Assembly (NCBI GenBank): GCA_045586565.1
Contig: JAZNAO010000006.1
Coordinates: 1,457-65,456 of the forward strand
Source of the DNA: Candidatus Enterousia sp.
Lineage (GTDB): Bacteria > Pseudomonadota > Alphaproteobacteria > Rs-D84
Length of the DNA stretch: 64,000 nt
Direction: 5' to 3'
Part shown: positions 1 to 64,000 of the stretch, in pieces
Layout: each line of letters opens with the position of its first letter
Position numbering within the stretch: the stretch's first letter is position 1
Translations under genes and position numbers: made by a program
The notes under the pieces: generated by a model
Database searches by the model: none
What the model was told of the DNA's origin: nothing
What the model saw: the letters and a program-made list of their open reading frames with translations, nothing else

Positions 1-483
1 AATTCTACGGACAGTCGTGTGACAGATTCGCGCCCAGATATCGAAGACGCGATTATTCGCCGTCGTCGTGTTTGTGAACAATGCGGGGCGAAATTTACAA
101 CTGTGGAACGTATTCAAATGCGCGATTTAATGGTTCGGAAAAACAGTGGAAAACTGGAACCCTTTGATCGTGAAAAATTGCGTCGCAGTATTAAATTGGC
201 GTGTCGTAATCGTGATGTTGGTGATGAACAAATTGAACGATTGGTAACATCTATCAATCGTCGCCTGGAAACCGAGGCCGCAGATGATACAGTCACCAGT
301 TCACTGGTTGGTCAAATGGTGTCTGATTCTTTGTTAAATCTGGACCCGATTGCATTTGTGCGTTTTGTGTCCGTGTATCGCAAATTTTCACGCGTATCTG
401 ACTTTAAAAAGATAATTGATAAAATCCCAGAAGATGACGAAGGGGCGGTGGTATGCAGACTGCCGAAAACATCGCTGTTCTGA
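1..483 (+). CDS. nrdR: Transcriptional repressor NrdR. The 5' end is truncated by the window edge; the reading frame is open from position 1.
   Basis: Second zinc-ribbon CxxC (RRRRVCEQCGAKFTTVE) followed by an ATP-cone-like region. The first CxxC would lie upstream of the window. Stop codon at 481-483. Confidence 0.85.
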   Translation, partial: NSTDSRVTDSRPDIEDAIIRRRRVCEQCGAKFTTVERIQMRDLMVRKNSGKLEPFDREKLRRSIKLACRNRDVGDEQIERLVTSINRRLETEAADDTVTSSLVGQMVSDSLLNLDPIAFVRFVSVYRKFSRVSDFKKIIDKIPEDDEGAVVCRLPKTSLF

Positions 484-485
484 TA

Positions 486-2210
486 ATGAAAAAAATTTTT
501 ACATTTTTAATGGCTTTGATTTTGCCACTGGGTGCTGTGGCGGCAGATTTACCACAGATTTTATCTGATGTCGACGTCAGTTTATACGAACAGATTTTTG
601 TATTACAGGATAAAGAAAAAATTGATACCGCGATAAAGGTGCAAAATCAAATTGCAGACAAATTGCTGATGCACGAAGTTTTATATCAGCGGTATATTTC
701 AGATACATATCGAACACGTGGCAAAGAAATCGCAGATTGGATGGAAAAATATTATTATATGCCAGGTGCATCGCGTATGGAAAAATTGGCAAAAATAAAA
801 AAAGCAAGCGTACGCAAAGCGCGCGTTCCTGCAATGATTTCAGGGTCTGAATCAATAGAGACCGCGCAATCTGAAACGTGGACCGCAAAAAAATATAGTG
901 GCAATGCTGCAAAGAAAATTGATGAATTTAAACGTGCAATTCGCAGTGGTTCAACCAAAGTTGCGCGTCAAATCCTGGAAGACAAATCGTTTAAAAAGAG
1001 TTTGACGGAATCTGACTATGGACGTTTGGCGGGACGTTTATCATATATTTATTATACAAATGGTGAAATGGAGTTGGCAAAAAAGTGGGGATTTGTGGCG
1101 TCTGATGCAGATTCTGAATACGGATTGTGGGCAATGGGATTGCTGTATTTCAAAGAAGAAAATTATATCGAAGCACAAAAATATTTTAGTCGTATCTTAG
1201 ATTTGCCGCAAATCAACAATGCCAGAAAGACCGAGGCCGCATTTTGGGCCGGACGTGCCGCAGATTTCAAAGGTGATATTAAAAATGCACATCGGTATTG
1301 GCAAATTGCTGCCACATACCCGATGGCGTTTTACGGTGCGTTGTCGGCAACAATGTTGGGCCAGCAACCAAAGTATGAATTCTTTGAAAATGATGTAACC
1401 GATGATGATATTACAGAACTGGCAAATACAGAATATGGTAAAATTGCGTTGGCATTATTACAGGTCGGACGCAAAGACAGGGCCGAAGAATATCTGAAAT
1501 ATTTAATTACGTCAAAGGCATCTGACAGAATATTACACGCGGTAAATTCTGTGGCATCGGCATATGGATTGCCCCGTGTATCTGTGCAATCGGCGTCTGT
1601 TATCAAAGACCGTGGCATTTTGGAAATTGATGACGATATTATTTATTCTGCACAATACCCACTGCCTGATTGGGAACCAATGGGTGGATGGTCAATTGAC
1701 CGTGCGCTGTTATTGGCAATCACAAAACAGGAAAGCAATTTTCGTGTGTCTGCAAAATCAGGGGCAGGGGCCAATGGTGTTATGCAATTGATGCCCAGCA
1801 CCGCCAAACGTGTTGCACGCGCAAATAAATTGGATATATCCCAAATGGATATGTCAAACCCAGAACACAATATGTTCTTGGGTCAGCAATATATTGTCGA
1901 TCTGTTGTCGCATCCAAATGTTGAAAACAGCATAATTAAAATGTTGGCGGCATATAATGCAGGTATGGGAACAATGGTAAAGTTTGAAAAATCTTTTTAT
2001 ACATATGACCCATTATTATATATCGAAAGTTTTCCGGCATATGAAACACGCAGTTATATAAAGCGCGTAATGTCAAACCTGTGGCTGTATCGTGCACGAT
2101 TGAATCAGCCGCTATCTTCGATGAAAGAATTAGCAAATGGAAACTGGCCATTATATAACAGCGAAGATGAGTATGTGCAACAGCAAATCGCACAACGTAT
2201 GATGATATAA
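486..2210 (+). CDS. slt: Soluble lytic murein transglycosylase (Slt family), secreted.
   Basis: Signal peptide MKKIFTFLMALILPLGAVAA from the ATG at 486. SLT catalytic motif ...ITKQESNFRVSAKSGAGANGVMQLMPSTA... with superhelical repeats upstream. The ORF-track start at 453 overlaps nrdR and is less likely. Confidence 0.85.
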   Translation: MKKIFTFLMALILPLGAVAADLPQILSDVDVSLYEQIFVLQDKEKIDTAIKVQNQIADKLLMHEVLYQRYISDTYRTRGKEIADWMEKYYYMPGASRMEKLAKIKKASVRKARVPAMISGSESIETAQSETWTAKKYSGNAAKKIDEFKRAIRSGSTKVARQILEDKSFKKSLTESDYGRLAGRLSYIYYTNGEMELAKKWGFVASDADSEYGLWAMGLLYFKEENYIEAQKYFSRILDLPQINNARKTEAAFWAGRAADFKGDIKNAHRYWQIAATYPMAFYGALSATMLGQQPKYEFFENDVTDDDITELANTEYGKIALALLQVGRKDRAEEYLKYLITSKASDRILHAVNSVASAYGLPRVSVQSASVIKDRGILEIDDDIIYSAQYPLPDWEPMGGWSIDRALLLAITKQESNFRVSAKSGAGANGVMQLMPSTAKRVARANKLDISQMDMSNPEHNMFLGQQYIVDLLSHPNVENSIIKMLAAYNAGMGTMVKFEKSFYTYDPLLYIESFPAYETRSYIKRVMSNLWLYRARLNQPLSSMKELANGNWPLYNSEDEYVQQQIAQRMMI

Positions 2211-2224
2211 AATCATATAATTAT

Positions 2225-3106
2225 TTATTGTTCTTCGCCGAAATCCATATCGCGTAATTTTTCGGCCCTGGGCGCAATCTTCGCAACAGATGTCTGCAAC
2301 AGTTCGATATCATTTTGTGCCTGGGCAAAGTGTCGTGAAACGTTCCCCGCACGGTCAGACAGACGCGACAAATCCGTCAACAACATATCCAATTCATGTT
2401 TAATTTTTGCCGCCACGCGTTTGATTTTTATATCAGATAACACTGCGCGAATTGTATTCAGTGTTGCCCACAGTGTCGATGGCGACACAATAAACACCTT
2501 TTTGCGTGCTGCATATTCAATTGTATTTGGAAATTCACGATGCAACATTTCAAATATCGATTCTGATGCAATAAACATCATTGCGGATTCGGCAGTACGT
2601 CCGGCGATAATGTACTTTTCGCCGATTGCATCAATATGCTTGCGCACGTCCAATTCGAATTGTTTGCGTGCCATGCCGTCATTAGTATCCATCATCATCC
2701 GGTTATAACTTTCCAATGGAAATTTACTGTCGATAATCATATCGCCCGGCGGATAGGGCAGGCGGATAATACAGTCCGGTCGTACACCTGATTCCATCAC
2801 GCTTTGAAATGCATATGTTTCTGGTGGCATAATGTCGCGCACCAAATCTTCCAGTTGGCGTTCGCCAAATGTGCCGCGCGCCTGTTTATTGCCCATTAAA
2901 ATGTTTTTAAAGTTCGCAATATCAGAACTGATATTTTTCAATTCAATTGCGTTCTGGCTTAACGCGCCCAGGCGTTCTGCCAACCGTTCGCGCAGTCGCG
3001 CATTGTCTTCGCGCAGGGCCGATATATCAATCGTTGGCCGGCGCATTAAAATCGCAACCAATAAAACAATAATTATTCCCAATAACACAAAAATATAAGT
3101 TGTCAT
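2225..3106 (-). CDS. rmuC: DNA recombination protein RmuC.
   Basis: N-terminal transmembrane segment, coiled-coil, and the conserved C-terminal block DCIIRLPYPPGDMIIDSKFPLESY. Confidence 0.8.
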   Translation of the reverse strand: MTTYIFVLLGIIIVLLVAILMRRPTIDISALREDNARLRERLAERLGALSQNAIELKNISSDIANFKNILMGNKQARGTFGERQLEDLVRDIMPPETYAFQSVMESGVRPDCIIRLPYPPGDMIIDSKFPLESYNRMMMDTNDGMARKQFELDVRKHIDAIGEKYIIAGRTAESAMMFIASESIFEMLHREFPNTIEYAARKKVFIVSPSTLWATLNTIRAVLSDIKIKRVAAKIKHELDMLLTDLSRLSDRAGNVSRHFAQAQNDIELLQTSVAKIAPRAEKLRDMDFGEEQ

Positions 3107-3148
3107 TTCCTAATCCTTTGCTATGATTTATTATAAAGGTAAATAAAT

Positions 3149-3652
3149 ATGTTGCAAATGAAACTTTGTGGTGACTTGATTTTACGCACACAATGTGCGC
3201 CGGTGGTCAATATCACCCCTGACTTATTAAAAACCATGGACGAAATGGTTGAAATTATGCGCGAACAAAATGGTGTTGGCCTGGCCGCGCCCCAGATTGG
3301 CGCATTATCTCGTTTTCTGGTGATGATGGACCCTGATACAGAAACCGTATACAAAATGATAAATCCGAAAATTTTGTCTTATGGGGATAAAAACTGCACA
3401 ATGGAAGAAGGCTGTCTGTCTGTATTGGGTAATGACGGTTTGCCGGTATTTTCAAATGTATCCCGCCCAGAATCCGTGGTTGTATCGTGGACAGATGAAA
3501 ATGGTGAAAACAAAACCGCACAAATGTCGGGTCTGCCGGGGCGGATTGTTCAACATGAAACAGATCATCTGGACGGGAAATTATTTATCGATTACCTGTC
3601 GCCGATTAAACGCGAAATGTTGATGAGAAAGGTTAAAAAGTTTAAAAAATGA
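3149..3652 (+). CDS. def: Peptide deformylase.
   Basis: Motifs GVGLAAPQIG, EGCLS and HETDHLDG. Confidence 0.9.
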   Translation: MLQMKLCGDLILRTQCAPVVNITPDLLKTMDEMVEIMREQNGVGLAAPQIGALSRFLVMMDPDTETVYKMINPKILSYGDKNCTMEEGCLSVLGNDGLPVFSNVSRPESVVVSWTDENGENKTAQMSGLPGRIVQHETDHLDGKLFIDYLSPIKREMLMRKVKKFKK

Positions 3653-4455
3653 AATTGGTTTTAATGGGCACGAATTCTTTTGTTGTGCCAATCTTTGATG
3701 CGATAAAAAATGCAGGCCATGAAATTGTGGCTGTGTTTACGCGCGCGCCAAAGCCCATGGGGCGCAAGCAAATCTTGACACCGTCGCCTGTGCATGTTTG
3801 GGCAAATGAAAACGGATTGACTGTTCACACAAATATTAATGAATATAATTATGCGCCTGATATGGTCGTTGTGATTTCGTACGGTGTGATTTTGCGTGAT
3901 AATGTCCTAAATTCTGCCCCATGCATAAATATTCACCCCAGCATGTTACCAAAATACCGTGGCCCATCACCAATTCGCACAGCCTTGTATAATGGCGATA
4001 CAACGTCGGCGGTATGTTTAATGCAGGTAACACCCGAACTGGACGCAGGTGATATTTACATGTGTCGTGAATTCGACATTGATATTGACGACACAAACGA
4101 AACGGTGGAAAACAAAGTTTCCGAAATTGGTGCCAAAATGATGGTTGATTATTTGGCTAAATCGGACTATTATCCTGCCACGCCACAGTGTGGCGATGTG
4201 ACATTTACCCGAAAATGGACGGGCGATGATGAAATCATAGACTGGTCGCGTGGCGATATGGCGATACACAATCAGATACGCGCACTGGGGTCTGGTCGCA
4301 CCAAGATTAACGGGATAGATGTAAAGATATTAAGAACAAGAATTTGCAACGGCAAACTGGAAATACTGTCAATTCAGCCGGCAGGTAAAAAGCCAATGGA
4401 TTGGAAAAGCTTTGTTAATGGTTTGCGCGGCGCAGATATAGTATTAGGGAAGTAA
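3649..4455 (+). CDS. fmt: Methionyl-tRNA formyltransferase (short form).
   Basis: Formyltransferase motif HPSMLPKYRGPSPI. Translationally coupled to def by an ATGA overlap. Confidence 0.8.
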   Translation: MKLVLMGTNSFVVPIFDAIKNAGHEIVAVFTRAPKPMGRKQILTPSPVHVWANENGLTVHTNINEYNYAPDMVVVISYGVILRDNVLNSAPCINIHPSMLPKYRGPSPIRTALYNGDTTSAVCLMQVTPELDAGDIYMCREFDIDIDDTNETVENKVSEIGAKMMVDYLAKSDYYPATPQCGDVTFTRKWTGDDEIIDWSRGDMAIHNQIRALGSGRTKINGIDVKILRTRICNGKLEILSIQPAGKKPMDWKSFVNGLRGADIVLGK

Positions 4456-4461
4456 AGGAAA

Positions 4462-4644
4462 ATGAGTACAAATAATACACAAGATGATTGTTGCCAGGTA
4501 TGTGAAAAATGTGCAAAATCCAATCAAACATTTTTCTGTTTAGATAGACATTGGTTTTGGCGTGCACTGATGGGGGAAGAACGCGTTCCACAGAATGGAT
4601 GGTGCAATCACTTTAAAAGGTTGGCAAATCAGCACAGCAGATAA
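4462..4644 (+). CDS. Candidate small Cys-rich protein (60 aa).
   Basis: AGGA ribosome-binding site 5 nt upstream of the ATG, directly after the fmt stop. Six Cys residues in CCxxC/CxxC arrangement. Function unknown. Confidence 0.3.
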   Translation: MSTNNTQDDCCQVCEKCAKSNQTFFCLDRHWFWRALMGEERVPQNGWCNHFKRLANQHSR

Positions 4645-4871
4645 AGGTATAATATGGCAGAACGGTTTTGTAAATATAAACAAAAAGACGTCACATACAA
4701 CGAATATAACAAGAATTGTCTTTGTGTTCCCACAGATACTGTGTTGGCGCGCTCAGATGCGCGCATGCATATTGTATCGCTTTCGACGCATCTTTTGCAA
4801 AAGATAAGGCCAAACAATGTCGTGCATGCCTGCGTAAAACCCGCGAAGAAACACAAAAACAAAGATAATAT

Positions 4872-5603
4872 ATGACACGATATAAAGTAATCTTGGAATA
4901 TGATGGCACAGGCCTGATTGGGTGGCAAGAAAACCGCCATGGGCCGTCTGTGCAATCAATTATGAAAGATGCCATTGAATGTTTTTGTGGTGCGCGCGTT
5001 GATGTTGTGGCGGCGGGACGCACAGATGCCGGTGTGCATGCGGTTGCGATGACGGCGCACTTTGACATTGATGGTGAACATGATGCCGAAACCGTTATGC
5101 GGGCATTAAATTTTTATTTGGTAAATAAACCTGTGGCGGTGTTGGATTGTGAAATTGTGCCTGATGAATTTCATGCGCGATTTGATTGTGTCGCGCGCCA
5201 TTATAAATATGTTGTTTTAAATCGTGGGCCGTCACCGGTACTGCAACAAAATCGTGTTTATTGGGTGCCAAAGAAATTAGATGTTGATGCAATGCGTGCA
5301 GCCGCAGAAAAATTAATCGGCAATCATGATTTTACCAGTTTTCGTGCATCTGAATGCCAGGCGAAATCCCCAATTAAAACATTGGACAGAATAGAAATAA
5401 CCCAAAACGGCGACGAAATTATTTTTGAATTTTCTGCGCGTTCGTTCTTGCATCATATGGTGCGTAATATTGTTGGTACACTGATTGAAATTGGTCATGG
5501 TAAACCATATGATATTGATGAAGTGTTGGCGGCAAAGAATCGTGCGGCGGCGGGCCCAACGGCGCCGGCGTCTGGATTATATTTTATGCGCGCAGAATAT
5601 TAA
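4872..5603 (+). CDS. truA: tRNA pseudouridine(38-40) synthase TruA.
   Basis: GAGRTDAGVHA catalytic Asp motif; expected length of 243 aa. Confidence 0.9.
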   Translation: MTRYKVILEYDGTGLIGWQENRHGPSVQSIMKDAIECFCGARVDVVAAGRTDAGVHAVAMTAHFDIDGEHDAETVMRALNFYLVNKPVAVLDCEIVPDEFHARFDCVARHYKYVVLNRGPSPVLQQNRVYWVPKKLDVDAMRAAAEKLIGNHDFTSFRASECQAKSPIKTLDRIEITQNGDEIIFEFSARSFLHHMVRNIVGTLIEIGHGKPYDIDEVLAAKNRAAAGPTAPASGLYFMRAEY

Positions 5604-7546
5604 TGCCATGGCCGATTGGCGGGTGTGTATTTTATACGACCATTTGGGTACATTATAAATCCACCACGCAATATTTTGTGTGCACATTTTTCTGAATCTA
5701 TATTCCAATAAGACACAATATAATCCACACTTTCATCATTGCATAATTTTTGCAGATTATTCATCAGTGGTACGAACTTTTGGATATAAACAATATTGTT
5801 ATATCTGTATACACCGTTGTCGTGTTTGCGACGTGGGTTTGGTGTGTCGATTGCTTCGTTATTTAATTTCTTCCACGTGTTAAACGCAAAGAAATGATTT
5901 GATGCACGTGATTTATTAAATTCCAGTTTCCCATTGTCATCGATAAATCCAACCAGTTCATTATCATGCGTTGTATAAAATATCGGCTTTGGTGTTGTCG
6001 AAACATAAATTGCCCCAGACATGCAAAACACAATACACAAGATAATATTTAATCTGATTTTGTATGGTGTGATTACAATCAAACTAATCAGTCCCAATAT
6101 AAAACACATTATTGCAGCATTTGAAATATGTGGTACGTCAATTACAGACATTGGCAATTGTGCAATCCAATTTGCAATCTGAAATGCCATGTCATAAATT
6201 TGGTGCGCCCAGTTTAATGGGAATAAAATCCCAAACACAGATAACAATGCGCCGATTATAACCAGTGGCATAATTGTCACTGAAAATATAGGCAATAAAA
6301 TTAAATTACCCAGTATGCTGTATGTCGGAATTGTACCAAAATGCATGGCAACAAATGGGGCGGTAAATATCCCGGCCCACACAGATGTTAAAACAGATGC
6401 ATATGTAATCTTTAATATTTTGTTATGTGGCATTTTCGGTTTAACGACGTCATACATCCATACCAATCCAAATACCGCGGCAAAAGATAATTGAAATCCA
6501 GCCTGCATTACATAGTGCGGATTTATCAAAAACATTAATATAAAGACCATTGCAATATTACGCATTGAAATTGCACTGCGTCCGAAAATAAATGCCATAA
6601 ATACCAGTGTTGTCATACAAAACGCGCGAAATGTCGCCGTGTCTGCCCCAGATAAACACATATAAAATAATAATCCCGCCCACGCGCATATTAACGCCGG
6701 GGATTTTGCCGGTATCCGTCGTGTGATGTATGGAATACTGCGGAATATGAAAAAGAACACAACAAATAACCATCCGCCCAGTAATGTCATATGAAATCCA
6801 CTGATTGACCAAATGTGTCCGACACCGGCAGATGTCCAAATTACATCATCCTTTTCTGGAACCATGTTTTTATATCCCAACACCAAACTGTCGACCAAGA
6901 AAGATTCTGATTTGTGGTGAATAAATTCGCGCAGATTTACACTGTTTGCATGATTGATAATTTTCAAATCTGTGACATAACCCGTCGCAGTCAGGTTATT
7001 AAAATATGCATGTCGTGCCCAATCAAATGTTTCTGGCGCAGGCGCCGGTGACATACCGAACAGTCCAACCGTTGCAGATATATTGTCACCGACATTTGGC
7101 ACAATAATATCATCGCCAATTTTAACACGCACGCGTGCCATCCCATTGCCTGCGCGAATATCTGATGCACGTACCGATAAATACAAACGTTTGCCGTCTG
7201 GGGTATAGTCAATTGATTCAACAATCGCATTTATATTATGGTCGTGTAAATCATATTTTAGTTTTGGTGTGTCGACTAAATGTGTATATATGAACGCATA
7301 ACAAAAACCAAAACAGAGCAGGGCAATCCCGCGAATAATATTTGGAATTTTATTCCAGAATATAATTGTAATTAACCCCAGTGTAATTATCGGCAATCCA
7401 ATGATGTATGGTTCGGCCGGCATAGTAAAATATAACGCGGCGCCAAACGCCATTAAAAATGGCACGAACCAAAACAAGTTTTCAGATTGATATTTCCACC
7501 AATTTTTCATATCCAAATTATAGGAATTTATTCTGTTGCCCTGCAA
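5600..7546 (-). CDS. comEC: Competence channel protein ComEC/Rec2 family.
   Basis: 648-aa polytopic membrane protein with DUF4131-like N-terminus and the ComEC competence domain. No C-terminal metallo-beta-lactamase domain is apparent. Confidence 0.7.
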   Translation of the reverse strand: MQGNRINSYNLDMKNWWKYQSENLFWFVPFLMAFGAALYFTMPAEPYIIGLPIITLGLITIIFWNKIPNIIRGIALLCFGFCYAFIYTHLVDTPKLKYDLHDHNINAIVESIDYTPDGKRLYLSVRASDIRAGNGMARVRVKIGDDIIVPNVGDNISATVGLFGMSPAPAPETFDWARHAYFNNLTATGYVTDLKIINHANSVNLREFIHHKSESFLVDSLVLGYKNMVPEKDDVIWTSAGVGHIWSISGFHMTLLGGWLFVVFFFIFRSIPYITRRIPAKSPALICAWAGLLFYMCLSGADTATFRAFCMTTLVFMAFIFGRSAISMRNIAMVFILMFLINPHYVMQAGFQLSFAAVFGLVWMYDVVKPKMPHNKILKITYASVLTSVWAGIFTAPFVAMHFGTIPTYSILGNLILLPIFSVTIMPLVIIGALLSVFGILFPLNWAHQIYDMAFQIANWIAQLPMSVIDVPHISNAAIMCFILGLISLIVITPYKIRLNIILCIVFCMSGAIYVSTTPKPIFYTTHDNELVGFIDDNGKLEFNKSRASNHFFAFNTWKKLNNEAIDTPNPRRKHDNGVYRYNNIVYIQKFVPLMNNLQKLCNDESVDYIVSYWNIDSEKCAHKILRGGFIMYPNGRIKYTPANRPWH

Positions 7547-7588
7547 TGATATTTTTTGTATGATAGAATTCCATAAGGAGGCTCTCTT

Positions 7589-9160
7589 ATGGCAAGATAT
7601 ATATTTATTACTGGTGGGGTTGTATCAAGTTTAGGCAAGGGCGTCGCAGCGGCAGGTTGCGGCGCCCTTCTTCAATCGCGTGGATATACGGTGCATGCGC
7701 GAAAATTTGACCCGTATTTGAATATTGATCCTGGGACAATGTCACCATTTCAGCACGGTGAAGTTTACGTGACAAATGACGGTTATGAAACAGATTTAGA
7801 TTTAGGATATTATGAACGTTTCTTGGGTGCAAAATTATCCAGAAACGATTCTGTATCTGGGGGGCGAATATATTGGGATGTATTAAATGCCGAACGTCGT
7901 GGGGACTATCTGGGTGGTACAGTGCAAATGATTCCGCACGTTTCAAATAAAATAAAAGAATACATTGCTGCACCAACTGATACAGATTTTGTGGTGTGCG
8001 AAATTGGTGGCACCGTAGGCGATATCGAAGGTAAGATTTTCTTAGAATCAATACGTCAATTCGCAAATGATGTTGGTCGCAAAAATGTTATGTTTGTTCA
8101 TTTAACATTGGCGCCATATTTGGAAAAATCAGGTGAATTAAAAACCAAGCCAACCCAGATGTCTGTTCGACAATTACTGGAAAACGGAATCCAGGCAGAT
8201 ATGCTGATTGTGCGAACGCCACGAATGTTGACGGCCGATGAGCGCGATAAAATCGGAATGTTTTGTAATCTGCCATCCAAAAGTGTCATCAGTGGAATTG
8301 ACGTTGATAATATCTATAAAATACCATTGGCATACGAATCCCAACACGTCTTTGACATTATTGCCAATCATTTTGATTTACCACATGCGCGGGGTGACAT
8401 GACGCGATTTGAACGTATTGAACGATATCTGGATGCAGATTTGCCGACGGTCAACATTGGTATTGTGGGCAAATACTTTAATGTCCCAGACGCGTATAAA
8501 TCATTAAACGAGGCCTTGTTTCATTCTGGTATACAAAATAATGTGCACATAAATTTATGTAAACTGGATGCGGAAAAATTCACCCCAGACGATTGTCGCA
8601 ACATGCATGGAATATTAGTTCCCGGGGGATTTGGTGTTCGTGGCACAGATGGTAAAATTGCCGCTGCAAAATACGCACGTGAAAACAAAATTCCATATAT
8701 GGGGATATGTCTGGGGATGCAGGTTGCAGTTATTGAATTTGCGCGCAATGTATTGGGTATTGATAATGCAAATTCGTCAGAATTTAGTTCTGATTGCACC
8801 CCGGTGATTGGGATTATGTCAGAACACAATGCAGAAAATATGGGTGGCACATTGCGATTGGGCGCATACCCATGCAATATAACACCAAACACATTGGCGC
8901 ACCAGATATATAATACAACACAAATATCCGAACGGCATCGCCACAGATACGAAATGGACATATCTTTAGAGAAACGCTTTGCCGATGCTGGTATGATAAT
9001 ATCTGGGCGCAGTCCCGATGGAACATTGCCGGAAATGATTGAGCTTTGCAATCATCCCTTCTTTATTGCGGGTCAATTTCACCCAGAATTTCAATCGTCG
9101 CCATACACGGGCCATCCGATGTTTAATGCATTTGTATCTGCGGCAAAAAAACAAATATAA
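7589..9160 (+). CDS. pyrG: CTP synthase.
   Basis: N-terminal synthetase domain (GGVVSSLGKG) and class I glutamine amidotransferase motif GICLGMQ. Confidence 0.95.
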   Translation: MARYIFITGGVVSSLGKGVAAAGCGALLQSRGYTVHARKFDPYLNIDPGTMSPFQHGEVYVTNDGYETDLDLGYYERFLGAKLSRNDSVSGGRIYWDVLNAERRGDYLGGTVQMIPHVSNKIKEYIAAPTDTDFVVCEIGGTVGDIEGKIFLESIRQFANDVGRKNVMFVHLTLAPYLEKSGELKTKPTQMSVRQLLENGIQADMLIVRTPRMLTADERDKIGMFCNLPSKSVISGIDVDNIYKIPLAYESQHVFDIIANHFDLPHARGDMTRFERIERYLDADLPTVNIGIVGKYFNVPDAYKSLNEALFHSGIQNNVHINLCKLDAEKFTPDDCRNMHGILVPGGFGVRGTDGKIAAAKYARENKIPYMGICLGMQVAVIEFARNVLGIDNANSSEFSSDCTPVIGIMSEHNAENMGGTLRLGAYPCNITPNTLAHQIYNTTQISERHRHRYEMDISLEKRFADAGMIISGRSPDGTLPEMIELCNHPFFIAGQFHPEFQSSPYTGHPMFNAFVSAAKKQI

Positions 9161-9184
9161 AATCCCCCGTCTGGGGGATTTTCT
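9161..9184. terminator. Bidirectional intrinsic terminator between convergent pyrG and skp-like.
   Basis: Hairpin ATCCCCCGTCTGGGGGAT followed by a T tract. Confidence 0.7.
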
Positions 9185-9849
9185 TAGAAACCTTGTGGTT
9201 TGTCCATTTTGACCTTGGATACTTTTTTATCCAATGCCTGGATTACTTCGTTTGTAATGTCCAGATTTTCTGTGTTTGCACCTGTGCGCGCCATACGACC
9301 GTCGATTACCAATGACAGTTGTTTTTTATCAATGATACCTTCGATAACCGGGTCCAGATGTTTTACCTGAATATCATTCAATGCCTTTTGGAAAGACATT
9401 TCAACACTCTGTGCACGTTCGGTCAATTCGCGTTGCAGATTTGTCACTTTGTTTTGATAGTCAACAACGCGACGTTGTAATGCTTCACGTGACAGAACGT
9501 CTTGTGATTTTTCGATTTCTTCCTTTTCTTCTTCCAGTTCTTTCTGCTTTTTTGTCAATTCATCACGCAGTTTACTTTCATATGATTCTTTCTGTGCGCG
9601 TAAATCAGCCAACGCCACAGCATCATTTTGAATTGCGTCCATACGTATAACCGCGATACGCAGGTTTGCCGCGCTTGCGGCATCTGTGGTTACGACTTCC
9701 ATTGCATCGGCAACAGATGCGCCCGTATCAGAATTTAATGCCGATACCCCCCATACACCCAATGCCGCGACTGCGATAACAACCGCCGCCACAATGCCAG
9801 TTTTTTTATAGTTTTTTACAACCTGATTTTCATTTGATTTTTTTACCAT
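9184..9849 (-). CDS. OmpH/Skp-like periplasmic chaperone.
   Basis: N-terminal membrane or signal segment, long E/K-rich coiled-coil, and a C-terminus (DITNEVIQALDKK) resembling Skp. Confidence 0.6.
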   Translation of the reverse strand: MVKKSNENQVVKNYKKTGIVAAVVIAVAALGVWGVSALNSDTGASVADAMEVVTTDAASAANLRIAVIRMDAIQNDAVALADLRAQKESYESKLRDELTKKQKELEEEKEEIEKSQDVLSREALQRRVVDYQNKVTNLQRELTERAQSVEMSFQKALNDIQVKHLDPVIEGIIDKKQLSLVIDGRMARTGANTENLDITNEVIQALDKKVSKVKMDKPQGF

Positions 9850-9916
9850 TTTTCCGTCCTTTATGTTTTGTTATACGTATACTATAACAACAAAAAAATA
9901 AAATGAAAAGGGAAAG

Positions 9917-10600
9917 TTATCTGGCGGGACTAAGCCTGATTTCAACCCGTCGATTGGTCAAACGACCGATGTCATCTTGTGCGGCGATGGGGCGTGCCGC
10001 GCCACGACCAACGATAAACATACGTGCCGTACTGATATCGTGTTGTGCCATATATACGCCAACGCGTTTCGCCATATCAATCGATAGCGCATATGCCGCA
10101 TTTGTGTCACGCATTGCATCTGTATATCCTGCGATTTCAATAAAAGTTGCGTCATATTGTTTTAATATTTTTGTAATAATTTTCAATGTATCATCACCTG
10201 TTGATGAAATATCGGCAATATCTAATTCCATAATCGCATCCCGTACCAGTATAACAACCACATCCGTTCCGGCACGTTGCACAGAAATCCCCGGCTTGCG
10301 CAGGGCGTCATACAATGCGTATTCCAGGCTTTTCATATATTGTGTTGCAATGATATTGTCGTTTGTTGTTTTGTCACCATATGATAATGTGTCGTCTGCA
10401 TCAACTGCGTCACCCACCAATTTGCCGCCTGCGCCCAGATATACAGGTCGCTTTGCGACGCGTGACATTTCGGTCATATCCGTCCAACTGGCGCCATTTA
10501 AATATTGTGACCATGTTTGTCTGTCTGGGCTGGTATACGGCATACACCCATTTAGTATGCTAAATAAAGATAATATAAAAATAAATTTTAATTTATTCAT
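9917..10600 (-). CDS. OmpA-family (Pal-like) peptidoglycan-associated lipoprotein.
   Basis: Lipobox ...ILNGC. C-terminal OmpA_C-like domain (GYTDAMRDTNAAYALSIDMAKRV ... NRRVEIRL). Its start codon directly abuts the stop of the upstream pilin gene. Confidence 0.7.
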   Translation of the reverse strand: MNKLKFIFILSLFSILNGCMPYTSPDRQTWSQYLNGASWTDMTEMSRVAKRPVYLGAGGKLVGDAVDADDTLSYGDKTTNDNIIATQYMKSLEYALYDALRKPGISVQRAGTDVVVILVRDAIMELDIADISSTGDDTLKIITKILKQYDATFIEIAGYTDAMRDTNAAYALSIDMAKRVGVYMAQHDISTARMFIVGRGAARPIAAQDDIGRLTNRRVEIRLSPAR

Positions 10601-11059
10601 TTATTCAACAATAAACGATATTTGGTTTGTATCAGATTCAAAACAGTTTTCTGCATATCCTGTTTCAAAGCCGTTTACCAGCATTTTTGTTGCCCACTGT
10701 GGTTTCATGGTTGAAAAATAATCACATTCACCTGTTGTTAAATCAACCAAGTTGATGGAAAATGTCGCGCCATCTGTACTGGATGTTATGGACCATCCTT
10801 CGCCACCAATTGGGGCGCGATCTGATTGTAATGCGCCCGCCTTGATAAGATAGTCCACAGACACACCTGTATAATCATCGCGCATTTCCAATAACAATTT
10901 TGTGTTTGCTGCGATTTGTTCCAATTCTGCATTTGCGATTGTTCGCTTTTGATTTTCGCGCATTATGCGAAACATTCCAAATGCCGCCACTGTCATCAGA
11001 CCAGTAATCGCCATAACACCGATAACTTCAATCAAAGACCGTCCAGATTGTTGTTTCAT
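10601..11059 (-). CDS. Type IV prepilin-like protein (pilin or pseudopilin).
   Basis: Class III leader MKQQSG|RSLIEVIGVMAITGLMTVAAF with Glu at +5. The start ATG overlaps the dnaX stop in a TAATG junction. Confidence 0.75.
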   Translation of the reverse strand: MKQQSGRSLIEVIGVMAITGLMTVAAFGMFRIMRENQKRTIANAELEQIAANTKLLLEMRDDYTGVSVDYLIKAGALQSDRAPIGGEGWSITSSTDGATFSINLVDLTTGECDYFSTMKPQWATKMLVNGFETGYAENCFESDTNQISFIVE

Positions 11060-12627
11060 TATTTTACTCCTACGATTTCTGCGTTTTCAAACAGGCTCAT
11101 TGCGCTGGCGACCAATGGGTCTGCAACCAATTCTTCTTGTTTTTGTTCAGACATTGTATGTGTATGAACATTTTCACTGGCGCGAACCATCTCCCATGCA
11201 TGTCCTGTCTTGTCCATCAGCCATGTGGCCAATTTATGCACAAAATCCCCGTCACCTTTGCGGTCAAAGTATGTGATTTTACCATCGGTAAATTCAGACA
11301 CTTCGATATTACTGCTATAATAAGAATATAATAAAATTTCCTTGGATTTTTGTAATTCTTCCCCCAGTTGTGTTGCAGACGTAATTGTTACAAATGTTGT
11401 TTGTGGTATACACGGTTGTGTTTCTGACGGTTTAGACATACGGTCTGCCAAAATATTTTTTACGTCACGCACACGATTTGCAGATTCTTGCTGTTTAATC
11501 AATTCTGGGATTGATGGCATATCTGCAATATGCATCATACGAATAATCAGCATATCAAAACATTGTTTTTGATTGCCCGCAGCCTGCATTTCTGGGACGG
11601 CGGCAACCATAACCTGCCATATACGCGACAATGTGTTCACAGATACGCGTGAATTTATCATATGAATCTGGTCGCGTTGGTCGGTGGTGTATGGTGAATT
11701 TACAGCATCGCCTGCGTGTAATGCCGGATGCATACGCGTTGCCCAGTGTGTCCATTCCATCATGTCCGTCAACAACATCATTAAATCGGCGCCGTTATTA
11801 TAAATCTCGTCTACCTTGTTTAATGCGGCTGCTGTGTCACCAGATAACAAAGTCTTCATCAAATCAACCACAACACCACGGTCGGCACGTTTAAGCATAT
11901 CTAATACAGCTACTTCATCAACGTGTCCCCCGGTTTGGGCAATTGCCTGGTCCAGCAAAGATAAACCATCGCGCACAGAACCATCTGCCGCGCGTGCCAA
12001 TAATTCGTTTGCGCCATCAGTCAGTTCAACATTTTCCTGGTCTGCAATCCATGCAAAATGTTTTTTTAATGTTTCGACCGGCACACGCACCAAATCAAAA
12101 CGTTGGCAACGAGATAAAATCGTCACGGGAACTTTTCGGATTTCTGTGGTTGCCAAAATGAATATTACATGTGCGGGTGGTTCTTCTAATGTTTTCAACA
12201 GTGCGTTAAACGCAGATGTCGACAGCATATGAACTTCGTCAATAATATAAACTTTATATCGTCCGTTTGTTGGTCTGTATTGTGCCGCATCCAGAATGTC
12301 ACGCATATTATCCACACCTGTATGTGATGCAGCGTCGATTTCCATAACGTCAATATGTTGTCCGGCGGCAATTGCGCGACAGTTTTCGCATGTTCCACAT
12401 GGTGTTGCGGTTGCCCGGTCTGATGATTGGCAATTCAATGCCTTGGCCAAGATACGCGCTGTGCTTGTTTTTCCAGTTCCGCGAATTCCTGTGAAAATAT
12501 ATGCGTGCGCAATACGTGACGTGTTGATTGCAGTGGTCAATGTTTTTACCAAAACATCCTGGCCAATCAGTGTTTTAAAATCTTGACTGCGATATTTACG
12601 TGCCAAAACGGTATAATTGTTTTCCAT
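11059..12627 (-). CDS. dnaX: DNA polymerase III subunit gamma/tau.
   Basis: AAA+ Walker A GIRGTGKTS, zinc-binding Cys cluster CQSSDRATATPCGTCENC, clamp-loader box. Confidence 0.95.
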   Translation of the reverse strand: MENNYTVLARKYRSQDFKTLIGQDVLVKTLTTAINTSRIAHAYIFTGIRGTGKTSTARILAKALNCQSSDRATATPCGTCENCRAIAAGQHIDVMEIDAASHTGVDNMRDILDAAQYRPTNGRYKVYIIDEVHMLSTSAFNALLKTLEEPPAHVIFILATTEIRKVPVTILSRCQRFDLVRVPVETLKKHFAWIADQENVELTDGANELLARAADGSVRDGLSLLDQAIAQTGGHVDEVAVLDMLKRADRGVVVDLMKTLLSGDTAAALNKVDEIYNNGADLMMLLTDMMEWTHWATRMHPALHAGDAVNSPYTTDQRDQIHMINSRVSVNTLSRIWQVMVAAVPEMQAAGNQKQCFDMLIIRMMHIADMPSIPELIKQQESANRVRDVKNILADRMSKPSETQPCIPQTTFVTITSATQLGEELQKSKEILLYSYYSSNIEVSEFTDGKITYFDRKGDGDFVHKLATWLMDKTGHAWEMVRASENVHTHTMSEQKQEELVADPLVASAMSLFENAEIVGVK

Positions 12628-12709
12628 ACTGAAACTTCCTTTGGGTTTAGCATAGCAAACCAGTGTAAAATTTCAACAAATAAAACGCGCCAATGGCGCG
12701 CTTATAATA

Positions 12710-13018
12710 TTATTTTAGGTTTGTAATAAAATCTGGCAATTCGCTGTCTTCATCATCAGGATTTTCTGGTGCGTCTCCGGCGGATTCTGGTGCTGGTTCT
12801 GCAACTGTCTTATCCTTTGGGTCGCGTGTTGAATCTATTTTACCCTGTTCTGCATTGACAATACGACCATAGTGTTCTGCCGCCTGTAATAAACGTTCGC
12901 GTTCAATTTCATCAGATGTTTGACGCGCTTGGTCTATATATTGTTTTCTTTTCTGACGCCATTTATGACAGCGTTGAATCATCTGTCCGACATTGGATTG
13001 ATTTTTTTTATTTTGCAT
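12710..13018 (-). CDS. Hypothetical small acidic protein (102 aa).
   Basis: ORF only; no recognisable motif. Confidence 0.3.
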   Translation of the reverse strand: MQNKKNQSNVGQMIQRCHKWRQKRKQYIDQARQTSDEIERERLLQAAEHYGRIVNAEQGKIDSTRDPKDKTVAEPAPESAGDAPENPDDEDSELPDFITNLK

Positions 13019-13121
13019 ATTTTTTTCTTTTTAATCAGGAAATAATCTTTTATAACGAATCCGAATAAACATCGTCTTCGTCACAGTTAACGTTTCAAAT
13101 ATTAAAGTATCTTAAAACCGA

Positions 13122-13150
13122 TTGCAATAATTTTTTTATGTTGCTACACT
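13122..13150 (+). promoter_or_regulatory. Candidate sigma70 promoter for the pilin-like cluster.
   Basis: TTGCAA, 17-nt spacer, TACACT. The downstream AGGAGGGGG ribosome-binding site lies 6 nt before the TTG start at 13174. Confidence 0.45.
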
Positions 13151-13173
13151 GAACGTGTAGGAGGGGGCACGTC

Positions 13174-14532
13174 TTGCAACAACAACGCGGTAATTTTTTA
13201 ATGCAGGCTCTGTTGGCATTGGGGGTAATTTTTGCATTTATGCCATTTATTACACGCCAATTGGCGGGGCGCGATACCGATGCGCGTATGTATTCTTCAA
13301 CGCGCCAGGTTGATATTGCGCAAAGTGCCGCCCAGATTTTTATTCGTGAAAATGCGAATAATTTACCATATGAAACAACGGTTATATCGGGAAATGATTT
13401 TGCTGATTTATTGGAACCGTATGGCCTGCCATTGGGTTTTGTGCCACGCACGGCCCTGGGCCAGAATATTGCGTTGGTAATCAATAAAACGCCAGTATCT
13501 GTATCTGCGTATCTGGAATTGTCTGGTGGTAATTTATCCGCGTTGGATATTGCAGAGTTGGCGCGTCGTATTGGATTTTATGCGATGGTCACAGATGATG
13601 GTGTAAATGTTGGTATTGAATTGTCGGATGTTTATTCTGATATTGTGCGTCGTAATGAACCGAATTTGGAAAACAGTGGTTTTTTAACCGATTTAGATAT
13701 GGGTGGTTTCGTATTTAATAATGCCGGCAATTTATTCGCTGTGCGTGGCACATTTGATAGTGCTCAATTTAACAGTATGACTGTAAATGGACTGGAATCG
13801 GGGCGCAAGGCAAAAAATACAATTGGCACCATGATTGCAGACAAGGCTGTGTTTCAAAACAAGTCTGGCGAATCAGCGCTAACTTTGACACGTGGGACAT
13901 TGTATGCAAATACTGTAAATGGTCGCACGTTATCTTTGTTTGGTGATACGGGAAATCTGGCTGTGAATGATGCGTCGGCATATGAGTTGGCGATGACTGC
14001 GGGTCGAACGTCTTTTTCGGGGCCTGAAAAATGGAATGTTCGCGGGAATTTGGTATCAGATCACATCAATTTTAGTGTTGAACGATTAGATGTGTCGTCG
14101 TATATCAGTGCAACACGCGGTCAAGATGTATTTATTGATTATGATACATTGGATTACAGCACTAAATCTGGAATCGAAGTCGGAACAATATACACATCAA
14201 ATATCACTGTGCGTGATCAGACGTCCAGTGCATTAAACGATGGTATGTCTGGGGCGGTTATTTTAGATGTGCGCCCAGGCGGCACAACACTGTTGCCGGA
14301 TGCGTTGGTTGGTGATATCAACAACGACGAATTTGCAATTATATCTGATGTGTTATCAGATGACGATGCAACGATTGCGTGTAAAAAAATAATAGATGAT
14401 TTCGAAGGTGTGTATAACAAGCAGTCTTTATCGCAATATTTAATATGTCAATATGTATATTGGCAACGTCTGGAAAAGCGCATCAATATCAAACAATGTT
14501 TAATGGCGGGTGGCAGTGACTGTGTTAAATAA
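13174..14532 (+). CDS. Large prepilin-leader protein 1 (452 aa). Gln at +5 instead of Glu, as in GspK/PilX.
   Basis: TTG start gives MQQQRG|NFLMQALLALGVIFAF. Choosing the downstream ATG would remove the prepilin leader. Confidence 0.55.
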   Translation: MQQQRGNFLMQALLALGVIFAFMPFITRQLAGRDTDARMYSSTRQVDIAQSAAQIFIRENANNLPYETTVISGNDFADLLEPYGLPLGFVPRTALGQNIALVINKTPVSVSAYLELSGGNLSALDIAELARRIGFYAMVTDDGVNVGIELSDVYSDIVRRNEPNLENSGFLTDLDMGGFVFNNAGNLFAVRGTFDSAQFNSMTVNGLESGRKAKNTIGTMIADKAVFQNKSGESALTLTRGTLYANTVNGRTLSLFGDTGNLAVNDASAYELAMTAGRTSFSGPEKWNVRGNLVSDHINFSVERLDVSSYISATRGQDVFIDYDTLDYSTKSGIEVGTIYTSNITVRDQTSSALNDGMSGAVILDVRPGGTTLLPDALVGDINNDEFAIISDVLSDDDATIACKKIIDDFEGVYNKQSLSQYLICQYVYWQRLEKRINIKQCLMAGGSDCVK

Positions 14533-15751
14533 CAAGATATTTTCAGATAATTGTCATGGTGCCAGTGTTCTGGAAGTGTTGCTGGCAATGGCGATTGTTG
14601 CCATGGCGACACCTTTTGTATATCGGCAAATTGCCCAAACAAATCATACGATTCATGATATTGCAATTGCGCGCAAGATTATGTCGACGCGTGAATCCGC
14701 ACTAAACTTTATCAGAATAAATCAAGATAAATGGCCTGATAATGCCCAGATTAAATTAGATGATTCTGAATTGGATATTATATCAACAGATGCAGCAGCG
14801 GGCTTTATTGATAAATATTCTGTAAACGGCGCAGTTATAACAGATGTATATTTGGCATTTGTTACAGCAGATACAGGATTGCGGACAAATCAAATTGCCC
14901 GTCATATTGGTTCTGATGCGGCGGTGGTCAGCGATGATGGTGTTGCGTATGGTAATACTTGGGCGGTTGCAGCGCCTGATTTTATTCCTGGTGATTTAAT
15001 ATATCGTATATCGCGTGACATTGCGGGCACAGATACATCAATATATCTGCATCGTGGAACATCTGGTGATGATGGTTTAAATATTATGCAACGTGATTTA
15101 GATATGTCGAATCATCACGTTTATAATGTTGCGACTTTGAATGGAAAATCTGTTCGTGCACGAAATGCAAATACTGTGTTTGTCGACACAACAGATGTTG
15201 TTACCAACAGTGTATATTTTTCATCGGGTGCGAATTTAGAGAATGATTCATCTGTATTTGGTAATGTTCGTGTAACTGGTGATATATCTGGGTTTCGTAA
15301 TATTTATGCAGATAATTTAAACGGTCGTGGATATACGACCACAGGGCGCATTGTAACAGACCGCGCCACGATTATAGATACTATAAATGTTGCGAATGAC
15401 TTTGTGTTAAAATCTGATTCTACACGCACGGTCAGCGCATTTACAGGTATTTCGGCCAGTTCTGTTTTGACACCATACATATCTGCCGAAGAGATGATAT
15501 TTTATGATAATTTTGGATTGACTGTATCTGGTGAATTGCTGATGTCAACCTCAACACCATTAAAGTTGGGCAGTTGGTCATTCCCATCAACAAAGCCGCC
15601 TGTGTTTAAGTCTTTTAATGTGTCACGGGCAACACGTCCGTCAATGCCGTCGCGTAATGAATTTGATGCAGTAACCCGTCGTGGGTGGCAGTCAACAGAT
15701 ACACTAACCCCACCGGTCTTTCAACAAACATATATATCAACGATAAATTAA
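14510..15751 (+). CDS. Large prepilin-leader protein 2 (413 aa).
   Basis: GTG start; leader ...DNCHG|ASVLEVLLAMAIVAMA with Glu at +5. Overlaps the upstream gene by 23 nt. Confidence 0.55.
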   Translation: MAVTVLNNKIFSDNCHGASVLEVLLAMAIVAMATPFVYRQIAQTNHTIHDIAIARKIMSTRESALNFIRINQDKWPDNAQIKLDDSELDIISTDAAAGFIDKYSVNGAVITDVYLAFVTADTGLRTNQIARHIGSDAAVVSDDGVAYGNTWAVAAPDFIPGDLIYRISRDIAGTDTSIYLHRGTSGDDGLNIMQRDLDMSNHHVYNVATLNGKSVRARNANTVFVDTTDVVTNSVYFSSGANLENDSSVFGNVRVTGDISGFRNIYADNLNGRGYTTTGRIVTDRATIIDTINVANDFVLKSDSTRTVSAFTGISASSVLTPYISAEEMIFYDNFGLTVSGELLMSTSTPLKLGSWSFPSTKPPVFKSFNVSRATRPSMPSRNEFDAVTRRGWQSTDTLTPPVFQQTYISTIN

Positions 15752-15752
15752 A

Positions 15753-17069
15753 ATGACAAAACGATACGGAATTTTTTCAAAATACAATCAATCGCGTGGC
15801 GGCATGTTGATTGAATTACTGCTTAGTGTGGCATTGGCATCTGTGATAATACCATTCATTTTCCAGTATCAACAGAACGCGGTAACGCGTGCGCAAAATA
15901 TTGCGATTACAGAACAAATGTCGGATATTCAATCTGCATTGGAAAGATATATAATTGCCAATCGCGAAGATTTATTAAAAACTGTGGGTCGCACTATTAC
16001 GCGCATATCTATGTCTGATTTGGTGCCATATGGTGTCCCAGATTCTGTATTGACCGCCGGCGATGAATTGTTTCAACTGCGCATCTTAAAATCGTCAGAT
16101 TATGGTGACCAGTCTACATTACAGGGAATCGTTGTGCGAAACTCAGAAGATATATCCCCATTGCGAACACGTGAAATTGTGAATCTGTCTGGGGGCAGTA
16201 TGGGTTTTATTGATGACACTCATGCGTATGGTACATTTGGTACATGGCATACAGATACAGTTGACATGGGCATTGATATGGATAACGCGATTATTGAAAC
16301 GACACCTGTGAATCGTGACAACGCGTTGTATTTGTGGCGCATACCATCTGATGATGCGTCAGACTCGCGCATGATGACGGCGTTAAACCTGGGTGGGCAT
16401 GATATATTAAATTCATCGTTTGTAAATGCGAATCATATTGAATTTTCAGAAATGTTGTCTGCACCTGCGATTGCGACGGGCGATATTATCTTTCAAAACA
16501 GAACAACGATAGATTGGCCATTGGATGCATCCAACGCCAGTGTCGCGGGTATGTTATCTTCGGATGCCAAGAATATGGAAATAACCAATTCTTTGACGAT
16601 TGGTGACGTTGCAAAATTATCATCGTTGACGGCATCAAATTTATGGGTTGGCAATTTAACGTTGGGTGGTTTATCTTTGCACGGTGATGTAGAAGTCGCG
16701 ACCTTGGCCATAAATCAGACACTGGATATGACTGCCGGTCGTATCGAAGCAATGTTTGTATCTGTTGGTTTTGCAGGTTCTATGACGCCGCGTCTGGTTG
16801 TTTACGACAGAATCGAAGATTCAACGAATTCTGGATACTATTGGGATTTGAAATCAGAAATGGCAAGCTTTGCGGACGCAACGTTGGTTGAATTAAATCG
16901 TATGGCAACCTTGGCGTCATATTACGAAGGTGATGCGTCGACTGAATCTGGCCAGATTTTTGGTGCGGTATCTGCGAATAAAAATGCGACTGTATCTGAT
17001 TACATGAACGCGATAAATGAAATTCAAACGCGTGTTCGTGCCAAATATCGTCAGTTGAATTTGCAATAA
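15753..17069 (+). CDS. Large prepilin-leader protein 3 (438 aa).
   Basis: MTKRYGIFSKYNQSRGG|MLIELLLSVALASVII (Glu near +5). Starts 2 nt after the upstream stop. Confidence 0.6.
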   Translation: MTKRYGIFSKYNQSRGGMLIELLLSVALASVIIPFIFQYQQNAVTRAQNIAITEQMSDIQSALERYIIANREDLLKTVGRTITRISMSDLVPYGVPDSVLTAGDELFQLRILKSSDYGDQSTLQGIVVRNSEDISPLRTREIVNLSGGSMGFIDDTHAYGTFGTWHTDTVDMGIDMDNAIIETTPVNRDNALYLWRIPSDDASDSRMMTALNLGGHDILNSSFVNANHIEFSEMLSAPAIATGDIIFQNRTTIDWPLDASNASVAGMLSSDAKNMEITNSLTIGDVAKLSSLTASNLWVGNLTLGGLSLHGDVEVATLAINQTLDMTAGRIEAMFVSVGFAGSMTPRLVVYDRIEDSTNSGYYWDLKSEMASFADATLVELNRMATLASYYEGDASTESGQIFGAVSANKNATVSDYMNAINEIQTRVRAKYRQLNLQ

Positions 17070-17089
17070 AATGTGGTATAAGTAATAAC

Positions 17090-17617
17090 ATGAAAATAAA
17101 ATGTGAATTTTGTAAAACAGAATATAATATAGACAGACCGCCATTGACGCCGGTTAAATGTGCGTTGTGTGGGTATACGTGGCGCGTTGCGGCACCGGCG
17201 CGCAAGAACGTATGGTTGATGTTTTTTGCGTCTGTCTGTGCATTATTGTCTGCGATAATTTTTTCTATTGCGGTTATTGCTCATCACCAGGCTATTCATG
17301 CGAACCGTGGTCCATTGATTGCATCTGTGTCTGGGGTTGAAACCGCGACTGATGATACTGGTGTTTCGCATGTAATTGTCAGTGGTTCTGTGACAAATGT
17401 ATCGGATGCGATATATGGTGTGCCTGACTTGATAATTGTTGCGACGGACGATAATGGGAATGTTTTATCGCGCCAGAAATTTATGCCATCGGCCACATTA
17501 CTTGATTCTGGGGCGGTTGTGAATTTTAAACACACACTGGCGCCATTGCCGTCTGGCGTGACTAAGATATCCGCACATTTGGGCGAAATGGAAATACCAT
17601 CGGGGGAAGAACAATGA
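17090..17617 (+). CDS. Zinc-ribbon plus transmembrane protein (DUF3426-like).
   Basis: N-terminal CEFCKTEYN...CALCGYTW zinc ribbon, a transmembrane segment, then a periplasmic domain. Confidence 0.5.
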   Translation: MKIKCEFCKTEYNIDRPPLTPVKCALCGYTWRVAAPARKNVWLMFFASVCALLSAIIFSIAVIAHHQAIHANRGPLIASVSGVETATDDTGVSHVIVSGSVTNVSDAIYGVPDLIIVATDDNGNVLSRQKFMPSATLLDSGAVVNFKHTLAPLPSGVTKISAHLGEMEIPSGEEQ

Positions 17618-18072
17618 AAAAATTTATATTTGCATTGATTGGTTTGGCTTTATCTGCACCGTCATTTGCGGCAGACACGCCTGCGCCCGCGCGCATCAGT
17701 ATTTTTTCCACCAGCACTGATTGGCAGGCAGTTACTGGTCTGCGTCTGAACGAATATAATGGCACGTTTATTCCAGACAAGAAATTGGTTGGTCGTGGTC
17801 TGGTTTTGTATTACCTGGATGGGTTTCCGTGTTATGGGTTGGGGTATGGTGTTCGCGCGTGGGTTGGCCCAGACTTTAATCATGAACATTTGCATATTGC
17901 GTGTGTTGCGGCACCCACAGAAATTAAGTTTGCATACCGCAACGCCACCCGTGATGCAGACCAGGCGACAACCACAGGAATTTTGACATGTCCGGTTGAA
18001 GGCGACGGTCGTGAATTGACAATCCGTTTGTCTGATTGTACGGTTGGCCCTGATTGGGATGAATACAGATAA
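17614..18072 (+). CDS. Hypothetical secreted protein.
   Basis: Signal peptide MKKFIFALIGLALSAPSFAA. ATGA overlap with the upstream gene. Confidence 0.45.
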   Translation: MKKFIFALIGLALSAPSFAADTPAPARISIFSTSTDWQAVTGLRLNEYNGTFIPDKKLVGRGLVLYYLDGFPCYGLGYGVRAWVGPDFNHEHLHIACVAAPTEIKFAYRNATRDADQATTTGILTCPVEGDGRELTIRLSDCTVGPDWDEYR

Positions 18073-18083
18073 GGGTTTTATGC

Positions 18084-19043
18084 ATGGCGGACACACGTAC
18101 ATTTACTGTCTTAGATACTGATGAACTGACACGCGTTGATAAATATTTATCATCACAAATGCCTGAATTTTCACGCAGCGAGATTCAGCGTTTCACTGTC
18201 ACGCGTGGTGATGGTGCGCCTGTAAAGTTTTCCGAAAAAGTTCGTGTTGGGGATTGTTTTACTGTTGAAATTCCAGCGCCCCAGACAGACGTTGCAACAG
18301 ATAACATATCGTCAGACTTTGATCTGGACATATTGTTCGAAGACGATGATATAATCGTTATAAACAAACCGCGTGGTGTGGTTATGTACCCGTCTGCGGG
18401 CAACAAGACCGGAACATTGGTTCAAAATATCTTGGCGCACACGCATTTATCTGCGCTGGGCGGGGCAACGCGCCCGGGTGTGGTTCATCGTCTGGATAAA
18501 GATACCAGTGGCGTGATGGTCTTTGCGAAATCAGACGCGGCATTTCGTGGCTTGGTAAAAATATTTTCCGCGCATGATTTGACACGTAAATACATTGCCT
18601 TTACATGGAACATCCCAAATTGGGAGGTTGCCGACATCACCGGCAATATCGCGCGTTCATCACGTAATCGCCAAAAGATGACAATGGTAAAATCGGGCGG
18701 AAAATCATCTCATACCGAAGTGGCGGTTGTAAACGCGTGGCCACGTGCGAACGTGTCGCAAATGCGTTGCACACTGTTTACCGGCCGAACACACCAGATA
18801 CGCGTTCACCTGTCATCGCATGGTTTCCCGGTGTTATGTGACCCGTTGTACGGTCGTGGCGCGTCACGTCTGGGGACGGTGCGCGATGCGGATTTGTTGG
18901 ATTTTCTGCGTTCTCATGACGGTCAAATGTTGCACGCCGAAGTGCTGGAATTTACTCATCCCATAACTGGCGCGGCGATGCGTTTTAAATCCCGCCTGCC
19001 TGATGATATGATGGAATTAAAATATATCCTGGAAAATATATAA
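18084..19043 (+). CDS. rluD: RluA-family 23S rRNA pseudouridine synthase (RluD-like).
   Basis: S4-like N-terminus and the catalytic motif HRLDKDTSGVMV. Confidence 0.8.
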   Translation: MADTRTFTVLDTDELTRVDKYLSSQMPEFSRSEIQRFTVTRGDGAPVKFSEKVRVGDCFTVEIPAPQTDVATDNISSDFDLDILFEDDDIIVINKPRGVVMYPSAGNKTGTLVQNILAHTHLSALGGATRPGVVHRLDKDTSGVMVFAKSDAAFRGLVKIFSAHDLTRKYIAFTWNIPNWEVADITGNIARSSRNRQKMTMVKSGGKSSHTEVAVVNAWPRANVSQMRCTLFTGRTHQIRVHLSSHGFPVLCDPLYGRGASRLGTVRDADLLDFLRSHDGQMLHAEVLEFTHPITGAAMRFKSRLPDDMMELKYILENI

Positions 19044-19117
19044 CATTTTCCCCATTTTTCCCTTTTCAAAGTGCTTTGTTTGTGTTAAAATAAAGTAACT
19101 AATAATGGAGTAAGGGG

Positions 19118-22100
19118 ATGTCATTTCTCAAAAATACAGTAAGTTTATTGGCGGTTTTCTGCGTTGTTCCGGCGGCTTTTGGTGCCACGGCGCGCCCCAG
19201 TGTTTTAAACACTGCGACGGCGGTTTCGGCAACTGGTGCGGTTCGTCGTGTGGCGATGCCAACGATGACATCGTATATCACTGGCTCGGCGGGTGGTGTT
19301 ACAAACAACAATAATGGCAACTCTGGTTCCAGCAACTTATTAGACAGCATTGAATGCATCGATGCATACACCGAATGTATCAAATCCGAAGATGTGTGCG
19401 GCGAAGATTTGTCAGAATGCACAACAAACGTATTGTTCCATGGCAAAATGCCCCAGTGTGTAAGCACCCTGGCCCAATGTGAACCGGATGGGGTTGATGC
19501 ATTATTTGGCACAAAGAATGTAACCGATTTGTCGTTCTATGATTCAAATAATTCTGCGGAATATGATGCCGAAGATGGTGAGGTTATTCGTTACACATAC
19601 CCAACAGACGGCAGTGTTCTGGGGCAAATGATTATATCTGCGGCGATTGAAAATCAGTATGATACACAAACATGCGTGAAACGTTATATGTCATGCTTGA
19701 ATAAAGACAGTGTTTGTGGTGCAGACTTTGAATTATGTACCGACGAACGTGAATTTAAAAAGCAGGCATTGTTCTGTGATTCAACCCTGGCCCGTTGCCA
19801 GGCAGACGGTGTTCGCGAATTATTCGGGGTTTCAAAATGGTCGCCACATAAAATGGGTGCGGATGGCAAAATCGAAGGTTCTTCCCGTGTTGGTGTGGCA
19901 ATCAAAGACGGTGCAGATTTGGCGGCGTTGAACGCGGTTTCTACCTGTTACAAGGTTGTTGAACAGTGTTTCTTGGGCGCATGTTCGGCCAATCCGTTGC
20001 GTTGTTTGGCGGGGTCGAATTTATCGACATTGACGGCGGCAAATGATATTGCGGCGGACGGTATCACAATCACATTGTCAAATGACAGTGCGCCATCAAC
20101 CCCAACAGACGTAAATCGTTATCTGCGCACATCGTGCCAGGATACAATTGGTGCAAATAAATTCTGTCACATGACATTCTTGGGCAAAAATCCAAGTAAG
20201 AAAGACTTGGCGGATGTAGATGTCCAATCAGAAGTCTTTGACGATGCAATCAGCGAACGTAAAAAATACGTTGAATCAAAAATCCAAGATTTGATGACAC
20301 AGTTCGATAAACGTGCCAAGGATAAATGTGTTGAAACAATTCGTTCATGCGCAATGCGTTCCTGTGGCGAAGGTGTCGGTTCTGTATGTTATTCATCTGT
20401 ATATGGCGCGAATGGCGGAAATACAATTGCGGGTCCGGCCACACGTCCAGATATCAAAACGGCATGTGAATCTGTTGTAAATACCGATGTGAATTGCCAA
20501 TATGCATATTCAACTGTTATAGATAATGGTGTGTATTCATACAATTACATCCAAAATTCTGTATTTGATACATTATTCCCAGAATATGCTGCCGACAAAA
20601 CAAACAATGATCCAATCGGTGTAATCGGGTCGTTAAATTCGTCCCTGTCGACCAGTTATAATGCCGCTGCTCTGGCGCAAATGAAGAAGCAATGTCAATC
20701 TGTCGCGACCAGCTGTGTTAAATCAATGTGTGGCACGGATTACCAGAATTGCTATCGCAATCGAACAGATATCTTGTCTGATTTGACCAATACGGATAAT
20801 GCAAAGTTTGATACGTCAATGAACAAGGTTGGTGGTGTTCTGGATTATACAATTGTATTGGGATTGTGCATGAACACGGTTAAAAACGCCGATGTATGTG
20901 ATGAACACCTGAAAATCCAAAAGGCCAAATTAGATTTGGAAAAGACAACGGAAAATGTATGGGGAACACAATCGTCTGTCCGTGATGGCTGGATTGATGC
21001 TGGTGGTGCCAAGAAGTTTGAAGAAGGGATGGTTCATTCCAAAGACGAAAATGGTGCCGATTTATGCACAAATGCTGCAGGGGACCAAGGTGTTTGCTAT
21101 GACGTTGATGCCAATGGTGATGTTTTTAATAAACCTGTGATGATATCTGCAGACCTGTATAAAACGAACCAGGCCACAACATCATTATTCCGTGAATTGT
21201 TGGTTGATTTAGAATACGAAGCCCAGGCGAAGTATAACGCCAAATTGACGAAACAACAGAATATGTGTCTGGCGGCAAATTCTGGTGGTGTTGTTGGCGC
21301 TGGCGATATGGGTTCAACATTCATGTGGGCAAAATTGAAAAGGGGCAAGGTTCCGGCCGATTATTCAATGAATGGTTTAACCAGTGACCAAATTGTCCCA
21401 AGTAATGAATTGTATGGTTCATTCTGCCGTGTGCGTGTGACACTGCAATCCACAGACCCAACCGTATCTGAATGGTTAAACAGTACCGAAGGTCAGAAAT
21501 ATGCAACGCGTTATTTTGCGGCGGGTGATGCATTTACATGCGGTTCATGGATACCTGTTGGCGATGAAGGAACATGCCATGACGATACCGCCGCGGGCAT
21601 CAGAAGATGCAAAGGTGGCTCAGGATTACGTGGCCTGGCGCAAAAGGTTGGCGAAGCCACATATACATACGACAAACAGAAATCCGACACAATTCTGCAA
21701 ACAATGTTGCCAGTGGTTGGATTGCTGGGTGGTGGTATTGGTGGTGCATATCTGGGCGCCGGCATCGAAGACGGTTCTGTATTCGGCGGTCTGACGGGTA
21801 AAAAGAGCACAAAATCAGACAGCAAGACAGCAAAGACTGCAAACGATAGATGTTCGAATGCCATCGATATGGCCAAAACAAAATTAGCGGAAGCAAATCC
21901 TAGCCTGGAAAGTGTAAGAAGTTTAGCCAAAACAGCGGCTGATGAATTAGAAGACATGGACAAGGTTGTGTACAAAAACCTGGAGTATTGGCCAGATGGT
22001 ATGACAACTACTGTTACTGAAACTATTTCTAAAGGAGAAGGGGAGCAAACTAAATATTATTGTGGCGGGACAGAAGTCAATACGAAAGTACCAGCACGGT

Positions 22101-22432
22101 GCGTTGGTGATAAGTTATTGGCCGATGCAAGAACAGAAATCACACCCATTTTGAATAGACTAGAAGGTTATTGTGAATCTGCGGTCGAAGACGAAGATGC
22201 CAATGCTAAAAAGAAAAAGGGTGCCGCCGCCGCGGGGGCTGTGACAACCGGTGTGATCAGCAGTGTTCTGACATGGGGCGTCACACGCAGCATCATTGAT
22301 GCACAACGCACCAAAGAACAACAGGCCGCAATTGATGAATTCATGGATTCATTGGGTTCAAAAATCAATTGTGTTGTCGGTGGGGATTCCATTGCGGTAT
22401 ATGGCGACACATTGGTCACCAGTATGGAATAA
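19118..22432 (+). CDS. Giant secreted Cys-rich repeat protein (1104 aa) with a C-terminal Gly-rich hydrophobic anchor.
   Basis: Signal peptide. Tandem ~50-aa Cys modules (C-x6-C-x6-CG-x4-EC ... C-x5-C-E/Q-xDGV-x-LFG, seen twice near the N-terminus). Further C-x6-C-x3-CG modules. C-terminal GGGIGGAYLGAGIEDG and AAAAGAVTTGVISSVLTWGV segments. Confidence 0.65.
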   Translation: MSFLKNTVSLLAVFCVVPAAFGATARPSVLNTATAVSATGAVRRVAMPTMTSYITGSAGGVTNNNNGNSGSSNLLDSIECIDAYTECIKSEDVCGEDLSECTTNVLFHGKMPQCVSTLAQCEPDGVDALFGTKNVTDLSFYDSNNSAEYDAEDGEVIRYTYPTDGSVLGQMIISAAIENQYDTQTCVKRYMSCLNKDSVCGADFELCTDEREFKKQALFCDSTLARCQADGVRELFGVSKWSPHKMGADGKIEGSSRVGVAIKDGADLAALNAVSTCYKVVEQCFLGACSANPLRCLAGSNLSTLTAANDIAADGITITLSNDSAPSTPTDVNRYLRTSCQDTIGANKFCHMTFLGKNPSKKDLADVDVQSEVFDDAISERKKYVESKIQDLMTQFDKRAKDKCVETIRSCAMRSCGEGVGSVCYSSVYGANGGNTIAGPATRPDIKTACESVVNTDVNCQYAYSTVIDNGVYSYNYIQNSVFDTLFPEYAADKTNNDPIGVIGSLNSSLSTSYNAAALAQMKKQCQSVATSCVKSMCGTDYQNCYRNRTDILSDLTNTDNAKFDTSMNKVGGVLDYTIVLGLCMNTVKNADVCDEHLKIQKAKLDLEKTTENVWGTQSSVRDGWIDAGGAKKFEEGMVHSKDENGADLCTNAAGDQGVCYDVDANGDVFNKPVMISADLYKTNQATTSLFRELLVDLEYEAQAKYNAKLTKQQNMCLAANSGGVVGAGDMGSTFMWAKLKRGKVPADYSMNGLTSDQIVPSNELYGSFCRVRVTLQSTDPTVSEWLNSTEGQKYATRYFAAGDAFTCGSWIPVGDEGTCHDDTAAGIRRCKGGSGLRGLAQKVGEATYTYDKQKSDTILQTMLPVVGLLGGGIGGAYLGAGIEDGSVFGGLTGKKSTKSDSKTAKTANDRCSNAIDMAKTKLAEANPSLESVRSLAKTAADELEDMDKVVYKNLEYWPDGMTTTVTETISKGEGEQTKYYCGGTEVNTKVPARCVGDKLLADARTEITPILNRLEGYCESAVEDEDANAKKKKGAAAAGAVTTGVISSVLTWGVTRSIIDAQRTKEQQAAIDEFMDSLGSKINCVVGGDSIAVYGDTLVTSME

Positions 22433-22460
22433 TTAAAAAAAGTTTTGCATAAACCTCCTA

Positions 22461-22488
22461 AAATCCCCCACCCGGGGGGATTTTTTAT
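22461..22488 (+). terminator. Intrinsic terminator after the giant Cys-rich gene.
   Basis: AAATCCCCCACCCGGGGGGATTTTTT. Confidence 0.75.
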
Positions 22489-22569
22489 CGCAGTAGCCGT
22501 CGCGGAATAATCTCCTTTGCTGGCGAAGGGGTGTCAGGCAGTGAAGGGGTAGTGGGAATTTAACAATAC

Positions 22570-22635
22570 CGCGATAAATAAAAGTTTAGTCTTGCATAAC
22601 ATTTTACAAGAATCTGTGATTCTTGTCATTGCGCG
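22570..22635 (-). repeat. Repeat element copy A (~65 bp).
   Basis: CGCGATAAATAAAAGTTTAG ... TTTTACAAGAATCtgtgGATTCTTGTCAT TGCGCG. Nearly identical to copy E in reverse complement. Confidence 0.7.
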
Positions 22636-22710
22636 CGCAGCGTGGCAATCCAGTTATATGCGCGTAAAACGCGCACAATATTATGATACAATTTACTGGA
22701 TCGTCACGGT

Positions 22711-22797
22711 CGTTTCACATCCGCGCGATGACAATTTTTGTGAACAAAAATTGTAAACAATGCATGCGCCGAACTTCTATTTATCTGTATAATTTAC
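22711..22797 (+). repeat. Repeat element copy B.
   Basis: CGTTTCAC..CGCGCGATGACAATTTTTGtgaacCAAAAATTGTAAAC...GCAT...CTATTTATC. Same architecture as the other copies but a different, still complementary, stem sequence. Confidence 0.6.
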
Positions 22798-23471
22798 TTT
22801 AAAATTTCAGACATGAATTTTTCGTGGTTTTCTAAATCAGCCGTCGGCACATCAAACTTGCGATATGGAAAGTCCCCACCAACCTTTGGGTGTGCCAACA
22901 TGGCGGCATGCTGCTTTGCGATAATTTCACTGACATCTGGGGCCGGTGCAGTGTTTTCCAGTTCCAAATAAACCTTGGCCAGAATTTCCGAGTCAATCAA
23001 TGCCCCGTGCGCATCTGCACGCGCCGTCAGTGATATCCCATACCATTTTGCCAACGCATCCAATGTATAACTTTTGGGCCCAAACACACGGTTACGCGCA
23101 ATCACCAGTGAATCCAGCATCTGTTCACGTGGAATTGGTGGCATTTTCAGCATTTCTAATTCGTGATTTATAAACGGAAAGTCAAAGTCCATCCCATTGT
23201 GTGCGACAATCGGGCTGTCACCGATAAAGGCCATGAAACGTGGCGCAACCTCTGACATTTTTGGTTTGTCTTCCAGAAATGCGTTTGAAATCTTGTGAAC
23301 CATATATGTATCTGGTGGAATAATTTTGCCTTCGGGATTGATATATTCATGAAAAGAATTATCGGTTATTTTACCGTCAACGATTTCCACTGCACCAATT
23401 TCAATGCATCGGTCGCCGCGCATATAGTCAAACCCAGTTGTTTCAATGTCAAAGCAAATAACGCGTTTCAT
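22794..23471 (-). CDS. dnaQ: DNA polymerase III epsilon subunit (3'-5' exonuclease).
   Basis: Exo I motif FDIETTG plus Exo II and III motifs; 225 aa. Confidence 0.9.
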   Translation of the reverse strand: MKRVICFDIETTGFDYMRGDRCIEIGAVEIVDGKITDNSFHEYINPEGKIIPPDTYMVHKISNAFLEDKPKMSEVAPRFMAFIGDSPIVAHNGMDFDFPFINHELEMLKMPPIPREQMLDSLVIARNRVFGPKSYTLDALAKWYGISLTARADAHGALIDSEILAKVYLELENTAPAPDVSEIIAKQHAAMLAHPKVGGDFPYRKFDVPTADLENHEKFMSEILK

Positions 23472-23521
23472 ATCTTTTTCAATCCCTTGATAATAATTGT
23501 CGGCCGTATTATAATAGAACC

Positions 23522-25591
23522 GTGAATTTAATGCCAGAAAATCTTAACAACGAACAAAAGAAAGCCGTTGAAACGACGTCTGGCCCATTGTTGGTGCTGT
23601 CAGGTGCAGGAACCGGTAAAACACGCGTGCTGACCACACGTATTGCATACATATTAAATTGTGGTCTGGCCCAACCGTGGCAGGTTTTGGCCCTGACCTT
23701 TACGAACAAGGCTGCAAACGAAATGAAAAATCGTCTGGCCGATTTGTCGGATGGTGCGTGGTATTCTGGTGACATTTGGTGTGGTACGTTTCATTCGATA
23801 TGCCTGAGAATTTTGCGCAGTAATGCCGAACGTGCGGGATTACGCCGTGACTTTATAATCTTTGGCGAAGACGACCAGAAATCAGTTATCAAATCATTGT
23901 TGTCGTCATCAACCAAGACACCTGGCGATTATGTTGAAGAATTTTCTGCGATAAAAGACAAAGGCCTGATTGCGTTAAAAAATACCGATAAATTATTCAA
24001 TGCATATAACGCGGAATTGACACGATTAAACGCGGTGGACTTTGGTGATATTATTTTAAAAGTCTTGGAATTATTTGATAAAAATCCAGACATATTGTCG
24101 CGCTATCAAAATCAGTTTAAATATATCTTGGTTGATGAATTCCAAGATACTAATAATGCCCAGATGGAATTTCTGTGCATGTTGACACGCGGTATTGATG
24201 TGCCAAATATTTGTTGCGTTGGTGATGATGATCAATCAATTTATTCATGGCGCGGTGCAGAAATAAAACACATATTAAATTTTGAAAAAACATTCCCAGA
24301 CGCGCAAATAATCCGCCTGGAAACTAATTATCGCAGTACGGCAAATATTCTGGGCGTGGCAAATTCTTTAATCCGACATAATGCAGGGCGCCTTGGCAAA
24401 GATTTGCGCGCCACAGATACAGGACCGGGCGAACCTGTATATGTTTTAACATTGCCGGGCGATCGGGATGAGGCGCGCATTATCGCCGATGCAATATTGC
24501 GCGATGATACAAACGATTTTACAAAATATGCATTACTTATCCGTGCCGGCAGTCTATCGCGTATATTCGAAGAAGAATTTGCAGCACGTGGTATTCCATA
24601 CAAACTAATCGGTGCGACAAAATTCTATGACCGTATGGAAATACGTGATGCGATTGCATATTTGCGCCTGTTGGTATATCCGTTTGATGATATATCTTTC
24701 CTGCGTGTGATTGCAAAGCCACGTCGTGGATTCGGGGACAAGGCAATTGAAAAATTGCGTGCATCTGGCACGAATTTAATGACGGGATTACGTAATGCTG
24801 CGCTGGCGCCTAAGTTGCGCGCGGCGGCGGATGAATTTTTATCTGCATTTGATTTTGATTGGGCGGCGATGCCACCACGTGATGCGGCGCAAAAATTGTT
24901 AAATGATTCTGGCTATATGAAAATGTGGGCAGATTCCAAAGATGTCGATGCCCCCGACAGAATTGCAAATATTCGCGAACTGTTGACGGCGGTAATTTCC
25001 AAATATGACACCATCCCAGAATTCTTGGAACAGGCCGCATTAATGATGACCGATGATAATGATTCCACCGACAATCCGCAAAATAATAACACGGTCAGTA
25101 TTATGACTATACACGCGGCCAAGGGGCTGGAATTTGATACGGTGTTTTTGCCTGCCTGGGAAGAAGGTATTTTTCCAAATGACAAGGCAATAAACGAAGG
25201 CGCCATCGAAGAAGAACGTCGCCTGGCATACGTGGCAATAACGCGTGCACGCCGTCGTTGTATTATATCAAATGCCATGTCGCGTATGGTGTTTGGTTCG
25301 CGTCAGTATAATTGCCCCAGTCGTTTTATCACGGAAATGGATAATAAGTTTTTAGATTTCCAGGGTGGTGCCCCGCGAACATATTCGCCATACACACATA
25401 TATCACGTTCGTATGACCCCGCGCCAAAACCGCGCCCAACAAAATCCGCCACAATGGTTGGCAAATTGGTCACGCACAATGAAATGGGGTCTGGTGTTGT
25501 CATCGAAGACAGTGGCACAATTTTAACAGTCGCATTTAAATCGCGTGGCATAAAAAAAGTCGCCCGTGATTTTGTGAAAACAATTGGATAA
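23522..25591 (+). CDS. uvrD: ATP-dependent DNA helicase of the UvrD/PcrA/Rep family.
   Basis: Walker A LSGAGTGKT; UvrD helicase motifs throughout 689 aa. Could equally be labelled pcrA. Confidence 0.9.
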   Translation: MNLMPENLNNEQKKAVETTSGPLLVLSGAGTGKTRVLTTRIAYILNCGLAQPWQVLALTFTNKAANEMKNRLADLSDGAWYSGDIWCGTFHSICLRILRSNAERAGLRRDFIIFGEDDQKSVIKSLLSSSTKTPGDYVEEFSAIKDKGLIALKNTDKLFNAYNAELTRLNAVDFGDIILKVLELFDKNPDILSRYQNQFKYILVDEFQDTNNAQMEFLCMLTRGIDVPNICCVGDDDQSIYSWRGAEIKHILNFEKTFPDAQIIRLETNYRSTANILGVANSLIRHNAGRLGKDLRATDTGPGEPVYVLTLPGDRDEARIIADAILRDDTNDFTKYALLIRAGSLSRIFEEEFAARGIPYKLIGATKFYDRMEIRDAIAYLRLLVYPFDDISFLRVIAKPRRGFGDKAIEKLRASGTNLMTGLRNAALAPKLRAAADEFLSAFDFDWAAMPPRDAAQKLLNDSGYMKMWADSKDVDAPDRIANIRELLTAVISKYDTIPEFLEQAALMMTDDNDSTDNPQNNNTVSIMTIHAAKGLEFDTVFLPAWEEGIFPNDKAINEGAIEEERRLAYVAITRARRRCIISNAMSRMVFGSRQYNCPSRFITEMDNKFLDFQGGAPRTYSPYTHISRSYDPAPKPRPTKSATMVGKLVTHNEMGSGVVIEDSGTILTVAFKSRGIKKVARDFVKTIG

Positions 25592-25595
25592 AAAA

Positions 25596-25620
25596 ACGGC
25601 ATGACGCCGTTTTTTTATTT
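25596..25620. terminator. Bidirectional terminator between uvrD and the convergent membrane-protein operon.
   Basis: AACGGCATGACGCCGTT followed by a T tract. Confidence 0.6.
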
Positions 25621-26910
25621 GCGTGATTCTTTGATAATTTTATACCATTCTTTGACAGACTTTTTTGCATCGCCCCATAATCTGGTCACGTCTGATTTTA
25701 ATGATGTGCCCATTGAAGAATCTATTGCGCCACCTATGTCTGTTGCAATTTGTGATGCATGACTGGCCAGATACCATGTCAACGCCATCACAAACATAGA
25801 TGTCCATATATTTGGATTATCAAATTCTGGCACCAACCCAGGATTTGTTAAATCCATAACGCCCGATAATAATGCTGTGCAAATTGCAATAACAATTGAC
25901 AATGTGACAAAGTGCAGGGCTGCATTGATAAAACGCATAATTTGTGCCTGTAAAGATTCTGTGGAAAATAACTTTACAAAACCATTATAAATATCACCAA
26001 CAATTCCCTTGTATGATGTTTGGCCCACGCACTCTGCAATTGCAGTAAAAGGCAACATTATAATCCCCAAGAATAAATCTGCAATTACACCAAATGCAAC
26101 AAATGCAAATTTCCATGCCAGATATATAAACCCACCAATCATTGCGCCACCACACAGGAATGAAAACATACTGCGTCCGATACCGTATGCCATCCATTTC
26201 CATCCAACCGCCACCGCCGTATAACAAAATCCGGATAATCGTGTTGGAATACACATAATGTTTGCTGCGGCTTCTGGGGGCAATAAATTAGATTCAGATA
26301 TATGTTCTGTGGCATACATATGAATCGCTGTGCATGTGTCTGGGATTTGTGCGCCTGCAACACTGGCTACTGCATTTAAAATTAAATCAGATATCAGTGA
26401 TGCAACGCTTAAAATTGGACTCATCACCATCATAAATGTTTCTGCCGGTCCGACATTTAACACCACCACCCACATTGCGGTTATTGCGCCTTTTTTCAGC
26501 ATTGATTTTATTGTGTCTTTAGTGTCGGCTTTGCCGGTGATTATATTATATGCCTCTAACCCCATCCAGAATGCATACATCAATATGATAAATATGATTG
26601 TAAACCGAACCAATGACGAATCCAGTATATGCCCGATATGTGAAAACGCATTCATAAATGCCAGACCGATTTTCGCTTCTATTGGGACAAACCCCACATC
26701 AAAATTTTGTATTGTATTTCCGTGAAATTTTTCAAAATCCCCAGACAGTTGCCCTATAAACAATTCTCGGTTTGCTTCCGTGGTCCATACCCCATTATCA
26801 CCGATATCTGGTAACGGTACATTTGTTTCGCCAAATGCCGGCACCGCCATAACCGTTGCGATTGCAACAAGTGCTAAATACCTACAAAGATGTTTAAATA
26901 CCTTTATCAT
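25615..26910 (-). CDS. VirB6/TrbL-like polytopic membrane protein, paralog 4 of the operon.
   Basis: Signal peptide and at least five transmembrane segments. Shared C...GW.M block with the neighbouring paralogs. ATGA overlap with the upstream gene. Confidence 0.45.
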   Translation of the reverse strand: MIKVFKHLCRYLALVAIATVMAVPAFGETNVPLPDIGDNGVWTTEANRELFIGQLSGDFEKFHGNTIQNFDVGFVPIEAKIGLAFMNAFSHIGHILDSSLVRFTIIFIILMYAFWMGLEAYNIITGKADTKDTIKSMLKKGAITAMWVVVLNVGPAETFMMVMSPILSVASLISDLILNAVASVAGAQIPDTCTAIHMYATEHISESNLLPPEAAANIMCIPTRLSGFCYTAVAVGWKWMAYGIGRSMFSFLCGGAMIGGFIYLAWKFAFVAFGVIADLFLGIIMLPFTAIAECVGQTSYKGIVGDIYNGFVKLFSTESLQAQIMRFINAALHFVTLSIVIAICTALLSGVMDLTNPGLVPEFDNPNIWTSMFVMALTWYLASHASQIATDIGGAIDSSMGTSLKSDVTRLWGDAKKSVKEWYKIIKESRK

Positions 26911-28352
26911 TTATTTGTCACCACATCTGCAATTGTATCTGTAATTTTTAATGGCGCACGCCCAGTTGTTTTTATCAAATCACCTGTCCATTTACCAAAA
27001 TCAAACAATTCTGGACTGTCTTTGCCCAACATCTTGTCAATCTTTGGGCTGATTGCATAAAAGTACAAGAAGAACAAACATGCCATCATCAACAAGAAAT
27101 CCCATCCATCATCCATAAAATTAAATGCGTTTGGATACTTTCTTTCAACTTCTGCCTTGCGTGCGGTAAAGCAATTTTTAAATTTATCTTTGTCCATTTC
27201 GCCATCTACCAAAGCAACCTGTTCACATGTTGTAAACACATTCATTACAGATAATGTTTGTGCGTCTGGATTTTCGGCATGCATACCCATCATTGGTGGT
27301 AATATTGCCGTATATCCATCATTTGGTCCTGGGAAAAACGCATCTGCGGTGTATGATACCGTCGCGTATATCACCAATGTTTTCAATGTAATGGCGATAA
27401 TTCTTACTGCTGATGTAACCAGCATATTTATTGCATTCCCCAATAACCCATTTGCCTTGGCCCAGACGCCTTCGAACGCATATGATGCCAATAACAGTGG
27501 CAAAAATATAACCAAGAATACCAGTTTAAATACCACAGATAATATTTGAAAAAACAAATCAAAACCAATCAGCAAGAACATCAATACCAATGCCAATCCT
27601 GCGACCCACGTAAACGCACCGCCACCCATACCCATCCAAGAATAATTCATCAGTGAAAATCCGCCTGCGGCACCTGCCAGCATTACACTGTTTATATTTC
27701 CAACAACGCACATAAATGGTTGCAGTATTGGATTTAAAATATCATTTTCGTTTTCAGAATATTTATCATTTCTCAAATTGCATTGTGCAGAATCACTGAT
27801 ACCTGTGGCGGCCATTGATAATTCTGCCCCAAGATACATAACTGGTGTAATTGTTAGTTGTGATACTGTCTTTAAAGCGCCTGTGCCGCCCATCCCCAGC
27901 ATTCCCATTACTGCACCAACAATCAGCACACGTGCACCCTGTTTCCAGATTTTGTCGACCAGCGCATTTATTTCCAATTTCTTTTCTGTGTCGTCTAACT
28001 TCATGGCTTCTTTTGCAGAATTTAACATATGCTGAACAATACTGATGACAATAAACAACCCAAATCCCAACACCATCAATATCCAAATATTGTTTACCAT
28101 TAAATTCCAGAATTTGTCGGCTGCATTCCCGATGACTGTGAACAAATCAGAAATATATCTGCACATAAAACATCCGTTGACGTTTGAAATATTCCCGTCA
28201 GTTGCCCCCACGGCCGTTAAAAAGTTATCCAAACTGGTATACGTAATGGATGTACCGCCCAAAGATGACGACAAATACCATATCCCCAGCCCTAATGCGG
28301 CGATGATAAAGAATGCTTTGATGGCCATAACAATCAATTTTGCCTTTAACAT
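26907..28352 (-). CDS. VirB6/TrbL-like polytopic membrane protein, paralog 3.
   Basis: N-terminal GCFMCRYISDLF motif homologous to SCWSCPIFDRLF and SCWTCQMFSDIM in the other paralogs. Multiple transmembrane segments. Confidence 0.45.
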   Translation of the reverse strand: MLKAKLIVMAIKAFFIIAALGLGIWYLSSSLGGTSITYTSLDNFLTAVGATDGNISNVNGCFMCRYISDLFTVIGNAADKFWNLMVNNIWILMVLGFGLFIVISIVQHMLNSAKEAMKLDDTEKKLEINALVDKIWKQGARVLIVGAVMGMLGMGGTGALKTVSQLTITPVMYLGAELSMAATGISDSAQCNLRNDKYSENENDILNPILQPFMCVVGNINSVMLAGAAGGFSLMNYSWMGMGGGAFTWVAGLALVLMFLLIGFDLFFQILSVVFKLVFLVIFLPLLLASYAFEGVWAKANGLLGNAINMLVTSAVRIIAITLKTLVIYATVSYTADAFFPGPNDGYTAILPPMMGMHAENPDAQTLSVMNVFTTCEQVALVDGEMDKDKFKNCFTARKAEVERKYPNAFNFMDDGWDFLLMMACLFFLYFYAISPKIDKMLGKDSPELFDFGKWTGDLIKTTGRAPLKITDTIADVVTNK

Positions 28353-29542
28353 TACTTACCTTCCTTGTCGTCGTCTTTTTTTAGCACTATTTTTGCGGTA
28401 TTTGTAACCGCGCCCACCGCATTCTTGGTCAGCCCCATAATTGCATCTGCGACCTGTTCGCCATATTCTGTTTTTTCTGCGACACCAAATGCGTCCAGTA
28501 TCATTTTTGTAATCGCTTTGGATTGGTCGTAAATATAATTTAAAACGTAAATTAAAATACTGCAACTCATCAACGTCATGGATTCCAAATTTTCTGTATT
28601 CAAATCTGCGTTGTATAATTCACCTGTTGTAATTGCATTCATCAAATCGTTTACAGATACATCCGATGCACTAAAGAACTTGGCGATTACAACCATAATA
28701 ATCGTATACGTTATAACGATTGATCCCAAAGACACAATCGAATTTACCAAATTCTTTATTTGATTTATCCCGACCCCAGATCCCAATTTTTTTATCCATT
28801 CTGGTACATGTTCTGCGCCAGTGAACGCCATTGTCATCAATGATAGTGGGAAAAAGAATGCAAAGAACGCCATTGCAACAATTGCGTCTGCAAATCTGCA
28901 ACAATATCGGAAAAATAATTTTATAAATCCCCATGACAGATAAAATCCAATAAAGAACAACATGATATGCTTTAACAAACTGCCAATTCCGGTCAAAGCC
29001 TTCCATGAAAAAGCGTTATCTACGACCGCAATCCCCAGTTTTATATATGATTGGAATTGTGTGATTGTCGTCTGCATCAACAATAATATTTTATTACGCA
29101 GTTCTGGCCTAAAAAAACTATCATCTGTCATTTCTTTTGGGGTATATGGAACTTTTTCTTCGACCTGAACTGTATCCAGTTGGATTATGTTTTGTGTATA
29201 AACCGTTGTAACAGATGCAATGGGTTCGAATATTAGTGTAGATACCATTCGTGGTAATGTGACACCCGCCCCCAGCAGTCCGACAACAACAATCGAATTT
29301 AAAAATACTTTTTGTATGGATTTCTTAAAGAATAGGTCGTCCATCCCTTTTTGCATATTTTTCATCCATGCATTTGACACATACAATGCAAATAATGCAA
29401 TCAACAACATCAGACATAATTTTGCAAAATTATCATATATATACGCGGCTGCCAAAGACACAATCTGAAACAGACGGTCAAATATTGGACAACTCCAACA
29501 TTGGATTGAATTGTCTATCAAAGATGATGTCCATTCGTTCAT
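28352..29542 (-). CDS. VirB6/TrbL-like polytopic membrane protein, paralog 2.
   Basis: SCWSCPIFDRLFQIV and LPRMVSTLIFEPI blocks shared with the divergent paralog. Multiple transmembrane segments. Confidence 0.45.
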   Translation of the reverse strand: MNEWTSSLIDNSIQCWSCPIFDRLFQIVSLAAAYIYDNFAKLCLMLLIALFALYVSNAWMKNMQKGMDDLFFKKSIQKVFLNSIVVVGLLGAGVTLPRMVSTLIFEPIASVTTVYTQNIIQLDTVQVEEKVPYTPKEMTDDSFFRPELRNKILLLMQTTITQFQSYIKLGIAVVDNAFSWKALTGIGSLLKHIMLFFIGFYLSWGFIKLFFRYCCRFADAIVAMAFFAFFFPLSLMTMAFTGAEHVPEWIKKLGSGVGINQIKNLVNSIVSLGSIVITYTIIMVVIAKFFSASDVSVNDLMNAITTGELYNADLNTENLESMTLMSCSILIYVLNYIYDQSKAITKMILDAFGVAEKTEYGEQVADAIMGLTKNAVGAVTNTAKIVLKKDDDKEGK

Positions 29543-30801
29543 TTCTTTTTAAACCATCCCAATGCGCTATTAAATGCGCTGGTTGTTTGTTTGATACCTT
29601 TCCACATTGTTGTGGCGTCACCATTGACCTGTCTATACAGTTTATCCATACCGCCACCGATATAATTTTCCAGTTGCTTTTGTGTCATCTGATAGATTTT
29701 ATACATCAAAAAGAATGTCAATATTGCCGACATCCATGTGACAGAATGTGTTCCAAATCCAATTGCATTTACAACTTCTGGTGTGGGCAGATTGCTGTAT
29801 GCGCTGCCCCCGGCGGCAGAAACAAATACCGAAGAATTCCATCGGAACAGTGCTTTGATTACCGCCAAATTGATGCACAGTATAAACGCACATGCAATCA
29901 TAGTGATAATCAATTGTTGTAACGCCTTGGTAATACCGCTGAATGCGGGCCAAACATCGAACCATTTATCACTGGACTTGGTCACGTATGTCAGCACATA
30001 GAACGGATATAAAATCAGTTGTACACCGAAATTAAATATTCCCTGTATAATCAGCATTGCCATAAACAGGTTACTGCCGATAAATGTGATTATTAGAATA
30101 ATCCCGGTCAATACATTCATTAAATCTTCGCCACCATGTGGAATCAATGTCAACAGCCCGCGCAATCCACGTGTCAAGAAATCAAATCCGCGTTTTATAA
30201 TCTGGTTGTTTGCGTGTGATAAATCAGATATTGGTTGCACTAAAAATTCGCATGATTCCGGATTCAACCACGCTTTTTCTGTAATGCTGGTTGGGCAATC
30301 TATTTTTTGTGCGTTGGTTCCTGTTTCGTTGATTGTCTGTGTTATTTCATGAGTATATACCGACCCCAGTTTTAAAAAAGGATTTACCAACCACTGCGTC
30401 AAGAACATCGGTGACAGTTGTAATAAAAATACAATTGCGATAAATGCGCGAAATCCAGGTTTTAGAACTTTTGTTGCGATGTCCATTGGACCGGCTTTGC
30501 CATCAGCGATTTCACCGCCCCCCGATATGTTAAAGAACGCCAGCACTTCTTTCGGGGCAAACATTTTTAACAGTCCGATTACAATAGTTATAACGAAAAA
30601 TAATATAACCAATCCTTGAATAATTCCGTTGCCCACAAAAAATTCATATCCGCCCGTGGCAACCATCATCAGCGCATCCAATATCATCGGCACAAAAGGT
30701 GCCAAATTTAATGCGTCAACAATATCTGCATGTGCGGCCCCTGGTGCGCAGAAAACCGCGACAAAACATAAGGCTGATAATATTTTTTTTAGTATATTCA
30801 T
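29539..30801 (-). CDS. VirB6/TrbL-like polytopic membrane protein, paralog 1 (first gene of the operon).
   Basis: Signal peptide MNILKKILSALCFVAVFCAPGAAHA, at least six transmembrane segments. ATGA overlap with the downstream gene. Confidence 0.4.
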   Translation of the reverse strand: MNILKKILSALCFVAVFCAPGAAHADIVDALNLAPFVPMILDALMMVATGGYEFFVGNGIIQGLVILFFVITIVIGLLKMFAPKEVLAFFNISGGGEIADGKAGPMDIATKVLKPGFRAFIAIVFLLQLSPMFLTQWLVNPFLKLGSVYTHEITQTINETGTNAQKIDCPTSITEKAWLNPESCEFLVQPISDLSHANNQIIKRGFDFLTRGLRGLLTLIPHGGEDLMNVLTGIILIITFIGSNLFMAMLIIQGIFNFGVQLILYPFYVLTYVTKSSDKWFDVWPAFSGITKALQQLIITMIACAFILCINLAVIKALFRWNSSVFVSAAGGSAYSNLPTPEVVNAIGFGTHSVTWMSAILTFFLMYKIYQMTQKQLENYIGGGMDKLYRQVNGDATTMWKGIKQTTSAFNSALGWFKKK

Positions 30802-30868
30802 TCTCTCTTTTTATTTTTATCTTTTCAATTATATCACATTTAATGCAAAATATGGTATACTTAAAAAC

Positions 30869-32159
30869 AATGAATTGGTTAAAAAAATTTTGGATAATGT
30901 TTTTGTCCTTTCTGCCGATTGGGGCAGGGGCGGTTGCGCCATTTGTGATAAAGGGGTTGATTGGTGCGACGGCGGTTGCTGGATTTTCCATATATCGCAA
31001 TATGTCGCCTGTAAATATGGCAGACGCATTGGAATTTTTTTCATCGTGTTGGACGTGTCAGATGTTTTCAGACATTATGGCAACAATGTCGAATATATTG
31101 CCCCCTATATATGACGGTTTGGGTGGCGCGATAATTCCGTTTGCGATAATTCTGACGGCGGTATGGTTTGCGTGGCAGATTGTCAGTGATCATATGAATG
31201 CCAAAACGCCAGAAGCATGGTCTTTTACAACAAAATTTAGCACGCATTTAATAAAATTGACAGCGGTGTGTGCACTGCTGGCGGCGCCAATTCCGCGCAT
31301 GGTGACCCAAATTGCGATTGAACCGATATTTAATGTTGGTTTATCACTAAATCGATTGGTGGCGCATGACGATAGTTTTGATTCGTGTGTTGTGTCGACT
31401 GCCTTGGTTGATCCAACATCAGACAGTGCAGATGCGGCCAATTCTGGGGTGTTTTCGCCAAAGTTACGTCATAATTTAACATGTGAATTGGCGGGTGTGC
31501 ATCAAATGACAGGTCTGGGGATGACCGTTGGGTGGACAATGTTAAATATGTCATTCGATTCGGAATATATGCATAAAATTATGTGGGCTATCCCGATTTT
31601 TCCGAACGTGATACTGTTTGTTGCGGGCGCATTGATTGTGGGGTTATTTTTCTTGGCTTTGCTGCCGATACCATTGTATTTCTTAGAAATATTCATAAAG
31701 CTATCATTGGATATGGTGATGTTACCACTGATGTTGTTGGGTTGGTTGTTTGATGGATGGGCAATATCCCTCAAAGGGGCAGGTAAAACGATTCGTTCTA
31801 TTATTGATGACGTGATAAATGGGACGCTGGGGTTGGCGGTGACGGGTGTATTTGTATCATTTGCGATAATGTTTTTGAATGCGATATTCGGTGATTGGAA
31901 TGGTGCATCTGTTTTATCGACTGCATTGACCCAAAATGATTCGAAAATTTTGATAGACGCCTTGATGATGCGCAATGACAGTTTGGTTACTATAATTCTG
32001 ATGGGATTGTTTATGGCTGCGTTTATGACAATGATTCCTGCCCTGGCGAAGTCTTTGTTTAGCATAACTATATCCACAGAATTCTATGATTCGGCAAAAA
32101 AGAACCTTGATACACTGTGGAAAGGCTTGAAAAACGTATACGCACAAATAAAAAAATAA
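30869..32159 (+). CDS. VirB6/TrbL-like polytopic membrane protein, divergent paralog 5.
   Basis: Start chosen at MNWLKKFWIMFLSF (ATG at 30869) rather than the ORF-track start at 30699, which overlaps the divergent gene. SCWTCQMFSD and IPRMVTQIAIEPI blocks. Confidence 0.45.
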
Positions 32160-32226
32160 AAATCAAGTGCTTTATTTAACATAGCCCCCTTTTTTGTGTG
32201 TTCCGAATCTGATATAATTCATAGCA

Positions 32227-32736
32227 ATGACAAAGTTTCCGATTCTTTATTGGTCACGCAGAACCGCTGGGGACAGCGAATATCAGTTGGCGCGCAAGGT
32301 TATAAATAATGCCACGGGTGTTATGCCGGACGTGTTGACTGATGATATTGATATTGCGGCGATATTGGCGCAAAATCCAAATGCGACGATTTACTATCCT
32401 GTGTTTTGCGGTTCAACAGGTTGGTGGGGTGAATTATTGGGGTGTGATGCGGTTGTCGTTGATAAAATGATAATATCCCCCGAATGTCAATTGATGGTTA
32501 TCGAATCGCAAAAAAATGCCAAACCGCGTGGCACGAATCAGTTATTGGCGGCTGAAATTTACCCGACCAGTGGTTTTTTCAAGAAAATGAATTCTGGGAT
32601 TGCGACGGTTGCAGATATGTTGGCGACGGACGCCGGGACAATATTGGCATTATTCTCTGGCAAGAATCAGAATCAGTTTATAAATGTATTGGAATCGACG
32701 GGCAATTCATATCTGGGATGCATTGGTCGATATTAA
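32227..32736 (+). CDS. Hypothetical protein (169 aa).
   Basis: ORF only. Confidence 0.35.
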   Translation: MTKFPILYWSRRTAGDSEYQLARKVINNATGVMPDVLTDDIDIAAILAQNPNATIYYPVFCGSTGWWGELLGCDAVVVDKMIISPECQLMVIESQKNAKPRGTNQLLAAEIYPTSGFFKKMNSGIATVADMLATDAGTILALFSGKNQNQFINVLESTGNSYLGCIGRY

Positions 32737-32811
32737 AATGCTATTATTGCTTGATTTCTGTAAAAATACTTGTATAATTTGCGGGCTAAAATTTAAACAA
32801 AGGTAAACATC

Positions 32812-33024
32812 ATGAAACAAGGAATTCATCCTGAATATCACGAAATCAACGTCACCAGAACAGATGGCAAGACGGTAAAAATGTATTCTTCTGTTAAAAA
32901 AGACTTGGTTTTGTCTACTGATAATTTGAACCATTCTGCCTGGACAGGTCAGCGTTCTAATGCCGGTGACAAGGGTCAACGCGCTGCTGATTTCAAGGCG
33001 AAATTTGCAGGATTCAAATTTTAA
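32812..33024 (+). CDS. rpmE: 50S ribosomal protein L31.
   Basis: MKQGIHPEYHEINVTRTDGK...; 70 aa. Confidence 0.9.
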   Translation: MKQGIHPEYHEINVTRTDGKTVKMYSSVKKDLVLSTDNLNHSAWTGQRSNAGDKGQRAADFKAKFAGFKF

Positions 33025-33054
33025 TCTGAACTACGTCTGGATGGGGGCGACGAT

Positions 33055-33759
33055 ATGGAATTGCTGATTAAAGGTTCGACCGAATTAAACAAAATGTTTA
33101 TGGCGTTGCAACGTACTGCGTCTGGTCTGCGCCGTGATTTTGGAGAGGTGGAAAACCTGCAACAATCGTTGCGTGGCGCACGTGATTTTGTGCAAAAGGC
33201 ATCTGCCCGTATCGAAGAAAGTATTTTAAACGACCTGTTGTTGGTTCGTCCATCGGCGGGTTTGTTGACACCAAACGTATCGCGTGCGGGTGATGGACGT
33301 GACGAATTTGTTTTGTCATTGTCTGGTGCGTCTAATTTTGTTCGTGGCAATCCGCATTTTGCAATATCATTGGCATTGCGTTCAAATGACGAAACAAAGA
33401 TTGCGTTGGTATATTCCCCAATTGACGAAAGATTGTACTATGCAGAATCCGAACGTGGTGCATATATATTCTCGGCGTATCATTCTGCCCGAATTAAGGT
33501 GTCTAATTTGTCAGACCCGGCGGATGTAACGGTTGGTTACAATACATCTGATAATCGTGAAACGATTGGTGATGTTCGTCGTACGGGATGTCCGGCATTG
33601 GATTTGGCATGGGTTGCGGCGGGTAAATTAGATGCATATGTATCAGACCCACTGGATTTTGCAGAAATTGCGGCGGGCGACCTGATTGTCCGCGAAGCAG
33701 GCGGCCGAATTGAAATGATGACTGACCTGGTTGCAACGAACGGTCATATTGAAATTTAA
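33055..33759 (+). CDS. Inositol monophosphatase-family protein with a degenerate active site (SuhB-like, probably non-catalytic).
   Basis: The WDxAAG motif (LDLAWVAAGKLDAY) is present. The metal-binding DPIDGT motif is replaced by SLSGAS in the otherwise alignable block DEFVLSLSGASNFVRGNPHFAISLAL. Confidence 0.6.
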   Translation: MELLIKGSTELNKMFMALQRTASGLRRDFGEVENLQQSLRGARDFVQKASARIEESILNDLLLVRPSAGLLTPNVSRAGDGRDEFVLSLSGASNFVRGNPHFAISLALRSNDETKIALVYSPIDERLYYAESERGAYIFSAYHSARIKVSNLSDPADVTVGYNTSDNRETIGDVRRTGCPALDLAWVAAGKLDAYVSDPLDFAEIAAGDLIVREAGGRIEMMTDLVATNGHIEI

Positions 33760-33760
33760 A

Positions 33761-33788
33761 ATCCCCCATTTGGGGGATTTTTTTGAGT
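33761..33788 (+). terminator. Intrinsic terminator.
   Basis: AAATCCCCCATTTGGGGGATTTTTTT. Confidence 0.75.
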
Positions 33789-33798
33789 TCAAGTTTCT

Positions 33799-33862
33799 TA
33801 GATAAATAAAAGTTTATCGAAGTATTTTTTACAATTTTCTGACAAGAAAATTGTCATTCCTG
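33799..33862 (-). repeat. Repeat element copy C.
   Basis: GATAAATAAAAGTTTA...TTTTACAATTTTCtgacaaGAAAATTGTCATT. Confidence 0.6.
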
Positions 33863-33995
33863 CTCCGGGCCCCGCAAAAATTGTAAATTTTTGTGGGTGG
33901 GCATAGGCAGGAACAGGGTTTATAAAATTTACATACTCTCTGGAATACGTAATTGGTGCGCGTTGCGCACGGTTAAGAGACCCTATTACCGCCTG

Positions 33996-34060
33996 CGCGG
34001 TAATGACAAGAATTAAAAATTCTTGTAAAATGTTATGCAGATTTAAACTTTTATTTAAGT
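33996..34060 (+). repeat. Repeat element copy D.
   Basis: CGCGGTAATGACAAGAATTaaaAATTCTTGTAAAATG...GCAG...AAACTTTTATTTA. The promoter of the Cys-rich gene follows immediately. Confidence 0.65.
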
Positions 34061-34061
34061 A

Positions 34062-34090
34062 TTGATTCAACTTTTCAAAAATGATAAAAT
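34062..34090 (+). promoter_or_regulatory. Sigma70-type promoter of leader L1.
   Basis: TTGATT, 17-nt spacer, TAAAAT. The -10 box sits inside the conserved TGATAAAAT block. Confidence 0.65.
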
Positions 34091-34358
34091 ACATTTGTCG
34101 GTGGGATTTTTCACCGATGGGGTGTGGAAACCCGTTATCTAAGCGTCTATGCACGATTGCATAACGCGCCAATGGCGTGTTTTTTGTGCAGTGTATGGAT
34201 GAAAATTTTTTTCTCCTGATCTTATGTGGTCAGGAGGGCTGCGAATATATTGAATAAGCACACAATTCTTAGATATTGTTTCCAACCTCCTGGCCACCTA
34301 TCTTTTATGGTGGTTTTTGTTTAATTTGCGTATGCAGAACGAAAGGGAGGAAAGTAAT
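34091..34358 (+). promoter_or_regulatory. Conserved structured 5' leader L1 (candidate riboswitch or attenuator).
   Basis: P1 TCGGTG/CACCGA, P2 GGGT/ACCC, hairpin CTCCTGA/TCAGGAG (34213-34237), antiterminator GTGGTCAGGAGG pairing with CCTCCTGGCCAC, terminator CCACC-9nt-GGTGG followed by TTTTT (34294-34318), ribosome-binding site GAAAGGGAGG. Confidence 0.6.
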
Positions 34359-35102
34359 ATGCAAAAATTTTTAAAACTAACCGGCGTATCAGTTTTGGCA
34401 ATCGTTGCCGCAACGGGCGCCAATGCCGCGGGATACACCTGTGAAGAATTGATTGAATACACAGCATGTAATGATGGGTGGTATTTAAACGATGGTGATT
34501 GTATAGAAAGCACAACATGTCCATCGGGCAGTTATTTACGTCCGTTTTGTTCAGTGAGCGATTGTGGTGTGAGTTATGATTCTGAGACCGAAGAATATAC
34601 TTGTTGTGATGGTGATTATGTTGCAAACCTGGAATGCATACAATGCCCATCTGTTGGTCTGACTGACAAAGACGGCAAAGTGGTGTCGGTTAAATCACAG
34701 CCTGGCTCAATGGGTGTTGGTTCGTGCTATATTGACCCGAATGCATATTTCAAGGATAGCACGGGGACATATCATTATAAGTCCAATTGTTCTGTGCGTT
34801 TCTGGGAAACATCCCCAGACACAGAAGAAGAATGTACCAGTCTTGGTTTTGAATGGGTATATACAAGTGGTGAATCAGATTCTTATTATGTTTGTGCGTT
34901 GAACATGCGGATTAGTGAACAGTTGGGTTTAATAAAGACAGAAGAAGAATGTAACGCGGCAGCTGAAAAAATATATGGCTTGGTATGGAAAGATGAAGGA
35001 GATTATTATTATTCCAGATGCGAAACCATAAACTACGAAGAGAGTTACTTTATTTTTAGGGATGAATGGTATGTTTTTGGTGATCCTATTTCTCACTCCT
35101 AA
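34359..35102 (+). CDS. Secreted Cys-rich repeat protein, paralog 1 (248 aa).
   Basis: Signal peptide MQKFLKLTGVSVLAIVAATGANA. AGYTCEELIEYTACNDGWYLNDGDCI is near-identical to paralog 3. CxxCP..GLTDKDG module; 20 Cys. Confidence 0.8.
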   Translation: MQKFLKLTGVSVLAIVAATGANAAGYTCEELIEYTACNDGWYLNDGDCIESTTCPSGSYLRPFCSVSDCGVSYDSETEEYTCCDGDYVANLECIQCPSVGLTDKDGKVVSVKSQPGSMGVGSCYIDPNAYFKDSTGTYHYKSNCSVRFWETSPDTEEECTSLGFEWVYTSGESDSYYVCALNMRISEQLGLIKTEEECNAAAEKIYGLVWKDEGDYYYSRCETINYEESYFIFRDEWYVFGDPISHS

Positions 35103-35107
35103 AATAA

Positions 35108-35134
35108 AAAATCCCGCAATCGCGGGATTTTTTA
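35108..35134. terminator. Bidirectional terminator between the Cys-rich gene and convergent fabZ.
   Basis: ATCCCGCAATCGCGGGAT followed by TTTTT. Confidence 0.7.
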
Positions 35135-35569
35135 AACTGCCTTTTGTAATACTGCGGTAAAGGTTGATTCTGCGACCTTTTTACCACCCACAAATGCAAT
35201 TCCGTGGAATTTATACAATTTCATCTTGGTCATCAATAATTCAACATGCAATTCCAACTTATCGCCCGGGTGCACCATATGTGAAAACTTAATCTTTTCC
35301 ATTGTGGTAAAATACCCCAATGTATCTTTGCGTTCCGCCTCTGACAGACGCGCAAACGCAACATAGCATGCGGTCTGGGCCAACGCTTCGATTTGCAATA
35401 CGCCCGGCATAATCGGATTGCCAGGAAAATGGCCCGTGCACCAGAATTCGTCATCGCGGACATATTTTACACCAACCGCACTGGTGTCATTATATTCACG
35501 AATTTCGTCCACCAACCGCATGTCCCCGCGATGTGGTATAACTTTTTCGATTTCTTTTGCATCAATCAT
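35132..35569 (-). CDS. fabZ: 3-hydroxyacyl-ACP dehydratase FabZ.
   Basis: Hot-dog fold with HFPGNPIMPGVL motif; 145 aa. Confidence 0.9.
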   Translation of the reverse strand: MIDAKEIEKVIPHRGDMRLVDEIREYNDTSAVGVKYVRDDEFWCTGHFPGNPIMPGVLQIEALAQTACYVAFARLSEAERKDTLGYFTTMEKIKFSHMVHPGDKLELHVELLMTKMKLYKFHGIAFVGGKKVAESTFTAVLQKAV

Positions 35570-35742
35570 TCGATATTCCTTTCCTATTATTTTTGTTTAG
35601 ACAACATCCAACTTTCAATTATAATTTTTGTCTGTGGTTTTAACAATTGATTATCAGTTTGCATTTTTTGCAAAATGCGTTTTGGTGGATAAATATAAAT
35701 AATATTTTTATTTCTATTGTCTATCATTTTTGTGTGAATTGC

Positions 35743-36786
35743 TTATTTCTTGGCGTTTTTACGCAACCATGCATAGTGACGCATAAATTCGGTTCCCGGA
35801 CCCGCCGGATATCCCATATGTGATTCGCCGTCTGGGATATTGCGGAAAACACCACTGTTCGCACCAACAGATGCGTCGTTTCCAATCTTAACACCGTTTG
35901 CGACACCAACATGCCCACCCAATAACGCGCGGTCACCAACAACCACACCACCCGCCAGGCCAACGCCACTGGCCAAGAAACATTCTTTACCAATAACAAC
36001 CCCGTGTGCAATCTGGCACAGGTTATCAATTTTTGTTCCGTCGCCAATTGTTGTGTCTGTCATTGCGCCACGATCAATACATGTGTTTGCGCCGACCGAT
36101 ACGCGTTCGCCAATAACAACGCGCCCAACATGTGGGATAAATATATTTTTACCATTTTGGCGTGTGTATCCAAAACCGTCTTTGCCAATAACTGCATTTG
36201 CATTTATCACAGAATCTGCGCCAATTGTGGCGTTTTCAATATGCGCGCCACTGTGCACGATTGTATTGCGCCCCAAAACAACATTGCGTCCGATAAATGC
36301 GCCTGGATAAATCTTGACCCCGGGTTCAATCGCCGCGCCACGTTCAATTGTTGCAAATTGCCCGACATAATTTGTGCGTTTTTTGCGGAAAAATACACCA
36401 CGGTCCAGGTGTGCGTTCTTGCTGATACCAAAGCGTGGTTTTTCGCGATAAATTTCACCCAAAATTTTAACGATATTTCCGCGTGGGCTGTCTGTAATCA
36501 ACAGTGTGGCACCCTTTGGCGCATGTTTTGCCATTTCTGGCTGTACCAAAATCACGGTTGCGCGTGTTTTCTGTAAAACTTCAATTGGTAATATTTTGAA
36601 CGCATTGCTGTTTTGTTCTGTGGAATAGAACGCCAATTGCCCCGCACGCGCATCGGCAATCGGCGCCACCCCGCGCACAGGTTCGCTTGCATTACCGCGT
36701 AATTCCAGACCAAATTTGGTCGCCAAAGCCCCGGCTGTGGTTTTGTTTGCCGCCGGTGAAAACAAAGATCTTAATATTTTCATCAT
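35743..36786 (-). CDS. lpxD: UDP-3-O-acylglucosamine N-acyltransferase LpxD.
   Basis: Left-handed beta-helix hexapeptide repeats with an LpxD-type N-terminal domain. Start placed at MMKILRS; the ORF-track start at 36825 adds 13 unlikely residues. Confidence 0.9.
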
Positions 36787-36967
36787 AGTGAACCGATTAT
36801 AGATAAAAAAAATTCTATATTCCACAATTTTATGACATGTATTTTTTTCTTGTAATTTTGCGATTCGTATATATAATAAAAGACGTTCTTAAATAAAATT
36901 TTAAGGGCGGGGTTGAAAAACCCCGCTCTTTCAGTAAGACATACAATAAATGCAAAGGAGTATATAA

Positions 36968-38506
36968 ATGTCTTTCGTATCGATGCCTCGTCAAGACTTG
37001 TTGTTGGCTATTGATTCTTTGGCCACAGAAAAGATGATTGATCGTGAAATTGTTATTGAATCATTAGAGGCGGCAATCGCTAAAATTGCAAAGCACAAAT
37101 ATGGCGAAGAGTTTAATATCACTGCTGAAATTGATCGCAAAAATGGTGCAATTTATGTAAAACGTTTGTTTGATGTAATTGAATCGCCTGAATCTGTTGG
37201 TGAAGAATATGATGCAAACACAATGTTGACTGTGGCCCAGGCAAAAAAATACTCACAAAATCCATCTGTGGGCGATGTTGTCGAAGATTCTTTGCCAGAA
37301 CCAGAATTTGGTCGTATGGCATTCCAAACGGCAAAGCAAATTATGACTGCGCGCGTTCGTGATGCAGAAAAAGGTCGTCAATATGAAGAATTCAAAGATA
37401 ATATCGGTGATATCATCAGCGGTGTTGTTAAACGCATCGAATTTGGTAATGTTTTTGTTGATATCAATGGCAAGGCCGAAGGTTATATCAAAAGCACAGA
37501 ATTGATTCCTGGTGAACGCTTGGCGGTTGGCGATCGTGTTCGTGCATTGATTATGGATGTTGCACGTTCTAATACAGGTCCCCAGATTTTCTTGACGCGC
37601 ACACATCCAATGTTTATGGAAAAATTGTTTGTCCAAGAAGTGCCTGAAATTTACGAAGGTATCATTAAAATTAAATCTGTATCACGTGCGCCGGGGTCCC
37701 ACGCAAAGATTGCGGTTGAAACCAGCGACCCATCAATTGATGCGGTTGGTATGACTGTTGGTATAAAGGGAACACGTATTCAACCTGTTATCAACGAATG
37801 CCACGGTGAAAAGATTGACGTTATATTGTATTCCGAAGACCCTGCTGTATTTATCGTAAATGCGATGCAGCCTGCCAAGGTCGCTAAAATCATCGTTGAC
37901 GAAGATACACGCAGTGCGGCTGTTGTTGTAAATGAAGATCAACAGTCTTTGGCAATTGGTCGTCGTGGTCAGAATGTTCGTCTGGCGTCTCAATTGACGG
38001 GATGGAATATTGATGTTATGAACGAAACCGAAGAACAAGAACGTCGTGCCAAAGAATTCAAAGAAAAGACAGAACTGTTTATCGGTGGTCTGGACGTTGA
38101 TGAAATGATTGCGCAATTATTGATTACCGAAGGTTTCCGCACAATCGAAGAAATCGCATTTGTTGATATTTCTGAATTGGAAGAAATCGAAGGCTTTAAC
38201 CCAGAATTGGCGGCAGAATTACAGAAACGCGCCAAAGATTATCTGAACAAAATCGAACAAGATTATATTGATAATGGTCATGCGCTGGGTATGTCTGATG
38301 ATTTGTTGAAATTTGACTTTATCAAGCGTCCAACAATCATGAAACTGGGCCAGGCCGGCATCAAATCATTGGAAGATTTGGCAGATTTGGCCACAGATGA
38401 ATTGATTGAAATCTTGGGCGAAGATACAATGTCTAATCGTTTGGCAGGGCGTGTTATTATGAAGGCACGTGAAATCGCATACGATATTAAACAGGACGAC
38501 GAATAA
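36968..38506 (+). CDS. nusA: Transcription termination/antitermination factor NusA.
   Basis: N-terminal domain, S1 domain, two KH domains and C-terminal acidic repeats. Confidence 0.95.
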   Translation: MSFVSMPRQDLLLAIDSLATEKMIDREIVIESLEAAIAKIAKHKYGEEFNITAEIDRKNGAIYVKRLFDVIESPESVGEEYDANTMLTVAQAKKYSQNPSVGDVVEDSLPEPEFGRMAFQTAKQIMTARVRDAEKGRQYEEFKDNIGDIISGVVKRIEFGNVFVDINGKAEGYIKSTELIPGERLAVGDRVRALIMDVARSNTGPQIFLTRTHPMFMEKLFVQEVPEIYEGIIKIKSVSRAPGSHAKIAVETSDPSIDAVGMTVGIKGTRIQPVINECHGEKIDVILYSEDPAVFIVNAMQPAKVAKIIVDEDTRSAAVVVNEDQQSLAIGRRGQNVRLASQLTGWNIDVMNETEEQERRAKEFKEKTELFIGGLDVDEMIAQLLITEGFRTIEEIAFVDISELEEIEGFNPELAAELQKRAKDYLNKIEQDYIDNGHALGMSDDLLKFDFIKRPTIMKLGQAGIKSLEDLADLATDELIEILGEDTMSNRLAGRVIMKAREIAYDIKQDDE

Positions 38507-38581
38507 AATGTTATCAGTGCAAGGTTCATAATTTGAACTTTGCACTTTGAACTTTTAACATTATGAACGGAGTGAATTTAT

Positions 38582-40990
38582 ATGGCAACATTAACACTTG
38601 GAAAATCTGTAACAACTGACGCGGTCCGCAGCAAGAAAGGCGACGCGGTGTTCGTTGAACGCCGTCGTCGTGTTGTTGCACCAAACAGCAAGGAATTACG
38701 CGATGAACCTGTTGTGCCATCTGCACCCAAAAATGCTGCAGATGAAAAATTGCGTGCTGTTTTGGCGGCGGCCAAGGCGCGTGAAGAAGAACGCAAAGCA
38801 CGCGAAGCCGAAGAGGCAGCTGCGGCTGCTGCGCGTGCCGCAGAAATTGAACGTGAAAACCGCGAATATGAACAGGTTAAATCACAATTGGCGGCCCGCG
38901 AAAACGCAGGTGCTAATGTGAACGATGTTGCCGAAGAACCTGTGGCGCAACGCAACACAAAACATTCTGCCACGCCAAAGGTGTTTGTGAACAATGCTGT
39001 CGCAGGACAGGGGCGTAAAAATCGCAATAATGACGATGAAGATACGCACCATAATAAATTCAACAATTCAAAAAAAGATTTTAAAAAGTCTGGTAAAATT
39101 CATTTGCATGATATTGTTATGGGCGATGGTGATGATGACGATGAAATTGGGATTCGTGGTGCAAATCGTCGCCGTTCCGAAGCGTCTTTAAAACGTTTTC
39201 GTGAAAAAGCACGTGCAATATTTTCTGCCCCACAAAAGGTTGAACATGTTGTCACATTGGGTGATACGATTACGGTCAAAGACCTGGCGGCGGCAATGGC
39301 AGAAAAGGTTGGTAATGTTATCAAGAAACTGATGGAAATGGGAATGATGGTGTCTGTGAATCAGTCTATTGATGCGGATACTGCTGAACTTATCGCGGGT
39401 GAATTTGGTGCGACCGTTAAACGTGTTGATGTCAAACCATATGCAGACCAACTTGAACGCGAACCGAATCCAGAAAATCTGACACCACGTGCGCCAGTTG
39501 TGACGGTTGTGGGACACGTTGATCACGGCAAGACATCATTGCTGGACGCGTTCCGTAATGCTAATGTTGCGGCCGGCGAAGCAGGGGGTATTACCCAACA
39601 CGTATCATCGTATGAGGTTAAAACAAAATCTGGCGCAATGATTACGTTCTTGGATACACCGGGTCACGAAACATTTACAGCAATGCGCGCACGTGGTGCC
39701 CAGATGGCAGATATTGTTGTTTTGGTTGTTGCGGCAAACGATTCCATTATGCCACAAACAATCGAAGCAATAAATCACATCCGTGCGGCGAACGTTCCGT
39801 TTATAGTTGCAATCAACAAAATCGATTTACCCGAAGCAAATGCGTTGCGCGTAAAAACAGACCTGTTGCAACAAGAAGTTCAGGTTGAAGAAATGGGTGG
39901 TGATGTTCAATGTGTTGAAATTTCTGCAACCAAAAAAATCGGTTTGGATAAACTGGAAGAAGCGATTTTATTGCAGGCCGAAATGATGGAATTAAAAGCA
40001 GATGCACAAATGCCTGCGGTTGCATATGTGGTCGAAGCCAAACAAGAAAAAGGTTTGGGGGCGGTTGCAACTGTTTTAATGCGCCAAGGTACATTGAAAA
40101 TTGGTGATGTGTTTGTGGTTGGTGAAACATTTGGTCGTGTTCGCGGATTGATAAATTCGTCTGGTGAACGCGTGAAATCTGTGCGCCCTGGTCAGCCTGC
40201 GGTTGTTTTGGGATTGAATACCGTGCCAGGGGCTGGGGATGAATTGCGTGTCATGGAAACCGAAGCGCAAACACGTGAAGTGGCGGCATATCGTGCCCAG
40301 AAAACTAAAGACAAGGCAAACGCTGTTAAACGTTCGTCTTTGGAAGAATTATTCGCCAAACGTGACGAAACGAAAAAATTGATTTTGCCAATAATCTTGC
40401 GTGCAGATGTTCAAGGTTCTGTCGAAGCAATTACAGATATGGTCAAAGAAATAAATACTGATAAGGTCGGTGTAGAAGTTCTGTCGTCTGGTGTTGGTCA
40501 AATTACCGAAGGTGATATACGTTTGGCAACGGCATCTGGGGCTGTAATTATTGCGTTTAACGTCCGTGCAGATTCTGTTGTGCGTGATATGGCACGCAGT
40601 AATGGTGTTGATATTCGCTATCACAGTGTTGTATATCGTATCACAGATGAAATCAAAGAAATACTGTCTGGCAAATTGGCGCCTGAAAAACATGAAACGT
40701 TTATTGGGTATGCCGATGTTATCGCGTTGTTTACTGTGGGCAAGGGTATACGTGTTGCCGGATGTCGCATGACCGAAGGTGTAATCAAGAAAGATGCGTT
40801 CGTACGTTTGTTGCGTAATAATGTCGTTATATATGACGGCAAAATCGGACAACTGCGTCGTGAAAAGAACGAAGTCAAAGAAGTGTCTGGTGGCGTTGAA
40901 TTCGGTATGTCTTTTGACAAGTATAATGACTTGAAAGAAGGCGACCGCGTTGAATGTTACGAGGTTGAAGAAGTTCGTGCACAAATATAG
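38582..40990 (+). CDS. infB: Translation initiation factor IF-2.
   Basis: GTPase motifs [14 protein letters not shown] and NKID. Lys/Ala/Glu-rich N-terminal region. Confidence 0.95.
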
Positions 40991-41005
40991 CCCAAGGATA
41001 AATAA

Positions 41006-41602
41006 ATGTTAAAAAAAACCACAGTCGTTTTGTTCGATTTTGATGGCACATTATCATGTCGCGATTCAAATGTTGCATTTGCAAAATATTGTTTCCGCCA
41101 CAGTATTCGTCCATGGTTTTTTCTGCCGCTGATGGGTGTATGCGCGATATCGCGTTTGTTTGTGCCTGATGGTATTTGGTGGCGTGAAAACATTCGTCGT
41201 TTTTTGACACCGCAAATGGTTAAAAAATTTGCGCCTGGATTTATCAAACAGCATAAATTGGAACGATTTGGGTGGGCCAAAGAACGTGTGCAATCTGAAC
41301 GTGATGCTGGTCACAAGGTTTTAATGGTTTCGGCCAGTCCTGATTACCTGTTGCGTCCATTGGTTCGCGATATGAAATTCGATGCGGTATTTTGTTCTGA
41401 AATGGACAAGCAGAAACCATGGAAATACGAATTTTTATGCTGGGGTAAAAACAAGGTTTTGATTATGGACGAATGGGCCAAAGAAAATAAAATTATTCCA
41501 CATGTAATTCGTGCATATTCGGACAGCAAATCAGATTTACCAATGATGGAAATCGCCGAAGAACAGGTCTGGATTGATCCGAAAACAGGTATGCGAAAAT
41601 AA
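41006..41602 (+). CDS. HAD-superfamily (subfamily IB-like) hydrolase.
   Basis: Motif I FDFDGTLS; motif IV YSDSKSDLPMM. Confidence 0.6.
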   Translation: MLKKTTVVLFDFDGTLSCRDSNVAFAKYCFRHSIRPWFFLPLMGVCAISRLFVPDGIWWRENIRRFLTPQMVKKFAPGFIKQHKLERFGWAKERVQSERDAGHKVLMVSASPDYLLRPLVRDMKFDAVFCSEMDKQKPWKYEFLCWGKNKVLIMDEWAKENKIIPHVIRAYSDSKSDLPMMEIAEEQVWIDPKTGMRK

Positions 41603-41642
41603 ACCCAGTGTTTTAATTATTTGTTCGTGTTAAAGTGTTTCT

Positions 41643-41900
41643 ATGGCATTGATAGAAACACTTTTTGATTTATTGGTGGCATCTGCGGGTGCGATTGTCG
41701 GTGTGTTGTTTGGATTGTTCCTGGAACGTAAACGGCGTCGCCAAATGGCAAATCAATTGATTGTCAGTCGTCAAACATTGGATAAAGTAAAATTGGAAAA
41801 CGAACGATTATTGGAAACAATACGCGAAAAAGAAAATCTGATTTTACAAATGGAAATGCAAATTCTGGGACGGCGTTCGCGCGCACGAAAAAAGAAATAA
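41643..41900 (+). CDS. Small membrane-anchored coiled-coil protein (LapA-like), hypothetical.
   Basis: One N-terminal transmembrane segment followed by a basic coiled-coil; 85 aa. Confidence 0.35.
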   Translation: MALIETLFDLLVASAGAIVGVLFGLFLERKRRRQMANQLIVSRQTLDKVKLENERLLETIREKENLILQMEMQILGRRSRARKKK

Positions 41901-41929
41901 TTGCAAATATATATTTTTTGTCTTAAAAT

Positions 41930-43984
41930 TTGCGTATTATGAAATTAAAGAAATTTTTTCGATTTTTATTGAATTTTTTCTTTTGGGCGTTTGTTGTTGG
42001 AATCGCGTCTTTGGCGGTATTGATTTTAATATATGGAAATGATTTGCCTGATTATAAAAAATTGGCAACGTATGCGCCACCGGTTGCGACACGTCTGTAT
42101 GCGTCTGATGGCTCATTGTTGATTGAATATGCCGAAGAACGTCGTGTGTTTATTGATTATGCAGATATGCCGTCTCAGTTGGTCAATGCGTTTATTGCGG
42201 CCGAAGATCAAAATTTCTGGACACATCCTGGCATTGATATCCAGGGTATTTCACGTGCGTTGGTAAACAATGCGATGCGTATGGTGGGGTATGATACGAC
42301 TTTATCTGGTGCATCCACAATAACACAACAGGTGGCAAAAAATTTCTTTTTAACATCAGAACGCACGATATCGCGCAAAATTAAAGAAGCGATTTTGGCA
42401 TTGCGTCTGGAACGCACATTTTCCAAAGAACATATTTTAACATTGTATATGAATCAGATATTCTTGGGTGCACGTGCATATGGTGTTGGTTCTGCGGCAT
42501 TGATGTATTTTAATAAACCTGTATCTGAATTGACGTTGGCAGAATGTGCGTTTTTGGCATCTTTGCCCAAGGCACCAAATAATCGCACCCGTGCGGTTGA
42601 ACGTCGTAATTATGTTCTGCGACGTATGGTCGAAGAAGGTTTTATTACACAATCTGATGCAGATGTGGCCGCGTCCGAAGAATTAAATATCAACAGTGGT
42701 TTTACCGCCCAGATGGCCGAAGAATTCCAATACTTTGCCGAAGATGTTCGCCGTCAATTGTTGGGGACATTGGGACGTGAAACACTGTATAATCAGGGTT
42801 TGTATATAAAAACAACAATTGTTCCTGAATTGCAAATTGCGGCCTCTAATGCGCTGAACAAAGAATTGGATGCGTATAACACCGGTCGTAATGAAGATGA
42901 TAAATTACAAGGTGCGATAATTGCCATGAATCCACATACGGGTCGTATTGTGGCAATGGCGGGCGGTCGTTCTTTTAACGACAGTTCGTTTAACCGCGCC
43001 ACCCAGGCATATCGTCAAATTGGTTCAACAATAAAACCGTTTGTATACTTGGCGGCGTTGGAACGTGGATATACGCCACAAACAATGATTTTGGATGCAC
43101 CAATTGTTGGCTGGCGCGAAGATGACACGTTGTGGAAGCCTGAAAATTATGACAAGAAATTCTTGGGCGATGTGCCGTTGCGTTTGTCGTTGGAAACATC
43201 ACGTAATGTTCCGACGGTTCGTCTGGTGGAACAGATTGGTACCCAAAACGCGATTGAGGTGGCCCAGCGTTTCGGTGTATATCCCGCCGATATGAAGAAT
43301 ATGAATTTATCAATGGCATTGGGTTCTGGTGAAACAACATTGGAAAAATTAGTTTTGGGGTATTCGGCATTTATCAATGGCGGTCGTGCGATAAAATCCA
43401 AATTGGTTGACTATATCGAAGACAGATATGGACGTGTTATTGATGGCGCGTCACTGGATTTGGTTGAATGGACTGACGATTTAACGCCACCTGAAATGGT
43501 TGTTGAATCTGAACCATTATCTGATGCGCACAGTTTGTATCAAATGGTGTCTATTTTACAGGGTGCAGTTGAACGTGGCACCGGGAAACAAGCGCGTGTA
43601 TCTGGACATACAATTGCGGGCAAGACAGGTACCACAAATGATGTCAAAGATGTTTGGTTTATCGGTTTTTCCAAAGATTTAATTGCGGGTGTATACCTGG
43701 GGTTTGACACACCAAAGCCTTTGGGGCGTGGTGCGGGTTCGCATATGGCTGCGCGCGTTTTTGCAGATTTTATGCGTGTTGCGTTGGCTGATGCCAAGAA
43801 TCAGCCTTTTTCGGTTCCAGATGGCCTGACATTTATGCGTGTCAATCGGCGCAGTGGGGCATCTGCCACCGCGGACCCGGATGGGACAATTATCTTAGAG
43901 GCATTCAAGCCTGGTCAATCACCAAATCCTGCACCAAAACAAAAAACGGCTGTCAAAGGACCTGTGGTTGGCGGTGTGTTTTAA
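41930..43984 (+). CDS. mrcA: Penicillin-binding protein 1A (bifunctional transglycosylase/transpeptidase).
   Basis: Transglycosylase motif EDQNFWTHPGID. Transpeptidase motifs STIKPF, SRN and KTGT. Confidence 0.95.
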   Translation: MRIMKLKKFFRFLLNFFFWAFVVGIASLAVLILIYGNDLPDYKKLATYAPPVATRLYASDGSLLIEYAEERRVFIDYADMPSQLVNAFIAAEDQNFWTHPGIDIQGISRALVNNAMRMVGYDTTLSGASTITQQVAKNFFLTSERTISRKIKEAILALRLERTFSKEHILTLYMNQIFLGARAYGVGSAALMYFNKPVSELTLAECAFLASLPKAPNNRTRAVERRNYVLRRMVEEGFITQSDADVAASEELNINSGFTAQMAEEFQYFAEDVRRQLLGTLGRETLYNQGLYIKTTIVPELQIAASNALNKELDAYNTGRNEDDKLQGAIIAMNPHTGRIVAMAGGRSFNDSSFNRATQAYRQIGSTIKPFVYLAALERGYTPQTMILDAPIVGWREDDTLWKPENYDKKFLGDVPLRLSLETSRNVPTVRLVEQIGTQNAIEVAQRFGVYPADMKNMNLSMALGSGETTLEKLVLGYSAFINGGRAIKSKLVDYIEDRYGRVIDGASLDLVEWTDDLTPPEMVVESEPLSDAHSLYQMVSILQGAVERGTGKQARVSGHTIAGKTGTTNDVKDVWFIGFSKDLIAGVYLGFDTPKPLGRGAGSHMAARVFADFMRVALADAKNQPFSVPDGLTFMRVNRRSGASATADPDGTIILEAFKPGQSPNPAPKQKTAVKGPVVGGVF

Positions 43985-44052
43985 TTCGTATAATACCATT
44001 TGTTTATTCAAAGTTTTGTGATAGAATGTTTGCATAAGGAAAGGATTTTATT

Positions 44053-45141
44053 ATGCTGACGGATTATTTTTTTAATTATGGATTGTCATTTTTTGCCAGT
44101 GGTTGGACTCAGTTTGCTGGTGGTTTCTTTGTTGCATTTTTAACACTTTTGTTGCTGGGCAAACCGTTTATCGGTGCGATGCATGTGTTACAGAAAAAAG
44201 GACAACCAATCAGTGAAAATGTTCCAAATGCCCATCGTAAAAAGGCGGGGACCCCAACAATGGGGGGGCTGTTGATTATTTTTGCAATTGTTTTGGGCAG
44301 TATTTTATTTATGCCATTGTCAAATCCAACAGGTTGGATTGCGTTGGCGGCACTGATAATGTTCGGCGCATTGGGTTTTGTTGATGATTATAAAAAGGTT
44401 GTATCTCAATCCAAAAAGGCAGCAAACGGTCTGTCGCCATTTACGCGTTTGTTTGTCGAAGGTATATTTGTCGTTATCTTGGCGTATTTGATAAATCAAA
44501 CAATGCCACCATATATTCCGGAATATTCGTTGGCAATTGGCGCAGGTATAATTTTGCCGTTGGGGTTATTATATTATATTTTTGCATATTTTGTAATTTG
44601 TGGCAGTGCCAATGCCACCAACATCACAGATGGTTTGGATGGTATGTTGGCAAAGTTATATATGCCTGTATTGGTTGTTTTGGTTGTGGCGCTATATGGT
44701 GCAACGCGTATTGGATTTATGGATACGGTAATGTTCTTGCCGATGGCCAGTGGTCTGTATGCAGTTCTGGGGGCGGCATTTGGCGCAGTGTTGGGTTTTC
44801 TGTGGTATAATGCTAAGCCTGCATCGATATTTATGGGGGACGTTGGTTCATTGGCGTTGGGCGGATTTATGGGAACGGTTGCAATGTTGTTAAAGTCTGA
44901 AATTATTATGGGGATTGCTGCCGGTATGATGGTTTTGATTTTACTGTCATCATTTATCCAGACAATGTATTTCAAGATCACGCGCAAATTGACTGGTACC
45001 GGTCGCCGTGTGTTCTTGCGCGCACCATTGCATCATCATTTTGAAGAATTAGGGTGGGCCGAAACAAAAATCGTAGAGCGCTTTTTCGTATTGTCTATTC
45101 TGTTTTCTGGATTGGCACTGGTATTATTAAAATTTGCATAA
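44053..45141 (+). CDS. mraY: Phospho-N-acetylmuramoyl-pentapeptide transferase MraY.
   Basis: Polytopic membrane protein with NATNITDGLDG and MGDVGSLALG motifs. Confidence 0.95.
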   Translation: MLTDYFFNYGLSFFASGWTQFAGGFFVAFLTLLLLGKPFIGAMHVLQKKGQPISENVPNAHRKKAGTPTMGGLLIIFAIVLGSILFMPLSNPTGWIALAALIMFGALGFVDDYKKVVSQSKKAANGLSPFTRLFVEGIFVVILAYLINQTMPPYIPEYSLAIGAGIILPLGLLYYIFAYFVICGSANATNITDGLDGMLAKLYMPVLVVLVVALYGATRIGFMDTVMFLPMASGLYAVLGAAFGAVLGFLWYNAKPASIFMGDVGSLALGGFMGTVAMLLKSEIIMGIAAGMMVLILLSSFIQTMYFKITRKLTGTGRRVFLRAPLHHHFEELGWAETKIVERFFVLSILFSGLALVLLKFA

Positions 45142-46315
45142 ATATAGTTGTATCGCAATGAAGTTTGTAGACCGCACAGAAGAAAGTACTTTGACCAGTT
45201 GGTATTTTGAAACAGATCGTCGTCTGTTGTGGTGTGTGCTGACAATGATTTTGTTGTCGGTCGTGTTTGTTATATCGGCCGGTTCAATCAAGGCCGAACA
45301 TATGGGCGAAGCATGGTATTATTTTCTGGTCAAGGCGATACCATTTTACACACTGGGTATAATAACATTATTGATAACCAGTTTTTTAAATAAAAAGCAG
45401 GTGTTATGGTTGGCGGGTGCAAATTTGGCGTTTGGGTTGGGGTTATTGCCACTAACGGTTGTTGCGCCACATGTTATAAATAACTCTGCGCGATTTGTGT
45501 CGCTGGGCGGATTTAATATTATGCCGTCGGACATTATGAAGCCTGGCTTTATTATTATGACCGCGTATTTTTTATCGCGTATGAAAGATCGATATGGCGC
45601 GAATATATTCTTTAACAAAGACGCGTGGCGATTTGACACGTGGCTAAGTTGGGTGTATTACCTGGCATTATTTTTATTGGTCTTGTTCGTGATATTTAAT
45701 CATCCAGACTTTGGAACATCTATTTTATATTTGGCGGTATTTTCTGCGATGATATTTATTGCAGGACTACCACTGGTTTTAATCCCAGTATTGGGCGGAT
45801 TGGGACTGTTTATGTTGGTTGTTGCGTTCTTTACGCTGGGGCACGTCCATCGTCGTATAATTGCGTTCTTTACAGGTTCTGGTGACACGTACCAGGTTGA
45901 TAATTCTGTTGATTCAATTCGTCATGGTGGGCTGTTGGGGTCTGGTGATGACGCGTTTGTAAAACAATACCTGCCTGACGTTCATACAGACTTTATCTTT
46001 GCGGCCATCGCCGAAGATTTAGGTGCGATAATGGCGTGTGGTTTATTGGTATTACTGTTTTATGTTTTTCGTCGTTTAATAAAGAATGCAACCAATGCGC
46101 GTGATTTGTTTGTATTATATGCCACAGGTGGCACGGCGGCATTATTCGGCACCCAGATATGTTTTAACATGTTGACAACATTAAATCTGTTTGCGCCCAA
46201 AGGTATGACATTGCCATTTATATCATACGGTGGCAGTTCGCTGTTGGCATATTGTCTGCTGTTTGGGATGATATTGGCTCTAATTCGTGAAGATAAATGG
46301 AAATCAAAGGAATGA
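45134..46315 (+). CDS. ftsW: Peptidoglycan glycosyltransferase FtsW (SEDS family).
   Basis: SEDS-family membrane protein placed between mraY and murG. Overlaps the mraY stop. Confidence 0.8.
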   Translation: MHKYSCIAMKFVDRTEESTLTSWYFETDRRLLWCVLTMILLSVVFVISAGSIKAEHMGEAWYYFLVKAIPFYTLGIITLLITSFLNKKQVLWLAGANLAFGLGLLPLTVVAPHVINNSARFVSLGGFNIMPSDIMKPGFIIMTAYFLSRMKDRYGANIFFNKDAWRFDTWLSWVYYLALFLLVLFVIFNHPDFGTSILYLAVFSAMIFIAGLPLVLIPVLGGLGLFMLVVAFFTLGHVHRRIIAFFTGSGDTYQVDNSVDSIRHGGLLGSGDDAFVKQYLPDVHTDFIFAAIAEDLGAIMACGLLVLLFYVFRRLIKNATNARDLFVLYATGGTAALFGTQICFNMLTTLNLFAPKGMTLPFISYGGSSLLAYCLLFGMILALIREDKWKSKE

Positions 46316-46319
46316 TGCT

Positions 46320-47363
46320 ATGAAAATATGGATTGCAACGGGTGGTACAGGCGGACATGTATTTCCGGCCCTTAGTGTCGCTGAGTGCTTGGTTGCGCGT
46401 GGGCATCGTGTGACAATTTCGTGTGATGGTCGTGTGCATGAAATGGTGCGTCATGATATGCCACGTGGGGCGCATATATCGCATGTATGGGCGTCAGGTG
46501 TTGGTGCAAAAAGTCGTTTAAAACAAATGTGGGCATTGTTTAAAATTGGCGTTTCTGCAGTTACTTTAACCTTGCGTTTTATGGTGTTCCGTCCAGATCG
46601 TGTTGTGGCATTTGGCGGATATGCATCTGTTGCGCCAGTGTTTGCAGCGCATGTTTGGCGTGTTCCAACATTTCTGCATGAACAGAACGCGGCAATTGGT
46701 CGTGCGAATAAGTTTACAATGCGTTGGGTAAAAACATTGATGACCAGTTTTCCGTCTGTATCTGGCATTCCGCAAAATGGTGTTCGTGTTGTTTATACAG
46801 GATTACCGGTGCGTCATGATTTTTTAAGTGCGACCGGTGCGCCGCTGCCAAACGCATCACGTCTGTTGGTGACGGGTGGTTCTTTGGGGGCGCAAATACT
46901 GGACGATATTGTTCCGGGTGCTGTCGCTGCAATGAAAAATAAAAAGATTTTTGTGACGCATCAAACGCGTCCAGAAAATGTTGCGCGATTGCAAAAATTC
47001 TATGCGGACAATAAAATCCGTGCAAATGTATTGTCGTTTATTCATGATATGGCGGGCGCGATTGTTGGTGCTGATTTGGTAATTGGGCGCAGTGGCGCCA
47101 GCACAGTTGTTGAATTGCAAACAATTGGTCGTCCGGCAATATTGGTTCCGTTGGGAATCAATCCTGACCAGGCGGCAAACGCGGCATCTTTTGCAAAGTC
47201 TGGGGGTGGTTTTGCGATAGAGCAATCTAAATTTACATTGCGTTGGTTGACATCAACGTTGTGTGATTTGTTTGATAATCCATCGCGTTTGAACAAGATG
47301 GCGCAAAAAGCATTGGTGCCAAATAATGCGGTTGATTTAATTTGTGACGAAGTAACAAAATAA
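46320..47363 (+). CDS. murG: UDP-GlcNAc:lipid I N-acetylglucosaminyltransferase MurG.
   Basis: N-terminal TGGTGGHVFPA motif. Start at MKIWIATGG (46320). Confidence 0.9.
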   Translation: MKIWIATGGTGGHVFPALSVAECLVARGHRVTISCDGRVHEMVRHDMPRGAHISHVWASGVGAKSRLKQMWALFKIGVSAVTLTLRFMVFRPDRVVAFGGYASVAPVFAAHVWRVPTFLHEQNAAIGRANKFTMRWVKTLMTSFPSVSGIPQNGVRVVYTGLPVRHDFLSATGAPLPNASRLLVTGGSLGAQILDDIVPGAVAAMKNKKIFVTHQTRPENVARLQKFYADNKIRANVLSFIHDMAGAIVGADLVIGRSGASTVVELQTIGRPAILVPLGINPDQAANAASFAKSGGGFAIEQSKFTLRWLTSTLCDLFDNPSRLNKMAQKALVPNNAVDLICDEVTK

Positions 47364-47364
47364 A

Positions 47365-47397
47365 AAAAAATTCCGGTGTTGCCGGAATTTTTTATTT
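47365..47397 (+). terminator. Intrinsic terminator after murG.
   Basis: TTCCGGTGTTGCCGGAA followed by a T tract. Confidence 0.7.
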
Positions 47398-47452
47398 TCT
47401 GCTTGCGTGCGATTCGTCATTTGTTCTATGATGCAAATGGAAGGAAAGGAAA

Positions 47453-48733
47453 ATGCGTCATATTACAATCAGTATATTGTCTGCACTGGTTACTGTGCCT
47501 GCGTTTGCAGCGGCGGGGTTGCCAGTGGTAAACATTGCGTCTGGCGGTGTTTCTGCGCGCAGTGCGTTTGGCGAATCGGTTCCTGTGGAACGCGGTGTTT
47601 CTGTTGCGCCTGTGGTGCAAAATATTGCAACGCGTCCTGTTGTTGCGCGTGTTTCGACAATAAAACCTGTGGCGCCATCTGTTGATACTGGTGATACAAT
47701 TATTTCGTCAAACGATGTCTTGATGCCTCGTCGCCCCAGTGCTGATTTGTGGGCCAAGAATGATGTGGCGTTACGTATGCCAACACCTGATGAATTTTCC
47801 GTTATTCGGACTGATACAGTTTTACCAGAGGAGAGACTGGACCAACAATCATCACAACAATTTGCAATCAGTTCGCCGTCACCTGATGTTGTATCACGTG
47901 AATCGGTCGCGATGTCTGAAATTGATAATCAGATTGTGCGCTTGGCGCAATTGCAGCAACGTGCCGATGACAGTGTCCGTAATGTTTCGCCGCGTGTAAT
48001 TGCGGCACCGATTGCGGAAATGAAAACCGTCGCACCAACCGCAATCGCATCAAATGAATCTGCAAATGTATCGTCACCTGTATCGTTACGTCGTATGGTT
48101 GTTCCGATGGAAACGCCAGATGTTGTGGTGCGCAGTGTTGAAAAAAATATTTCGCCACGTATTGCATCTGTCCGTGACGATATGACAAAAATGACCCCGG
48201 CCCAGTTGCGCCAGGCGTTCAGAAAAACTTTTTTGTCAGAAAACAAGCATTTGTCCACATATTCTGTTGACGATCGATTTGATGTGGCCAGTGATATGTC
48301 GTCGTCTATCGAAGGCTTTACTGCGCGTCGTAATTTGTCTGAAACCGGTGGCATTCGCGCATTAGAAATCAAAATAAATTTCCGCAACGATGATTCTTCA
48401 TTGTCGCGTGATAATTATAATCTGTTATCAGAATACGCGGGTATTGTCATAAATGATCCAAAGCGTGCGATTCAGATTGCAATACCACAAGGTATGACTG
48501 TGGGAACGGATACGCGTAAATTGGCAGCGCGTCGTTTGGCAATTGTTGAACAAGTCTTGACAGATAACGGTGTATCAAAACAGCGTATTGTTCCTGTATT
48601 GTCATCGCGTAATGAACAGGGTTTTGTTCTGCGTATTATATCCAGTGATGAATACGAAACATTGACCCAGCAAAAACACGATATTTTCGGTGACACGGTT
48701 GGGAAAAAGACTTATAAAAGTATGTCGTGGTAG
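47453..48733 (+). CDS. Hypothetical secreted protein with a possible OmpA-like C-terminal domain.
   Basis: Signal peptide MRHITISILSALVTVPAFAAA. Ser/Val-rich middle region. C-terminal ...AARRLAIVEQVLTDNGVSKQRI resembles OmpA/MotB peptidoglycan-binding domains. Confidence 0.45.
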   Translation: MRHITISILSALVTVPAFAAAGLPVVNIASGGVSARSAFGESVPVERGVSVAPVVQNIATRPVVARVSTIKPVAPSVDTGDTIISSNDVLMPRRPSADLWAKNDVALRMPTPDEFSVIRTDTVLPEERLDQQSSQQFAISSPSPDVVSRESVAMSEIDNQIVRLAQLQQRADDSVRNVSPRVIAAPIAEMKTVAPTAIASNESANVSSPVSLRRMVVPMETPDVVVRSVEKNISPRIASVRDDMTKMTPAQLRQAFRKTFLSENKHLSTYSVDDRFDVASDMSSSIEGFTARRNLSETGGIRALEIKINFRNDDSSLSRDNYNLLSEYAGIVINDPKRAIQIAIPQGMTVGTDTRKLAARRLAIVEQVLTDNGVSKQRIVPVLSSRNEQGFVLRIISSDEYETLTQQKHDIFGDTVGKKTYKSMSW

Positions 48734-49449
48734 AATTAGTTCGTGTATTTATTGAATTTTTGTTTCCGCCGGCGTGTCCACTGTGTGATACGCCGGTATC
48801 AATTCATGGTGAATTATGCGGCGATTGTTGGTCTGCGATGAGTTGGATATCTGGTGCGCATTGTGCGTGTTGTGGTTATCCATTTCCATTGGAATTAGAT
48901 TTGCCGGATGGTGCCATGTGTCCGGTATGCGCATCTGGGAAAAATGAGTTGGATTGGATTCGTTCTGCGTGCGTATATGATGACGTTTCACGTTCGGCAA
49001 TGTTGCCGTTTAAACATGGTGGTCGTGTCGGTTATGCGCGATTTATGTCGCGTGCAATGATTTGGGCATTGCGCGATGTAAATGTTGATGCAGATATTGT
49101 TATGCCGGTGCCATTGGCGCGTGGTCGATTGTTTAAACGCGGTTATAACCAGGCAACATTATTGGCGCGCCCAATTGCGCGTGCGTTGGGTGTAAAAATG
49201 GATGTTGATTCTGTGCGTCGTAAATATCGCCCAGATATGGGGCATAAAAACGCACGTCAACGTGCAGAAAATATCCATGGTGTGTTTACTGTGGTAAATC
49301 CAGATGTGATACGTGGTCGGAAAATTTTGTTGGTTGATGATGTTATGACAACAGGTGCAACATTTGCAGAATTGCGTCGCGTTTTAATGCGTGCAGGTGC
49401 GACAGCGGTATACGGCGTGACATTTTGTCGCGTTGCACACGCGGTTTAG
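48727..49449 (+). CDS. comF: ComF-family phosphoribosyltransferase.
   Basis: N-terminal double CxxC zinc finger (CPLCD...CGDCW, CACCGY...CPVC). C-terminal PRTase motif VLLVDDVMTTGAT. Confidence 0.8.
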   Translation: MVELVRVFIEFLFPPACPLCDTPVSIHGELCGDCWSAMSWISGAHCACCGYPFPLELDLPDGAMCPVCASGKNELDWIRSACVYDDVSRSAMLPFKHGGRVGYARFMSRAMIWALRDVNVDADIVMPVPLARGRLFKRGYNQATLLARPIARALGVKMDVDSVRRKYRPDMGHKNARQRAENIHGVFTVVNPDVIRGRKILLVDDVMTTGATFAELRRVLMRAGATAVYGVTFCRVAHAV

Positions 49450-49889
49450 TTATATGTGTATTCTGATGTAAGTCTTACGATTCTGTTTTTTAACAATTGC
49501 ATTTCTTGTTGTATAACGCGTTTGGAACACGCATCAAAGATATTGATAATTTCCTGTTCGCGTGGCGTAAATATTCTGCGGTTTGCAGATACCGTCATAT
49601 GTGCAATATCTTCTTCATATGCGGTGTCTTCTTCATATATCATAATCGTATATAATACATCGGTGGATCCGTTTGGGGTTTCAAAGAAATCGCGCGCCAT
49701 TTCTATATATTTGTCGCCCACGATGCATATTTTGTATATAATTGCACCTTGTTCATGCAGTGTACTGATAACACTGCTGTCGATCAGCGAATGAATCATC
49801 GGTATTGCATCTTCGGATAATGGTAAAAAATCTTTGTCTATTGTCGCCATGTTGGTTTTAATGATAGATACAAAAAAAACAGTTGTCAA
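49446..49889 (-). CDS. Hypothetical protein (147 aa).
   Basis: ORF only. A LuxR-like C-terminus was considered but the alignment is poor. Confidence 0.3.
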   Translation of the reverse strand: MTTVFFVSIIKTNMATIDKDFLPLSEDAIPMIHSLIDSSVISTLHEQGAIIYKICIVGDKYIEMARDFFETPNGSTDVLYTIMIYEEDTAYEEDIAHMTVSANRRIFTPREQEIINIFDACSKRVIQQEMQLLKNRIVRLTSEYTYN

Positions 49890-50001
49890 GTTTTTGTTTT
49901 GTGACCAATATACATCGTGTTTTTGTCTGATTTTCTTGAATTCTGAATTTAATCTGATACGATAAATGTCAGGTTATTTTTTACAAAACAGGACAACAGA
50001 T

Positions 50002-52404
50002 ATGAATATAGAATTGGGTAAAAATATTGCACCGCGTGAAATAGAAACCAGAATCCAAGAATTTTGGGATAAAAATGATTTCTGGGCAAATGATGTCCAT
50101 TCGGATAAGACACCATTTTGCATTATGATGCCACCGCCAAATGTTACGGGTAATTTGCATATGGGGCATGCGTTGGATAATGTTTTAACAGATATTATGT
50201 GCCGTTACAAACGTATGTCTGGCTTTGACGTTTTATGGCAGCCTGGAACCGACCACGCATCAATTGCCACCCAATTGTTGGTTGAACGCGACTTGTCAAA
50301 GCGTGGTATAAATCCGCATGCATTATCATTACAGGAAAAACTGGATTATGCCTGGGCGTGGAAGGCGGACAAAGGTGGCCAGATTTTAAATCAGTTACAC
50401 ATTTTGGGTGTAACACCGGTATGGAAACGCGAAAGATTTACGATGGACGATGGCTTGTCCAATGCGGTGACAAAACTGTTTGTAAAAATGTATAACGAAG
50501 GTTTGATTTATCGTGAAAAGCGTCTTGTAAACTGGTGCCCAAAACAGCAAACATCTGTTTCTGACCTGGAAGTTGAAACCCGTGATGAGCACGGCAAGTT
50601 TTATTACTTTAATTACCAATTGGTTGATGGCGGTGTGGTTGAAATTGCGACAACCCGTCCGGAAACACTGTTTGGCGACCAGGCGATTGCGGTTCATCCA
50701 GAAAACGAGAAGTTAAATCATCTTATTGGGCGCAAGGCGATTATTCCATTGACTGATATTGAAATTCCAATTATCGGTGATGAACACGCGGACCCAGACA
50801 AGGGGACAGGTGCGGTTAAAATTACACCGGCGCATGACTTTGACGACTGGGAAGTTGGCGTTCGTCATAATTTGACACCGGTTTGTATTTTGACCCCAGA
50901 TGCGAAATTAAATGACAACCCGGTGGTTCCAGAAAAATACCGTGGCATGGACCGATATGCAGCACGTGCCGCAATTGTGGCTGATATTGATGCGGCGGGC
51001 CTGTTGGTAAAAATCGAAGACAAGGTTATCCCAACACCGTATTCTGAACGTGCCCAGGTTCCTGTAGAGCCATATTTAACAGACCAGTGGTTTGTTGATG
51101 CGGAAAAGTTGGCAATACCTGCGATAAAGGCAGTCGAAGATGGTAAAATCAAATTCTTGCCAGAACACAGATATAACCTGTTTATGGCGTGGATGAAAAA
51201 CATTCGTCCATGGACTATTTCGCGTCAGTTATGGTGGGGACATCATATCCCGGCGTGGTATGATGCGGATGGTAATGTTTATGTTGCCGAAACCGAAGAA
51301 GCGGCGATTGCGCAATCTGGTGGCAAAACATTGACCCGTGACCCAGATGTATTGGATACGTGGTTTTCGTCTGGTCTGTGGCCATTTTCAACATTGGGTT
51401 GGCCTGAACAGACATTGGAATTAGCAAAATATTATCCCACAGACTTACTATACACCGGCGCAGATATTATCTTTTTCTGGGTTGCGCGTATGATAATGAT
51501 GGGATTGTATGTGATGGGCGACGTTCCGTTCCGGACGGTAAATTTCCACGGTCTGGTTCGTGATTCAAAGGGGCAAAAGATGTCCAAGACCAAGGGAAAT
51601 GGCACAGACCCATTGACTGCGGTTGATAAATTTAGTTCGGACGCCTTGCGTTACTGGATTGCGACCGCGCCAATTGGTACCGATATTCGTTATTCTGATG
51701 ACGAAGTTAAACGTGGTTCAAAACTGCTGACTAAATTATGGAATGCGTCGAAATATGTGTTGATGAATTTATCAGATTTTGAACCAGAAACTGCGAAACA
51801 AATTCCTGTATCAGAACGCTTTATCGAAGACAGATGGGTATTATCTGAATTGAACAAAGCGATTGCAGAAACCAGAAAGCATTTGGATAAATACGATAAC
51901 TATAATTCACGTGCTGCAATTGATACGTTCTTTTGGGATATATTCTGCGACCAGTATCTGGAATTTATCAAAGACCGTTTTTGGGCGCCTGAAAAATACA
52001 GTGCGGAATCTAAATTATCTGCCCAGTGGACATTATATACGGTATTGCGTGCGATAATTGGTCTGTATGCGCCGTTTATCCCATTCCTGACCGAAGAATT
52101 ATGGCAGAAAATTTATAAACCATTCGAAGGTGGCGAAACATTGCATCTGACGTTATATCCGTCTGTTCAATCAGAATATGATACAGATGTTTCAACGATG
52201 GATGTTGCGCTGGAAATTTTGAAAAATATCCGTGGCCTGCGCACAGAACGTAAGGTTGGCAACGGTGCAAAACTGGAAACGTTGACGATTCCATCGGATA
52301 CGCCGGATGTTTTGCATGGCTTGATAAAATCTGCGGCACGTGCAAATGAAATCCTTTTGGGTGACGCATTGGATTTTGTTGTCGCCCAGAATGTTCAAGG
52401 ATAA
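50002..52404 (+). CDS. valS: Valine--tRNA ligase (short, ~800 aa, as found in reduced alphaproteobacterial genomes).
   Basis: HIGH-type motif PNVTGNLHMGHA and KMSKS-type motif KMSKTKGN. Start at MNIELGKN (50002). Confidence 0.85.
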   Translation: MNIELGKNIAPREIETRIQEFWDKNDFWANDVHSDKTPFCIMMPPPNVTGNLHMGHALDNVLTDIMCRYKRMSGFDVLWQPGTDHASIATQLLVERDLSKRGINPHALSLQEKLDYAWAWKADKGGQILNQLHILGVTPVWKRERFTMDDGLSNAVTKLFVKMYNEGLIYREKRLVNWCPKQQTSVSDLEVETRDEHGKFYYFNYQLVDGGVVEIATTRPETLFGDQAIAVHPENEKLNHLIGRKAIIPLTDIEIPIIGDEHADPDKGTGAVKITPAHDFDDWEVGVRHNLTPVCILTPDAKLNDNPVVPEKYRGMDRYAARAAIVADIDAAGLLVKIEDKVIPTPYSERAQVPVEPYLTDQWFVDAEKLAIPAIKAVEDGKIKFLPEHRYNLFMAWMKNIRPWTISRQLWWGHHIPAWYDADGNVYVAETEEAAIAQSGGKTLTRDPDVLDTWFSSGLWPFSTLGWPEQTLELAKYYPTDLLYTGADIIFFWVARMIMMGLYVMGDVPFRTVNFHGLVRDSKGQKMSKTKGNGTDPLTAVDKFSSDALRYWIATAPIGTDIRYSDDEVKRGSKLLTKLWNASKYVLMNLSDFEPETAKQIPVSERFIEDRWVLSELNKAIAETRKHLDKYDNYNSRAAIDTFFWDIFCDQYLEFIKDRFWAPEKYSAESKLSAQWTLYTVLRAIIGLYAPFIPFLTEELWQKIYKPFEGGETLHLTLYPSVQSEYDTDVSTMDVALEILKNIRGLRTERKVGNGAKLETLTIPSDTPDVLHGLIKSAARANEILLGDALDFVVAQNVQG

Positions 52405-52408
52405 AATC

Positions 52409-53137
52409 ATGGCTGATAAACTGATTGAAAAACGTGTCCTGCAGGCATATCAGTGTGACCGATTTGGTAACGTTCGTCCACTGATTTTGATGAATGAATT
52501 GCAATCTATTGCCGACCGTCATGCAGAAATTTTGGGGTGTGGTCGCACATATTGCCTGGCCAATAATGTTGGTTGGGTTGTGATGTATTACCTGGTCGAT
52601 ATTGTTGAATTACCACGCGAAGGCGAAGAACTGACATTTGCCACGTGGCCATCGTGCCAAGATGCCCTGCGTGCGACACGTGACTTTGAAATTCATGGGT
52701 CTGACGGTCGTTTAATGGTTCGTGCCACGTCCCAGTGGATATTGATTGATATGTCGCGTCGTCGGCCTGTGCCATTGGCAAACCATCTGTCGCCAGACGT
52801 TGTTGTGCCACACCGTGCATATGGTTGTGCATTTGAAAAGTTTCCGGACTTTGAAACGACCAAGACACATGTTATGAAATGTCGCTTTGATGACATTGAT
52901 GTGAATCAGCATATAAATAATGCGGTTTATGCGGTCTGGGCGACCGAAAGTGTCGGATATAAATATCGCACAGAACACAAATTGAAAAAGATAGATATTT
53001 GTTTTAAAAAGGAAGTGAGTCTGGACATCCCAGAAATTTGCATTGATGTTGCGATTGATGGTCTGGTGTCACGTCACAAGATTCGCAGTGGCGACACCGA
53101 ACACGCGGTTGTCATTTGTCATTGGGAACAAATATAA
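52409..53137 (+). CDS. Acyl-ACP thioesterase-like hot-dog protein.
   Basis: Length and organisation resemble acyl-ACP thioesterases (PF01643). AAGGA ribosome-binding site before ATG 52409, immediately after the valS stop. Confidence 0.5.
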   Translation: MADKLIEKRVLQAYQCDRFGNVRPLILMNELQSIADRHAEILGCGRTYCLANNVGWVVMYYLVDIVELPREGEELTFATWPSCQDALRATRDFEIHGSDGRLMVRATSQWILIDMSRRRPVPLANHLSPDVVVPHRAYGCAFEKFPDFETTKTHVMKCRFDDIDVNQHINNAVYAVWATESVGYKYRTEHKLKKIDICFKKEVSLDIPEICIDVAIDGLVSRHKIRSGDTEHAVVICHWEQI

Positions 53138-53163
53138 AATCCCCGCCACCCGGCGGTTTTTTC
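53138..53163 (+). terminator. Intrinsic terminator.
   Basis: CCGCCACCCGGCGG followed by TTTTTT. Confidence 0.7.
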
Positions 53164-53205
53164 AGCGACAAATAATAATGATACTATGGACTGGATTGCC
53201 ACGTT

Positions 53206-53282
53206 CGTTTCACTCCCTCGCGATGACAAGAATCACAGATTCTTGTAAAAATAGTTGTATAACTAAACTTTTATTTATCGCG
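53206..53282 (+). repeat. Repeat element copy E.
   Basis: CGTTTCAC..CGCGATGACAAGAATCacagGATTCTTGTAAAAATAG...AAACTTTTATTTATCGCG, with terminal CGCGAT/ATCGCG inverted repeats. The promoter of leader L2 follows directly. Confidence 0.7.
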
Positions 53283-53298
53283 GTATTCTATTTACCTG

Positions 53299-53327
53299 TT
53301 GACCTAAAATTTTAATATTGATAAAAT
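53299..53327 (+). promoter_or_regulatory. Sigma70-type promoter of leader L2.
   Basis: TTGACC, 17-nt spacer, TAAAAT. Confidence 0.7.
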
Positions 53328-53567
53328 CCTTTTGTCGGTGAGATTTTTCACCGATGGGGTGTAACGACCCGTGCGATAGCGTCTGTGCGATATTTGCGCC
53401 CAGATGAAATTACTCCTGATCTATTCGTGGTCAGGAGGGCTTGTGAATAATGCGTCCGCGCAAAATCAACAGCACAATTCTATCGATTGTCGTTAACCTC
53501 CTGACCACCTGACTTATAAAACGGTGGTTTTTATTTGATAAAACGCAAAGGAAAGGGAGAGTTTTAT
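53328..53567 (+). promoter_or_regulatory. Conserved structured 5' leader L2, the divergent copy.
   Basis: Same helix set as L1 and L3 with different loops. P1 TCGGTG/CACCGA, hairpin CTCCTGA-tctattcg-TGGTCAGGAG, perfect 12-bp antiterminator GTGGTCAGGAGG/CCTCCTGACCAC, terminator CCACC...GGTGG followed by TTTTT (53504-53534), ribosome-binding site GGAAAGGGAG. Confidence 0.6.
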
Positions 53568-55040
53568 ATGAAAAAGTTTTTTGGTTACACTGTATCAATA
53601 ATGGCAATTTTTGTGGCAAATAATGCATCCGCGGCAGACGGATATACATGTGAAACCAGTCGTGTGTTTACATCGTGTGGTGCAGGTTGGTATTTACAGG
53701 AATCTGTTGCGGGCTCTGGCGAAGGTACGTGTTATGAATGTCCAACCAACTTTAAGAGTGGGGCTGCTGGGATTGTTGGCAAAGATAACTGTGTGGGAAA
53801 TATTGCCGCGGGATATTATTATGACAAGGAAAATGAGACGCGAAAAACATGTCCACAAGGTGCGTCGTATTTTTGCCCAGGGGTATCGAATATTACATAT
53901 GGTAATGCCAGTCGTTCGACAACAACAACCCCGTGTTATGACCCGTCTAATCCAAATGCGATGACGGCAGGATTAAAGAATGTAATTGGTTATAGTAATA
54001 TAACGCGCCTAGAATTGGGTTCATATGGTATTCCAGAAGGTGTTCAGGTAATTACATGGAAACCTGTTGTGGTAAATAGTGGCGGGGCCAGTTCGTATGA
54101 ACATTGTGCCTTTGATTGGACTCAATCAACAAATAATTATAAAATACAGATAATCCCACAAAACAGCCTTACAGGGTCTGGGGTGGCCACTTTAAACATA
54201 ACATCATGCAGCAGTGGACAATTATCGTCGGTTCGAAATGTTAAATTTAATGAGATTGATATTACAACTGGTGGCAGTCCCTTGTTCTCAACAGGATGTG
54301 CCGGCTGTGGCGAAGGTAAGTATTTAAAGTCTGGTGCAACGGAGTGCAGTGCTTGTAACATTCATGATGCGTTGGGCTTGGATACCAGTGTGACAGCAAT
54401 ATGGCAATCTGGTCTGGCTGAAAGCACTGTGGGCTCTTGGGTTTGTCCGTATCGCTTTGAAACGCTTCCTGTTGAAAATGGTGTTGCCACGGGTATATCG
54501 TGCTCGATGACCGATGTCGCCAATGGTACATACAGTTGTCGCTTGTCCCTGGATATAGGACAACTAGGGTGCGATGCGGGTTATATATTGCAAAATGCGG
54601 ACATGACATCCGAAACATTGATTAACTGTGGTGGCCAGGATAATTCGTATGGACAGTCTGTAAATGCTGATACTGATCTTGCAATTGGGCTAGAAATTTT
54701 GACACCGTCAAACTTAAAATGCGTGCCGACACGTATGGGGTGCTATCAGCCAAACGGTCAGGATGAATTTGCAGAAATTACAAACGCTGCGGACTTGATT
54801 ACAGCATTGACTGGCAAGCCTTGTGGCGATGGTAATTATTGTGACAAATCTGCATCTGCGGAACAGACTGCGTGTCCTGCGGTTAAATTGTTCATGCGCG
54901 AAGATGGCAGTGCGGTCAACATGATGTCGGCCGATTATGCAGACGATGCGGCAGACTGTTATGTTCCAGCCAACCCAGATATCTTGTACAAGGACGGAAA
55001 TGGAAACCTGTTCTATCTGGAAAGCAAGTGTGGCTACTAA
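53568..55040 (+). CDS. Secreted Cys-rich repeat protein, paralog 2 (490 aa).
   Basis: Signal peptide MKKFFGYTVSIMAIFVANNASA, then DGYTCE... About 40 Cys in CxxC / C-x-C-P-x-G-x-Y patterns. Confidence 0.8.
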   Translation: MKKFFGYTVSIMAIFVANNASAADGYTCETSRVFTSCGAGWYLQESVAGSGEGTCYECPTNFKSGAAGIVGKDNCVGNIAAGYYYDKENETRKTCPQGASYFCPGVSNITYGNASRSTTTTPCYDPSNPNAMTAGLKNVIGYSNITRLELGSYGIPEGVQVITWKPVVVNSGGASSYEHCAFDWTQSTNNYKIQIIPQNSLTGSGVATLNITSCSSGQLSSVRNVKFNEIDITTGGSPLFSTGCAGCGEGKYLKSGATECSACNIHDALGLDTSVTAIWQSGLAESTVGSWVCPYRFETLPVENGVATGISCSMTDVANGTYSCRLSLDIGQLGCDAGYILQNADMTSETLINCGGQDNSYGQSVNADTDLAIGLEILTPSNLKCVPTRMGCYQPNGQDEFAEITNAADLITALTGKPCGDGNYCDKSASAEQTACPAVKLFMREDGSAVNMMSADYADDAADCYVPANPDILYKDGNGNLFYLESKCGY

Positions 55041-55041
55041 A

Positions 55042-55068
55042 AAATCCCCCTTTTGGGGGATTTTTTTG
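55042..55068 (+). terminator. Intrinsic terminator.
   Basis: AAAATCCCCCTTTTGGGGGATTTTTTT. Confidence 0.75.
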
Positions 55069-55127
55069 AGATACGAGATATGAGACATGTGACAGGAATA
55101 TTTATCAATGTGTCCTTATTTTATTTA

Positions 55128-55156
55128 TTGACGTAAATTCTTAAAACTGATAAAAT
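55128..55156 (+). promoter_or_regulatory. Sigma70-type promoter of leader L3.
   Basis: TTGACG, 17-nt spacer, TAAAAT. Confidence 0.7.
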
Positions 55157-55428
55157 TCTTTTGTCGATGGGATTTTTCATCGATGGGGTGTCAAGACCCG
55201 TTTCATTGGCGTTCATGCACGATTGCATAACACGCCATGTGGCGTATTTTTTATGCGATATGTGTATGGGTGATAAATTACTCCTGACCCGTGGTCAGGA
55301 GGGCTGTGAATATATTGAATAAGCACACAATTCCAATGATTGTCTTGAACCTCCTGGCCACCTTTTGTGAAAAACGGTGGTTTTTTGTTTATTTTGGCAA
55401 ACAAAACAAAGGAAAAGGAGAGTTTGTT
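55157..55428 (+). promoter_or_regulatory. Conserved structured 5' leader L3.
   Basis: Near-identical to L1. P1 carries a compensatory change (TCGATG/CATCGA versus TCGGTG/CACCGA). Terminator CCACC...GGTGG followed by TTTTTT (55349-55377); ribosome-binding site GGAAAAGGAG. Confidence 0.6.
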
Positions 55429-56376
55429 ATGAAAAAAATTTTATTGAGCGGTGCGTCAATCCTGGCAATTATCGCCACCACAAACGCAAATGCCGCCGGA
55501 TATACCTGTGAAGAATTGATTGAATATACATCGTGTAATACGGGATATTATCTAAATGATGGTGATTGTATCCCGGGCAATACATGCCCTGCCGGGAATT
55601 ATTTACAAGGTGTATGTCCAGATGGGTATGAGTATTCTGACACTTGGAGCGTTGAGAATGGTGCAATTGTTTGGGTTAACAATATTACACAAGCAGAGTG
55701 TGAAAATGAAGGAGACTACTGCACTTGGTACGGCGCAGGGTGCCTTATTACAGATGCGGATCCATTTATGGTGGACGATGGATTTATTTCGGCGACAGGA
55801 TATGAATGCACTGCGTGCGCGGCTGGTTCATATCAACCATCTGCGGGTCAATATGAATGTATAACATGTCCGGCGGGGGCATATTGCGGAACGACCGGAT
55901 TGTCCGCTGTATCTGGCCAGTGTGCCAAGGGGACTTATTCGCATGGTGGTGCTGTATCATGTGCCGCATGTCCGGCGACGGGACTGACCGATAAAGATGG
56001 TGCGGTTGTTGTTGCAACAACGCCGACGGCTGGTGCAACGACGATCTCGTCGTGTGTAATTGATGATACGGTTTATTTCAGGGATACCAAAGGTGTATAT
56101 CGTTACAAACAGGATTGTGTATTGCTTGGTGATATAACAGGCACTAACGCTGCAGAGTGTGAATGGGTGGCAGAAATAACCGGTGAAGATTGGAATATGT
56201 TTAATGATGCTTGTAGTTTTAATACCGAAGGAACAACGATTTTGGCACCAGCGACAGAATCTGAATGCCTTGATTTAGGTGGTGATTGGGACACTTATTT
56301 TGAAGAAGGAAAATGCCATTGTGATGGTTGGGTGTGGTATATTAAAGAAGGAAAATTGATGTGTGGGACAGTATAA
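55429..56376 (+). CDS. Secreted Cys-rich repeat protein, paralog 3 (315 aa).
   Basis: Signal peptide MKKILLSGASILAIIATTNANA. AGYTCEELIEYTSCNTGYYLNDGDCI. Ephrin-receptor/furin-like repeats such as YECTACAAGSYQPSAGQYECITCPAGAYC. CxxCPATGLTDKDG module. Confidence 0.8.
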   Translation: MKKILLSGASILAIIATTNANAAGYTCEELIEYTSCNTGYYLNDGDCIPGNTCPAGNYLQGVCPDGYEYSDTWSVENGAIVWVNNITQAECENEGDYCTWYGAGCLITDADPFMVDDGFISATGYECTACAAGSYQPSAGQYECITCPAGAYCGTTGLSAVSGQCAKGTYSHGGAVSCAACPATGLTDKDGAVVVATTPTAGATTISSCVIDDTVYFRDTKGVYRYKQDCVLLGDITGTNAAECEWVAEITGEDWNMFNDACSFNTEGTTILAPATESECLDLGGDWDTYFEEGKCHCDGWVWYIKEGKLMCGTV

Positions 56377-56380
56377 AAAA

Positions 56381-56402
56381 ACCGCCGATTGGCGGTTTTT
56401 TA
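56381..56402 (+). terminator. Intrinsic terminator.
   Basis: ACCGCCGATTGGCGGT followed by TTTTTT. Confidence 0.7.
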
Positions 56403-57114
56403 ATTTACTGCGCTGACTGCGATGCGTTTGCGTCCCGCGGCGCGACGACGATTCAAAACATCGCGACCACCCGCAGTTGCCATGCGCGCACGGAAACCAT
56501 GTGTGCGAACACGACGTGTTTTCGATGGTTGATATGTACGTTTTGTTGCCATGACTTTTATCCCTTGTTTTTTCTTTTTCTTGTTTTTCGCTTCCAGTTT
56601 GCCCGAGCAGCATCATACGCACCCTGGAAAAAATCCGTTTGTGCCCCTATTTAATCATACGTTTTATAAAAACGCAACCTTTTTATTTAGATTTTATTAA
56701 ACCTAACTTTTTCATACCTTCCTGCATCAGGTAAAATATGAATATCAACTGTAATAATTTATAAAATGGTAAAAACATTTTATTTGCCCTTGTTATTTTG
56801 TCTTTTGTTGTGCGTTACGTACGGCGCGTTCAATAACGGCGGTCATGTCAATCATGCGTGCCAGTGCCCATGTTTGGGTTTTTCTGATGGCGTGTTCGAT
56901 TGGTTTATCCTTGGATTCGTGTTCCATTTCACATGCCATATGTAATGCGTCAATCAATCCGTCTTTAAAAGTGCTCATTTTTTTTGCCTTGTTTTAGTGT
57001 CCTATATCCTATCACTGGGGTGGGGTTTGTCAATCAATTTTTTTGCTTTATTTCTTGACCGAAAGCCTAAAAATCTGCTATGTTTGATATGTTATAAACA
57101 TAGGGAAAGGTTAT

Positions 57115-59847
57115 ATGTCAGAAAATATCAATGAAGTAAATGAAATTCGCGTTCCACAGTCATCGTTGGAACACGAAATGCGTACCAGTTTCTTGGACTA
57201 TGCGATGTCGGTTATTGTTGATCGTGCGTTGCCCGATGTTCGCGACGGGTGCAAACCTGTACACCGCAGAATTCTGTACGTTATGAACGATGTTGCGCCT
57301 GCGACCAAACCAACGGTTAAATCGGCGCGTATTGTCGGTGATGTTATGGGTAAATACCACCCACACGGGGACAGCTCTATTTACGAAGCCATGGTTCGTA
57401 TGGGCCAAGATTTTTCTATGGGTGAAATGTTGGTCCAGGGCCAGGGTAACTTTGGTTCGCGCGACGGGGACAAGGCGGCCGCCATGCGTTATACAGAAGC
57501 ACGCCTGTCGAAACTGGGTGCGTCTTTGATGGACGATATGGACAAAGATACGGTTGATTGGCAACCGAACTTTGACGGTTCGCTACAAGAACCTGTTGTA
57601 TTGCCAACTAAATTCCCAAATTTCTTGGTAAACGGTGGTTCTGGGATTGCGGTTGGTATGGCAACAAATGTTCCAACATATAACCTGGGCGAAGTTTGCA
57701 ATGGTATCTTGGCGGTGTTGGATAATCGTGATTTGTCGGATGATGAATTGTTTACAATCATCCCCGGGCCTGATTTCCCAACTGGCGCGATGATTATGGG
57801 ACATGCCGGTGCGTACAAGGCACACACAACCGGCCGTGGTTCAATTATCGTTCGTGCAAAGACGCATATCGAAGATTTTCGTGATCACCAGGCAATTATT
57901 GTTGATGAAATTCCATATCAGGTCAACAAGGCCCAGATGATTATTAAAATCGCCGAATTGATTAAAGATAAACGTATCGAAGGTATTTCTGAAATCCGCG
58001 ACGAATCATCCAAAGAAGGCCTGCGTATCGTTATTGAATTAAAGCGCGACGCAATTGCGGATGTTGTCTTGAATCATCTGTTCCAGTATACAGAAATGCA
58101 GACAAATTTCCCTGTAAACATGATGGCGTTGAACCGTGGTCGTCCAATGCTGTTTAATGTTCGTGGGGTGCTGGACGCGTTTATTGAATTCCGTGCCGAA
58201 GTTATTCGTCGTCGCACAATATTTGATTTGAACAAGGCGCGCAATCGTGCACATACATTGTTGGGATTGTCTGTGGCGGTTGGAAATCTGGACGAAGTTA
58301 TTGAATTGATTAAATCCAGTCCAAATCCAGAAGCCGCCCGCGAAGCCTTGATTTCACGTGGTTGGCGCGCATCTGATATTGAATCCTATATTCAATTGAT
58401 TGACGATCCAAATACAGAATACAAAGATGGCATGTTCTATATGTCCGAAGACCAGGCCCGTGCAATCTTGGAATTGCAATTGCATCGTTTGACCGGTCTG
58501 GAACGCGATAAAATCCATGACGATTTGACGGCGTTGGGTGCGACAATCAAAGACCTGCTGGAAATCTTGGGCAGTCACGAACGCATTATCCAAATTATTC
58601 GTGAAGAAACAATTTCTGTTCGCGACAATTGGGCATCCCCACGTCGTACAGAAATTTCTGATGCAGAAATCGATATCGATATCGAAGATTTGATTGCACG
58701 TGAAGATATGGTGGTGACTGTCACTAATACAGGATATATCAAACGTGTTGCATTGGATACATACCGTGCCCAAAAACGCGGTGGCAAAGGCCGCAATGCC
58801 ATGGCAACCAAAGAAGACGACTATGTGGTTCAGGTGTTTGTTGCAAATACCCATACACCGTTGTTGTTCTTTAGTTCCAAGGGCCTGTGCTATAAATTAA
58901 AAACATACAAATTACCCGAAGCGGCCGCCGCGGCCAAGGGACGTCCATTGGTAAATCTGTTGCCATTGGCCCAGGGCGAAACAATAACCGCAATCTTGCC
59001 GGTACCCGAAGAAGACGTTGCACGTGTTGCAGAATCTGGGGTTGAACATTTCTTGATGTTTGCAACGGCATCTGGAACGGTACGTCGCAATCGTATGTCT
59101 GATTTTGATTCTATCCGTGCAAACGGGAAAATCGCAATGAAATTGGATGACGGCGACAGTTTGATTTCTGTTTTGCCATGTAATGAAAACCAAGACGTGT
59201 TCTTGGCGACATATCGTGGTCGCGCAATTCGATTCCCTGTGCCAGAAATCCGTGTGTTTGCCGGCCGTAATTCAACTGGCGTGCGTGGTATCACATTGGG
59301 CAAGGATGACAGAATCATCGGTATGGCAATGTTAAACCGTGGTGAATCTGATTCTGCGGTGCGTGCGGCTTATATCAAGCAGTCACGCGCGGCACGTCGC
59401 GCCGAAACAGGCATCGAAGAAGAAGCAGATGCGGATGAAGAAGTAACAACACTGGTTCTGGACGATGCAAAAATGGCCCAAATGGCGGCCCGCGAAGAAT
59501 TCATTTTAACAATTTCTGAAAATGGATTTGGTAAACGCACCAGTTCGTATGAATATCGTCTGACCCATCGTGGTGGTGGTGGATTTACAAACATTAAACT
59601 GGGTGGTAAAAATACAGCGGTTGCGGGTTCTTTCCCTGTGACAAACGACCAAGATATTATCATGGTGACAGACGGTGGAAAAATTATTCGTACACCGGTC
59701 GCAGATGTTCGTATCGCAGGACGTTCAACCGCAGGTGTTACATTGTTCCGCACTGCAGAAAATGAAAAGGTTGTGTCTGCAATTTCTATCGAAGGCGCGT
59801 CTGACGAAGAAGAAATTGTCGCAGAATCAGAAAACGTCGCAGAATAA
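57115..59847 (+). CDS. gyrA: DNA gyrase subunit A.
   Basis: Catalytic Tyr region ...[10 protein letters not shown]...; QRDR-like [16 protein letters not shown]; C-terminal beta-pinwheel repeats. 910 aa. Confidence 0.95.
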
Positions 59848-59862
59848 TAACGGGGTGCCGGC

Positions 59863-60240
59863 ATGGAAAACAATGAATACTTTGCATCGATAAATGAAGT
59901 ATCCAAGCGGTTAAACGTGCCGGCGCATACCTTGCGATATTGGGAAAAACAATTCCCGGTTGCGATTCGACCAACAACAGGTTCGGGTGGGCGTCGATAC
60001 TATCGCACAGATACGGTTGAAAAACTAATCGTTATCAAAGACTTATTATACACGCATGGTTTGACGATTGCGGGGGTAAAGAAATTGTTGCGTGATGGTA
60101 ATTTGCCAACAAATGCAGATGAATTGTTGGCATCTAATTCATCGGTTACGGTTGTGCCATCGCCACGTCCATCGGCTGATGTGTCTGAGATTGACAATGC
60201 AATAAGGTTATTGGAAAACGCGCGTGATTTATTGAAATAA
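59863..60240 (+). CDS. MerR-family transcriptional regulator.
   Basis: N-terminal HTH (INEVSKRLNVPAHTLRYWEKQF) and C-terminal coiled-coil; 125 aa. Begins 16 nt after the gyrA stop. Confidence 0.6.
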   Translation: MENNEYFASINEVSKRLNVPAHTLRYWEKQFPVAIRPTTGSGGRRYYRTDTVEKLIVIKDLLYTHGLTIAGVKKLLRDGNLPTNADELLASNSSVTVVPSPRPSADVSEIDNAIRLLENARDLLK

Positions 60241-60262
60241 AACGCCACCAATTGGCGGCATT

Positions 60263-60868
60263 TTACTTTTGTTTTATGTTACGAAGCATGCGCCAATCCA
60301 TACATAATTTATTCCAATTAGATTTGATTCGTTGAATTTTTGGAACACGGATTATAGAATCTAATTTGTTGCAATCGTGTTTCACGTTGTCAAAATGTAT
60401 TTGTGCATGTTGTGCGCATCTGTCAGCTCTTATCATATCTGGGTGATTGTTTACATATTGACGGCGTAATGAATCTTCGCGCAGTGCCATTGCATCATGC
60501 AATTTATCACGTTGGTTGCATATTTCATAGTATTGTTCTGGGGAATATTTATCGCCATTTTTTATCTTTGAATCCAGCGTTATCGCCTGATTCAACATTT
60601 CTAAATATTCTTTATCTGTATACAGGTTTGTTGCGCCATAACTAAAATCATTTAGTTCTGTATACACAACTGATTGATGTTCTTGGGCGTCTTGCAATGC
60701 ATGTTTTGCGGATTCTAAATCTTTGTGATTATATAATCCCATGGTATCGTATCGTGCAATCATGCTGGCCAACAATGCCAGTGTTGCAATTGCATAAACT
60801 GCCACCGTTCCGCCTGTGATATACAATAAATCTTTCTTTGTAATCAGCGGGTTATCAGTTTTGTTCAT
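60263..60868 (-). CDS. Hypothetical single-pass membrane protein.
   Basis: One transmembrane segment (LLYITGGTVAVYAIATLALLASMI), then a polar, helical domain. Confidence 0.4.
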   Translation of the reverse strand: MNKTDNPLITKKDLLYITGGTVAVYAIATLALLASMIARYDTMGLYNHKDLESAKHALQDAQEHQSVVYTELNDFSYGATNLYTDKEYLEMLNQAITLDSKIKNGDKYSPEQYYEICNQRDKLHDAMALREDSLRRQYVNNHPDMIRADRCAQHAQIHFDNVKHDCNKLDSIIRVPKIQRIKSNWNKLCMDWRMLRNIKQK

Positions 60869-60883
60869 TTTCTTCTCTCCTTA

Positions 60884-61501
60884 TTATCTAATGTGCTGCA
60901 TAATGTGAATATGTTTCATATTCAACAACGAATCAATCTGTCTCTGGTATTGTTGAATTGTGTCGATTATATCGCCACGCACATCGGAAACAGTTTTGTT
61001 TTTGTTATTATTTATGTTTTGTATTTGTTGTTGTAAATTTTTGATTCGTTTTGTGTTTAGTTTAAATTGTTTATGTGCGCGTCGTACTGCGGGCACGTTT
61101 GCATATTCGTTGAACACGGTTTCATTTTTGCGTGCAACACAAAATGTTGAACTTTTTGTTGCGGCATCATATGCCTGTGATATCAATTTTTCATTTAAGT
61201 TTTCTAAACTGTCTATCTTTGTGTGTGTTACAGATTTGTGCGTATACAGCGGATTTAGTTCCCAGATTTTTTCATCGCTTTGATTTAAAATATGGCGCAA
61301 ACTGTCCACAGATTTGTGTGCATTTTGAATTTGAGAATCAATATTTGTTGTATTGATTGCCTGTATTGATTTCTTTAATGGTACAGGTTGCTTGTTTTGC
61401 TCCCCTGAAATTTTTGCCAGAAATATACATGCAGTTATCACCACAGCACATATTGTCCCAGGAAGCATGTTTTTTAAAATTTGTTTTGCATTGTCGTCCA
61501 T
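60884..61501 (-). CDS. Hypothetical single-pass membrane coiled-coil protein.
   Basis: One transmembrane segment (LPGTICAVVITACIFLA), then a Q/N-rich coiled-coil. Confidence 0.4.
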   Translation of the reverse strand: MDDNAKQILKNMLPGTICAVVITACIFLAKISGEQNKQPVPLKKSIQAINTTNIDSQIQNAHKSVDSLRHILNQSDEKIWELNPLYTHKSVTHTKIDSLENLNEKLISQAYDAATKSSTFCVARKNETVFNEYANVPAVRRAHKQFKLNTKRIKNLQQQIQNINNNKNKTVSDVRGDIIDTIQQYQRQIDSLLNMKHIHIMQHIR

Positions 61502-61554
61502 AATATTACTCTTTTGTTATATGTACATTCTCTACTCGCTGCAAAACACAGAAC

Positions 61555-61629
61555 TGGCACTCCCAACGGGAATCGAACCCGTGTTACCAGAATGAGAATC
61601 TGATGTCCTAACCGCTAGACGATGGGAGC
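61555..61629 (-). tRNA. tRNA-Glu (anticodon read as CUC).
   Basis: The reverse complement, GCTCCCATCGTCTAGCGGTTAGGACATCAGATTCTCATTCTGGTAACACGGGTTCGATTCCCGTTGGGAGTGCCA, folds as a cloverleaf. Acceptor 7 bp, D arm GUCU/GGAC, anticodon stem UCAGA/UCUGG, loop UUCUCAU, T arm CGGGUUCGAUUCCCG, encoded CCA. Architecture matches bacterial tRNA-Glu. Confidence 0.8.
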
Positions 61630-61718
61630 GTTCCAACATTTATACCATAATTACCAATTATTGCAAATGAAAGTTTTCCTTGCGCCTGGCTTTTTAATTT
61701 TTTAGCATAACAATTGTC

Positions 61719-62465
61719 ATGGCAGGTTCACTACGTCGATTTTTTACAAATGTTATTTGCGGGTGTATAACAAACAAAGACGCGCGCAAGCGTGTGCGTG
61801 TTGTATTGAATTCTGATATGATATCCAATATTCGGTTTATGCGTAAAAATACCGGATTACCTATAAAAAAGATAAAAACATTTATCGGATACCAGGCGCG
61901 CAATTTACTGGTCAGCATAAACGATAAATATATTTTCAAATTTCCGTTGCGACGCAGTGATTCTGATGAACTGGCGTTGCGTGAATCTCGAATTGTATCT
62001 GCATTGGCGCCATTGTCACCGACATATGTTCCGCCGGTTGATATATTTACCCATCGTGGACGTATTGTTCGGCGTTATGAGTTTATTCAAGGAACACAAT
62101 TGCGTAAAATGCCACTGGATATGGCATTGGCAAATATTGATAAATTGGCGCCCCAGGTCGCGCGCTTTATGTTTGAAATTGGTCGTGCTGATCCGGCCGA
62201 AATTCGTGATTTAAAGCCATGTCCGCGTGCGCGTCCGAAATATATGCACGGTTGGTCCCAGGGCGATATCTGTGATAATTTTATTATTGATATGGATACG
62301 ATGAAAATAGTTGCCTTTATTGATTGGGAAGACTGTGCGTTTGGTGATTTTTCACGATTATTTAAGGCCGATAAACGTTCGCCGAACATAGAACTGATGA
62401 ACGCGGTCAAGGTTGAATATGATAAACTGTATAATGCTGCATATCCAAAACGTGGGGGAAAATAA
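61719..62465 (+). CDS. Small kinase-like protein (APH / Kdo-LPS kinase-like fold), paralog a.
   Basis: Brenner-type motif GWSQGDICDNFIID followed by IDWEDCAFGD. 248 aa; N-terminus shared with paralog b. Confidence 0.45.
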   Translation: MAGSLRRFFTNVICGCITNKDARKRVRVVLNSDMISNIRFMRKNTGLPIKKIKTFIGYQARNLLVSINDKYIFKFPLRRSDSDELALRESRIVSALAPLSPTYVPPVDIFTHRGRIVRRYEFIQGTQLRKMPLDMALANIDKLAPQVARFMFEIGRADPAEIRDLKPCPRARPKYMHGWSQGDICDNFIIDMDTMKIVAFIDWEDCAFGDFSRLFKADKRSPNIELMNAVKVEYDKLYNAAYPKRGGK

Positions 62466-62468
62466 AAA

Positions 62469-63212
62469 ATGAGTCTGCGACATACACTGGTAAATATCGT
62501 TTGTGGTTTTGTGCCAGGCAAAAAAGCGCGCACGCGTGTTCGTGTGTTTTTAATGTATCCTGTGGCATTTTCATATGTAAAATATGTAAAACAATGGGCG
62601 CGTGAAAATTGTGGTGGGGTGCAAAGTTTATCAATGGCGTTTGGTGTTGGATGTCGCAATCTGGTTGTTGTGTTAAATAAAGAACATGTATTTAAATTTT
62701 TATTGGTTAAACGTGAAAATCCGGCCCTGCGGGAAGAACGTGTTGTAAACGCGTTGCGCCGTGTGTCGCCATTGATATCGCCCAAAATGGAAGTTATAAA
62801 TTGGAACGGGGTTTTGGTGCGTCATTATGATTTTGTGCATGGAAAATTGTTGTGCGATTTTGCGCCGTCTGAAATTTATGCCCACCAAGAAAAAATCGCA
62901 AAACAATTGGCAGAATTTATGTATAAAATTGGTTGTGCCGATCCAGCCGAAATTCGTGATTTGAAACCAGACCCCAATGTGGCTCCAGGATATATGTACG
63001 GTTGGTTTCATAATGATATTGGTAATAACTGTATGTTGGACGATGATATGAATATTGTTGGATTTATCGATTGTGACAAGACGGCATTTTGTGATTTTCG
63101 TACCAGTTTAACATACGCCAATCATCATTGGGATAAACACGGATTTAAGGGGCTGATGGTTCACACATTGTATGAATATTCAAAATTGTACTTTGCACAT
63201 AATAAAAAATAA
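62469..63212 (+). CDS. Small kinase-like protein, paralog b.
   Basis: GWFHNDIGNNCMLD ... IDCDKTAFCD. The N-terminus VNIVCGFVPGKKARTRVRVFL parallels paralog a. Confidence 0.45.
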   Translation: MSLRHTLVNIVCGFVPGKKARTRVRVFLMYPVAFSYVKYVKQWARENCGGVQSLSMAFGVGCRNLVVVLNKEHVFKFLLVKRENPALREERVVNALRRVSPLISPKMEVINWNGVLVRHYDFVHGKLLCDFAPSEIYAHQEKIAKQLAEFMYKIGCADPAEIRDLKPDPNVAPGYMYGWFHNDIGNNCMLDDDMNIVGFIDCDKTAFCDFRTSLTYANHHWDKHGFKGLMVHTLYEYSKLYFAHNKK

Positions 63213-63235
63213 ACCGGTATTATACCGGTTTTTTA
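63211..63235. terminator. Bidirectional terminator.
   Basis: ACCGGTATTATACCGGT followed by TTTTTT. Confidence 0.65.
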
Positions 63236-63976
63236 CTTAACTTTTTGTGCCTGCCCCATCCATATTATTTTCTGTTTTGGGTTTTCAAAAATTGCAATTG
63301 GCATGTGGTACAGGTTATATCCAGTACCATTACAAAATTCTTTGGTTAATATGGCGTGTTTCGATGCTGCACGATGTAATTGGTTAATTTTACTTAGTAT
63401 TGCATTATTGCCCTGATGTCGCATTTGCCCATCTTGAAAGTCTTGCCCAGTGACGATTTGGTATATATTGGATATATCACAGTAATCAATTTCACCATTG
63501 TCATATTGTTTGAACCATTGGTATTCGGTGTGGTCCAAAACAGGAACTGCTTTTAAATTCATATCTGCCAATTGAAGCAAGAATTTTTGTGGGTTAATGT
63601 ATTCCAGATTGGCCCGCCGGCCATTAATAGAAATAACTTTTGTTTGCAGGTCATCTGTTTTGATATATTTTGGACGATTTGGGTTATAAAAAGTATTTAA
63701 TGTTTCCAGCGTGCAATCCGGAACTTCCAGAATTGCACTTTTGTCCGCGGGTTTATATGGTACGGATCGCAGATTAATCGTTAATGGGTGTGGTAACTCA
63801 AAATCCACCATGTCATAACTTTGAATTACATGTTGTGGTGTACACGTTGTGTATGTCAACTTATTACCACACTGTGTCAGGAATACACATTCCGCCCATC
63901 GATATTTGTTGCGTTCATATTGTCTTCTGTATGTAATATTCACAGGGACTGCCAACAACTTGTGATTTTGCAACAC
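63233..63976 (-). CDS. Hypothetical protein (247 aa).
   Basis: ORF only. Confidence 0.35.
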   Translation of the reverse strand: MLQNHKLLAVPVNITYRRQYERNKYRWAECVFLTQCGNKLTYTTCTPQHVIQSYDMVDFELPHPLTINLRSVPYKPADKSAILEVPDCTLETLNTFYNPNRPKYIKTDDLQTKVISINGRRANLEYINPQKFLLQLADMNLKAVPVLDHTEYQWFKQYDNGEIDYCDISNIYQIVTGQDFQDGQMRHQGNNAILSKINQLHRAASKHAILTKEFCNGTGYNLYHMPIAIFENPKQKIIWMGQAQKVK

Positions 63977-64000
63977 GGTATTATTTAAAGGAATTTTTAA

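What the first reader, a model, noticed from the sequence alone, without database searches (positions are those of the whole stretch)
25615..32159. Array of five paralogous polytopic membrane proteins (VirB6/TrbL-like?) - four translationally coupled plus one divergent - with no VirB3/VirB4 nearby
Four minus-strand genes (29539-30801, 28352-29542, 26907-28352, 25615-26910) are joined by 4-nt, 1-nt and 4-nt start/stop overlaps. A fifth paralog (30869-32159) is transcribed divergently from a 67-bp AT-rich spacer. All have a signal or first transmembrane segment plus 5-7 further transmembrane segments. They share blocks such as SCWSCPIFDRLF / SCWTCQMFSDIM / GCFMCRYISDLF and LPRMVSTLIFEPI / IPRMVTQIAIEPI. 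Tandem multi-copy polytopic paralogs of this size are a hallmark of the virB6 arrays of Rickettsiales type IV secretion systems. Here they are shorter (396-481 aa) and not adjacent to virB3/virB4, so the assignment is tentative. They could be a different expanded membrane-protein family.
Basis: inference. Interest (0 to 1): 0.55.

Follow-up and report, generated by a model that had tools for sequence, protein, structure and literature searches.

The report
Five-paralog VirB6-like membrane gene array
A tiny-genome gut bacterium (Candidatus Enterousia) keeps five very divergent copies of VirB6, the inner-membrane base of type IV secretion machines, as one conserved gene set; standard domain searches miss them, and the count of five matches the five-fold ring VirB6 forms in the one solved machine.

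Summary
Five genes sit at 25615-32159: four minus-strand genes joined by 4/1/4-nt overlaps, and one divergent gene whose true start is 30870, not 30869. Pfam and NCBIfam find nothing in any of them, and pairwise BLAST is near noise. All five ortholog-group profiles match one hub family at 98.9-100% HHalign probability. That hub matches canonical VirB6 (TrwI/TraD) at 95%, E 2.5e-8. About half of the hub members hit Pfam TrbL. An AlphaFold model of protein E (pLDDT 79) finds only R388 TrwI/VirB6 chains in the PDB (probability 1.00, TM 0.51-0.60). Reversed-sequence and unrelated-membrane-protein controls score 2% or less. The five-gene set is syntenic in 80 of 80 Enterousia-like genomes. Similar arrays (five members in three complete arrays, fewer in others) occur in at least eight other uncultured lineages, none next to VirB4. 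No other T4SS gene lies in the 64-kb window. A conserved, solitary VirD4 coupling protein does exist in the genus, 1.6-6 kb from the array in four species. Best reading: subunits of a hetero-oligomeric, possibly heteropentameric, VirB6 platform of a scattered, derived T4SS. This is a new variant of a known kind.

The parts
25585..25621 (.). Bidirectional intrinsic-terminator-like hairpin between uvrD (ends 25591) and gene D (ends 25615). It marks the 3' end of the A-B-C-D operon.
   Evidence: 16-pair and 14-pair stems on both strands, each flanked by T-runs.
25615..26910 (-). Gene D, 431 aa. VirB6-like paralog with a signal-peptide-like N-terminus, no CxxC, and an invariant Cys pair C193/C220.
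   Evidence: ORF. HHalign to hub A3 99.3%, E 2e-20. Orthologs in 75 loci. Cys conservation.
26907..28352 (-). Gene C, 481 aa. VirB6-like paralog with an N-terminal transmembrane anchor, the motif GCFMCRYI (C61/C64 invariant), and further invariant Cys pairs.
   Evidence: HHalign to A3 99.2%, E 1e-19. Cys conservation. Its stop overlaps the D start by 4 nt.
28352..29542 (-). Gene B, 396 aa. VirB6-like paralog that begins directly with QCWSCPIF (C15/C18 invariant) and has no N-terminal signal.
   Evidence: HHalign B-E 96.9% and to A3 99.7%. B orthologs are retrieved by the E profile at library-wide E values of 1e-12 to 1e-5.
29539..30801 (-). Gene A, 420 aa. First gene of the operon and a VirB6-like paralog, with a signal peptide (..AAHA|D), no CxxC, and an invariant C169/C184 pair.
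   Evidence: HHalign A-D 95.4% and to A3 98.9%, E 2e-17. Cys conservation.
30802..30869 (.). AT-rich divergent intergenic region, with sigma-70-like hexamers on both strands.
   Evidence: Sequence. Promoter-like sites at 30828-30800 (minus) and 30833-30861 (plus). These are consensus matches only.
30870..32159 (+). Gene E, 429 aa (alternative start 30843 gives 438 aa). It is the paralog closest to the family hub, with SCWTCQMF (C60/C63 invariant) and a C173/C205 pair.
   Evidence: HHalign to A3 100%, E 4e-47. AF2 pLDDT 78.8. Foldseek top five hits are all TrwI/VirB6.

Best explanation
The five genes encode anciently diverged members of the VirB6/TrbL superfamily. They belong to a subfamily that current Pfam and NCBIfam models do not recognise. 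Its marks are a CxxC motif just before the first long helix in three of the five (B, C, E), invariant cysteine pairs in the central loop in A, C, D and E, and the VirB6 core 'G..(L/F)P(L/F)..' helix pair.

I infer that the five are non-redundant subunits that assemble together in the inner membrane as a hetero-oligomeric VirB6-type platform. The most economical form is a 1:1:1:1:1 heteropentamer, mirroring the VirB6 homopentamer at the base of the R388 T4SS stalk. I further infer that this platform serves a highly derived type IV secretion-type machine whose other genes are scattered around the genome, as in Rickettsiales. The conserved solitary VirD4 coupling ATPase of the genus would deliver substrates to it. 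In a bacterium of under 1 Mb that probably depends on a partner, such a machine would most plausibly mediate exchange with other cells.

Shown: the homology, the fold, the conservation, the coupling of the four operon genes, and the presence of VirD4 in the genus. Inferred: co-assembly, stoichiometry, a working T4SS, and the substrate.
For: Homology:
- Five profiles versus hub A3: 98.9-100%.
- Hub versus canonical VirB6 alignment A5: 95.2%, E 2.5e-8, 276 columns.
- Reversed-sequence and MraY/FtsW/ComEC controls: 2.2% or less.
- Pfam TrbL hits in 24 of 60 remote relatives and 10 of 21 hub members (best 1.2e-8 and 1.7e-8). One hub member hits TIGR02783 TrbL_P.
- The TrbL core maps consistently onto E residues ~230-345, and the 'LxP(L/F)' core aligns with TrwI.

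Fold: AF2 of E has pLDDT 78.8 and pTM 0.72. The Foldseek top five are all TrwI/VirB6 chains at probability 1.00 and TM 0.51-0.60, while the next hits have probability 0.25 or less. The same result came from the poorer first model.

Non-redundancy:
- The set is strictly syntenic in 80 of 80 loci, with each gene a 1:1 ortholog.
- The 4-nt and 1-nt overlaps are conserved across species.
- Complete arrays of five occur in three other lineages (L081, L082, L089).
- L089 shows the type order E-?-B-C-D.

Link to T4SS:
- A VirD4/TraG-type coupling protein (PF02534, 2.2e-50) lies 1.6-6 kb from the array in four species.
- At least 120 orthologous clusters at 74-100% identity are annotated as VirD4.
- One assembly (JAZTWM01) carries both the array (L035) and VirD4 (L095).
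- Some remote relatives fuse a Peptidase_M23 or VgrG3-C domain, predicted cell-wall hydrolases, in front of the VirB6-like domain. That resembles a VirB1-VirB6 fusion.

Literature: VirB6 is a pentamer in the R388 stalk (PMC9259494). Rickettsia has five rvhB6 paralogs and Ehrlichia four, and how they are used is an open question (PMC8035066). VirB6 homologs are generally predicted to be pentamers (PMC12857230).
Against: - None of the five reaches any Pfam or NCBIfam model. Direct profile comparison of each with canonical VirB6 fails, at 2.2% or less. The link is transitive only.
- Foldseek E-values are modest (0.015-0.12).
- No VirB2, VirB3, VirB4, VirB5 or VirB8-B11 gene was seen in the 64-kb window, in the flanks of the 80 array loci, or within 10 kb of VirD4 in 82 loci. 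Together that is only about a tenth of a genome, and the single-sequence searches used were insensitive.
- The paper on these genomes mentions no secretion system (PMC12306168).
- In eight other lineages the arrays are also never next to VirB4.
- Some complete arrays have four members, not five (L084, L090).
- Gene E has its own promoter region, so equimolar expression is not guaranteed.
- No multimer modelling or co-evolution test was possible.
Confidence: 0.6

Rival explanations
1. The five are alternative VirB6 variants. Each forms its own homo-oligomer and is used with a different substrate, partner cell or condition. They are interchangeable modules rather than one complex.
For: This possibility is explicitly left open for the Rickettsia RvhB6 paralogs (PMC8035066). 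Gene E is transcribed separately from A-D. Array size varies between lineages, from three to five.
Against: Four of the five are translationally coupled by 1-nt and 4-nt overlaps, conserved across 80 species. That favours co-expression at fixed ratios. No lineage in 80 has lost or duplicated any one member. The five differ systematically in N-terminal features, namely signal peptide versus CxxC. That looks like specialised positions rather than variants of one role.
Confidence: 0.2
2. This is a VirB6-derived but T4SS-independent machine. The arrays, and in other lineages their conserved no-Pfam neighbours, would form a new envelope apparatus. It might serve cell-cell attachment or uptake in host-dependent bacteria. 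It would have kept only the VirB6 fold, and VirD4 would be unrelated to it.
For: Arrays in nine lineages are never adjacent to VirB4, VirB8-B11 or VirD4, apart from four Enterousia species. In six remote loci the array is followed by a conserved double-HTH_3 gene and three or four conserved genes with no Pfam hit. The family has no match in 72,556 plasmids. VirD4 is solitary among housekeeping genes.
Against: The VirB6 fold is known only from T4SSs (knowledge; PMC9259494, PMC12857230). A highly conserved chromosomal VirD4 needs some translocon to act on (inference). Scattered T4SS genes are normal in Rickettsiales (PMC8035066). The peptidoglycan-hydrolase fusions in relatives are typical of T4SS VirB1 functions (PMC12857230).
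Confidence: 0.17
3. The similarity to VirB6 is an artefact of hydrophobic, helix-rich composition, and the five belong to an unrelated expanded membrane-protein family.
For: There are no direct Pfam or NCBIfam hits. The pairwise similarities are very weak. Direct comparison with canonical VirB6 fails.
Against: Reversed alignments and three unrelated polytopic proteins from the same window score 2.2% or less. The true comparisons score 95-100% over 276-375 colinear columns. Independent Pfam TrbL hits in the relatives map to the same region. The fold search returns TrwI/VirB6 alone at probability 1.00.
Confidence: 0.03

Closest known systems
TrwI / VirB6 of the IncW (R388/R7K) conjugative T4SS, and TraD of IncN pKM101-type plasmids (Pfam PF04610 TrbL/VirB6)
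   Same: Same fold: the Foldseek top hits are 8rtd_L, 8rt9_F and 7o3v_F/G/J at TM 0.51-0.60. Profile-profile homology through the hub family is 95.2%. The core 'G...LxP(L/F)...T' helix pair aligns. The N-terminus starts at the equivalent of helix alpha-1.
   Different: There is no direct HMM match. The proteins are 50-140 residues longer. They carry a CxxC motif (B, C, E) and invariant loop cysteine pairs that canonical VirB6 lacks. There are five divergent copies instead of one. The genes are chromosomal and lie in a housekeeping context, not between virB5 and virB8 (versus 22, 86). The family is absent from known plasmids.
Rickettsiales rvhB6 / virB6 paralog arrays (five in Rickettsia, four in Ehrlichia and Anaplasma; the 'extended VirB6' subfamily)
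   Same: Both are tandem arrays of four or five mutually very divergent VirB6 paralogs in a reduced-genome alphaproteobacterium with scattered T4SS genes (PMC8035066). [quoted passage not shown]
   Different: The host is order Rs-D84, not Rickettsiales (PMC12306168). The proteins are short (396-481 aa). The array is not downstream of virB3-virB4, and one member is divergently transcribed.
TrbL of P-type (RP4-like) conjugation systems (TIGR02783)
   Same: One hub member hits TrbL_P weakly, at 4e-4. It belongs to the same superfamily.
   Different: The five window proteins give no hit. TrbL is a single-copy gene inside the trb operon.

Membership tests
TrbL/VirB6 (Pfam PF04610) | Direct match to the family HMM at or above the gathering score (25.9 bits) | tested here: not met
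   None of the five hits PF04610 even at E<=1. NCBIfam is also empty. Among relatives, P0193 passes at 32.7 bits and P0166 gets 25.6 bits.
TrbL/VirB6 (Pfam PF04610) | Profile-level homology to experimentally characterised VirB6 proteins | tested here: met
   The link is transitive. Each of A-E versus hub A3 scores 98.9-100%. A3 versus TrwI/TraD/Xylella VirB6 scores 95.2%, E 2.5e-8, over 276 columns. Controls score 2.2% or less. Direct comparison of A-E with VirB6 fails.
TrbL/VirB6 (Pfam PF04610) | VirB6 fold: a bundle of long, mostly hydrophobic alpha-helices as in TrwI | tested here: met
   Tested for E only. AF2 pLDDT is 78.8. The Foldseek top five are all TrwI/VirB6 at probability 1.00, TM 0.51-0.60 and E 0.015-0.12.
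TrbL/VirB6 (Pfam PF04610) | Encoded within a T4SS gene cluster (next to virB3/B4/B5/B8) | tested here: not met
   The window's large ORFs and the array's neighbours are all housekeeping or unknown. The flanks of the 80 array loci hold only a VirD4, and only in four species.
TrbL/VirB6 (Pfam PF04610) | Assembles as a pentamer at the inner membrane | not testable with these tools
   No multimer prediction was available. The count of five paralogs is only suggestive (PMC9259494).
Rickettsiales rvhB6-type paralog array | Four or five tandem, mutually divergent VirB6 paralogs | tested here: met
   There are five, at less than 25% pairwise identity.
Rickettsiales rvhB6-type paralog array | Array lies directly downstream of rvhB3-rvhB4 | tested here: not met
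   The neighbours are uvrD on one side and a 169-aa ORF plus an inositol monophosphatase on the other.
Rickettsiales rvhB6-type paralog array | Large N- or C-terminal extensions (proteins of about 600-1400 aa) | tested here: not met
   The window proteins are 396-481 aa. Extensions are present only in remote relatives of 600-1500 aa.
Rickettsiales rvhB6-type paralog array | Rest of the rvh T4SS present elsewhere in the genome | tested here: inconclusive
   VirD4 is found and conserved in the genus. VirB4 and VirB8-B11 were not found in the roughly 10% of the genome that could be read.
Rickettsiales rvhB6-type paralog array | Sequence orthology to RvhB6a-e | not tested

The most novel reading that the evidence does not exclude
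These arrays define an unrecognised, widespread branch of the VirB6 superfamily found in uncultured, mostly small-genome bacteria. In this branch, gene duplication has turned the VirB6 homopentamer into a fixed heteropentamer, with one paralog per position. That asymmetric platform, together with a solitary VirD4 and partners that today's profiles do not detect, would form a minimal or radically remodelled T4SS-type machine. Episymbiotic or parasitic cells would use it to exchange macromolecules with their partner. The same logic would explain the five RvhB6 paralogs of Rickettsia.
Probability: 0.3. Interest if true: 0.8.

Novelty: new variant of a known kind. Interest (0 to 1): 0.62.

Why it matters
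How Rickettsiales use their four or five divergent VirB6 paralogs is an acknowledged open question (PMC8035066). It became sharper once VirB6 was seen to form a five-fold ring (PMC9259494). Here an independent, non-Rickettsiales lineage carries a five-member VirB6-like set that is compact, translationally coupled and strictly conserved, and other uncultured lineages carry similar arrays. This gives hundreds of orthologous sets for interface co-evolution and multimer modelling of a putative heteropentamer. The proteins are short and lack the bulky extensions that hamper work on RvhB6.

The result also shows that a whole branch of the VirB6 superfamily is invisible to Pfam and NCBIfam. T4SS surveys of reduced-genome symbionts such as Rs-D84 are therefore likely to under-call secretion machinery. 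Finally, it gives Candidatus Enterousia, a prevalent gut bacterium with no known means of interacting with a host or partner cell, a concrete candidate apparatus in the VirB6-like set plus VirD4.

Tried and rejected
- **Direct family scans.** Pfam and NCBIfam scans of the five proteins gave nothing.
- **PDB sequence searches.** Searches with E, with E's ortholog profile and with the raw remote alignment gave no meaningful hit. The hub profile found TrwI only at E 0.92.
- **First AF2 model.** It was built from 23 close orthologs and was poor (pLDDT 56). It was replaced by a model from 61 diverse sequences.
- **Hub-profile search of the 5.8-billion-protein index.** It returned only 7 hits because of the word filter. 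These gave no names or taxonomy.
- **Cluster look-ups.** They gave no source names. The window's own assembly could not be identified.
- **R388 accession BR000038.** It is not held. Canonical VirB6 sequences were obtained instead by tblastn with a TrwI fragment.
- **Plasmid search.** tblastn of E and of P0161 against plasmids gave no match.
- **Literature on Rs-D84 or Enterousia secretion.** None was found. No supplements are held, and the 2023 Enterousia paper is not held. No paper pairs 'VirB6' with 'heteropentamer'.
- **Search for VirB genes with R7K proteins.** phmmer with the R7K VirB proteins against all fetched loci found no VirB1-B11. It recovered only 6 of 80 known VirD4 genes, so this negative result is weak.
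- **Mapping paralog types across lineages.** Assigning arrays in other lineages to types A-E worked only for L089. Elsewhere the scores do not discriminate.
- **Rejected ideas.** A Bartonella Trw-type amplification or a plasmid or ICE origin is rejected because the context is housekeeping and there are no plasmid matches. An artefact of transmembrane composition is rejected by the controls.


Full report
**What is in the sequence**

The region holds five long ORFs. Four are on the minus strand: A 29539-30801 (420 aa), B 28352-29542 (396 aa), C 26907-28352 (481 aa) and D 25615-26910 (431 aa). They are joined by ATGA, TAATG and ATGA junctions, that is 4-, 1- and 4-nt overlaps.

The fifth gene, E, is divergent. 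The in-frame ATG is at 30870 (429 aa). A public protein identical to E starts at 30843 (438 aa). The spacer is AT-rich and has promoter-like hexamers on both strands. A strong bidirectional hairpin at 25585-25621 separates gene D from a convergent uvrD gene.

The quoted motif blocks are real but are not shared by all five. The CxxC block is in B, C and E. A and D instead have signal-peptide-like N-termini. B has neither a signal peptide nor an N-terminal transmembrane segment.

**Organism and conservation**

Homologs of E are 'hypothetical proteins' of gut and rumen alphaproteobacterial MAGs. A scan of one genome per species returned 80 loci, most of them labelled Candidatus Enterousia or Alphaproteobacteria bacterium. 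Enterousia is placed in GTDB order Rs-D84. Its genomes are below 1 Mb and it probably depends on a partner (PMC12306168; taxonomy).

In every locus not truncated by a contig end, the arrangement D-C-B-A|E is identical. Each gene is a 1:1 ortholog at 44-78% identity. The overlapping junctions are conserved. A/B has a 4-nt overlap in 49 loci and a 1-nt overlap in 8. B/C has 1 nt in 53 and 4 nt in 16. C/D has 1 nt in 34 and 4 nt in 12. The remainder are gaps of a few bases. These are therefore real core genes under constraint, and four of them are translationally coupled.

**Are they paralogs?**

Pairwise BLAST is barely above noise. Profiles built from the roughly 80 orthologs of each gene do better. 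B-E scores 96.9%, A-D 95.4%, C-D 91.4% and D-E 89%, over about 145-340 colinear columns, but other pairs are weak.

The decisive step was a hub family. An HMM of E, searched against 1.84 billion representative proteins, gave 197 hits. These included B orthologs at library-wide E values of 1e-12 to 1e-5, C-like proteins, and many 400-1500-aa proteins from other organisms. I built a 21-sequence alignment of the shared domain of those foreign proteins (A3). It aligns to all five ortholog profiles as follows:

| Profile | HHalign probability |
|---|---|
| A | 98.9% |
| B | 99.7% |
| C | 99.2% |
| D | 99.3% |
| E | 100% |

E-values range from 2e-17 to 4e-47, over 330-375 columns. Reversed alignments, and MraY, FtsW and ComEC from the same window, score 2.2% or less. 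The five are therefore homologous and very old paralogs.

**What family?**

Pfam and NCBIfam give nothing for the five. Four independent lines connect them to VirB6/TrbL.

1. *Pfam hits in relatives.* 24 of 60 remote relatives and 10 of 21 hub members hit PF04610 TrbL (best 1.2e-8 and 1.7e-8). One hits TIGR02783 TrbL_P. In three relatives the TrbL core (model positions ~80-190) falls on the region that aligns to E residues ~230-345.
2. *Profile comparison with canonical VirB6.* I fetched canonical VirB6 genes from annotated conjugative plasmids. They were TrwI of IncW R7K, two IncN TraD-type genes and one from Xylella, each sitting between virB5/eex and virB8. The hub profile matches their alignment at 95.2%, E 2.5e-8, over 276 columns that span nearly the whole of VirB6. 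The reversed control scores 0.8%.
3. *Shared core motif.* The conserved core 'G..I....(L/F)P(L/F)....F..T' aligns residue for residue between A-E and TrwI.
4. *Fold.* An AF2 model of E from a 61-sequence diverse alignment reaches pLDDT 78.8 and pTM 0.72. Its five best PDB matches are all TrwI/VirB6 chains of the R388 T4SS, at probability 1.00 and TM 0.51-0.60. Everything else has probability 0.25 or less, apart from further R388 stalk-complex chains (8rtd_H and 8rtd_I, probability 0.84-0.89). A poorer first model gave the same answer.

There are caveats. The link is transitive, because direct comparison of A-E with canonical VirB6 fails. Only E was modelled. The Foldseek E-values are modest.

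**Features of the subfamily**

- CxxC (CW.CP.F in the hub) is invariant in B (C15/C18), C (C61/C64) and E (C60/C63).
- Invariant cysteine pairs lie in the central loop of A, C, D and E, matching the invariant cysteines of the hub.
- In relatives, Peptidase_M23 and VgrG3-C domains (predicted cell-wall hydrolases) sit N-terminal to the CxxC, behind a signal sequence. The motif is therefore probably periplasmic. This is inference. It is consistent with the periplasmic N-terminus reported for Agrobacterium VirB6, which I state from my own knowledge.

**Arrays elsewhere**

Neighbourhoods of eight remote relatives, with GC content from 30% to 59%, show tandem arrays of the same family every time.

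| Locus | Paralogs in the array | Notes |
|---|---|---|
| L081 | 5 | |
| L082 | 5 | |
| L089 | 5 | also joined by 4/4/1/4-nt overlaps |
| L084 | 4 | |
| L090 | 4 | |
| L091 | at least 4 | |
| L092 | 3-4 | |
| L096 | 3, plus one further weak-TrbL gene about 10 kb upstream | |
| L093 | at least 3 | short contig |

In L089 the members score best against E, then none of the five types, then B, C and D, in that order. Enterousia's order would then differ only by an inversion of E. This hints that the five types predate the split between the lineages. The scores for B and D are close calls, so this is only suggestive.

A small two-transmembrane protein of 63-97 aa accompanies four arrays. In six loci a double-HTH_3 protein and several conserved genes with no Pfam hit follow the array. 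None of these neighbourhoods holds VirB4, VirB8-B11 or VirD4. The family has no match in 72,556 plasmids.

**Other T4SS parts**

The window's neighbours and all its large ORFs are housekeeping or unknown:

- NusA, IF2, PBP1A, ValS, GyrA, DnaX, ComEC and SLT;
- UvrD, a DnaQ-like exonuclease and IMPase.

I then screened ORFs in the 80 array loci that have no counterpart in the window. This turned up a 753-aa protein with PF02534 T4SS-DNA_transf (2.2e-50), TraG-D_C and TrwB_AAD_bind domains, that is a VirD4/TraG-type coupling protein (NCBIfam). It lies 1.6 kb from E in L010 and L023, and about 6 kb from E in L030 and L036. It is absent from the 64-kb window.

Its orthologs form at least 120 clusters at 74-100% identity, some annotated as VirD4. 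It is thus at least as conserved as the array. One assembly (JAZTWM01) has the array on contig 15 (L035) and VirD4 on contig 7 (L095).

VirD4 is always a solitary gene among housekeeping genes. This holds in 2 annotated loci and 80 metagenome loci. No VirB4 or VirB11 was seen there. However, only about a tenth of a genome could be read, and my single-sequence searches were insensitive, recovering only 6 of 80 VirD4 genes.

**Mechanism**

In the only complete T4SS structure, five VirB6 subunits form the membrane-embedded base of the stalk. That base carries a VirB5 pentamer and is proposed as the site where pilin is recruited and through which substrate passes (PMC9259494; PMC12857230). Rickettsia has five divergent rvhB6 genes and Ehrlichia four. 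Whether they co-assemble is an open question (PMC8035066).

The Enterousia set has five strictly conserved members, each 1:1 across species. Four are translationally coupled, and the five carry differentiated N-termini. The most economical reading is one hetero-oligomeric, probably pentameric, VirB6 platform working with the conserved VirD4 in a derived T4SS whose genes are scattered.

- *Shown:* homology, fold, conservation, coupling, and VirD4 in the genus.
- *Inferred:* co-assembly, stoichiometry, existence of the remaining machine, and its role in contact with partner cells.

The arrays of four members, and the separate promoter region of E, count against a strict 1:1:1:1:1 rule.

**Verdict**

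This is not a textbook VirB6 locus. It is a branch of the VirB6 superfamily that Pfam cannot see, organised as multi-paralog arrays outside Rickettsiales and outside any recognisable T4SS operon. I rate it a new variant of a known kind and of moderate-to-high interest. It offers a tractable and widely sampled system for asking how multiple VirB6 paralogs are used. It also points to secretion-type machinery in a prevalent reduced-genome gut bacterium that had none described.

Noticed in passing
window 13174-18072 (+): Three tandem genes (452, 413 and 438 aa) have prepilin-like N-termini (..G|NFLMQALLAL, ..G|ASVLEVLLAM, ..GG|MLIELLLSVAL). None has a Pfam hit, and one has a weak GspI N-terminal hit. 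They are followed by a zinc-ribbon membrane protein and a 152-aa ORF. The same block sits next to dnaX in another Enterousia contig (L094). This may be a divergent type IV pilus or T2SS-like pseudopilin set.
   Followed up: partly
L010:3999-6260(-), L023:12957-15206(-), L030:17352-19595(-), L036:17349-19592(-); L094, L095, L099-L178: A conserved, solitary VirD4/TraG-type coupling protein (~735-750 aa) is present across Enterousia-like genomes, always flanked by housekeeping genes. In four species it lies 1.6-6 kb from the VirB6-like array. It is absent from this 64-kb window.
   Followed up: yes
window 19118-22432, 34317-35102, 53535-55040, 55291-56376 (+): Several cysteine-rich, signal-peptide-bearing proteins have no Pfam or NCBIfam hit, including one of 1104 aa. 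Two of the three smaller ones (34317-35102 and 55291-56376) share a near-identical N-terminal block (..AAGYTCEELIEYT.CN.G.YLNDGDCI..); 53535-55040 has a more divergent version. This suggests a secreted or surface paralog family.
   Followed up: no
L082, L084, L090, L091, L092, L096 (downstream of the arrays): In the remote lineages each VirB6-like array is followed by a conserved protein with two HTH_3 domains. After it come a long low-complexity protein (~720-940 aa) and two or three more conserved genes with no Pfam hit. L092 also has a 329-aa T2SSE-family (VirB11/PilT-like) ATPase 6 kb away. This may be the rest of an undescribed system.
   Followed up: partly
L081:6361-6621, L082:9703-9996, L084:1614-1829, L090:1753-1944: A small protein of 63-97 aa with two hydrophobic segments sits immediately beside or inside four remote arrays. 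It resembles VirB2 or VirB3 in size and shape. No equivalent ORF fits in the compact Enterousia locus.
   Followed up: no
P0193 / L084:8310-12305 and P0211 / L090:7386-11879: Relatives of 1331-1497 aa fuse Peptidase_M23 N-terminal to the VirB6-like domain; P0193 also carries a VgrG3-like C-terminal domain. These look like natural fusions of a cell-wall hydrolase to VirB6.
   Followed up: partly
window 25585-25621: A perfect bidirectional terminator-like hairpin (AAAAAAACGGC-loop-GCCGTTTTTTT) is shared by the convergent uvrD gene and gene D.
   Followed up: no
window 5600-7546 (-) and 48727-49449 (+): ComEC (Pfam Competence, 9e-53) and a ComF-like phosphoribosyltransferase-type ORF (the latter read from the translation only) are present. 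Together with the pilin-like genes this suggests DNA-uptake capacity in this reduced genome.
   Followed up: no
window 61719-62465 and 62469-63212 (+): Two adjacent paralogous genes of 247-248 aa have similar N-termini (..ICGCITNKDARKRVRVVL.. and ..VCGFVPGKKARTRVRVFL..). Their function is unknown. This was seen only by reading the translations.
   Followed up: no
window 32227-32736 (+): A 169-aa ORF with no family hit lies directly downstream of E. It is conserved at that position in other Enterousia loci (for example L023:11359-11868 and L030:11368-11877). It could be co-transcribed with E.
   Followed up: no

Follow-up and report, generated by a model that had tools for sequence, protein, structure and literature searches.

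Leaders that control transcription through alternative folds are known in several forms. In S-box (SAM-I) and similar terminator-type leaders of the Firmicutes, a long-range helix closes a multi-helix junction, strands are shared among anti-antiterminator, antiterminator and intrinsic terminator, and many copies are present per genome. In the pbuE-type adenine ON riboswitch, the P1 helix of a three-way junction is itself the antiterminator. The c-di-GMP-I and c-di-GMP-II riboswitches are multi-copy leaders that precede genes of secreted, adhesion and surface proteins and of regulators.

A leader with related properties is present three times in a 64,000-nucleotide stretch of Candidatus Enterousia sp. 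DNA, here termed the window. Sequence comparison makes it probable that this leader acts in cis as a transcription-attenuation switch, with two folds that exclude each other and a putative effector. It is judged to represent a new RNA family, although of a mechanistic kind already known.

Leader loci and their distribution

A preliminary description had assigned a common promoter, hairpins, an antiterminator/terminator overlap and a ribosome-binding site (RBS) to regions 34062-34358 (L1), 53299-53567 (L2) and 55128-55428 (L3). All of these are present, and the aligned regions show 78% column identity (Table 1). The promoter hexamers and 17-nt spacers were likewise verified in all three leaders, with the addition of a TG that precedes TAAAAT. 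A family profile (nhmmer) detects these three copies and no others in the window, each on the + strand (E-values 6e-37, 5e-29 and 9e-38). Each unit is best read as a monocistronic cassette consisting of a sigma-70-type promoter, a structured 5′ leader of ∼220 nt, an RBS and a gene. The genes had been termed small, which their products (247, 490 and 315 aa) are not; that of L3 matches Pfam Ephrin_rec_like (5e-12). The DNA upstream of the L1 and L2 leaders is also conserved in part (family D7).

Table 1. Positions of leader elements and genes in the window; promoters, antiterminators (AT) and terminators are predicted.
Leader	Feature	Position	Strand	Remarks
L1	Promoter	34062-34090	+	TTGATT, spacer 17 nt, TG-extended TAAAAT
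L1	P1 hairpin	34097-34118	+	At predicted transcript 5′ end
L1	P2 local hairpin GGGG...CCCG	34119-34134	+	Loop 34125-34131 TGGAAAC = Ha 5′ strand
L1	Hb 5′ strand ATCTAAG	34137-34143	+	
L1	Variable hairpin V	34144-34201	+	GC terminator-like hairpin inside (34163-34181), then T6
L1	P3 hairpin CTCCTGATC...GGTCAGGAG, putative anti-antiterminator	34213-34236	+	9 bp; family median 8 bp
L1	AT 5′ strand GTGGTCAGGAGG	34226-34237	+	Overlaps 3′ arm of P3
L1	P4 stem TGC/GCA	34240-34260	+	Encloses conserved GAATATATTGAATAA (34243-34257)
L1	Px hairpin ACAAT...ATTGT	34262-34279	+	Loop 34267-34274 = Hb 3′ strand
L1	Ha 3′ strand GTTTCCA	34278-34284	+	
L1	AT 3′ strand CCTCCTGGCCAC	34286-34297	+	12 bp; family median 10 bp
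L1	Intrinsic terminator GGCCACC-loop-GGTGGTT + T-run	34292-34318	+	5′ arm overlaps AT
L1	RBS AAGGGAGG	34343-34350	+	
L1	Gene	34359-35102	+	247 aa, signal peptide, Cys 6.5%
L2	Promoter	53299-53327	+	TTGACC, spacer 17 nt, TG-extended TAAAAT
L2	P1	53334-53355	+	
L2	P2	53356-53371	+	Ha 5′ strand TAACGAC at 53362-53368
L2	Hb 5′ strand CGATAG	53374-53379	+	
L2	V hairpin, short	53380-53406	+	Long V extension deleted
L2	P3 hairpin + AT 5′ strand	53413-53438	+	AT 5′ strand 53427-53438
L2	P4	53441-53472	+	Inserted hairpin 53451-53462 splits conserved loop halves GAATA and AAATCAA
L2	Px	53474-53490	+	Hb 3′ strand 53479-53485
L2	Ha 3′ strand GTCGTTA	53489-53495	+	
L2	AT 3′ strand CCTCCTGACCAC	53497-53508	+	
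L2	Terminator GACCACC...GGTGGTT	53503-53529	+	Then T-run (to 53532)
L2	Gene	53568-55040	+	490 aa, signal peptide, Cys 5.3%
L3	Promoter	55128-55156	+	TTGACG, spacer 17 nt, TG-extended TAAAAT
L3	P1	55163-55184	+	
L3	P2	55185-55200	+	Ha 5′ strand TCAAGAC at 55191-55197
L3	Hb 5′ strand TCATTGG	55203-55209	+	
L3	V hairpin, long	55210-55272	+	Terminator-like hairpin inside 55232-55245, then T-run
L3	P3 hairpin + AT 5′ strand	55281-55302	+	AT 5′ strand 55291-55302
L3	P4	55305 onward	+	Loop 55308-55322
L3	Px	55327-55343	+	Hb 3′ strand 55333-55339
L3	Ha 3′ strand GTCTTGA	55342-55348	+	
L3	AT 3′ strand CCTCCTGGCCAC	55350-55361	+	
L3	Terminator	55356-55382	+	Then T-run (to 55386)
L3	Gene	55429-56376	+	315 aa, signal peptide, Cys 7.6%

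The search of relatives that had been proposed was productive. A pattern scan of species-representative genomes located >116 loci in MAGs of Alphaproteobacteria from gut and rumen (order Rs-D84, Ca. Enterousia; genome size <1 Mb), with 15 additional copies in the same loci, and ∼50 further copies were confirmed in metagenomes. The scan patterns fixed GGGC, GAATA..GAATAA and AACCTCC or CTCC, and therefore the conservation of these blocks is partly imposed and family diversity is under-sampled. A sigma-70-like promoter stands at a fixed distance in 88/117 copies, its −10 box ending 6–7 nt before P1.

The proposal of a Cys-rich regulon holds for the three window genes (5.3–7.6% Cys), but the family-wide set is broader and comprises varied signal-peptide and surface proteins as well as small XRE-type HTH regulators. 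No metabolic theme that would hint at a ligand is common to this downstream gene set. In these tiny-genome gut Alphaproteobacteria, the leader probably ranks among the main controls of surface and secreted proteins. As the preliminary description supposed, no known family is involved: neither the window nor any of 18 other loci gives an above-threshold match to an Rfam 15 family, and literature searches found no description of such a leader.

Secondary structure and covariation

The helices were assessed on 116 copies aligned by MAFFT, the alignment not being fitted to structure. Paired cells amount to 86.9%, compared with 70.5% in shuffled and 38–48% in slid controls, the covariation score is 0.477 versus 0.21 and ∼0.10, respectively, and 38 of the 48 pairs have changed on both sides. 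The share of G.U pairs, 7.3% of cells, suggests that the functional molecule is RNA, read from the + strand. Single-sequence folds of L1, L2 and L3 are far more stable than those of shuffled sequences (z = −6.1, −4.2 and −5.4).

The P1 compensation noted earlier between the window copies (TCGGTG/CACCGA versus TCGATG/CATCGA) extends to the family, where 7/7 pairs vary on both sides and 89.5% of cells are paired; the native fold energy is −8.8 kcal/mol, and that of chimeras −2.7. In P2, pair 27:40 is GC in 75 copies, GU in 22 and AU in 14, and stem variants include GAGG/CCUC, GAAG/CUUC and GAGA/UCUC. The P2 loops of the window leaders do differ as claimed, but they are not free loops. They supply the 5′ strand of Ha, a long-range helix that is perfectly compensated (GGAAAC/GTTTCC in L1, AACGAC/GTCGTT in L2, CAAGAC/GTCTTG in L3). 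Ha has 97.6% of cells paired, changes on both sides in 4/5 pairs and 29 distinct sequences. A second long-range helix, Hb (ATCTAAG/CTTAGAT, CGATAG/CTATCG and TCATTGG/CCAATGA in L1, L2 and L3), is represented by 92 distinct 7-mers. Cognate Hb duplexes have an energy of −7.4 kcal/mol versus −1.9 with non-cognate partners, and in 88% of copies the true partner is among the best-ranked 5%.

P4 is paired in 99.7% of cells with both-side changes in 3/3 pairs, and the centre of its loop can accommodate a hairpin insertion (L2, and the same insertion type in copy L073). Px is paired in 96.7% of cells, its third pair being AU in 58 copies and UA in 54. A terminator-like hairpin lies inside V in 36/117 copies. 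Conserved unpaired blocks at the junctions are GGGGYGU, GGC, GAAUA/AAUAA and an A-rich linker. The core of the earlier reading is kept, but Ha, Hb, P4 and Px were missing from its structural model. Nor does L2 keep every helix, as had been stated, since its long V extension is gone (∼34-nt deletion) and a hairpin is inserted in the P4 loop.

The CTCCTGA...TCAGGAG hairpin, P3, is present in all three leaders, with loops of 10, 11 and 7 nt on a 7-bp stem, not 10, 8 and 6 nt. The alternative 12-bp pairing GTGGTCAGGAGG:CCTCCTGRCCAC is perfect in L2 and has one G.U in L1 and in L3, and the CCACC...GGTGG-T5 terminator is found, both as first described. Across the family 99.7% of AT cells are paired, RNAalifold predicts AT unaided, and AT is longer than P3 in 107/117 copies. 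Pair 144:193, which belongs to AT only, is G-C with variants U-A (25), U.G (8), A-U (3) and C-G (1), and 37/37 variants are paired, by which the alternative pairing first described is considered proven; copies L045, L032 and L061 also illustrate this variation. The P3 arm and the tail co-vary (UGAC, AACC, UGCC, AGCC, CCCG and CUUCC variants), although much of this arm/tail covariation separates two large subtypes and may reflect few evolutionary events. A terminator hairpin with at least five T residues is found in 116/117 copies and overlaps AT by 3–6 nt in most. Together, the pairing of AT, the covariation of 144:193 and the terminator counts uphold the original proposal of antiterminator/terminator logic and of selection on RNA structure.

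Proposed switch

In fold OFF, Ha and Hb would close a junction bearing hairpins V, P3 and P4. P3 (CUCCUGAC/GUCAGGAG) would mask the antiterminator strand, so that the tail CCUCCUGACCAC is left free and the terminator hairpin and U-run can form, ∼25–60 nt ahead of the start codon. In fold ON, the 3′ arm of P3 (GGUCAGGAGG) would pair with the tail to give AT (9–13 bp), which would claim 3–6 nt at the base of the terminator stem. Inside AT, a three-way junction would then be completed by P4 and the local hairpin Px, with P2 formed locally upstream. RNA polymerase presumably terminates at the hairpin, and an effector, perhaps a small molecule or an RNA-binding protein, may shift the OFF/ON balance.

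Nearest-neighbour energy models, which ignore tertiary contacts and pseudoknots, give OFF as the more stable fold in 111/112 copies (median −13.7 kcal/mol), and OFF is still favoured by −7.3 kcal/mol before the 3′ arm of the terminator is transcribed. ON-constrained MFE structures contain Px and P2 in 85/112 copies. Termination is the predicted default state. Since the energies favour OFF, an effector would most readily act by promoting the ON fold and read-through, a direction to which we give a slight preference. P2 with Ha and Px with Hb could also coexist as a double pseudoknot in one fold, in which case they would not mark two states. The whole Px loop can pair with the Hb 5′ strand, an arrangement that resembles a kissing-type contact.

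Alternative explanations

The leader may instead be an OFF-type metabolite riboswitch, in which the ligand-bound aptamer is the V/P3/P4 junction closed by Ha and Hb, with P2 and Px in pseudoknots. Ligand would lock P3 and cause termination, and without ligand the antiterminator would form and the gene be read. All helices of such an aptamer (V, P3, P4, P2, Px, Ha and Hb) covary, the conserved unpaired blocks lie at its junctions, and P2 with Ha would be arranged like a canonical H-type pseudoknot whose loop 1 has 2 nt. S-box-type leaders share this topology: a helix closes their four-way junction, and the aptamer contains the anti-antiterminator. However, Px and Hb could hardly coexist, as most copies have no linker between the Px stem and the Hb strand in its loop (link5 = 0 in 74/109, link3 = 0 in 106/109). 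In addition, the OFF fold is predicted to be 7–14 kcal/mol more stable even without ligand, and the gene set suggests no metabolite. We consider this explanation unlikely.

It is far less probable that the element is a stand-alone gene for a trans-acting sRNA, consisting of promoter, ∼220-nt RNA and terminator, with gene adjacency incidental or read-through leaky. Terminated riboswitch transcripts that act in trans are known from other bacteria, and the strong promoter, the efficient-looking terminator and the predicted default fold would all suit such a gene. Yet 110/124 copies are followed by an ORF on the same strand that has an SD sequence, and most of the others are at contig ends. The start codon is mostly 20–60 nt beyond the U-run, which is judged too short for a second promoter, and an antiterminator that is conserved, covaries and shares nucleotides with the terminator would serve no purpose in a plain sRNA gene.

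Slightly less probable again is a constitutive leader that does not switch, for example an mRNA-stabilizing 5′ structure or a processive-antitermination element, in which the alternative pairing is a by-product of repeated CUCC/GGAG tracts. One compact double-pseudoknot fold would be compatible with the complementarity of the Px loop and Hb, but the covariation of the AT-only pair 144:193, the stricter conservation of AT than of P3 and the terminator overlap retained in 116/117 copies argue against it.

Two further explanations are contradicted by the family data and are very improbable. Ribosome-mediated attenuation, via a leader peptide from ATGGGGTGT (MGC...) that would sense Cys-tRNA for Cys-rich proteins, is suggested by ORFs with 2–3 Cys codons in all three window copies; across 117 copies the ATG is present in only 68 and an upstream SD-like 4-mer in only 13, lengths range from 6 to 69 aa, 18/84 peptides lack Cys, and the start triplet sits within the P1/P2 stems. 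A DNA-level repeat with no RNA function (for instance a promoter cassette that was duplicated, or a site of recombination or phase variation) would fit the copy number, the variable surface-protein genes and the partly conserved DNA upstream of L1 and L2, but helix sequences diverge freely while pairing is kept, as the Ha and Hb variants show, the G.U pairs would read as A.C mismatches on the other strand, and orientation to gene and U-run is constant.

Comparison with known systems

As an attenuation switch, the Rs-D84 leader resembles the S-box in its junction closed by long-range pairing, its shared strands and its copy number. It differs in helices and conserved nucleotides, with no Rfam match in sequence or structure, and its host belongs to the Alphaproteobacteria, where surface and secreted proteins, and no metabolic pathway, are the downstream theme. 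T-box leaders are also long and structured, with an antiterminator that competes with a terminator; the T-box core GGUGGNACCNCG is present in 0/117 copies, the Rfam T-box model gives no match, and the downstream genes are neither aminoacyl-tRNA synthetase nor amino-acid genes. With the c-di-GMP-I/II riboswitches the leader shares multiple copies and similar gene classes, but the architecture is other and neither class is matched in Rfam.

Attenuators of the BglG/LicT RAT, HutP and TRAP/PyrR types likewise have an antiterminator that shares nucleotides with an intrinsic terminator. The conserved internal loop of the Rs-D84 leader, with two repeated GAAUA-like strands, recalls protein-dependent antitermination and would suit a dimeric RNA-binding protein. 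However, the leader far exceeds a RAT hairpin in size and intricacy, and the genes behind it have no connection with PTS sugars, his or trp. Compared with the pbuE-type riboswitch, it is much larger, has no purine-riboswitch core and carries an extra upstream competitor (P3 with Ha/Hb). The two are alike in the three-way junction, formed by AT, P4 and Px in the proposed ON fold, and in that the helix closing this junction ties up the 5′ side of the terminator stem, and this matches the logic of an effector-stabilized antiterminator.

Three leader copies in the window

The intergenic regions L1, L2 and L3, which the preliminary description had proposed to be leaders of a common architecture, show 78% column identity when aligned, and a whole-family profile (nhmmer) detects them, and no further copy, in the 64-kb window, each on the plus strand. 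The promoters assigned to them are near-consensus in every case, with TTGATT, TTGACC or TTGACG, a 17-nt spacer and a TG-extended TAAAAT. At its 3′ end each copy has a ribosome-binding site followed by the gene for a signal-peptide protein (247, 490 and 315 aa, with 5–8% Cys), and the third product matches the Pfam family Ephrin_rec_like. The genes that neighbour the cassettes are of the housekeeping type (inositol monophosphatase, FabA/Z, LpxD, NusA, a class I aminoacyl-tRNA synthetase, acyl-ACP thioesterase and GyrA), which makes every cassette a unit of one gene.

Single-sequence folds of L1, L2 and L3 are much more stable than those of shuffled sequences (z of −6.1, −4.2 and −5.4). Hairpin P2 is kept in all three, as initially described, but the sequences taken to be its loops are not simple loops: their 6-mers pair with 6-mers ∼150 nt downstream, with perfect compensation in three of three copies. 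A second long-range helix, likewise compensated, is present in the single-sequence folds of all three and was absent from the first model.

Distribution, promoter module and downstream genes

Homologues of the third protein number more than 150, every one from an uncultured alphaproteobacterium, and there are many paralogues per genome; the same leader, with differing helix sequences, lies upstream of three homologues examined. The search in relatives suggested in the preliminary description gave at least 116 loci in species-representative genomes with a conserved-core DNA pattern, and a profile search of those loci added 15 copies that escape the pattern. The collecting patterns fixed several conserved blocks. 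Among the matches listed, nearly all are MAGs from the rumen or the gut of animals that are termed 'Alphaproteobacteria bacterium', 'Candidatus Enterousia' or 'Rickettsiales bacterium' and are members of order Rs-D84. One match, on a Candidatus Gracilibacteria contig (L058), lacks the Ha complement, is not supported by nhmmer and is a chance pattern match, so the family still looks restricted, among the matches listed, to Rs-D84-type Alphaproteobacteria. A phage origin was rejected, with only three pattern matches in IMG/VR. Rs-D84 and Ca. Enterousia are uncultured gut and rumen bacteria with genomes of <1 Mb, probably living off partner cells (PMC12306168).

A same-strand open reading frame with a Shine–Dalgarno (SD) sequence follows 110 of 124 copies, the remainder being mostly at the ends of contigs. 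The start codon is usually 20–60 nt downstream of the terminator. The N-terminus resembles a signal peptide in about two thirds of the products, and most products have no Pfam match; those that do match fall into Ephrin_rec_like, Flg_new, OMP_b-brl, Opacity, DUF285, PKD, Gly_rich_2 and trypsin. Also encoded downstream are several small XRE-type helix-turn-helix (HTH) proteins and two ABC transporters. With products so varied, the leader is not specific to a Cys-rich family.

The small XRE-type genes (58–95 aa), all in other genomes, follow leaders L009, L040, L065, L072, L112, L120, L013, L033, L098 and L115. A leader subfamily in which P2 is GAGA/UCUC is found mainly before genes of this type.

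A promoter-like site is present at a fixed distance in 88 of 117 copies, with the end of the −10 box 6–7 nt before hairpin P1. Judged from sequence, promoter and leader travel as one module.

Conserved helices and covariation

Helices were tested in A2, an unfitted MAFFT alignment of 116 distinct copies. They are P1, P2, V, P3, P4 and Px, which are local, the long-range helices Ha and Hb, and the predicted intrinsic terminator T. Paired cells make up 86.9% of those in the tested helices, compared with 70.5% when partners are shuffled and 38–48% when they are slid, and the covariation score is 0.477, compared with 0.21 and ∼0.10, respectively. Changes on both sides occur in 38 of 48 pairs. Selection on RNA structure, which had been proposed from the window copies, is thereby borne out in the wider family. 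Pairing reaches 97.6% of cells in Ha, 99.7% in P4, 96.7% in Px and 94% in T.

Hb is too variable in length for MAFFT, and cognate and non-cognate partners were therefore compared in an alignment-free test. Over 92 distinct sequences the duplex energy is −7.4 kcal/mol for cognate and −1.9 kcal/mol for non-cognate partners, and the true partner is within the best 5% in 88% of copies. P3 is misaligned between two subtypes in A2 and for this reason was analysed by direct parsing. In a shorter, 36-sequence MAFFT alignment (A3), Hb, P3 and the terminator are aligned too poorly for a seed.

G.U pairs constitute 7.3% of cells, which argues for selection on an RNA read from the plus strand; the alternative of a repeat acting at the DNA level was set aside after testing, on this G.U evidence. 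Ha and the antiterminator are nearly pure Watson–Crick helices (G.U 0.7% and 1.5%, versus 8–13% in other helices).

Antiterminator and terminator

The 3′ arm of P3 has two partners. One is its own 5′ arm, in a helix with a median of 8 bp; the other is the tail after AACC, and this second helix, the antiterminator (AT), has a median of 10 bp (range 9–13). By direct parsing AT is longer than P3 in 107 of 117 copies, and 99.7% of its cells are paired. In L1–L3, P3 has 9 bp, AT 12 bp and the terminator stem 7 bp. RNAalifold, given the alignment as its only input, predicts P1, AT and the terminator. Arm and tail covary, in UGAC, AACC, UGCC and AGCC versions as well as CCCG (L079, L217) and CUUCC (L159).

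Pair 144:193 is present in AT and absent from P3. A metagenome scan limited to copies with a residue other than G at 144 gave 37 profile-confirmed leaders, in which the pair is U-A (25), U.G (8), A-U (3) or C-G (1) and is never unpaired. Genome loci L045, L032 and L061 are compensated as well. The alternative pairing recognized in the three window copies is thus compensated, at a position belonging to AT only, in all 37 variants. A helix termed Hx (GGGG:CCUCC), seen in single-sequence minimum-energy folds, is not adopted, as it is disrupted in the U144-A193 subfamily, in which G29 is unchanged; Hx gives no covariation signal because its partner is fixed by the search pattern.

The 3′ strand of AT in the window copies begins with ACCUCCU, identical to the anti-SD end of 16S rRNA, and its partner in the arm is a perfect SD, AGGAGG.

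An explicit search for a stem and U-run finds, in 116 of 117 copies, a terminator-like GC-rich hairpin (stem of 5–11 bp) with at least five T within the 8 nt that follow; RNAfold on the tail under-counts it, at 35 of 117. The 5′ arm of this predicted terminator starts 5–6 nt into the tail, and 3–6 basal nucleotides are common to it and AT in most copies, so the overlap between terminator and antiterminator first seen in the window holds for most of the family. Leaders L018 and L047 have no TTTT run after the tail, and both precede ABC-transporter genes (ABC_membrane and ABC_tran) and not genes for secreted proteins.

The leader therefore has the make-up of an intrinsic-terminator attenuator: a hairpin and U-run before an open reading frame, and a covarying alternative helix with nucleotides in common with the stem of the terminator. 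The observation itself is confirmed and its interpretation as an attenuator is supported, with the structure substantially revised and a regulon broader than the Cys-rich family.

One fold or two, and predicted direction of the switch

The P2 loop carries the 5′ strand of Ha, and the Px loop the 3′ strand of Hb, usually without spare nucleotides. P2/Ha and Px/Hb would thus either belong to two nested folds that exclude each other or together form one compact double pseudoknot. With exclusive folds, an OFF fold would contain Ha, Hb, P3 and T, and an ON fold would contain P2 and a three-way junction of AT, P4 and Px. When AT is enforced, the predicted minimum-energy structure has both Px and P2 in 85 of 112 copies, and this favours, though not decisively, two exclusive folds over the double pseudoknot.

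By nearest-neighbour energies the terminator fold is the more stable one in 111 of 112 copies (median −13.7 kcal/mol), and the OFF advantage is −7.3 kcal/mol even before the terminator 3′ arm is present. OFF and ON energies are −78.4 and −67.3 kcal/mol for L1, −63.5 and −54.6 for L2, and −79.1 and −67.6 for L3. On these energies termination is the predicted default state of the leader. With two exclusive folds, an effector that stabilizes the ON junction would be the simplest way to open the gene.

Other features in and near the leaders

Positions of the leaders and of further features in the window
Feature	Position	Strand	Remarks
Leader L1	34062–34358	+
Leader L2	53299–53567	+
Leader L3	55128–55428	+
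AT 3′ strand (start of tail)	34286–34292, 53497–53503, 55350–55356	+	L1, L2, L3
AT arm partner	34231–34237	+	L1; counterparts in L2 and L3
U-run after the predicted terminator	34314–34318, 53529–53533, 55382–55387	+	L1, L2, L3
Second terminator-like GC hairpin and T6, inside V	34163–34187, 55232–55251	+	L1, L3; ∼70–95 nt into leader
Inverted repeat GACAAGAAT-N5-ATTCTTGT, then AAAA	34005–34027, 53225–53247		upstream of −35 box, L1 and L2
Conserved block CTAAACTTTTATTTA	∼34044–34058, ∼53264–53278		upstream of −35 box, L1 and L2
Near-identical gene-end terminators AAAATCCCCC-N4-GGGGGATTTTTT	9159–9188, 22460–22489, 33758–33787, 35108–35137, 55041–55070		some readable on both strands
tRNA gene	61558–61629	−	sole Rfam match in window
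Tandem 36-nt repeat	56279–56356		42-nt spacing, 75% identity; C-terminal part of third Cys-rich gene
Two adjacent open reading frames of similar size	61719–62465, 62469–63212		share a 136-nt stretch, 71% identity

The inner hairpin in V is found in 36 of 117 family members and is absent from L2. It could be an early stop that releases an RNA of ∼95 nt, or a structural extension only. For the inverted repeat and the CTAAACTTTTATTTA block, which lie upstream of the leaders, possible roles are those of an upstream terminator, UP element or operator; the block also precedes the homologous leaders at loci L005 and L006. The two adjacent open reading frames are probably tandem paralogues.

A candidate binding site and a possible riboswitch

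The P4 'loop' reads GAAUA-N4-(G)AAUAA. N4 is free to vary and is replaced by a hairpin in L2 and L073; the two GAAUA-like strands therefore represent a conserved internal loop, to which a protein or ligand could plausibly bind or which could make a tertiary contact. A covarying multi-helix domain, invariant junction and loop nucleotides and an expression platform occur together here, as in riboswitches. The blocks that do not vary are GGGGYGU, GGAGGGC, GAAUA..AAUAA and AACCUCC, of which the search pattern itself fixed several. The downstream and flanking genes suggest no candidate ligand. Perhaps, although we think it rather unlikely, the leader is a new riboswitch class that would bind either a small signalling molecule or a metabolite from the host or a partner, and would switch on a whole regulon comprising surface proteins, secreted proteins and XRE-type regulators in the obligately partner-dependent Rs-D84 bacteria with their genomes of <1 Mb. 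RNA would then stand in place of transcription factors lost from these genomes.

Its strong covariation and its place before many genes for signal-peptide and surface proteins, and before several small regulators, make this ∼220-nt RNA a good candidate for the chief regulatory element in the Rs-D84 cell-surface programme; its density in the window is three copies per 64 kb. The family, which is apparently unannotated, supplies upwards of 150 natural versions of an intricate switch with two folds or a double pseudoknot. Its expression platform is complete and readable, and the search for a ligand or protein and in vitro termination assays are thus feasible without culturing the host.

Relation to known RNA elements

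At the gathering threshold of each family, the 4227 covariance models of Rfam 15 match no leader in the whole window, only one tRNA, and 18 other leader-bearing loci yield only tRNA and tmRNA. By E-value, L3 has nothing at E ≤ 1 and L1 has sub-threshold matches only. One of these, to sRNA-Xcc1 (RF02221; 32.2 bits at 34228–34303, versus a threshold of 53 bits), is taken as chance because the near-identical stretch of L3 has no match. The leaders thus match no Rfam family at threshold, as had been anticipated. Full-text literature searches with the conserved sequence blocks, the host order together with riboswitch, and related topics found no description of the leader. On the evidence of Rfam 15 and of the literature open to searching, the family is undescribed.

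Among known mechanisms, attenuation by a leader peptide (an MGC... open reading frame) was rejected: an ATG is present in 68 of 117 copies, the peptides range from 6 to 69 aa and an SD-like 4-mer is found in 13 of 117. The preliminary description saw no T-box, and this holds for the family, the core motif being found in none of 117 copies and Rfam giving no T-box match; the downstream genes encode surface, secreted or HTH proteins, not aminoacyl-tRNA synthetases or amino-acid functions. Compared with the RAT element of the BglG/LicT system, the leader RNA described here is much larger.

Follow-up and report, generated by a model that had tools for sequence, protein, structure and literature searches.

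The window analysed here, a stretch of 64,000 nt from a Candidatus Enterousia sp. assembly (contig JAZNAO010000006.1), carries three genes, p1, p2 and p3, whose reading frames are all intact and occupy exactly the positions given in the first-pass annotation (Table 1). Each ATG is preceded by a GGAG-type ribosome-binding site (RBS), and each product begins with an n/h/AxA signal peptide, with predicted cleavage between ANA and AGYTCE in p1 and p3 and between ASA and ADGYTCE in p2. BLASTP comparison yielded E-values of 1.5e-32 (p1-p3), 5e-10 (p1-p2) and 3e-8 (p2-p3), and a tblastn search of the window revealed no fourth copy. Judged from sequence, p1, p2 and p3 are real paralogs with predicted Sec signal peptides. 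Each is also predicted to be its own transcription unit with a near-consensus promoter: the p1 promoter recurred, in an alignment, ahead of 14 family genes on other contigs, the p3 promoter matched 10 of 12 consensus positions, and the p2 terminator lies between the p2 and p3 units.

Table 1. Predicted features of the three genes; nucleotide positions are those of the window.
Feature	Strand	p1	p2	p3
Promoter	+	34062-34090; TTGATT, 17-nt spacer, TG-extended TAAAAT; promoter scan	53299-53327; TTGACC, 17-nt spacer, TG-extended TAAAAT; motif search and alignment	55128-55156; TTGACG, 17-nt spacer, TG-extended TAAAAT; promoter scan
5' leader	+	34097-34358; ~262 nt	53334-53567; ~234 nt	55163-55428; ~266 nt
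Hairpin A		34097-34118	53334-53355	55163-55184
Hairpin B		34119-34135	53356-53372	55185-55201
Helix C and T1		helix around terminator-like T1, 34163-34185	short, without T1	T1 55229-55252 within helix
Region 1		34213-34221	53413-53421	55281-55289
Region 2		34228-34237	53429-53438	55293-55302
Centre		conserved, follows region 2	with extra inserted hairpin	follows region 2
Region 3		34286-34298	53497-53509	55350-55362
Region 4 + U-run		34309-34318 (T2)	53523-53532	55376-55386
RBS		34345-34350	53555-53560	55416-55421
Covariance-model match		34205-34320; 108 bits	53405-53534; 91.7 bits	55273-55387; 122.9 bits
CDS	+	34359-35102; 247 aa, 16 Cys	53568-55040; 490 aa, 26 Cys; divergent subfamily	55429-56376; 315 aa, 24 Cys
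Signal peptide		aa 1-23	aa 1-22	aa 1-22
N-tag		aa 24-43 (34428-34487)	aa 23-43; variant ADGYTCETSRVFTSCGAGWYL	aa 23-42 (55495-55554)
Between tag and module 2			~390 aa Cys-containing, no domain assigned	variable Cys region
Ephrin-receptor-like repeats				two, ~aa 117-178 (55801-55962)
Module 2		aa 93-144 (34635-34790)	aa 436-488 (54873-55031); degenerate	aa 178-230 (55960-56118)
C-terminal part		variable		Cys domain
Intrinsic terminator	+	35103-35133; AAAAAATCCCGCAATCGCGGGATTTTTT; immediately 3' of stop codon; read from sequence	55041-55067; AAAATCCCCCTTTTGGGGGATTTTTTT; terminator scan	56377-56401; AAAAACCGCCGATTGGCGGTTTTTT; read from sequence

The proteins p1 and p2 share just the 20-residue mature tag (AGYTCEELIEYTSCNxGYYL) and the 'CP..GLTD...YF.D..G.Y.YK..C' module. 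The p2 tag is about 50% identical to those of p1 and p3, and across approximately 150 homologs from other genomes the tag was conserved at ≥90% at most positions. The fuller module, 'CP..GLTDKDG...YF.D..G.Y.YK..C', had been described as common to all three proteins; this holds for p1 and p3, whereas p2 carries only a degenerate C-terminal remnant (E 5e-6 against p1). No Pfam or NCBIfam model matched the N-tag, module 2 or C-terminal domain, and these searches revealed neither an outer-membrane anchor or beta-barrel nor a lipobox or secretion-system signal. The nearest relatives of p1, P0113 (70% identity) and P0104 (62%), both come from other genomes. For p2, a search of 5.8 billion proteins returned only two homologs; an ortholog with the same leader was located at L019:16461-17939, and the AlphaFold model was unusable (pLDDT 35.5).

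Dense ephrin-receptor- or TNFR-type repeats had likewise been attributed to all three proteins. The Pfam search that the first-pass annotation had proposed gave a significant match in p3 alone, where the peptide YECTACAAGSYQPSAGQYECITCPAGAYCG matched Ephrin_rec_like (PF07699; E 5.3e-12, 45.8 bits against a cut-off of 23.1), while p1 and p2 matched nothing in Pfam or NCBIfam. The eukaryotic character of the repeats was supported: PF07699 was present in 56 of 96 family members, and structure prediction, also proposed there, gave an AlphaFold model of p3 resembling the Cys-rich domains of ELAPOR1, mastigoneme, Eph and TNFR, its predicted fold matching exclusively eukaryotic or viral Cys-rich domains. 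The direct PDB sequence match of p3 was Mst1 (E 1.2e-5), and the N-tag region was modelled with low confidence (pLDDT 50-63). Of 150 family members, 139 had an even number of cysteines in the mature part (p = 2e-29), which full disulfide bonding would predict. These protein features are consistent with export and disulfide bonding, and the E-values, signal peptides and even cysteine counts bear out, at the level of sequence, the proposed paralogous family of Sec-exported Cys-rich proteins.

The family is narrowly distributed. Only 88 of 1.84 billion clusters at 50% identity matched p1, all named matches were proteins of 'Alphaproteobacteria bacterium' MAGs, and homologs were confined to MAGs of uncultured ruminant-gut Alphaproteobacteria, one of which holds at least 15 paralogs (15 with IKB10_ locus tags). 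One MAG that carries a family member was classified as RF32; Rs-D84, and, judging by where homologs occur, the lineage that bears the family, and with it the window, probably belongs to this reduced-genome RF32/Rs-D84 group; Rs-D84 genomes are smaller than 1 Mb, and a partner-dependent lifestyle has been inferred for them (PMC12306168). Family genes stand singly among housekeeping genes. At one such site, the syntenic alleles of L013 and L021 were only 49% identical, whereas the flanking proteins were 94-100% identical (most 98-100%), and the divergent block had sharp edges, running from leader hairpin B to just beyond the gene's terminator. This cassette replacement between near-identical strains was seen at one locus, where the upstream junction lies in a repeat and mis-assembly is conceivable; the downstream linkage was confirmed in independent assemblies. 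The expansion of the family was seen within one genome.

It had been proposed that the first ~35 mature residues of p1 and p3 were near-identical because their 5' part had recently been duplicated or had undergone gene conversion. The similarity is real and less extensive: 23 of 27 residues are identical, with four substitutions and 79% nucleotide identity, and this, together with ~81% leader identity, stands out from ~45% in the rest of p1/p3. Recent homogenisation or duplication of leader, signal peptide and mature N-terminus is nevertheless hardly credible, and we rejected it. Over the conserved N-terminus dS was ~1.2-1.4 and dN ~0.13-0.16; among 63 aligned codons, 16 of the 44 encoding identical amino acids differed synonymously; and the longest exact run common to the two 5' cassettes was 26 nt, located in the leader rather than the CDS. 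Moreover, over its first 141 nt p1 was 76% identical to p3 and 74-87% identical to paralogs from other genomes, which makes p3 no nearer a relative than those, p1 followed the ortholog-like P0113 residue for residue where its N-terminal region departs from p3, and the tag is kept across the whole family. The high dS, short exact runs and family-wide tag therefore indicate that purifying selection has long acted on a 5' cassette common to the whole family.

The first-pass annotation had noted similar leaders, and those of p1, p2 and p3 indeed showed 79-81% identity over 330 nt. A point it did not raise is that these leaders look like structured, switch-like RNA belonging to every family gene. 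Promoter and leader were alignable in 15 distinct genes, and an Rfam search of the leader returned no family at the gathering threshold and none at E below 1. RNAalifold recovered the helix between regions 2 and 3 plus two hairpins. In an alignment fitted to the model, 97.9% of pairing cells were paired and 12 of 19 pairs showed changes on both sides; none of 500 shuffles reached the observed covariation, and the signal collapsed once partners were slid. Helices 1:2 and 3:2 covaried identically, and covariation extended to the 5' domain helices. The independent events behind the covariation are few: in essence a single leader lineage of the 'AACC' type, present in 4 of 17 copies, and some scattered further changes. 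G-U pairs greatly outnumbered non-pairs in the helices, suggesting that it is the sense strand that folds, as RNA. The covariance model found the leader upstream of every family gene with upstream sequence, its other matches being upstream of the p2 ortholog and of a single short HTH-like ORF; a search of 254 kb found no leader elsewhere. Predicted ON and OFF folds lay within ~3.7 kcal/mol in 14 of 15 leaders (p1: ON -30.8, OFF -29.5 kcal/mol). T2 is a weak terminator with a 5-7 bp stem, which a simple terminator scan missed. With its two near-isoenergetic folds, terminator versus antiterminating three-way junction, the leader looks like an on/off terminator switch.

Two other readings of the leader were weighed. 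Slow, ongoing recombination among copies, rather than function, might mainly keep the 5' cassette uniform, the RNA 'structure' being an inherited repeat. Paralog 5' CDS identities within the IKB10 MAG (0.81-0.85) slightly exceed most between-genome values, one recombination breakpoint falls inside a leader, and the leader acts as a genomic repeat that breaks assemblies. However, such concerted evolution appears improbable, as amino acids and helices are preserved although synonymous sites are near saturation, changes in three regions that depend on one another, as well as in helices A, C, P-a and P-b, are compensatory, the G-U asymmetry indicates that the transcribed strand is under selection, and the two folds are balanced in nearly all copies. 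Alternatively, the inverted repeats could act as DNA, either as an element for site-specific recombination or an invertible promoter giving phase variation, or as a cassette-exchange site. Multigene surface families are often phase-variable, the 55-nt segment between regions 2 and 3, which are 10-12-bp inverted repeats, is conserved, hairpin A has the layout of a 7-8-7 palindrome, and the left edge of the allele replacement falls at hairpins A/B. We consider a DNA-level element very unlikely, because the inverted orientation occurred in none of ~25 independently assembled copies, the repeats tolerate G-U (a mismatch in DNA) but not A-C, the presence of a third repeat copy (region 1) and a U-run is the signature of attenuators, an invertible segment as short as 55 bp would be unusual, and no copy adjoins a recombinase gene.

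Reading the leader as an RNA switch, we propose that p1-p3, three members of a narrow, lineage-specific multigene family, probably belong to a co-regulated repertoire of variable extracytoplasmic proteins, likely acting at the surface or in partner interaction. Each gene would be a self-contained four-part expression cassette, comprising a near-consensus sigma-70 promoter; a structured leader of ~235-265 nt with the RBS at its end; a Sec signal peptide with an almost invariant 20-residue mature N-terminal tag; and a strongly variable, disulfide-rich body with a strong terminator at its end. In the leader, a conserved 5' domain would carry hairpins A and B and then helix C, often around a first terminator; the bistable switch would come next. 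In the OFF state, region 2 would pair with region 1, which leaves region 3 free to build a terminator together with region 4 and the U-run; in the ON state, pairing of region 2 with region 3 would close the conserved three-way junction and do away with the terminator. The whole family would thereby be expressed conditionally, through transcription attenuation triggered by some ligand or factor. The body would combine zero to several TNFR/ephrin-receptor-like repeats, the conserved, beta-rich 'GLTD...YF.D..G.Y.YK..C' module and a variable C-terminal domain. We infer that the tag serves as a sorting or anchoring signal and that the bodies are exposed outside the cytoplasm, on the cell surface or secreted, where they may serve contact with a partner, host, phage or predator and make that contact more diverse. 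An interaction with a host or partner is plausible on circumstantial grounds: the Rs-D84 lineage has reduced genomes and an inferred dependence on partners, the family has expanded, and an allele has been replaced between strains.

The proteins could also remain periplasmic, as metal- or redox-buffering, envelope-structural or chaperone-like Cys-rich proteins whose variability reflects relaxed constraint. The Sec signal peptide is the sole demonstrable export feature, no anchor, barrel, lipobox or secretion signal accompanies it, and Cys-rich proteins may bind metal. Yet we judge this unlikely, since even cysteine counts and Cys-rich-domain folds indicate structural disulfides rather than free thiols, and the family makes up ~2% of genes in a <1 Mb genome that has shed most metabolism. 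In addition, a repeat protein of >1915 aa, adhesin-like in architecture and matching Ephrin_rec_like and Flg_new, carries the same tag at its head, and allele replacement with such sharp edges, between strains that are nearly identical, is what exposed loci typically show.

Three known systems come closest to this family and its leader. The p3 repeats, passing the Pfam threshold, resemble the ephrin-receptor-like/TNFR-type domains of ELAPOR1, Chlamydomonas mastigoneme Mst1, Eph receptor and CaSR, which are rod-like, disulfide-laddered extracellular modules. This domain is regarded as eukaryotic, and its rare bacterial cases have been ascribed to horizontal transfer (PMC6993872). Unlike in those proteins, the repeats here are an optional insert, absent from p1 and p2; the bacterial protein that holds them is small and brings an N-tag, a module 2 and a C-terminal domain of its own. 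The family has neither a transmembrane segment nor a kinase or any other partner domain of eukaryotic type.

The Mycoplasma vsp/vlp/vsa lipoproteins, Giardia VSPs and Anaplasma msp2/p44 are multigene variable surface families with a conserved 5' region. Like them, the present family packs numerous paralogs into a small genome, couples a conserved 5' UTR, signal peptide and N-terminus to bodies that vary strongly, and differs between strains by allele or cassette replacement; CxxC-rich repeats are shared with Giardia VSPs. In contrast, there is no lipobox, C-terminal transmembrane segment or CRGKA tail, and no single expression site with silent cassettes, because each copy has its own strong promoter. 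Poly-nucleotide tracts and invertase sites were not seen, and control apparently operates through a shared RNA attenuator rather than DNA rearrangement.

The leader itself resembles attenuation leaders and riboswitches (pbuE adenine ON riboswitch, T-box, PyrR, LicT-type antitermination) in its mutually exclusive helices 1:2, 2:3 and 3:4 with a U-run, its energy-balanced states, its conserved hairpins right after the transcription start and its two tandem terminators; the nut/put elements of phages, which act in processive antitermination, are more loosely comparable. The leader differs from these systems in having no conserved leader peptide, T-box sequence, ANTAR-type hexaloops or Rfam match, and in the genes that it would regulate, which encode secreted variable proteins rather than metabolic or transport functions. 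As in purine riboswitch P1, the antiterminator helix would close a conserved three-way junction.

The three ORFs that the first-pass annotation had described as a family of secreted Cys-rich proteins (p1, p2 and p3) were found exactly where it had placed them, each with a GGAG-type ribosome-binding site and an ATG start. BLASTP linked all three as paralogs (p1-p3, E 1.5e-32; p1-p2, E 5e-10; p2-p3, E 3e-8), and the family call was right; tblastn detected no fourth copy in the window. The shared module 2 (GLTDKDG...YF.D..G.Y.YK..C) held up clearly in p1 and p3, but at the C-terminus of p2 it is degenerate. The window has a GC content of 42%, and the family genes are set among housekeeping genes, with neighbours encoding class I aminoacyl-tRNA synthetase, acyl-ACP thioesterase, GyrA, inositol monophosphatase, FabA-like, LpxD, NusA and IF2 proteins. 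Two further plus-strand ORFs with signal-peptide-like N-termini (19118-22432, 1104 aa; 47453-48733, 426 aa, the latter located within the mraY-ftsW-murG cell-wall cluster) showed no Pfam match, no family tag and no leader.

Coordinates of the three family genes, their promoters and the leader terminator T1 in the window
Feature	Gene	Position	Description
ORF	p1	34359-35102	247 aa
ORF	p2	53568-55040	490 aa
ORF	p3	55429-56376	315 aa
Promoter	p1	34062-34090	TTGAnn-17 nt-TGnTAAAAT, near-consensus
Promoter	p2	53299-53327	TTGAnn-17 nt-TGnTAAAAT, near-consensus
Promoter	p3	55128-55156	TTGAnn-17 nt-TGnTAAAAT, near-consensus
T1	p1	34163-34185	
T1	p2		absent
T1	p3	55229-55252	

The claim that all three proteins are exported was supported by sequence features: each ORF appears to begin with a typical Sec signal peptide (K-rich n-region, hydrophobic h-region and AxA site), with predicted cleavage at ANA|AGYTCE in p1 and p3 and at ASA|ADGYTCE in p2, and the cleavage context (N/G)ANA|A recurred in 117 of 150 homologs. 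We searched the signal-peptide end for the lipobox [LVI][ASTVI][GAS]C and found none; the first Cys lies 5-6 residues past the AxA site in a G-Y-T-C context. Cys made up 5.5-9.5% of the residues of family proteins, and 139 of 150 members had an even number of Cys in the mature part (p = 2e-29), the pattern expected if the proteins are extracytoplasmic and all their cysteines are disulfide-bonded. With an n-h-c signal peptide ending in AxA and paired mature cysteines, the family would thus fall, as judged from sequence, into the class of Sec/SPase I-secreted, disulfide-bonded proteins. Alignments and statistics over 150 members gave a common architecture of signal peptide, tag, variable Cys region, zero to several ephrin-like repeats, module 2 and a variable C-terminal Cys domain. 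The mature tag (AGYTCEELIEYTSCNxGYYL) was at least 90% conserved at most positions in proteins that are otherwise about 40% identical.

Tags of this kind were also observed outside the family. A protein of more than 1915 aa on a related contig (L022:1-5480, minus strand), which matches Ephrin_rec_like and Flg_new weakly, has a signal peptide and a p2-type tag (FADGYACSNAMNFVSCGSGFKL) at its N-terminus, indicating that the tag marks a wider set of exported proteins; its gene is transcribed divergently from that of the family member P0009 and lacks the R1-type leader. In the ruminant MAG RGIG5256, two divergently transcribed genes (L002:2674, minus strand; L002:3055, plus strand) carry a related tag, A(A/D)GYTCD..Y.EC..GYYLS, and no leader was detected in the intergenic region of only about 300 nt between them. 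The covariance model of the leader found no copy beside either the RGIG5256 genes or the L022 gene. A related tag without a leader in RGIG5256 indicates that the tag is older or more widespread than the leader.

The first-pass annotation had further attributed dense Cys-rich repeats of ephrin-receptor, furin, TNFR or Giardia VSP type to all three proteins. Using hmmscan with the curated gathering cut-off of 23.1 bits for PF07699 (Ephrin_rec_like), we found this to hold for p3, which matched at 45.8 bits (E 5.3e-12) over two stretches, but not for p1 and p2, which had no PF07699 match at E <= 1 and no Pfam or NCBIfam match of any kind. Among 96 homologs, 56 matched PF07699 at E <= 1e-3. The other proposed likenesses failed, as the TNFR_c6, Furin-like and Giardia VSP models gave no match at E <= 1 in any of the three proteins, and p3 reached only sub-threshold scores with TNFR_ELAPOR1_6th (23.1; cut-off 33.2) and NCD3G (18.2; cut-off 38.9). 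Membership of the Giardia VSPs also required a C-terminal transmembrane segment with a CRGKA tail, and neither a hydrophobic C-terminal segment nor a CRGKA tail was present in p1, p2 or p3.

An AlphaFold2 model of p3 (pLDDT 84.5) was confident except at residues ~20-50, which include the tag, and structural superposition of the confident model on solved domains identified the fold of TNFR and ephrin-receptor Cys-rich domains. All structural neighbours of the model were eukaryotic or viral Cys-rich domains, Foldseek returned the same families, and the sole sequence match in the PDB was Mst1 (E 1.2e-5). The p2 model, built from three sequences, was discarded as unusable (pLDDT 35.5). A homolog search with the p3 repeat segment alone retrieved nothing. 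In the literature the domain is treated as eukaryotic and its rare bacterial cases as horizontal transfer (PMC6993872). On a high-GC metagenome contig (L003:1146-3740), an 864-aa protein consisting mostly of Ephrin_rec_like-type repeats appears eukaryote-like (algal or protist) and has no relationship to the family beyond the repeats, which indicates that, outside the family, the closest relatives of the repeat do not belong to this bacterial lineage.

To explain the similar N-termini of p1 and p3, recent gene conversion had been proposed, which predicts a near-identical tract that includes synonymous sites, and paralogs that resemble each other more than they do their orthologs. The comparison contradicted this proposal. 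For 49 aligned codons we obtained a dN of 0.16 and a dS of 1.36; the 27 conserved mature codons, 79% identical at the nucleotide level, gave a dN of 0.125 and a dS of 1.21. In its first 141 nt, p1 was 76% identical to p3 and 74-87% identical to paralogs from other genomes, and the longest exact run from the promoter to codon 60 was 26 nt, located in the leader, with 23 nt the longest identical run within the coding sequence of the tag. Moreover, P0031 and P0104, which come from another genome, were nearer to p1 than p3 was, and at the N-terminal differences between p1 and p3 the p1 sequence agreed with its ortholog-like relatives P0113 and P0104. These codon-level comparisons indicate that the likeness is old and reflects strong purifying selection on a family-wide module.

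Alignment of the upstream regions revealed that conservation extends far past the coding sequence. Each upstream gene has its own terminator, indicating that p1, p2 and p3 are independent transcription units. A stereotyped terminator, AAAATCCCCC-N4-GGGGGATTTTTT (window 33758-33781 and 55045-55059; L009:9735-9760), recurs 3' of many unrelated genes and, in other loci, of most family genes. These genomes seem to use it as their standard terminator, and given its A-tract/T-tract symmetry it may be bidirectional. A 124-aa ORF on the minus strand (33798-34172), which overlaps the p1 promoter, leader hairpins A and B and terminator T1, is most likely spurious, though an annotation pipeline could call it.

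Each promoter is followed by a predicted 5' UTR of ~235-265 nt with a fixed architecture. It opens with hairpin A (9 bp; variants UCGGUG/CACCGA, UCGAUG/CAUCGA and UUGAC/GUCAA) and hairpin B, and continues with helix C, a 7-bp helix changed on both sides at several positions and enclosing a variable insert; this insert is a canonical terminator (T1) in about 10 of 14 leaders. On the 3' side of helix C, an A-rich linker leads to regions 1-4. Region 1 (CUCCUGAYC) and region 3 (CCUCCUGGCCACC) are each complementary to region 2 (GUGGUCAGGAGG), and region 4 (GGUGG), which precedes a run of five to seven U, pairs with region 3 at the 3' end of the latter. In the RNAalifold consensus of 15 distinct leaders, the 2:3 helix closes a three-way junction that contains two internal hairpins. 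The alignment of these 15 leaders served to build a covariance model, which detected 17 true copies in 254 kb, with only the three expected ones in the window; wherever sequence 5' of a family gene was available, the p2 ortholog included, a leader was present.

In the alignment fitted to this model, 97.9% of cells pair and both partners vary in 12 of 19 pairs, counts that lean toward the structure because of the fitting; none of 500 shuffles reached the observed values, and sliding the partners abolished the signal. By register-by-register count, helices 1:2 and 3:2 are both 9 bp long, and in the 'AACC'-type leaders (4/17 copies) positions 5-7 co-vary across regions 1, 2 and 3. Constrained ViennaRNA folds placed the OFF state (helices 1:2 and 3:4) and the ON state (helix 2:3) within ~3.7 kcal/mol of each other in 14 of 15 leaders, as is characteristic of a bistable switch. 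The leader thus combines mutually exclusive conserved helices, a hairpin followed by a U-run, covariation for both states and comparable stabilities, which together form the architecture of an attenuator. These results demonstrated the structure, covariation and bistability of the leader. An invertible DNA switch was considered and rejected: the many G-U pairs and few non-pairs suggest that selection acts on the sense-strand RNA and not on a palindrome in the DNA.

Known regulatory types were compared with the leader and set aside. Small ORFs over region 1 occur in some leaders, as trp-type leader-peptide attenuation would have it, but neither their start codon nor their frame is conserved; CsrA-type GGA sites and T-box and ANTAR signatures were likewise not conserved. 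A second promoter in the centre of the leader would have poor hexamers, and its transcript would begin just before the terminator. With cmscan, the whole window matched only tRNA-Glu in Rfam at the gathering threshold, and the p3 leader at E <= 10 gave only nonsense eukaryotic matches (E around 3-7). The motif was absent from IMG/VR viral contigs, suggesting that it is not phage-borne. Three independently assembled contigs (L001:1, L012:1 and L014:1) start inside the leader, 142-145 nt upstream of a family ATG, as expected for a multi-copy repeat; because the leader breaks short-read assemblies, copy numbers of family and leader in MAGs are probably underestimated. At L009:11021-11347 (minus strand), and likewise in L008 and L010, a weaker 'AACC'-type copy (54.8 bits; match at 11236-11347) stands ahead of a 60-aa ORF situated between tRNA genes. 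This ORF, with a sub-threshold, Cro/XRE-like HTH_31 match, was the sole non-family gene found with the leader and could encode a regulator within the same regulon; it has no homolog in the window.

Two contigs of the same species, L013 (from one sample) and L021 (from the IKB10-type MAG), carry different family genes at one site. The flanking proteins were 94-100% identical (most 98-100%) and the flanking DNA about 99-100%, whereas the family proteins (372 and 328 aa) were 49% identical overall and 43% past residue 47. The divergent block starts sharply at leader hairpin B, about 240 nt upstream of the ATG, and ends sharply directly past the gene's own terminator, and both alleles were linked to the same downstream flank in independent assemblies. 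Donation from within the genome was rejected, the nearest known paralogs being only 53-64% identical. In this single example, a whole expression cassette seems to have been replaced, one of the junctions lying where the leader is most conserved.

The family appeared narrow: p1, which lacks the ephrin-like repeats, matched only 88 clusters at E <= 1e-3 when 1.84 billion 50%-identity representatives were scanned exhaustively with HMMER. Among 5.8 billion proteins searched, there were 156 relatives of p3, all unnamed or called 'hypothetical protein [Alphaproteobacteria bacterium]'. Among the best 120 of these, 15 bore IKB10_ locus tags from a single MAG; the tags run up to about 04330 in steps of 5, a numbering from which we estimate ~900 genes and a family share of ~2% of gene content. 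By comparison, p2 represents a rare divergent subfamily with two homologs only, plus an ortholog in an IKB10-type genome. A profile search with the family alignment returned two loci in genome contigs and two in metagenome contigs; the latter were rejected as unrelated Ephrin_rec_like proteins, and the former belong to the ruminant MAGs RGIG5353 and RGIG5256 (sheep colon), of which RGIG5353 is classified as Alphaproteobacteria; RF32; Rs-D84 (supplement of PMC8199421). Rs-D84 (Ca. Enterousia) bacteria have genomes below 1 Mb, lack most biosynthesis and probably live off partner cells (PMC12306168). Judging by these homologs, the source organism of the window would probably belong to the same lineage.

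As to regulatory outcome, effector, localisation and biological role, we infer that the family would constitute a repertoire of exported, disulfide-stabilised, rod-like variable proteins, with the common tag as a putative sorting or anchoring signal. The near-consensus promoters would drive strong expression, gated by the common leader. Termination would be the default, hairpin 1:2 forming first and thereby allowing the 3:4 terminator, with T1 as an additional first checkpoint in most copies; an effector that favours the three-way junction closed by 2:3, or blocks region 1, would permit read-through. The proteins might serve contact with a partner or host, or evasion of phage, immunity or predation, and a host-interaction role, as the first-pass annotation had suggested, is plausible.

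A joint reading, which we put forward as possible but rather doubtful, is that the leader constitutes an undescribed class of cis-regulatory RNA (~235-265 nt, a 5' domain plus a bistable three-way-junction/terminator switch) through which a single signal would control at least 15-20 exported proteins, variable, Cys-rich and eukaryote-like, in a partner-dependent alphaproteobacterium whose genome is below 1 Mb and devotes ~2% of its genes to them. The invariant promoter-leader-tag cassette would also act as a homology anchor for swaps of whole gene bodies between strains or loci, and the whole would be a regulated system of surface variation and partner recognition that uses Cys-rich domains probably derived from eukaryotes.

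Alphaproteobacteria of the Rs-D84 type are uncultured, inhabit the gut, have very small genomes and probably live off other cells (PMC12306168). The family is an obvious candidate for the interface with such a partner, as it takes up ~2% of the genome, is predicted to be exported and disulfide-bonded, includes eukaryotic-type repeats and differs sharply between otherwise identical strains. The leader is a well-supported structured RNA with the architecture of a transcriptional ON/OFF switch; with at least 17 natural sequence variants it is directly testable and might lead to a new effector or antitermination factor. As regards annotation, the family defined by the 20-residue tag and module 2 falls outside current Pfam and NCBIfam models.

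The p3-type repeats are members of a known domain family (Ephrin_rec_like), whereas the N-terminal tag, module 2 and the leader motif are not covered by existing families. Nor do existing families cover the combination in which a single RNA switch is replicated 5' of each gene of an expanded secreted family while the genome is below 1 Mb. Mycoplasma vsp/vlp and Giardia VSPs are families of variable surface proteins with conserved 5' regions, and the organisation of the present family resembles theirs. The leader resembles terminator/antiterminator riboswitch platforms.
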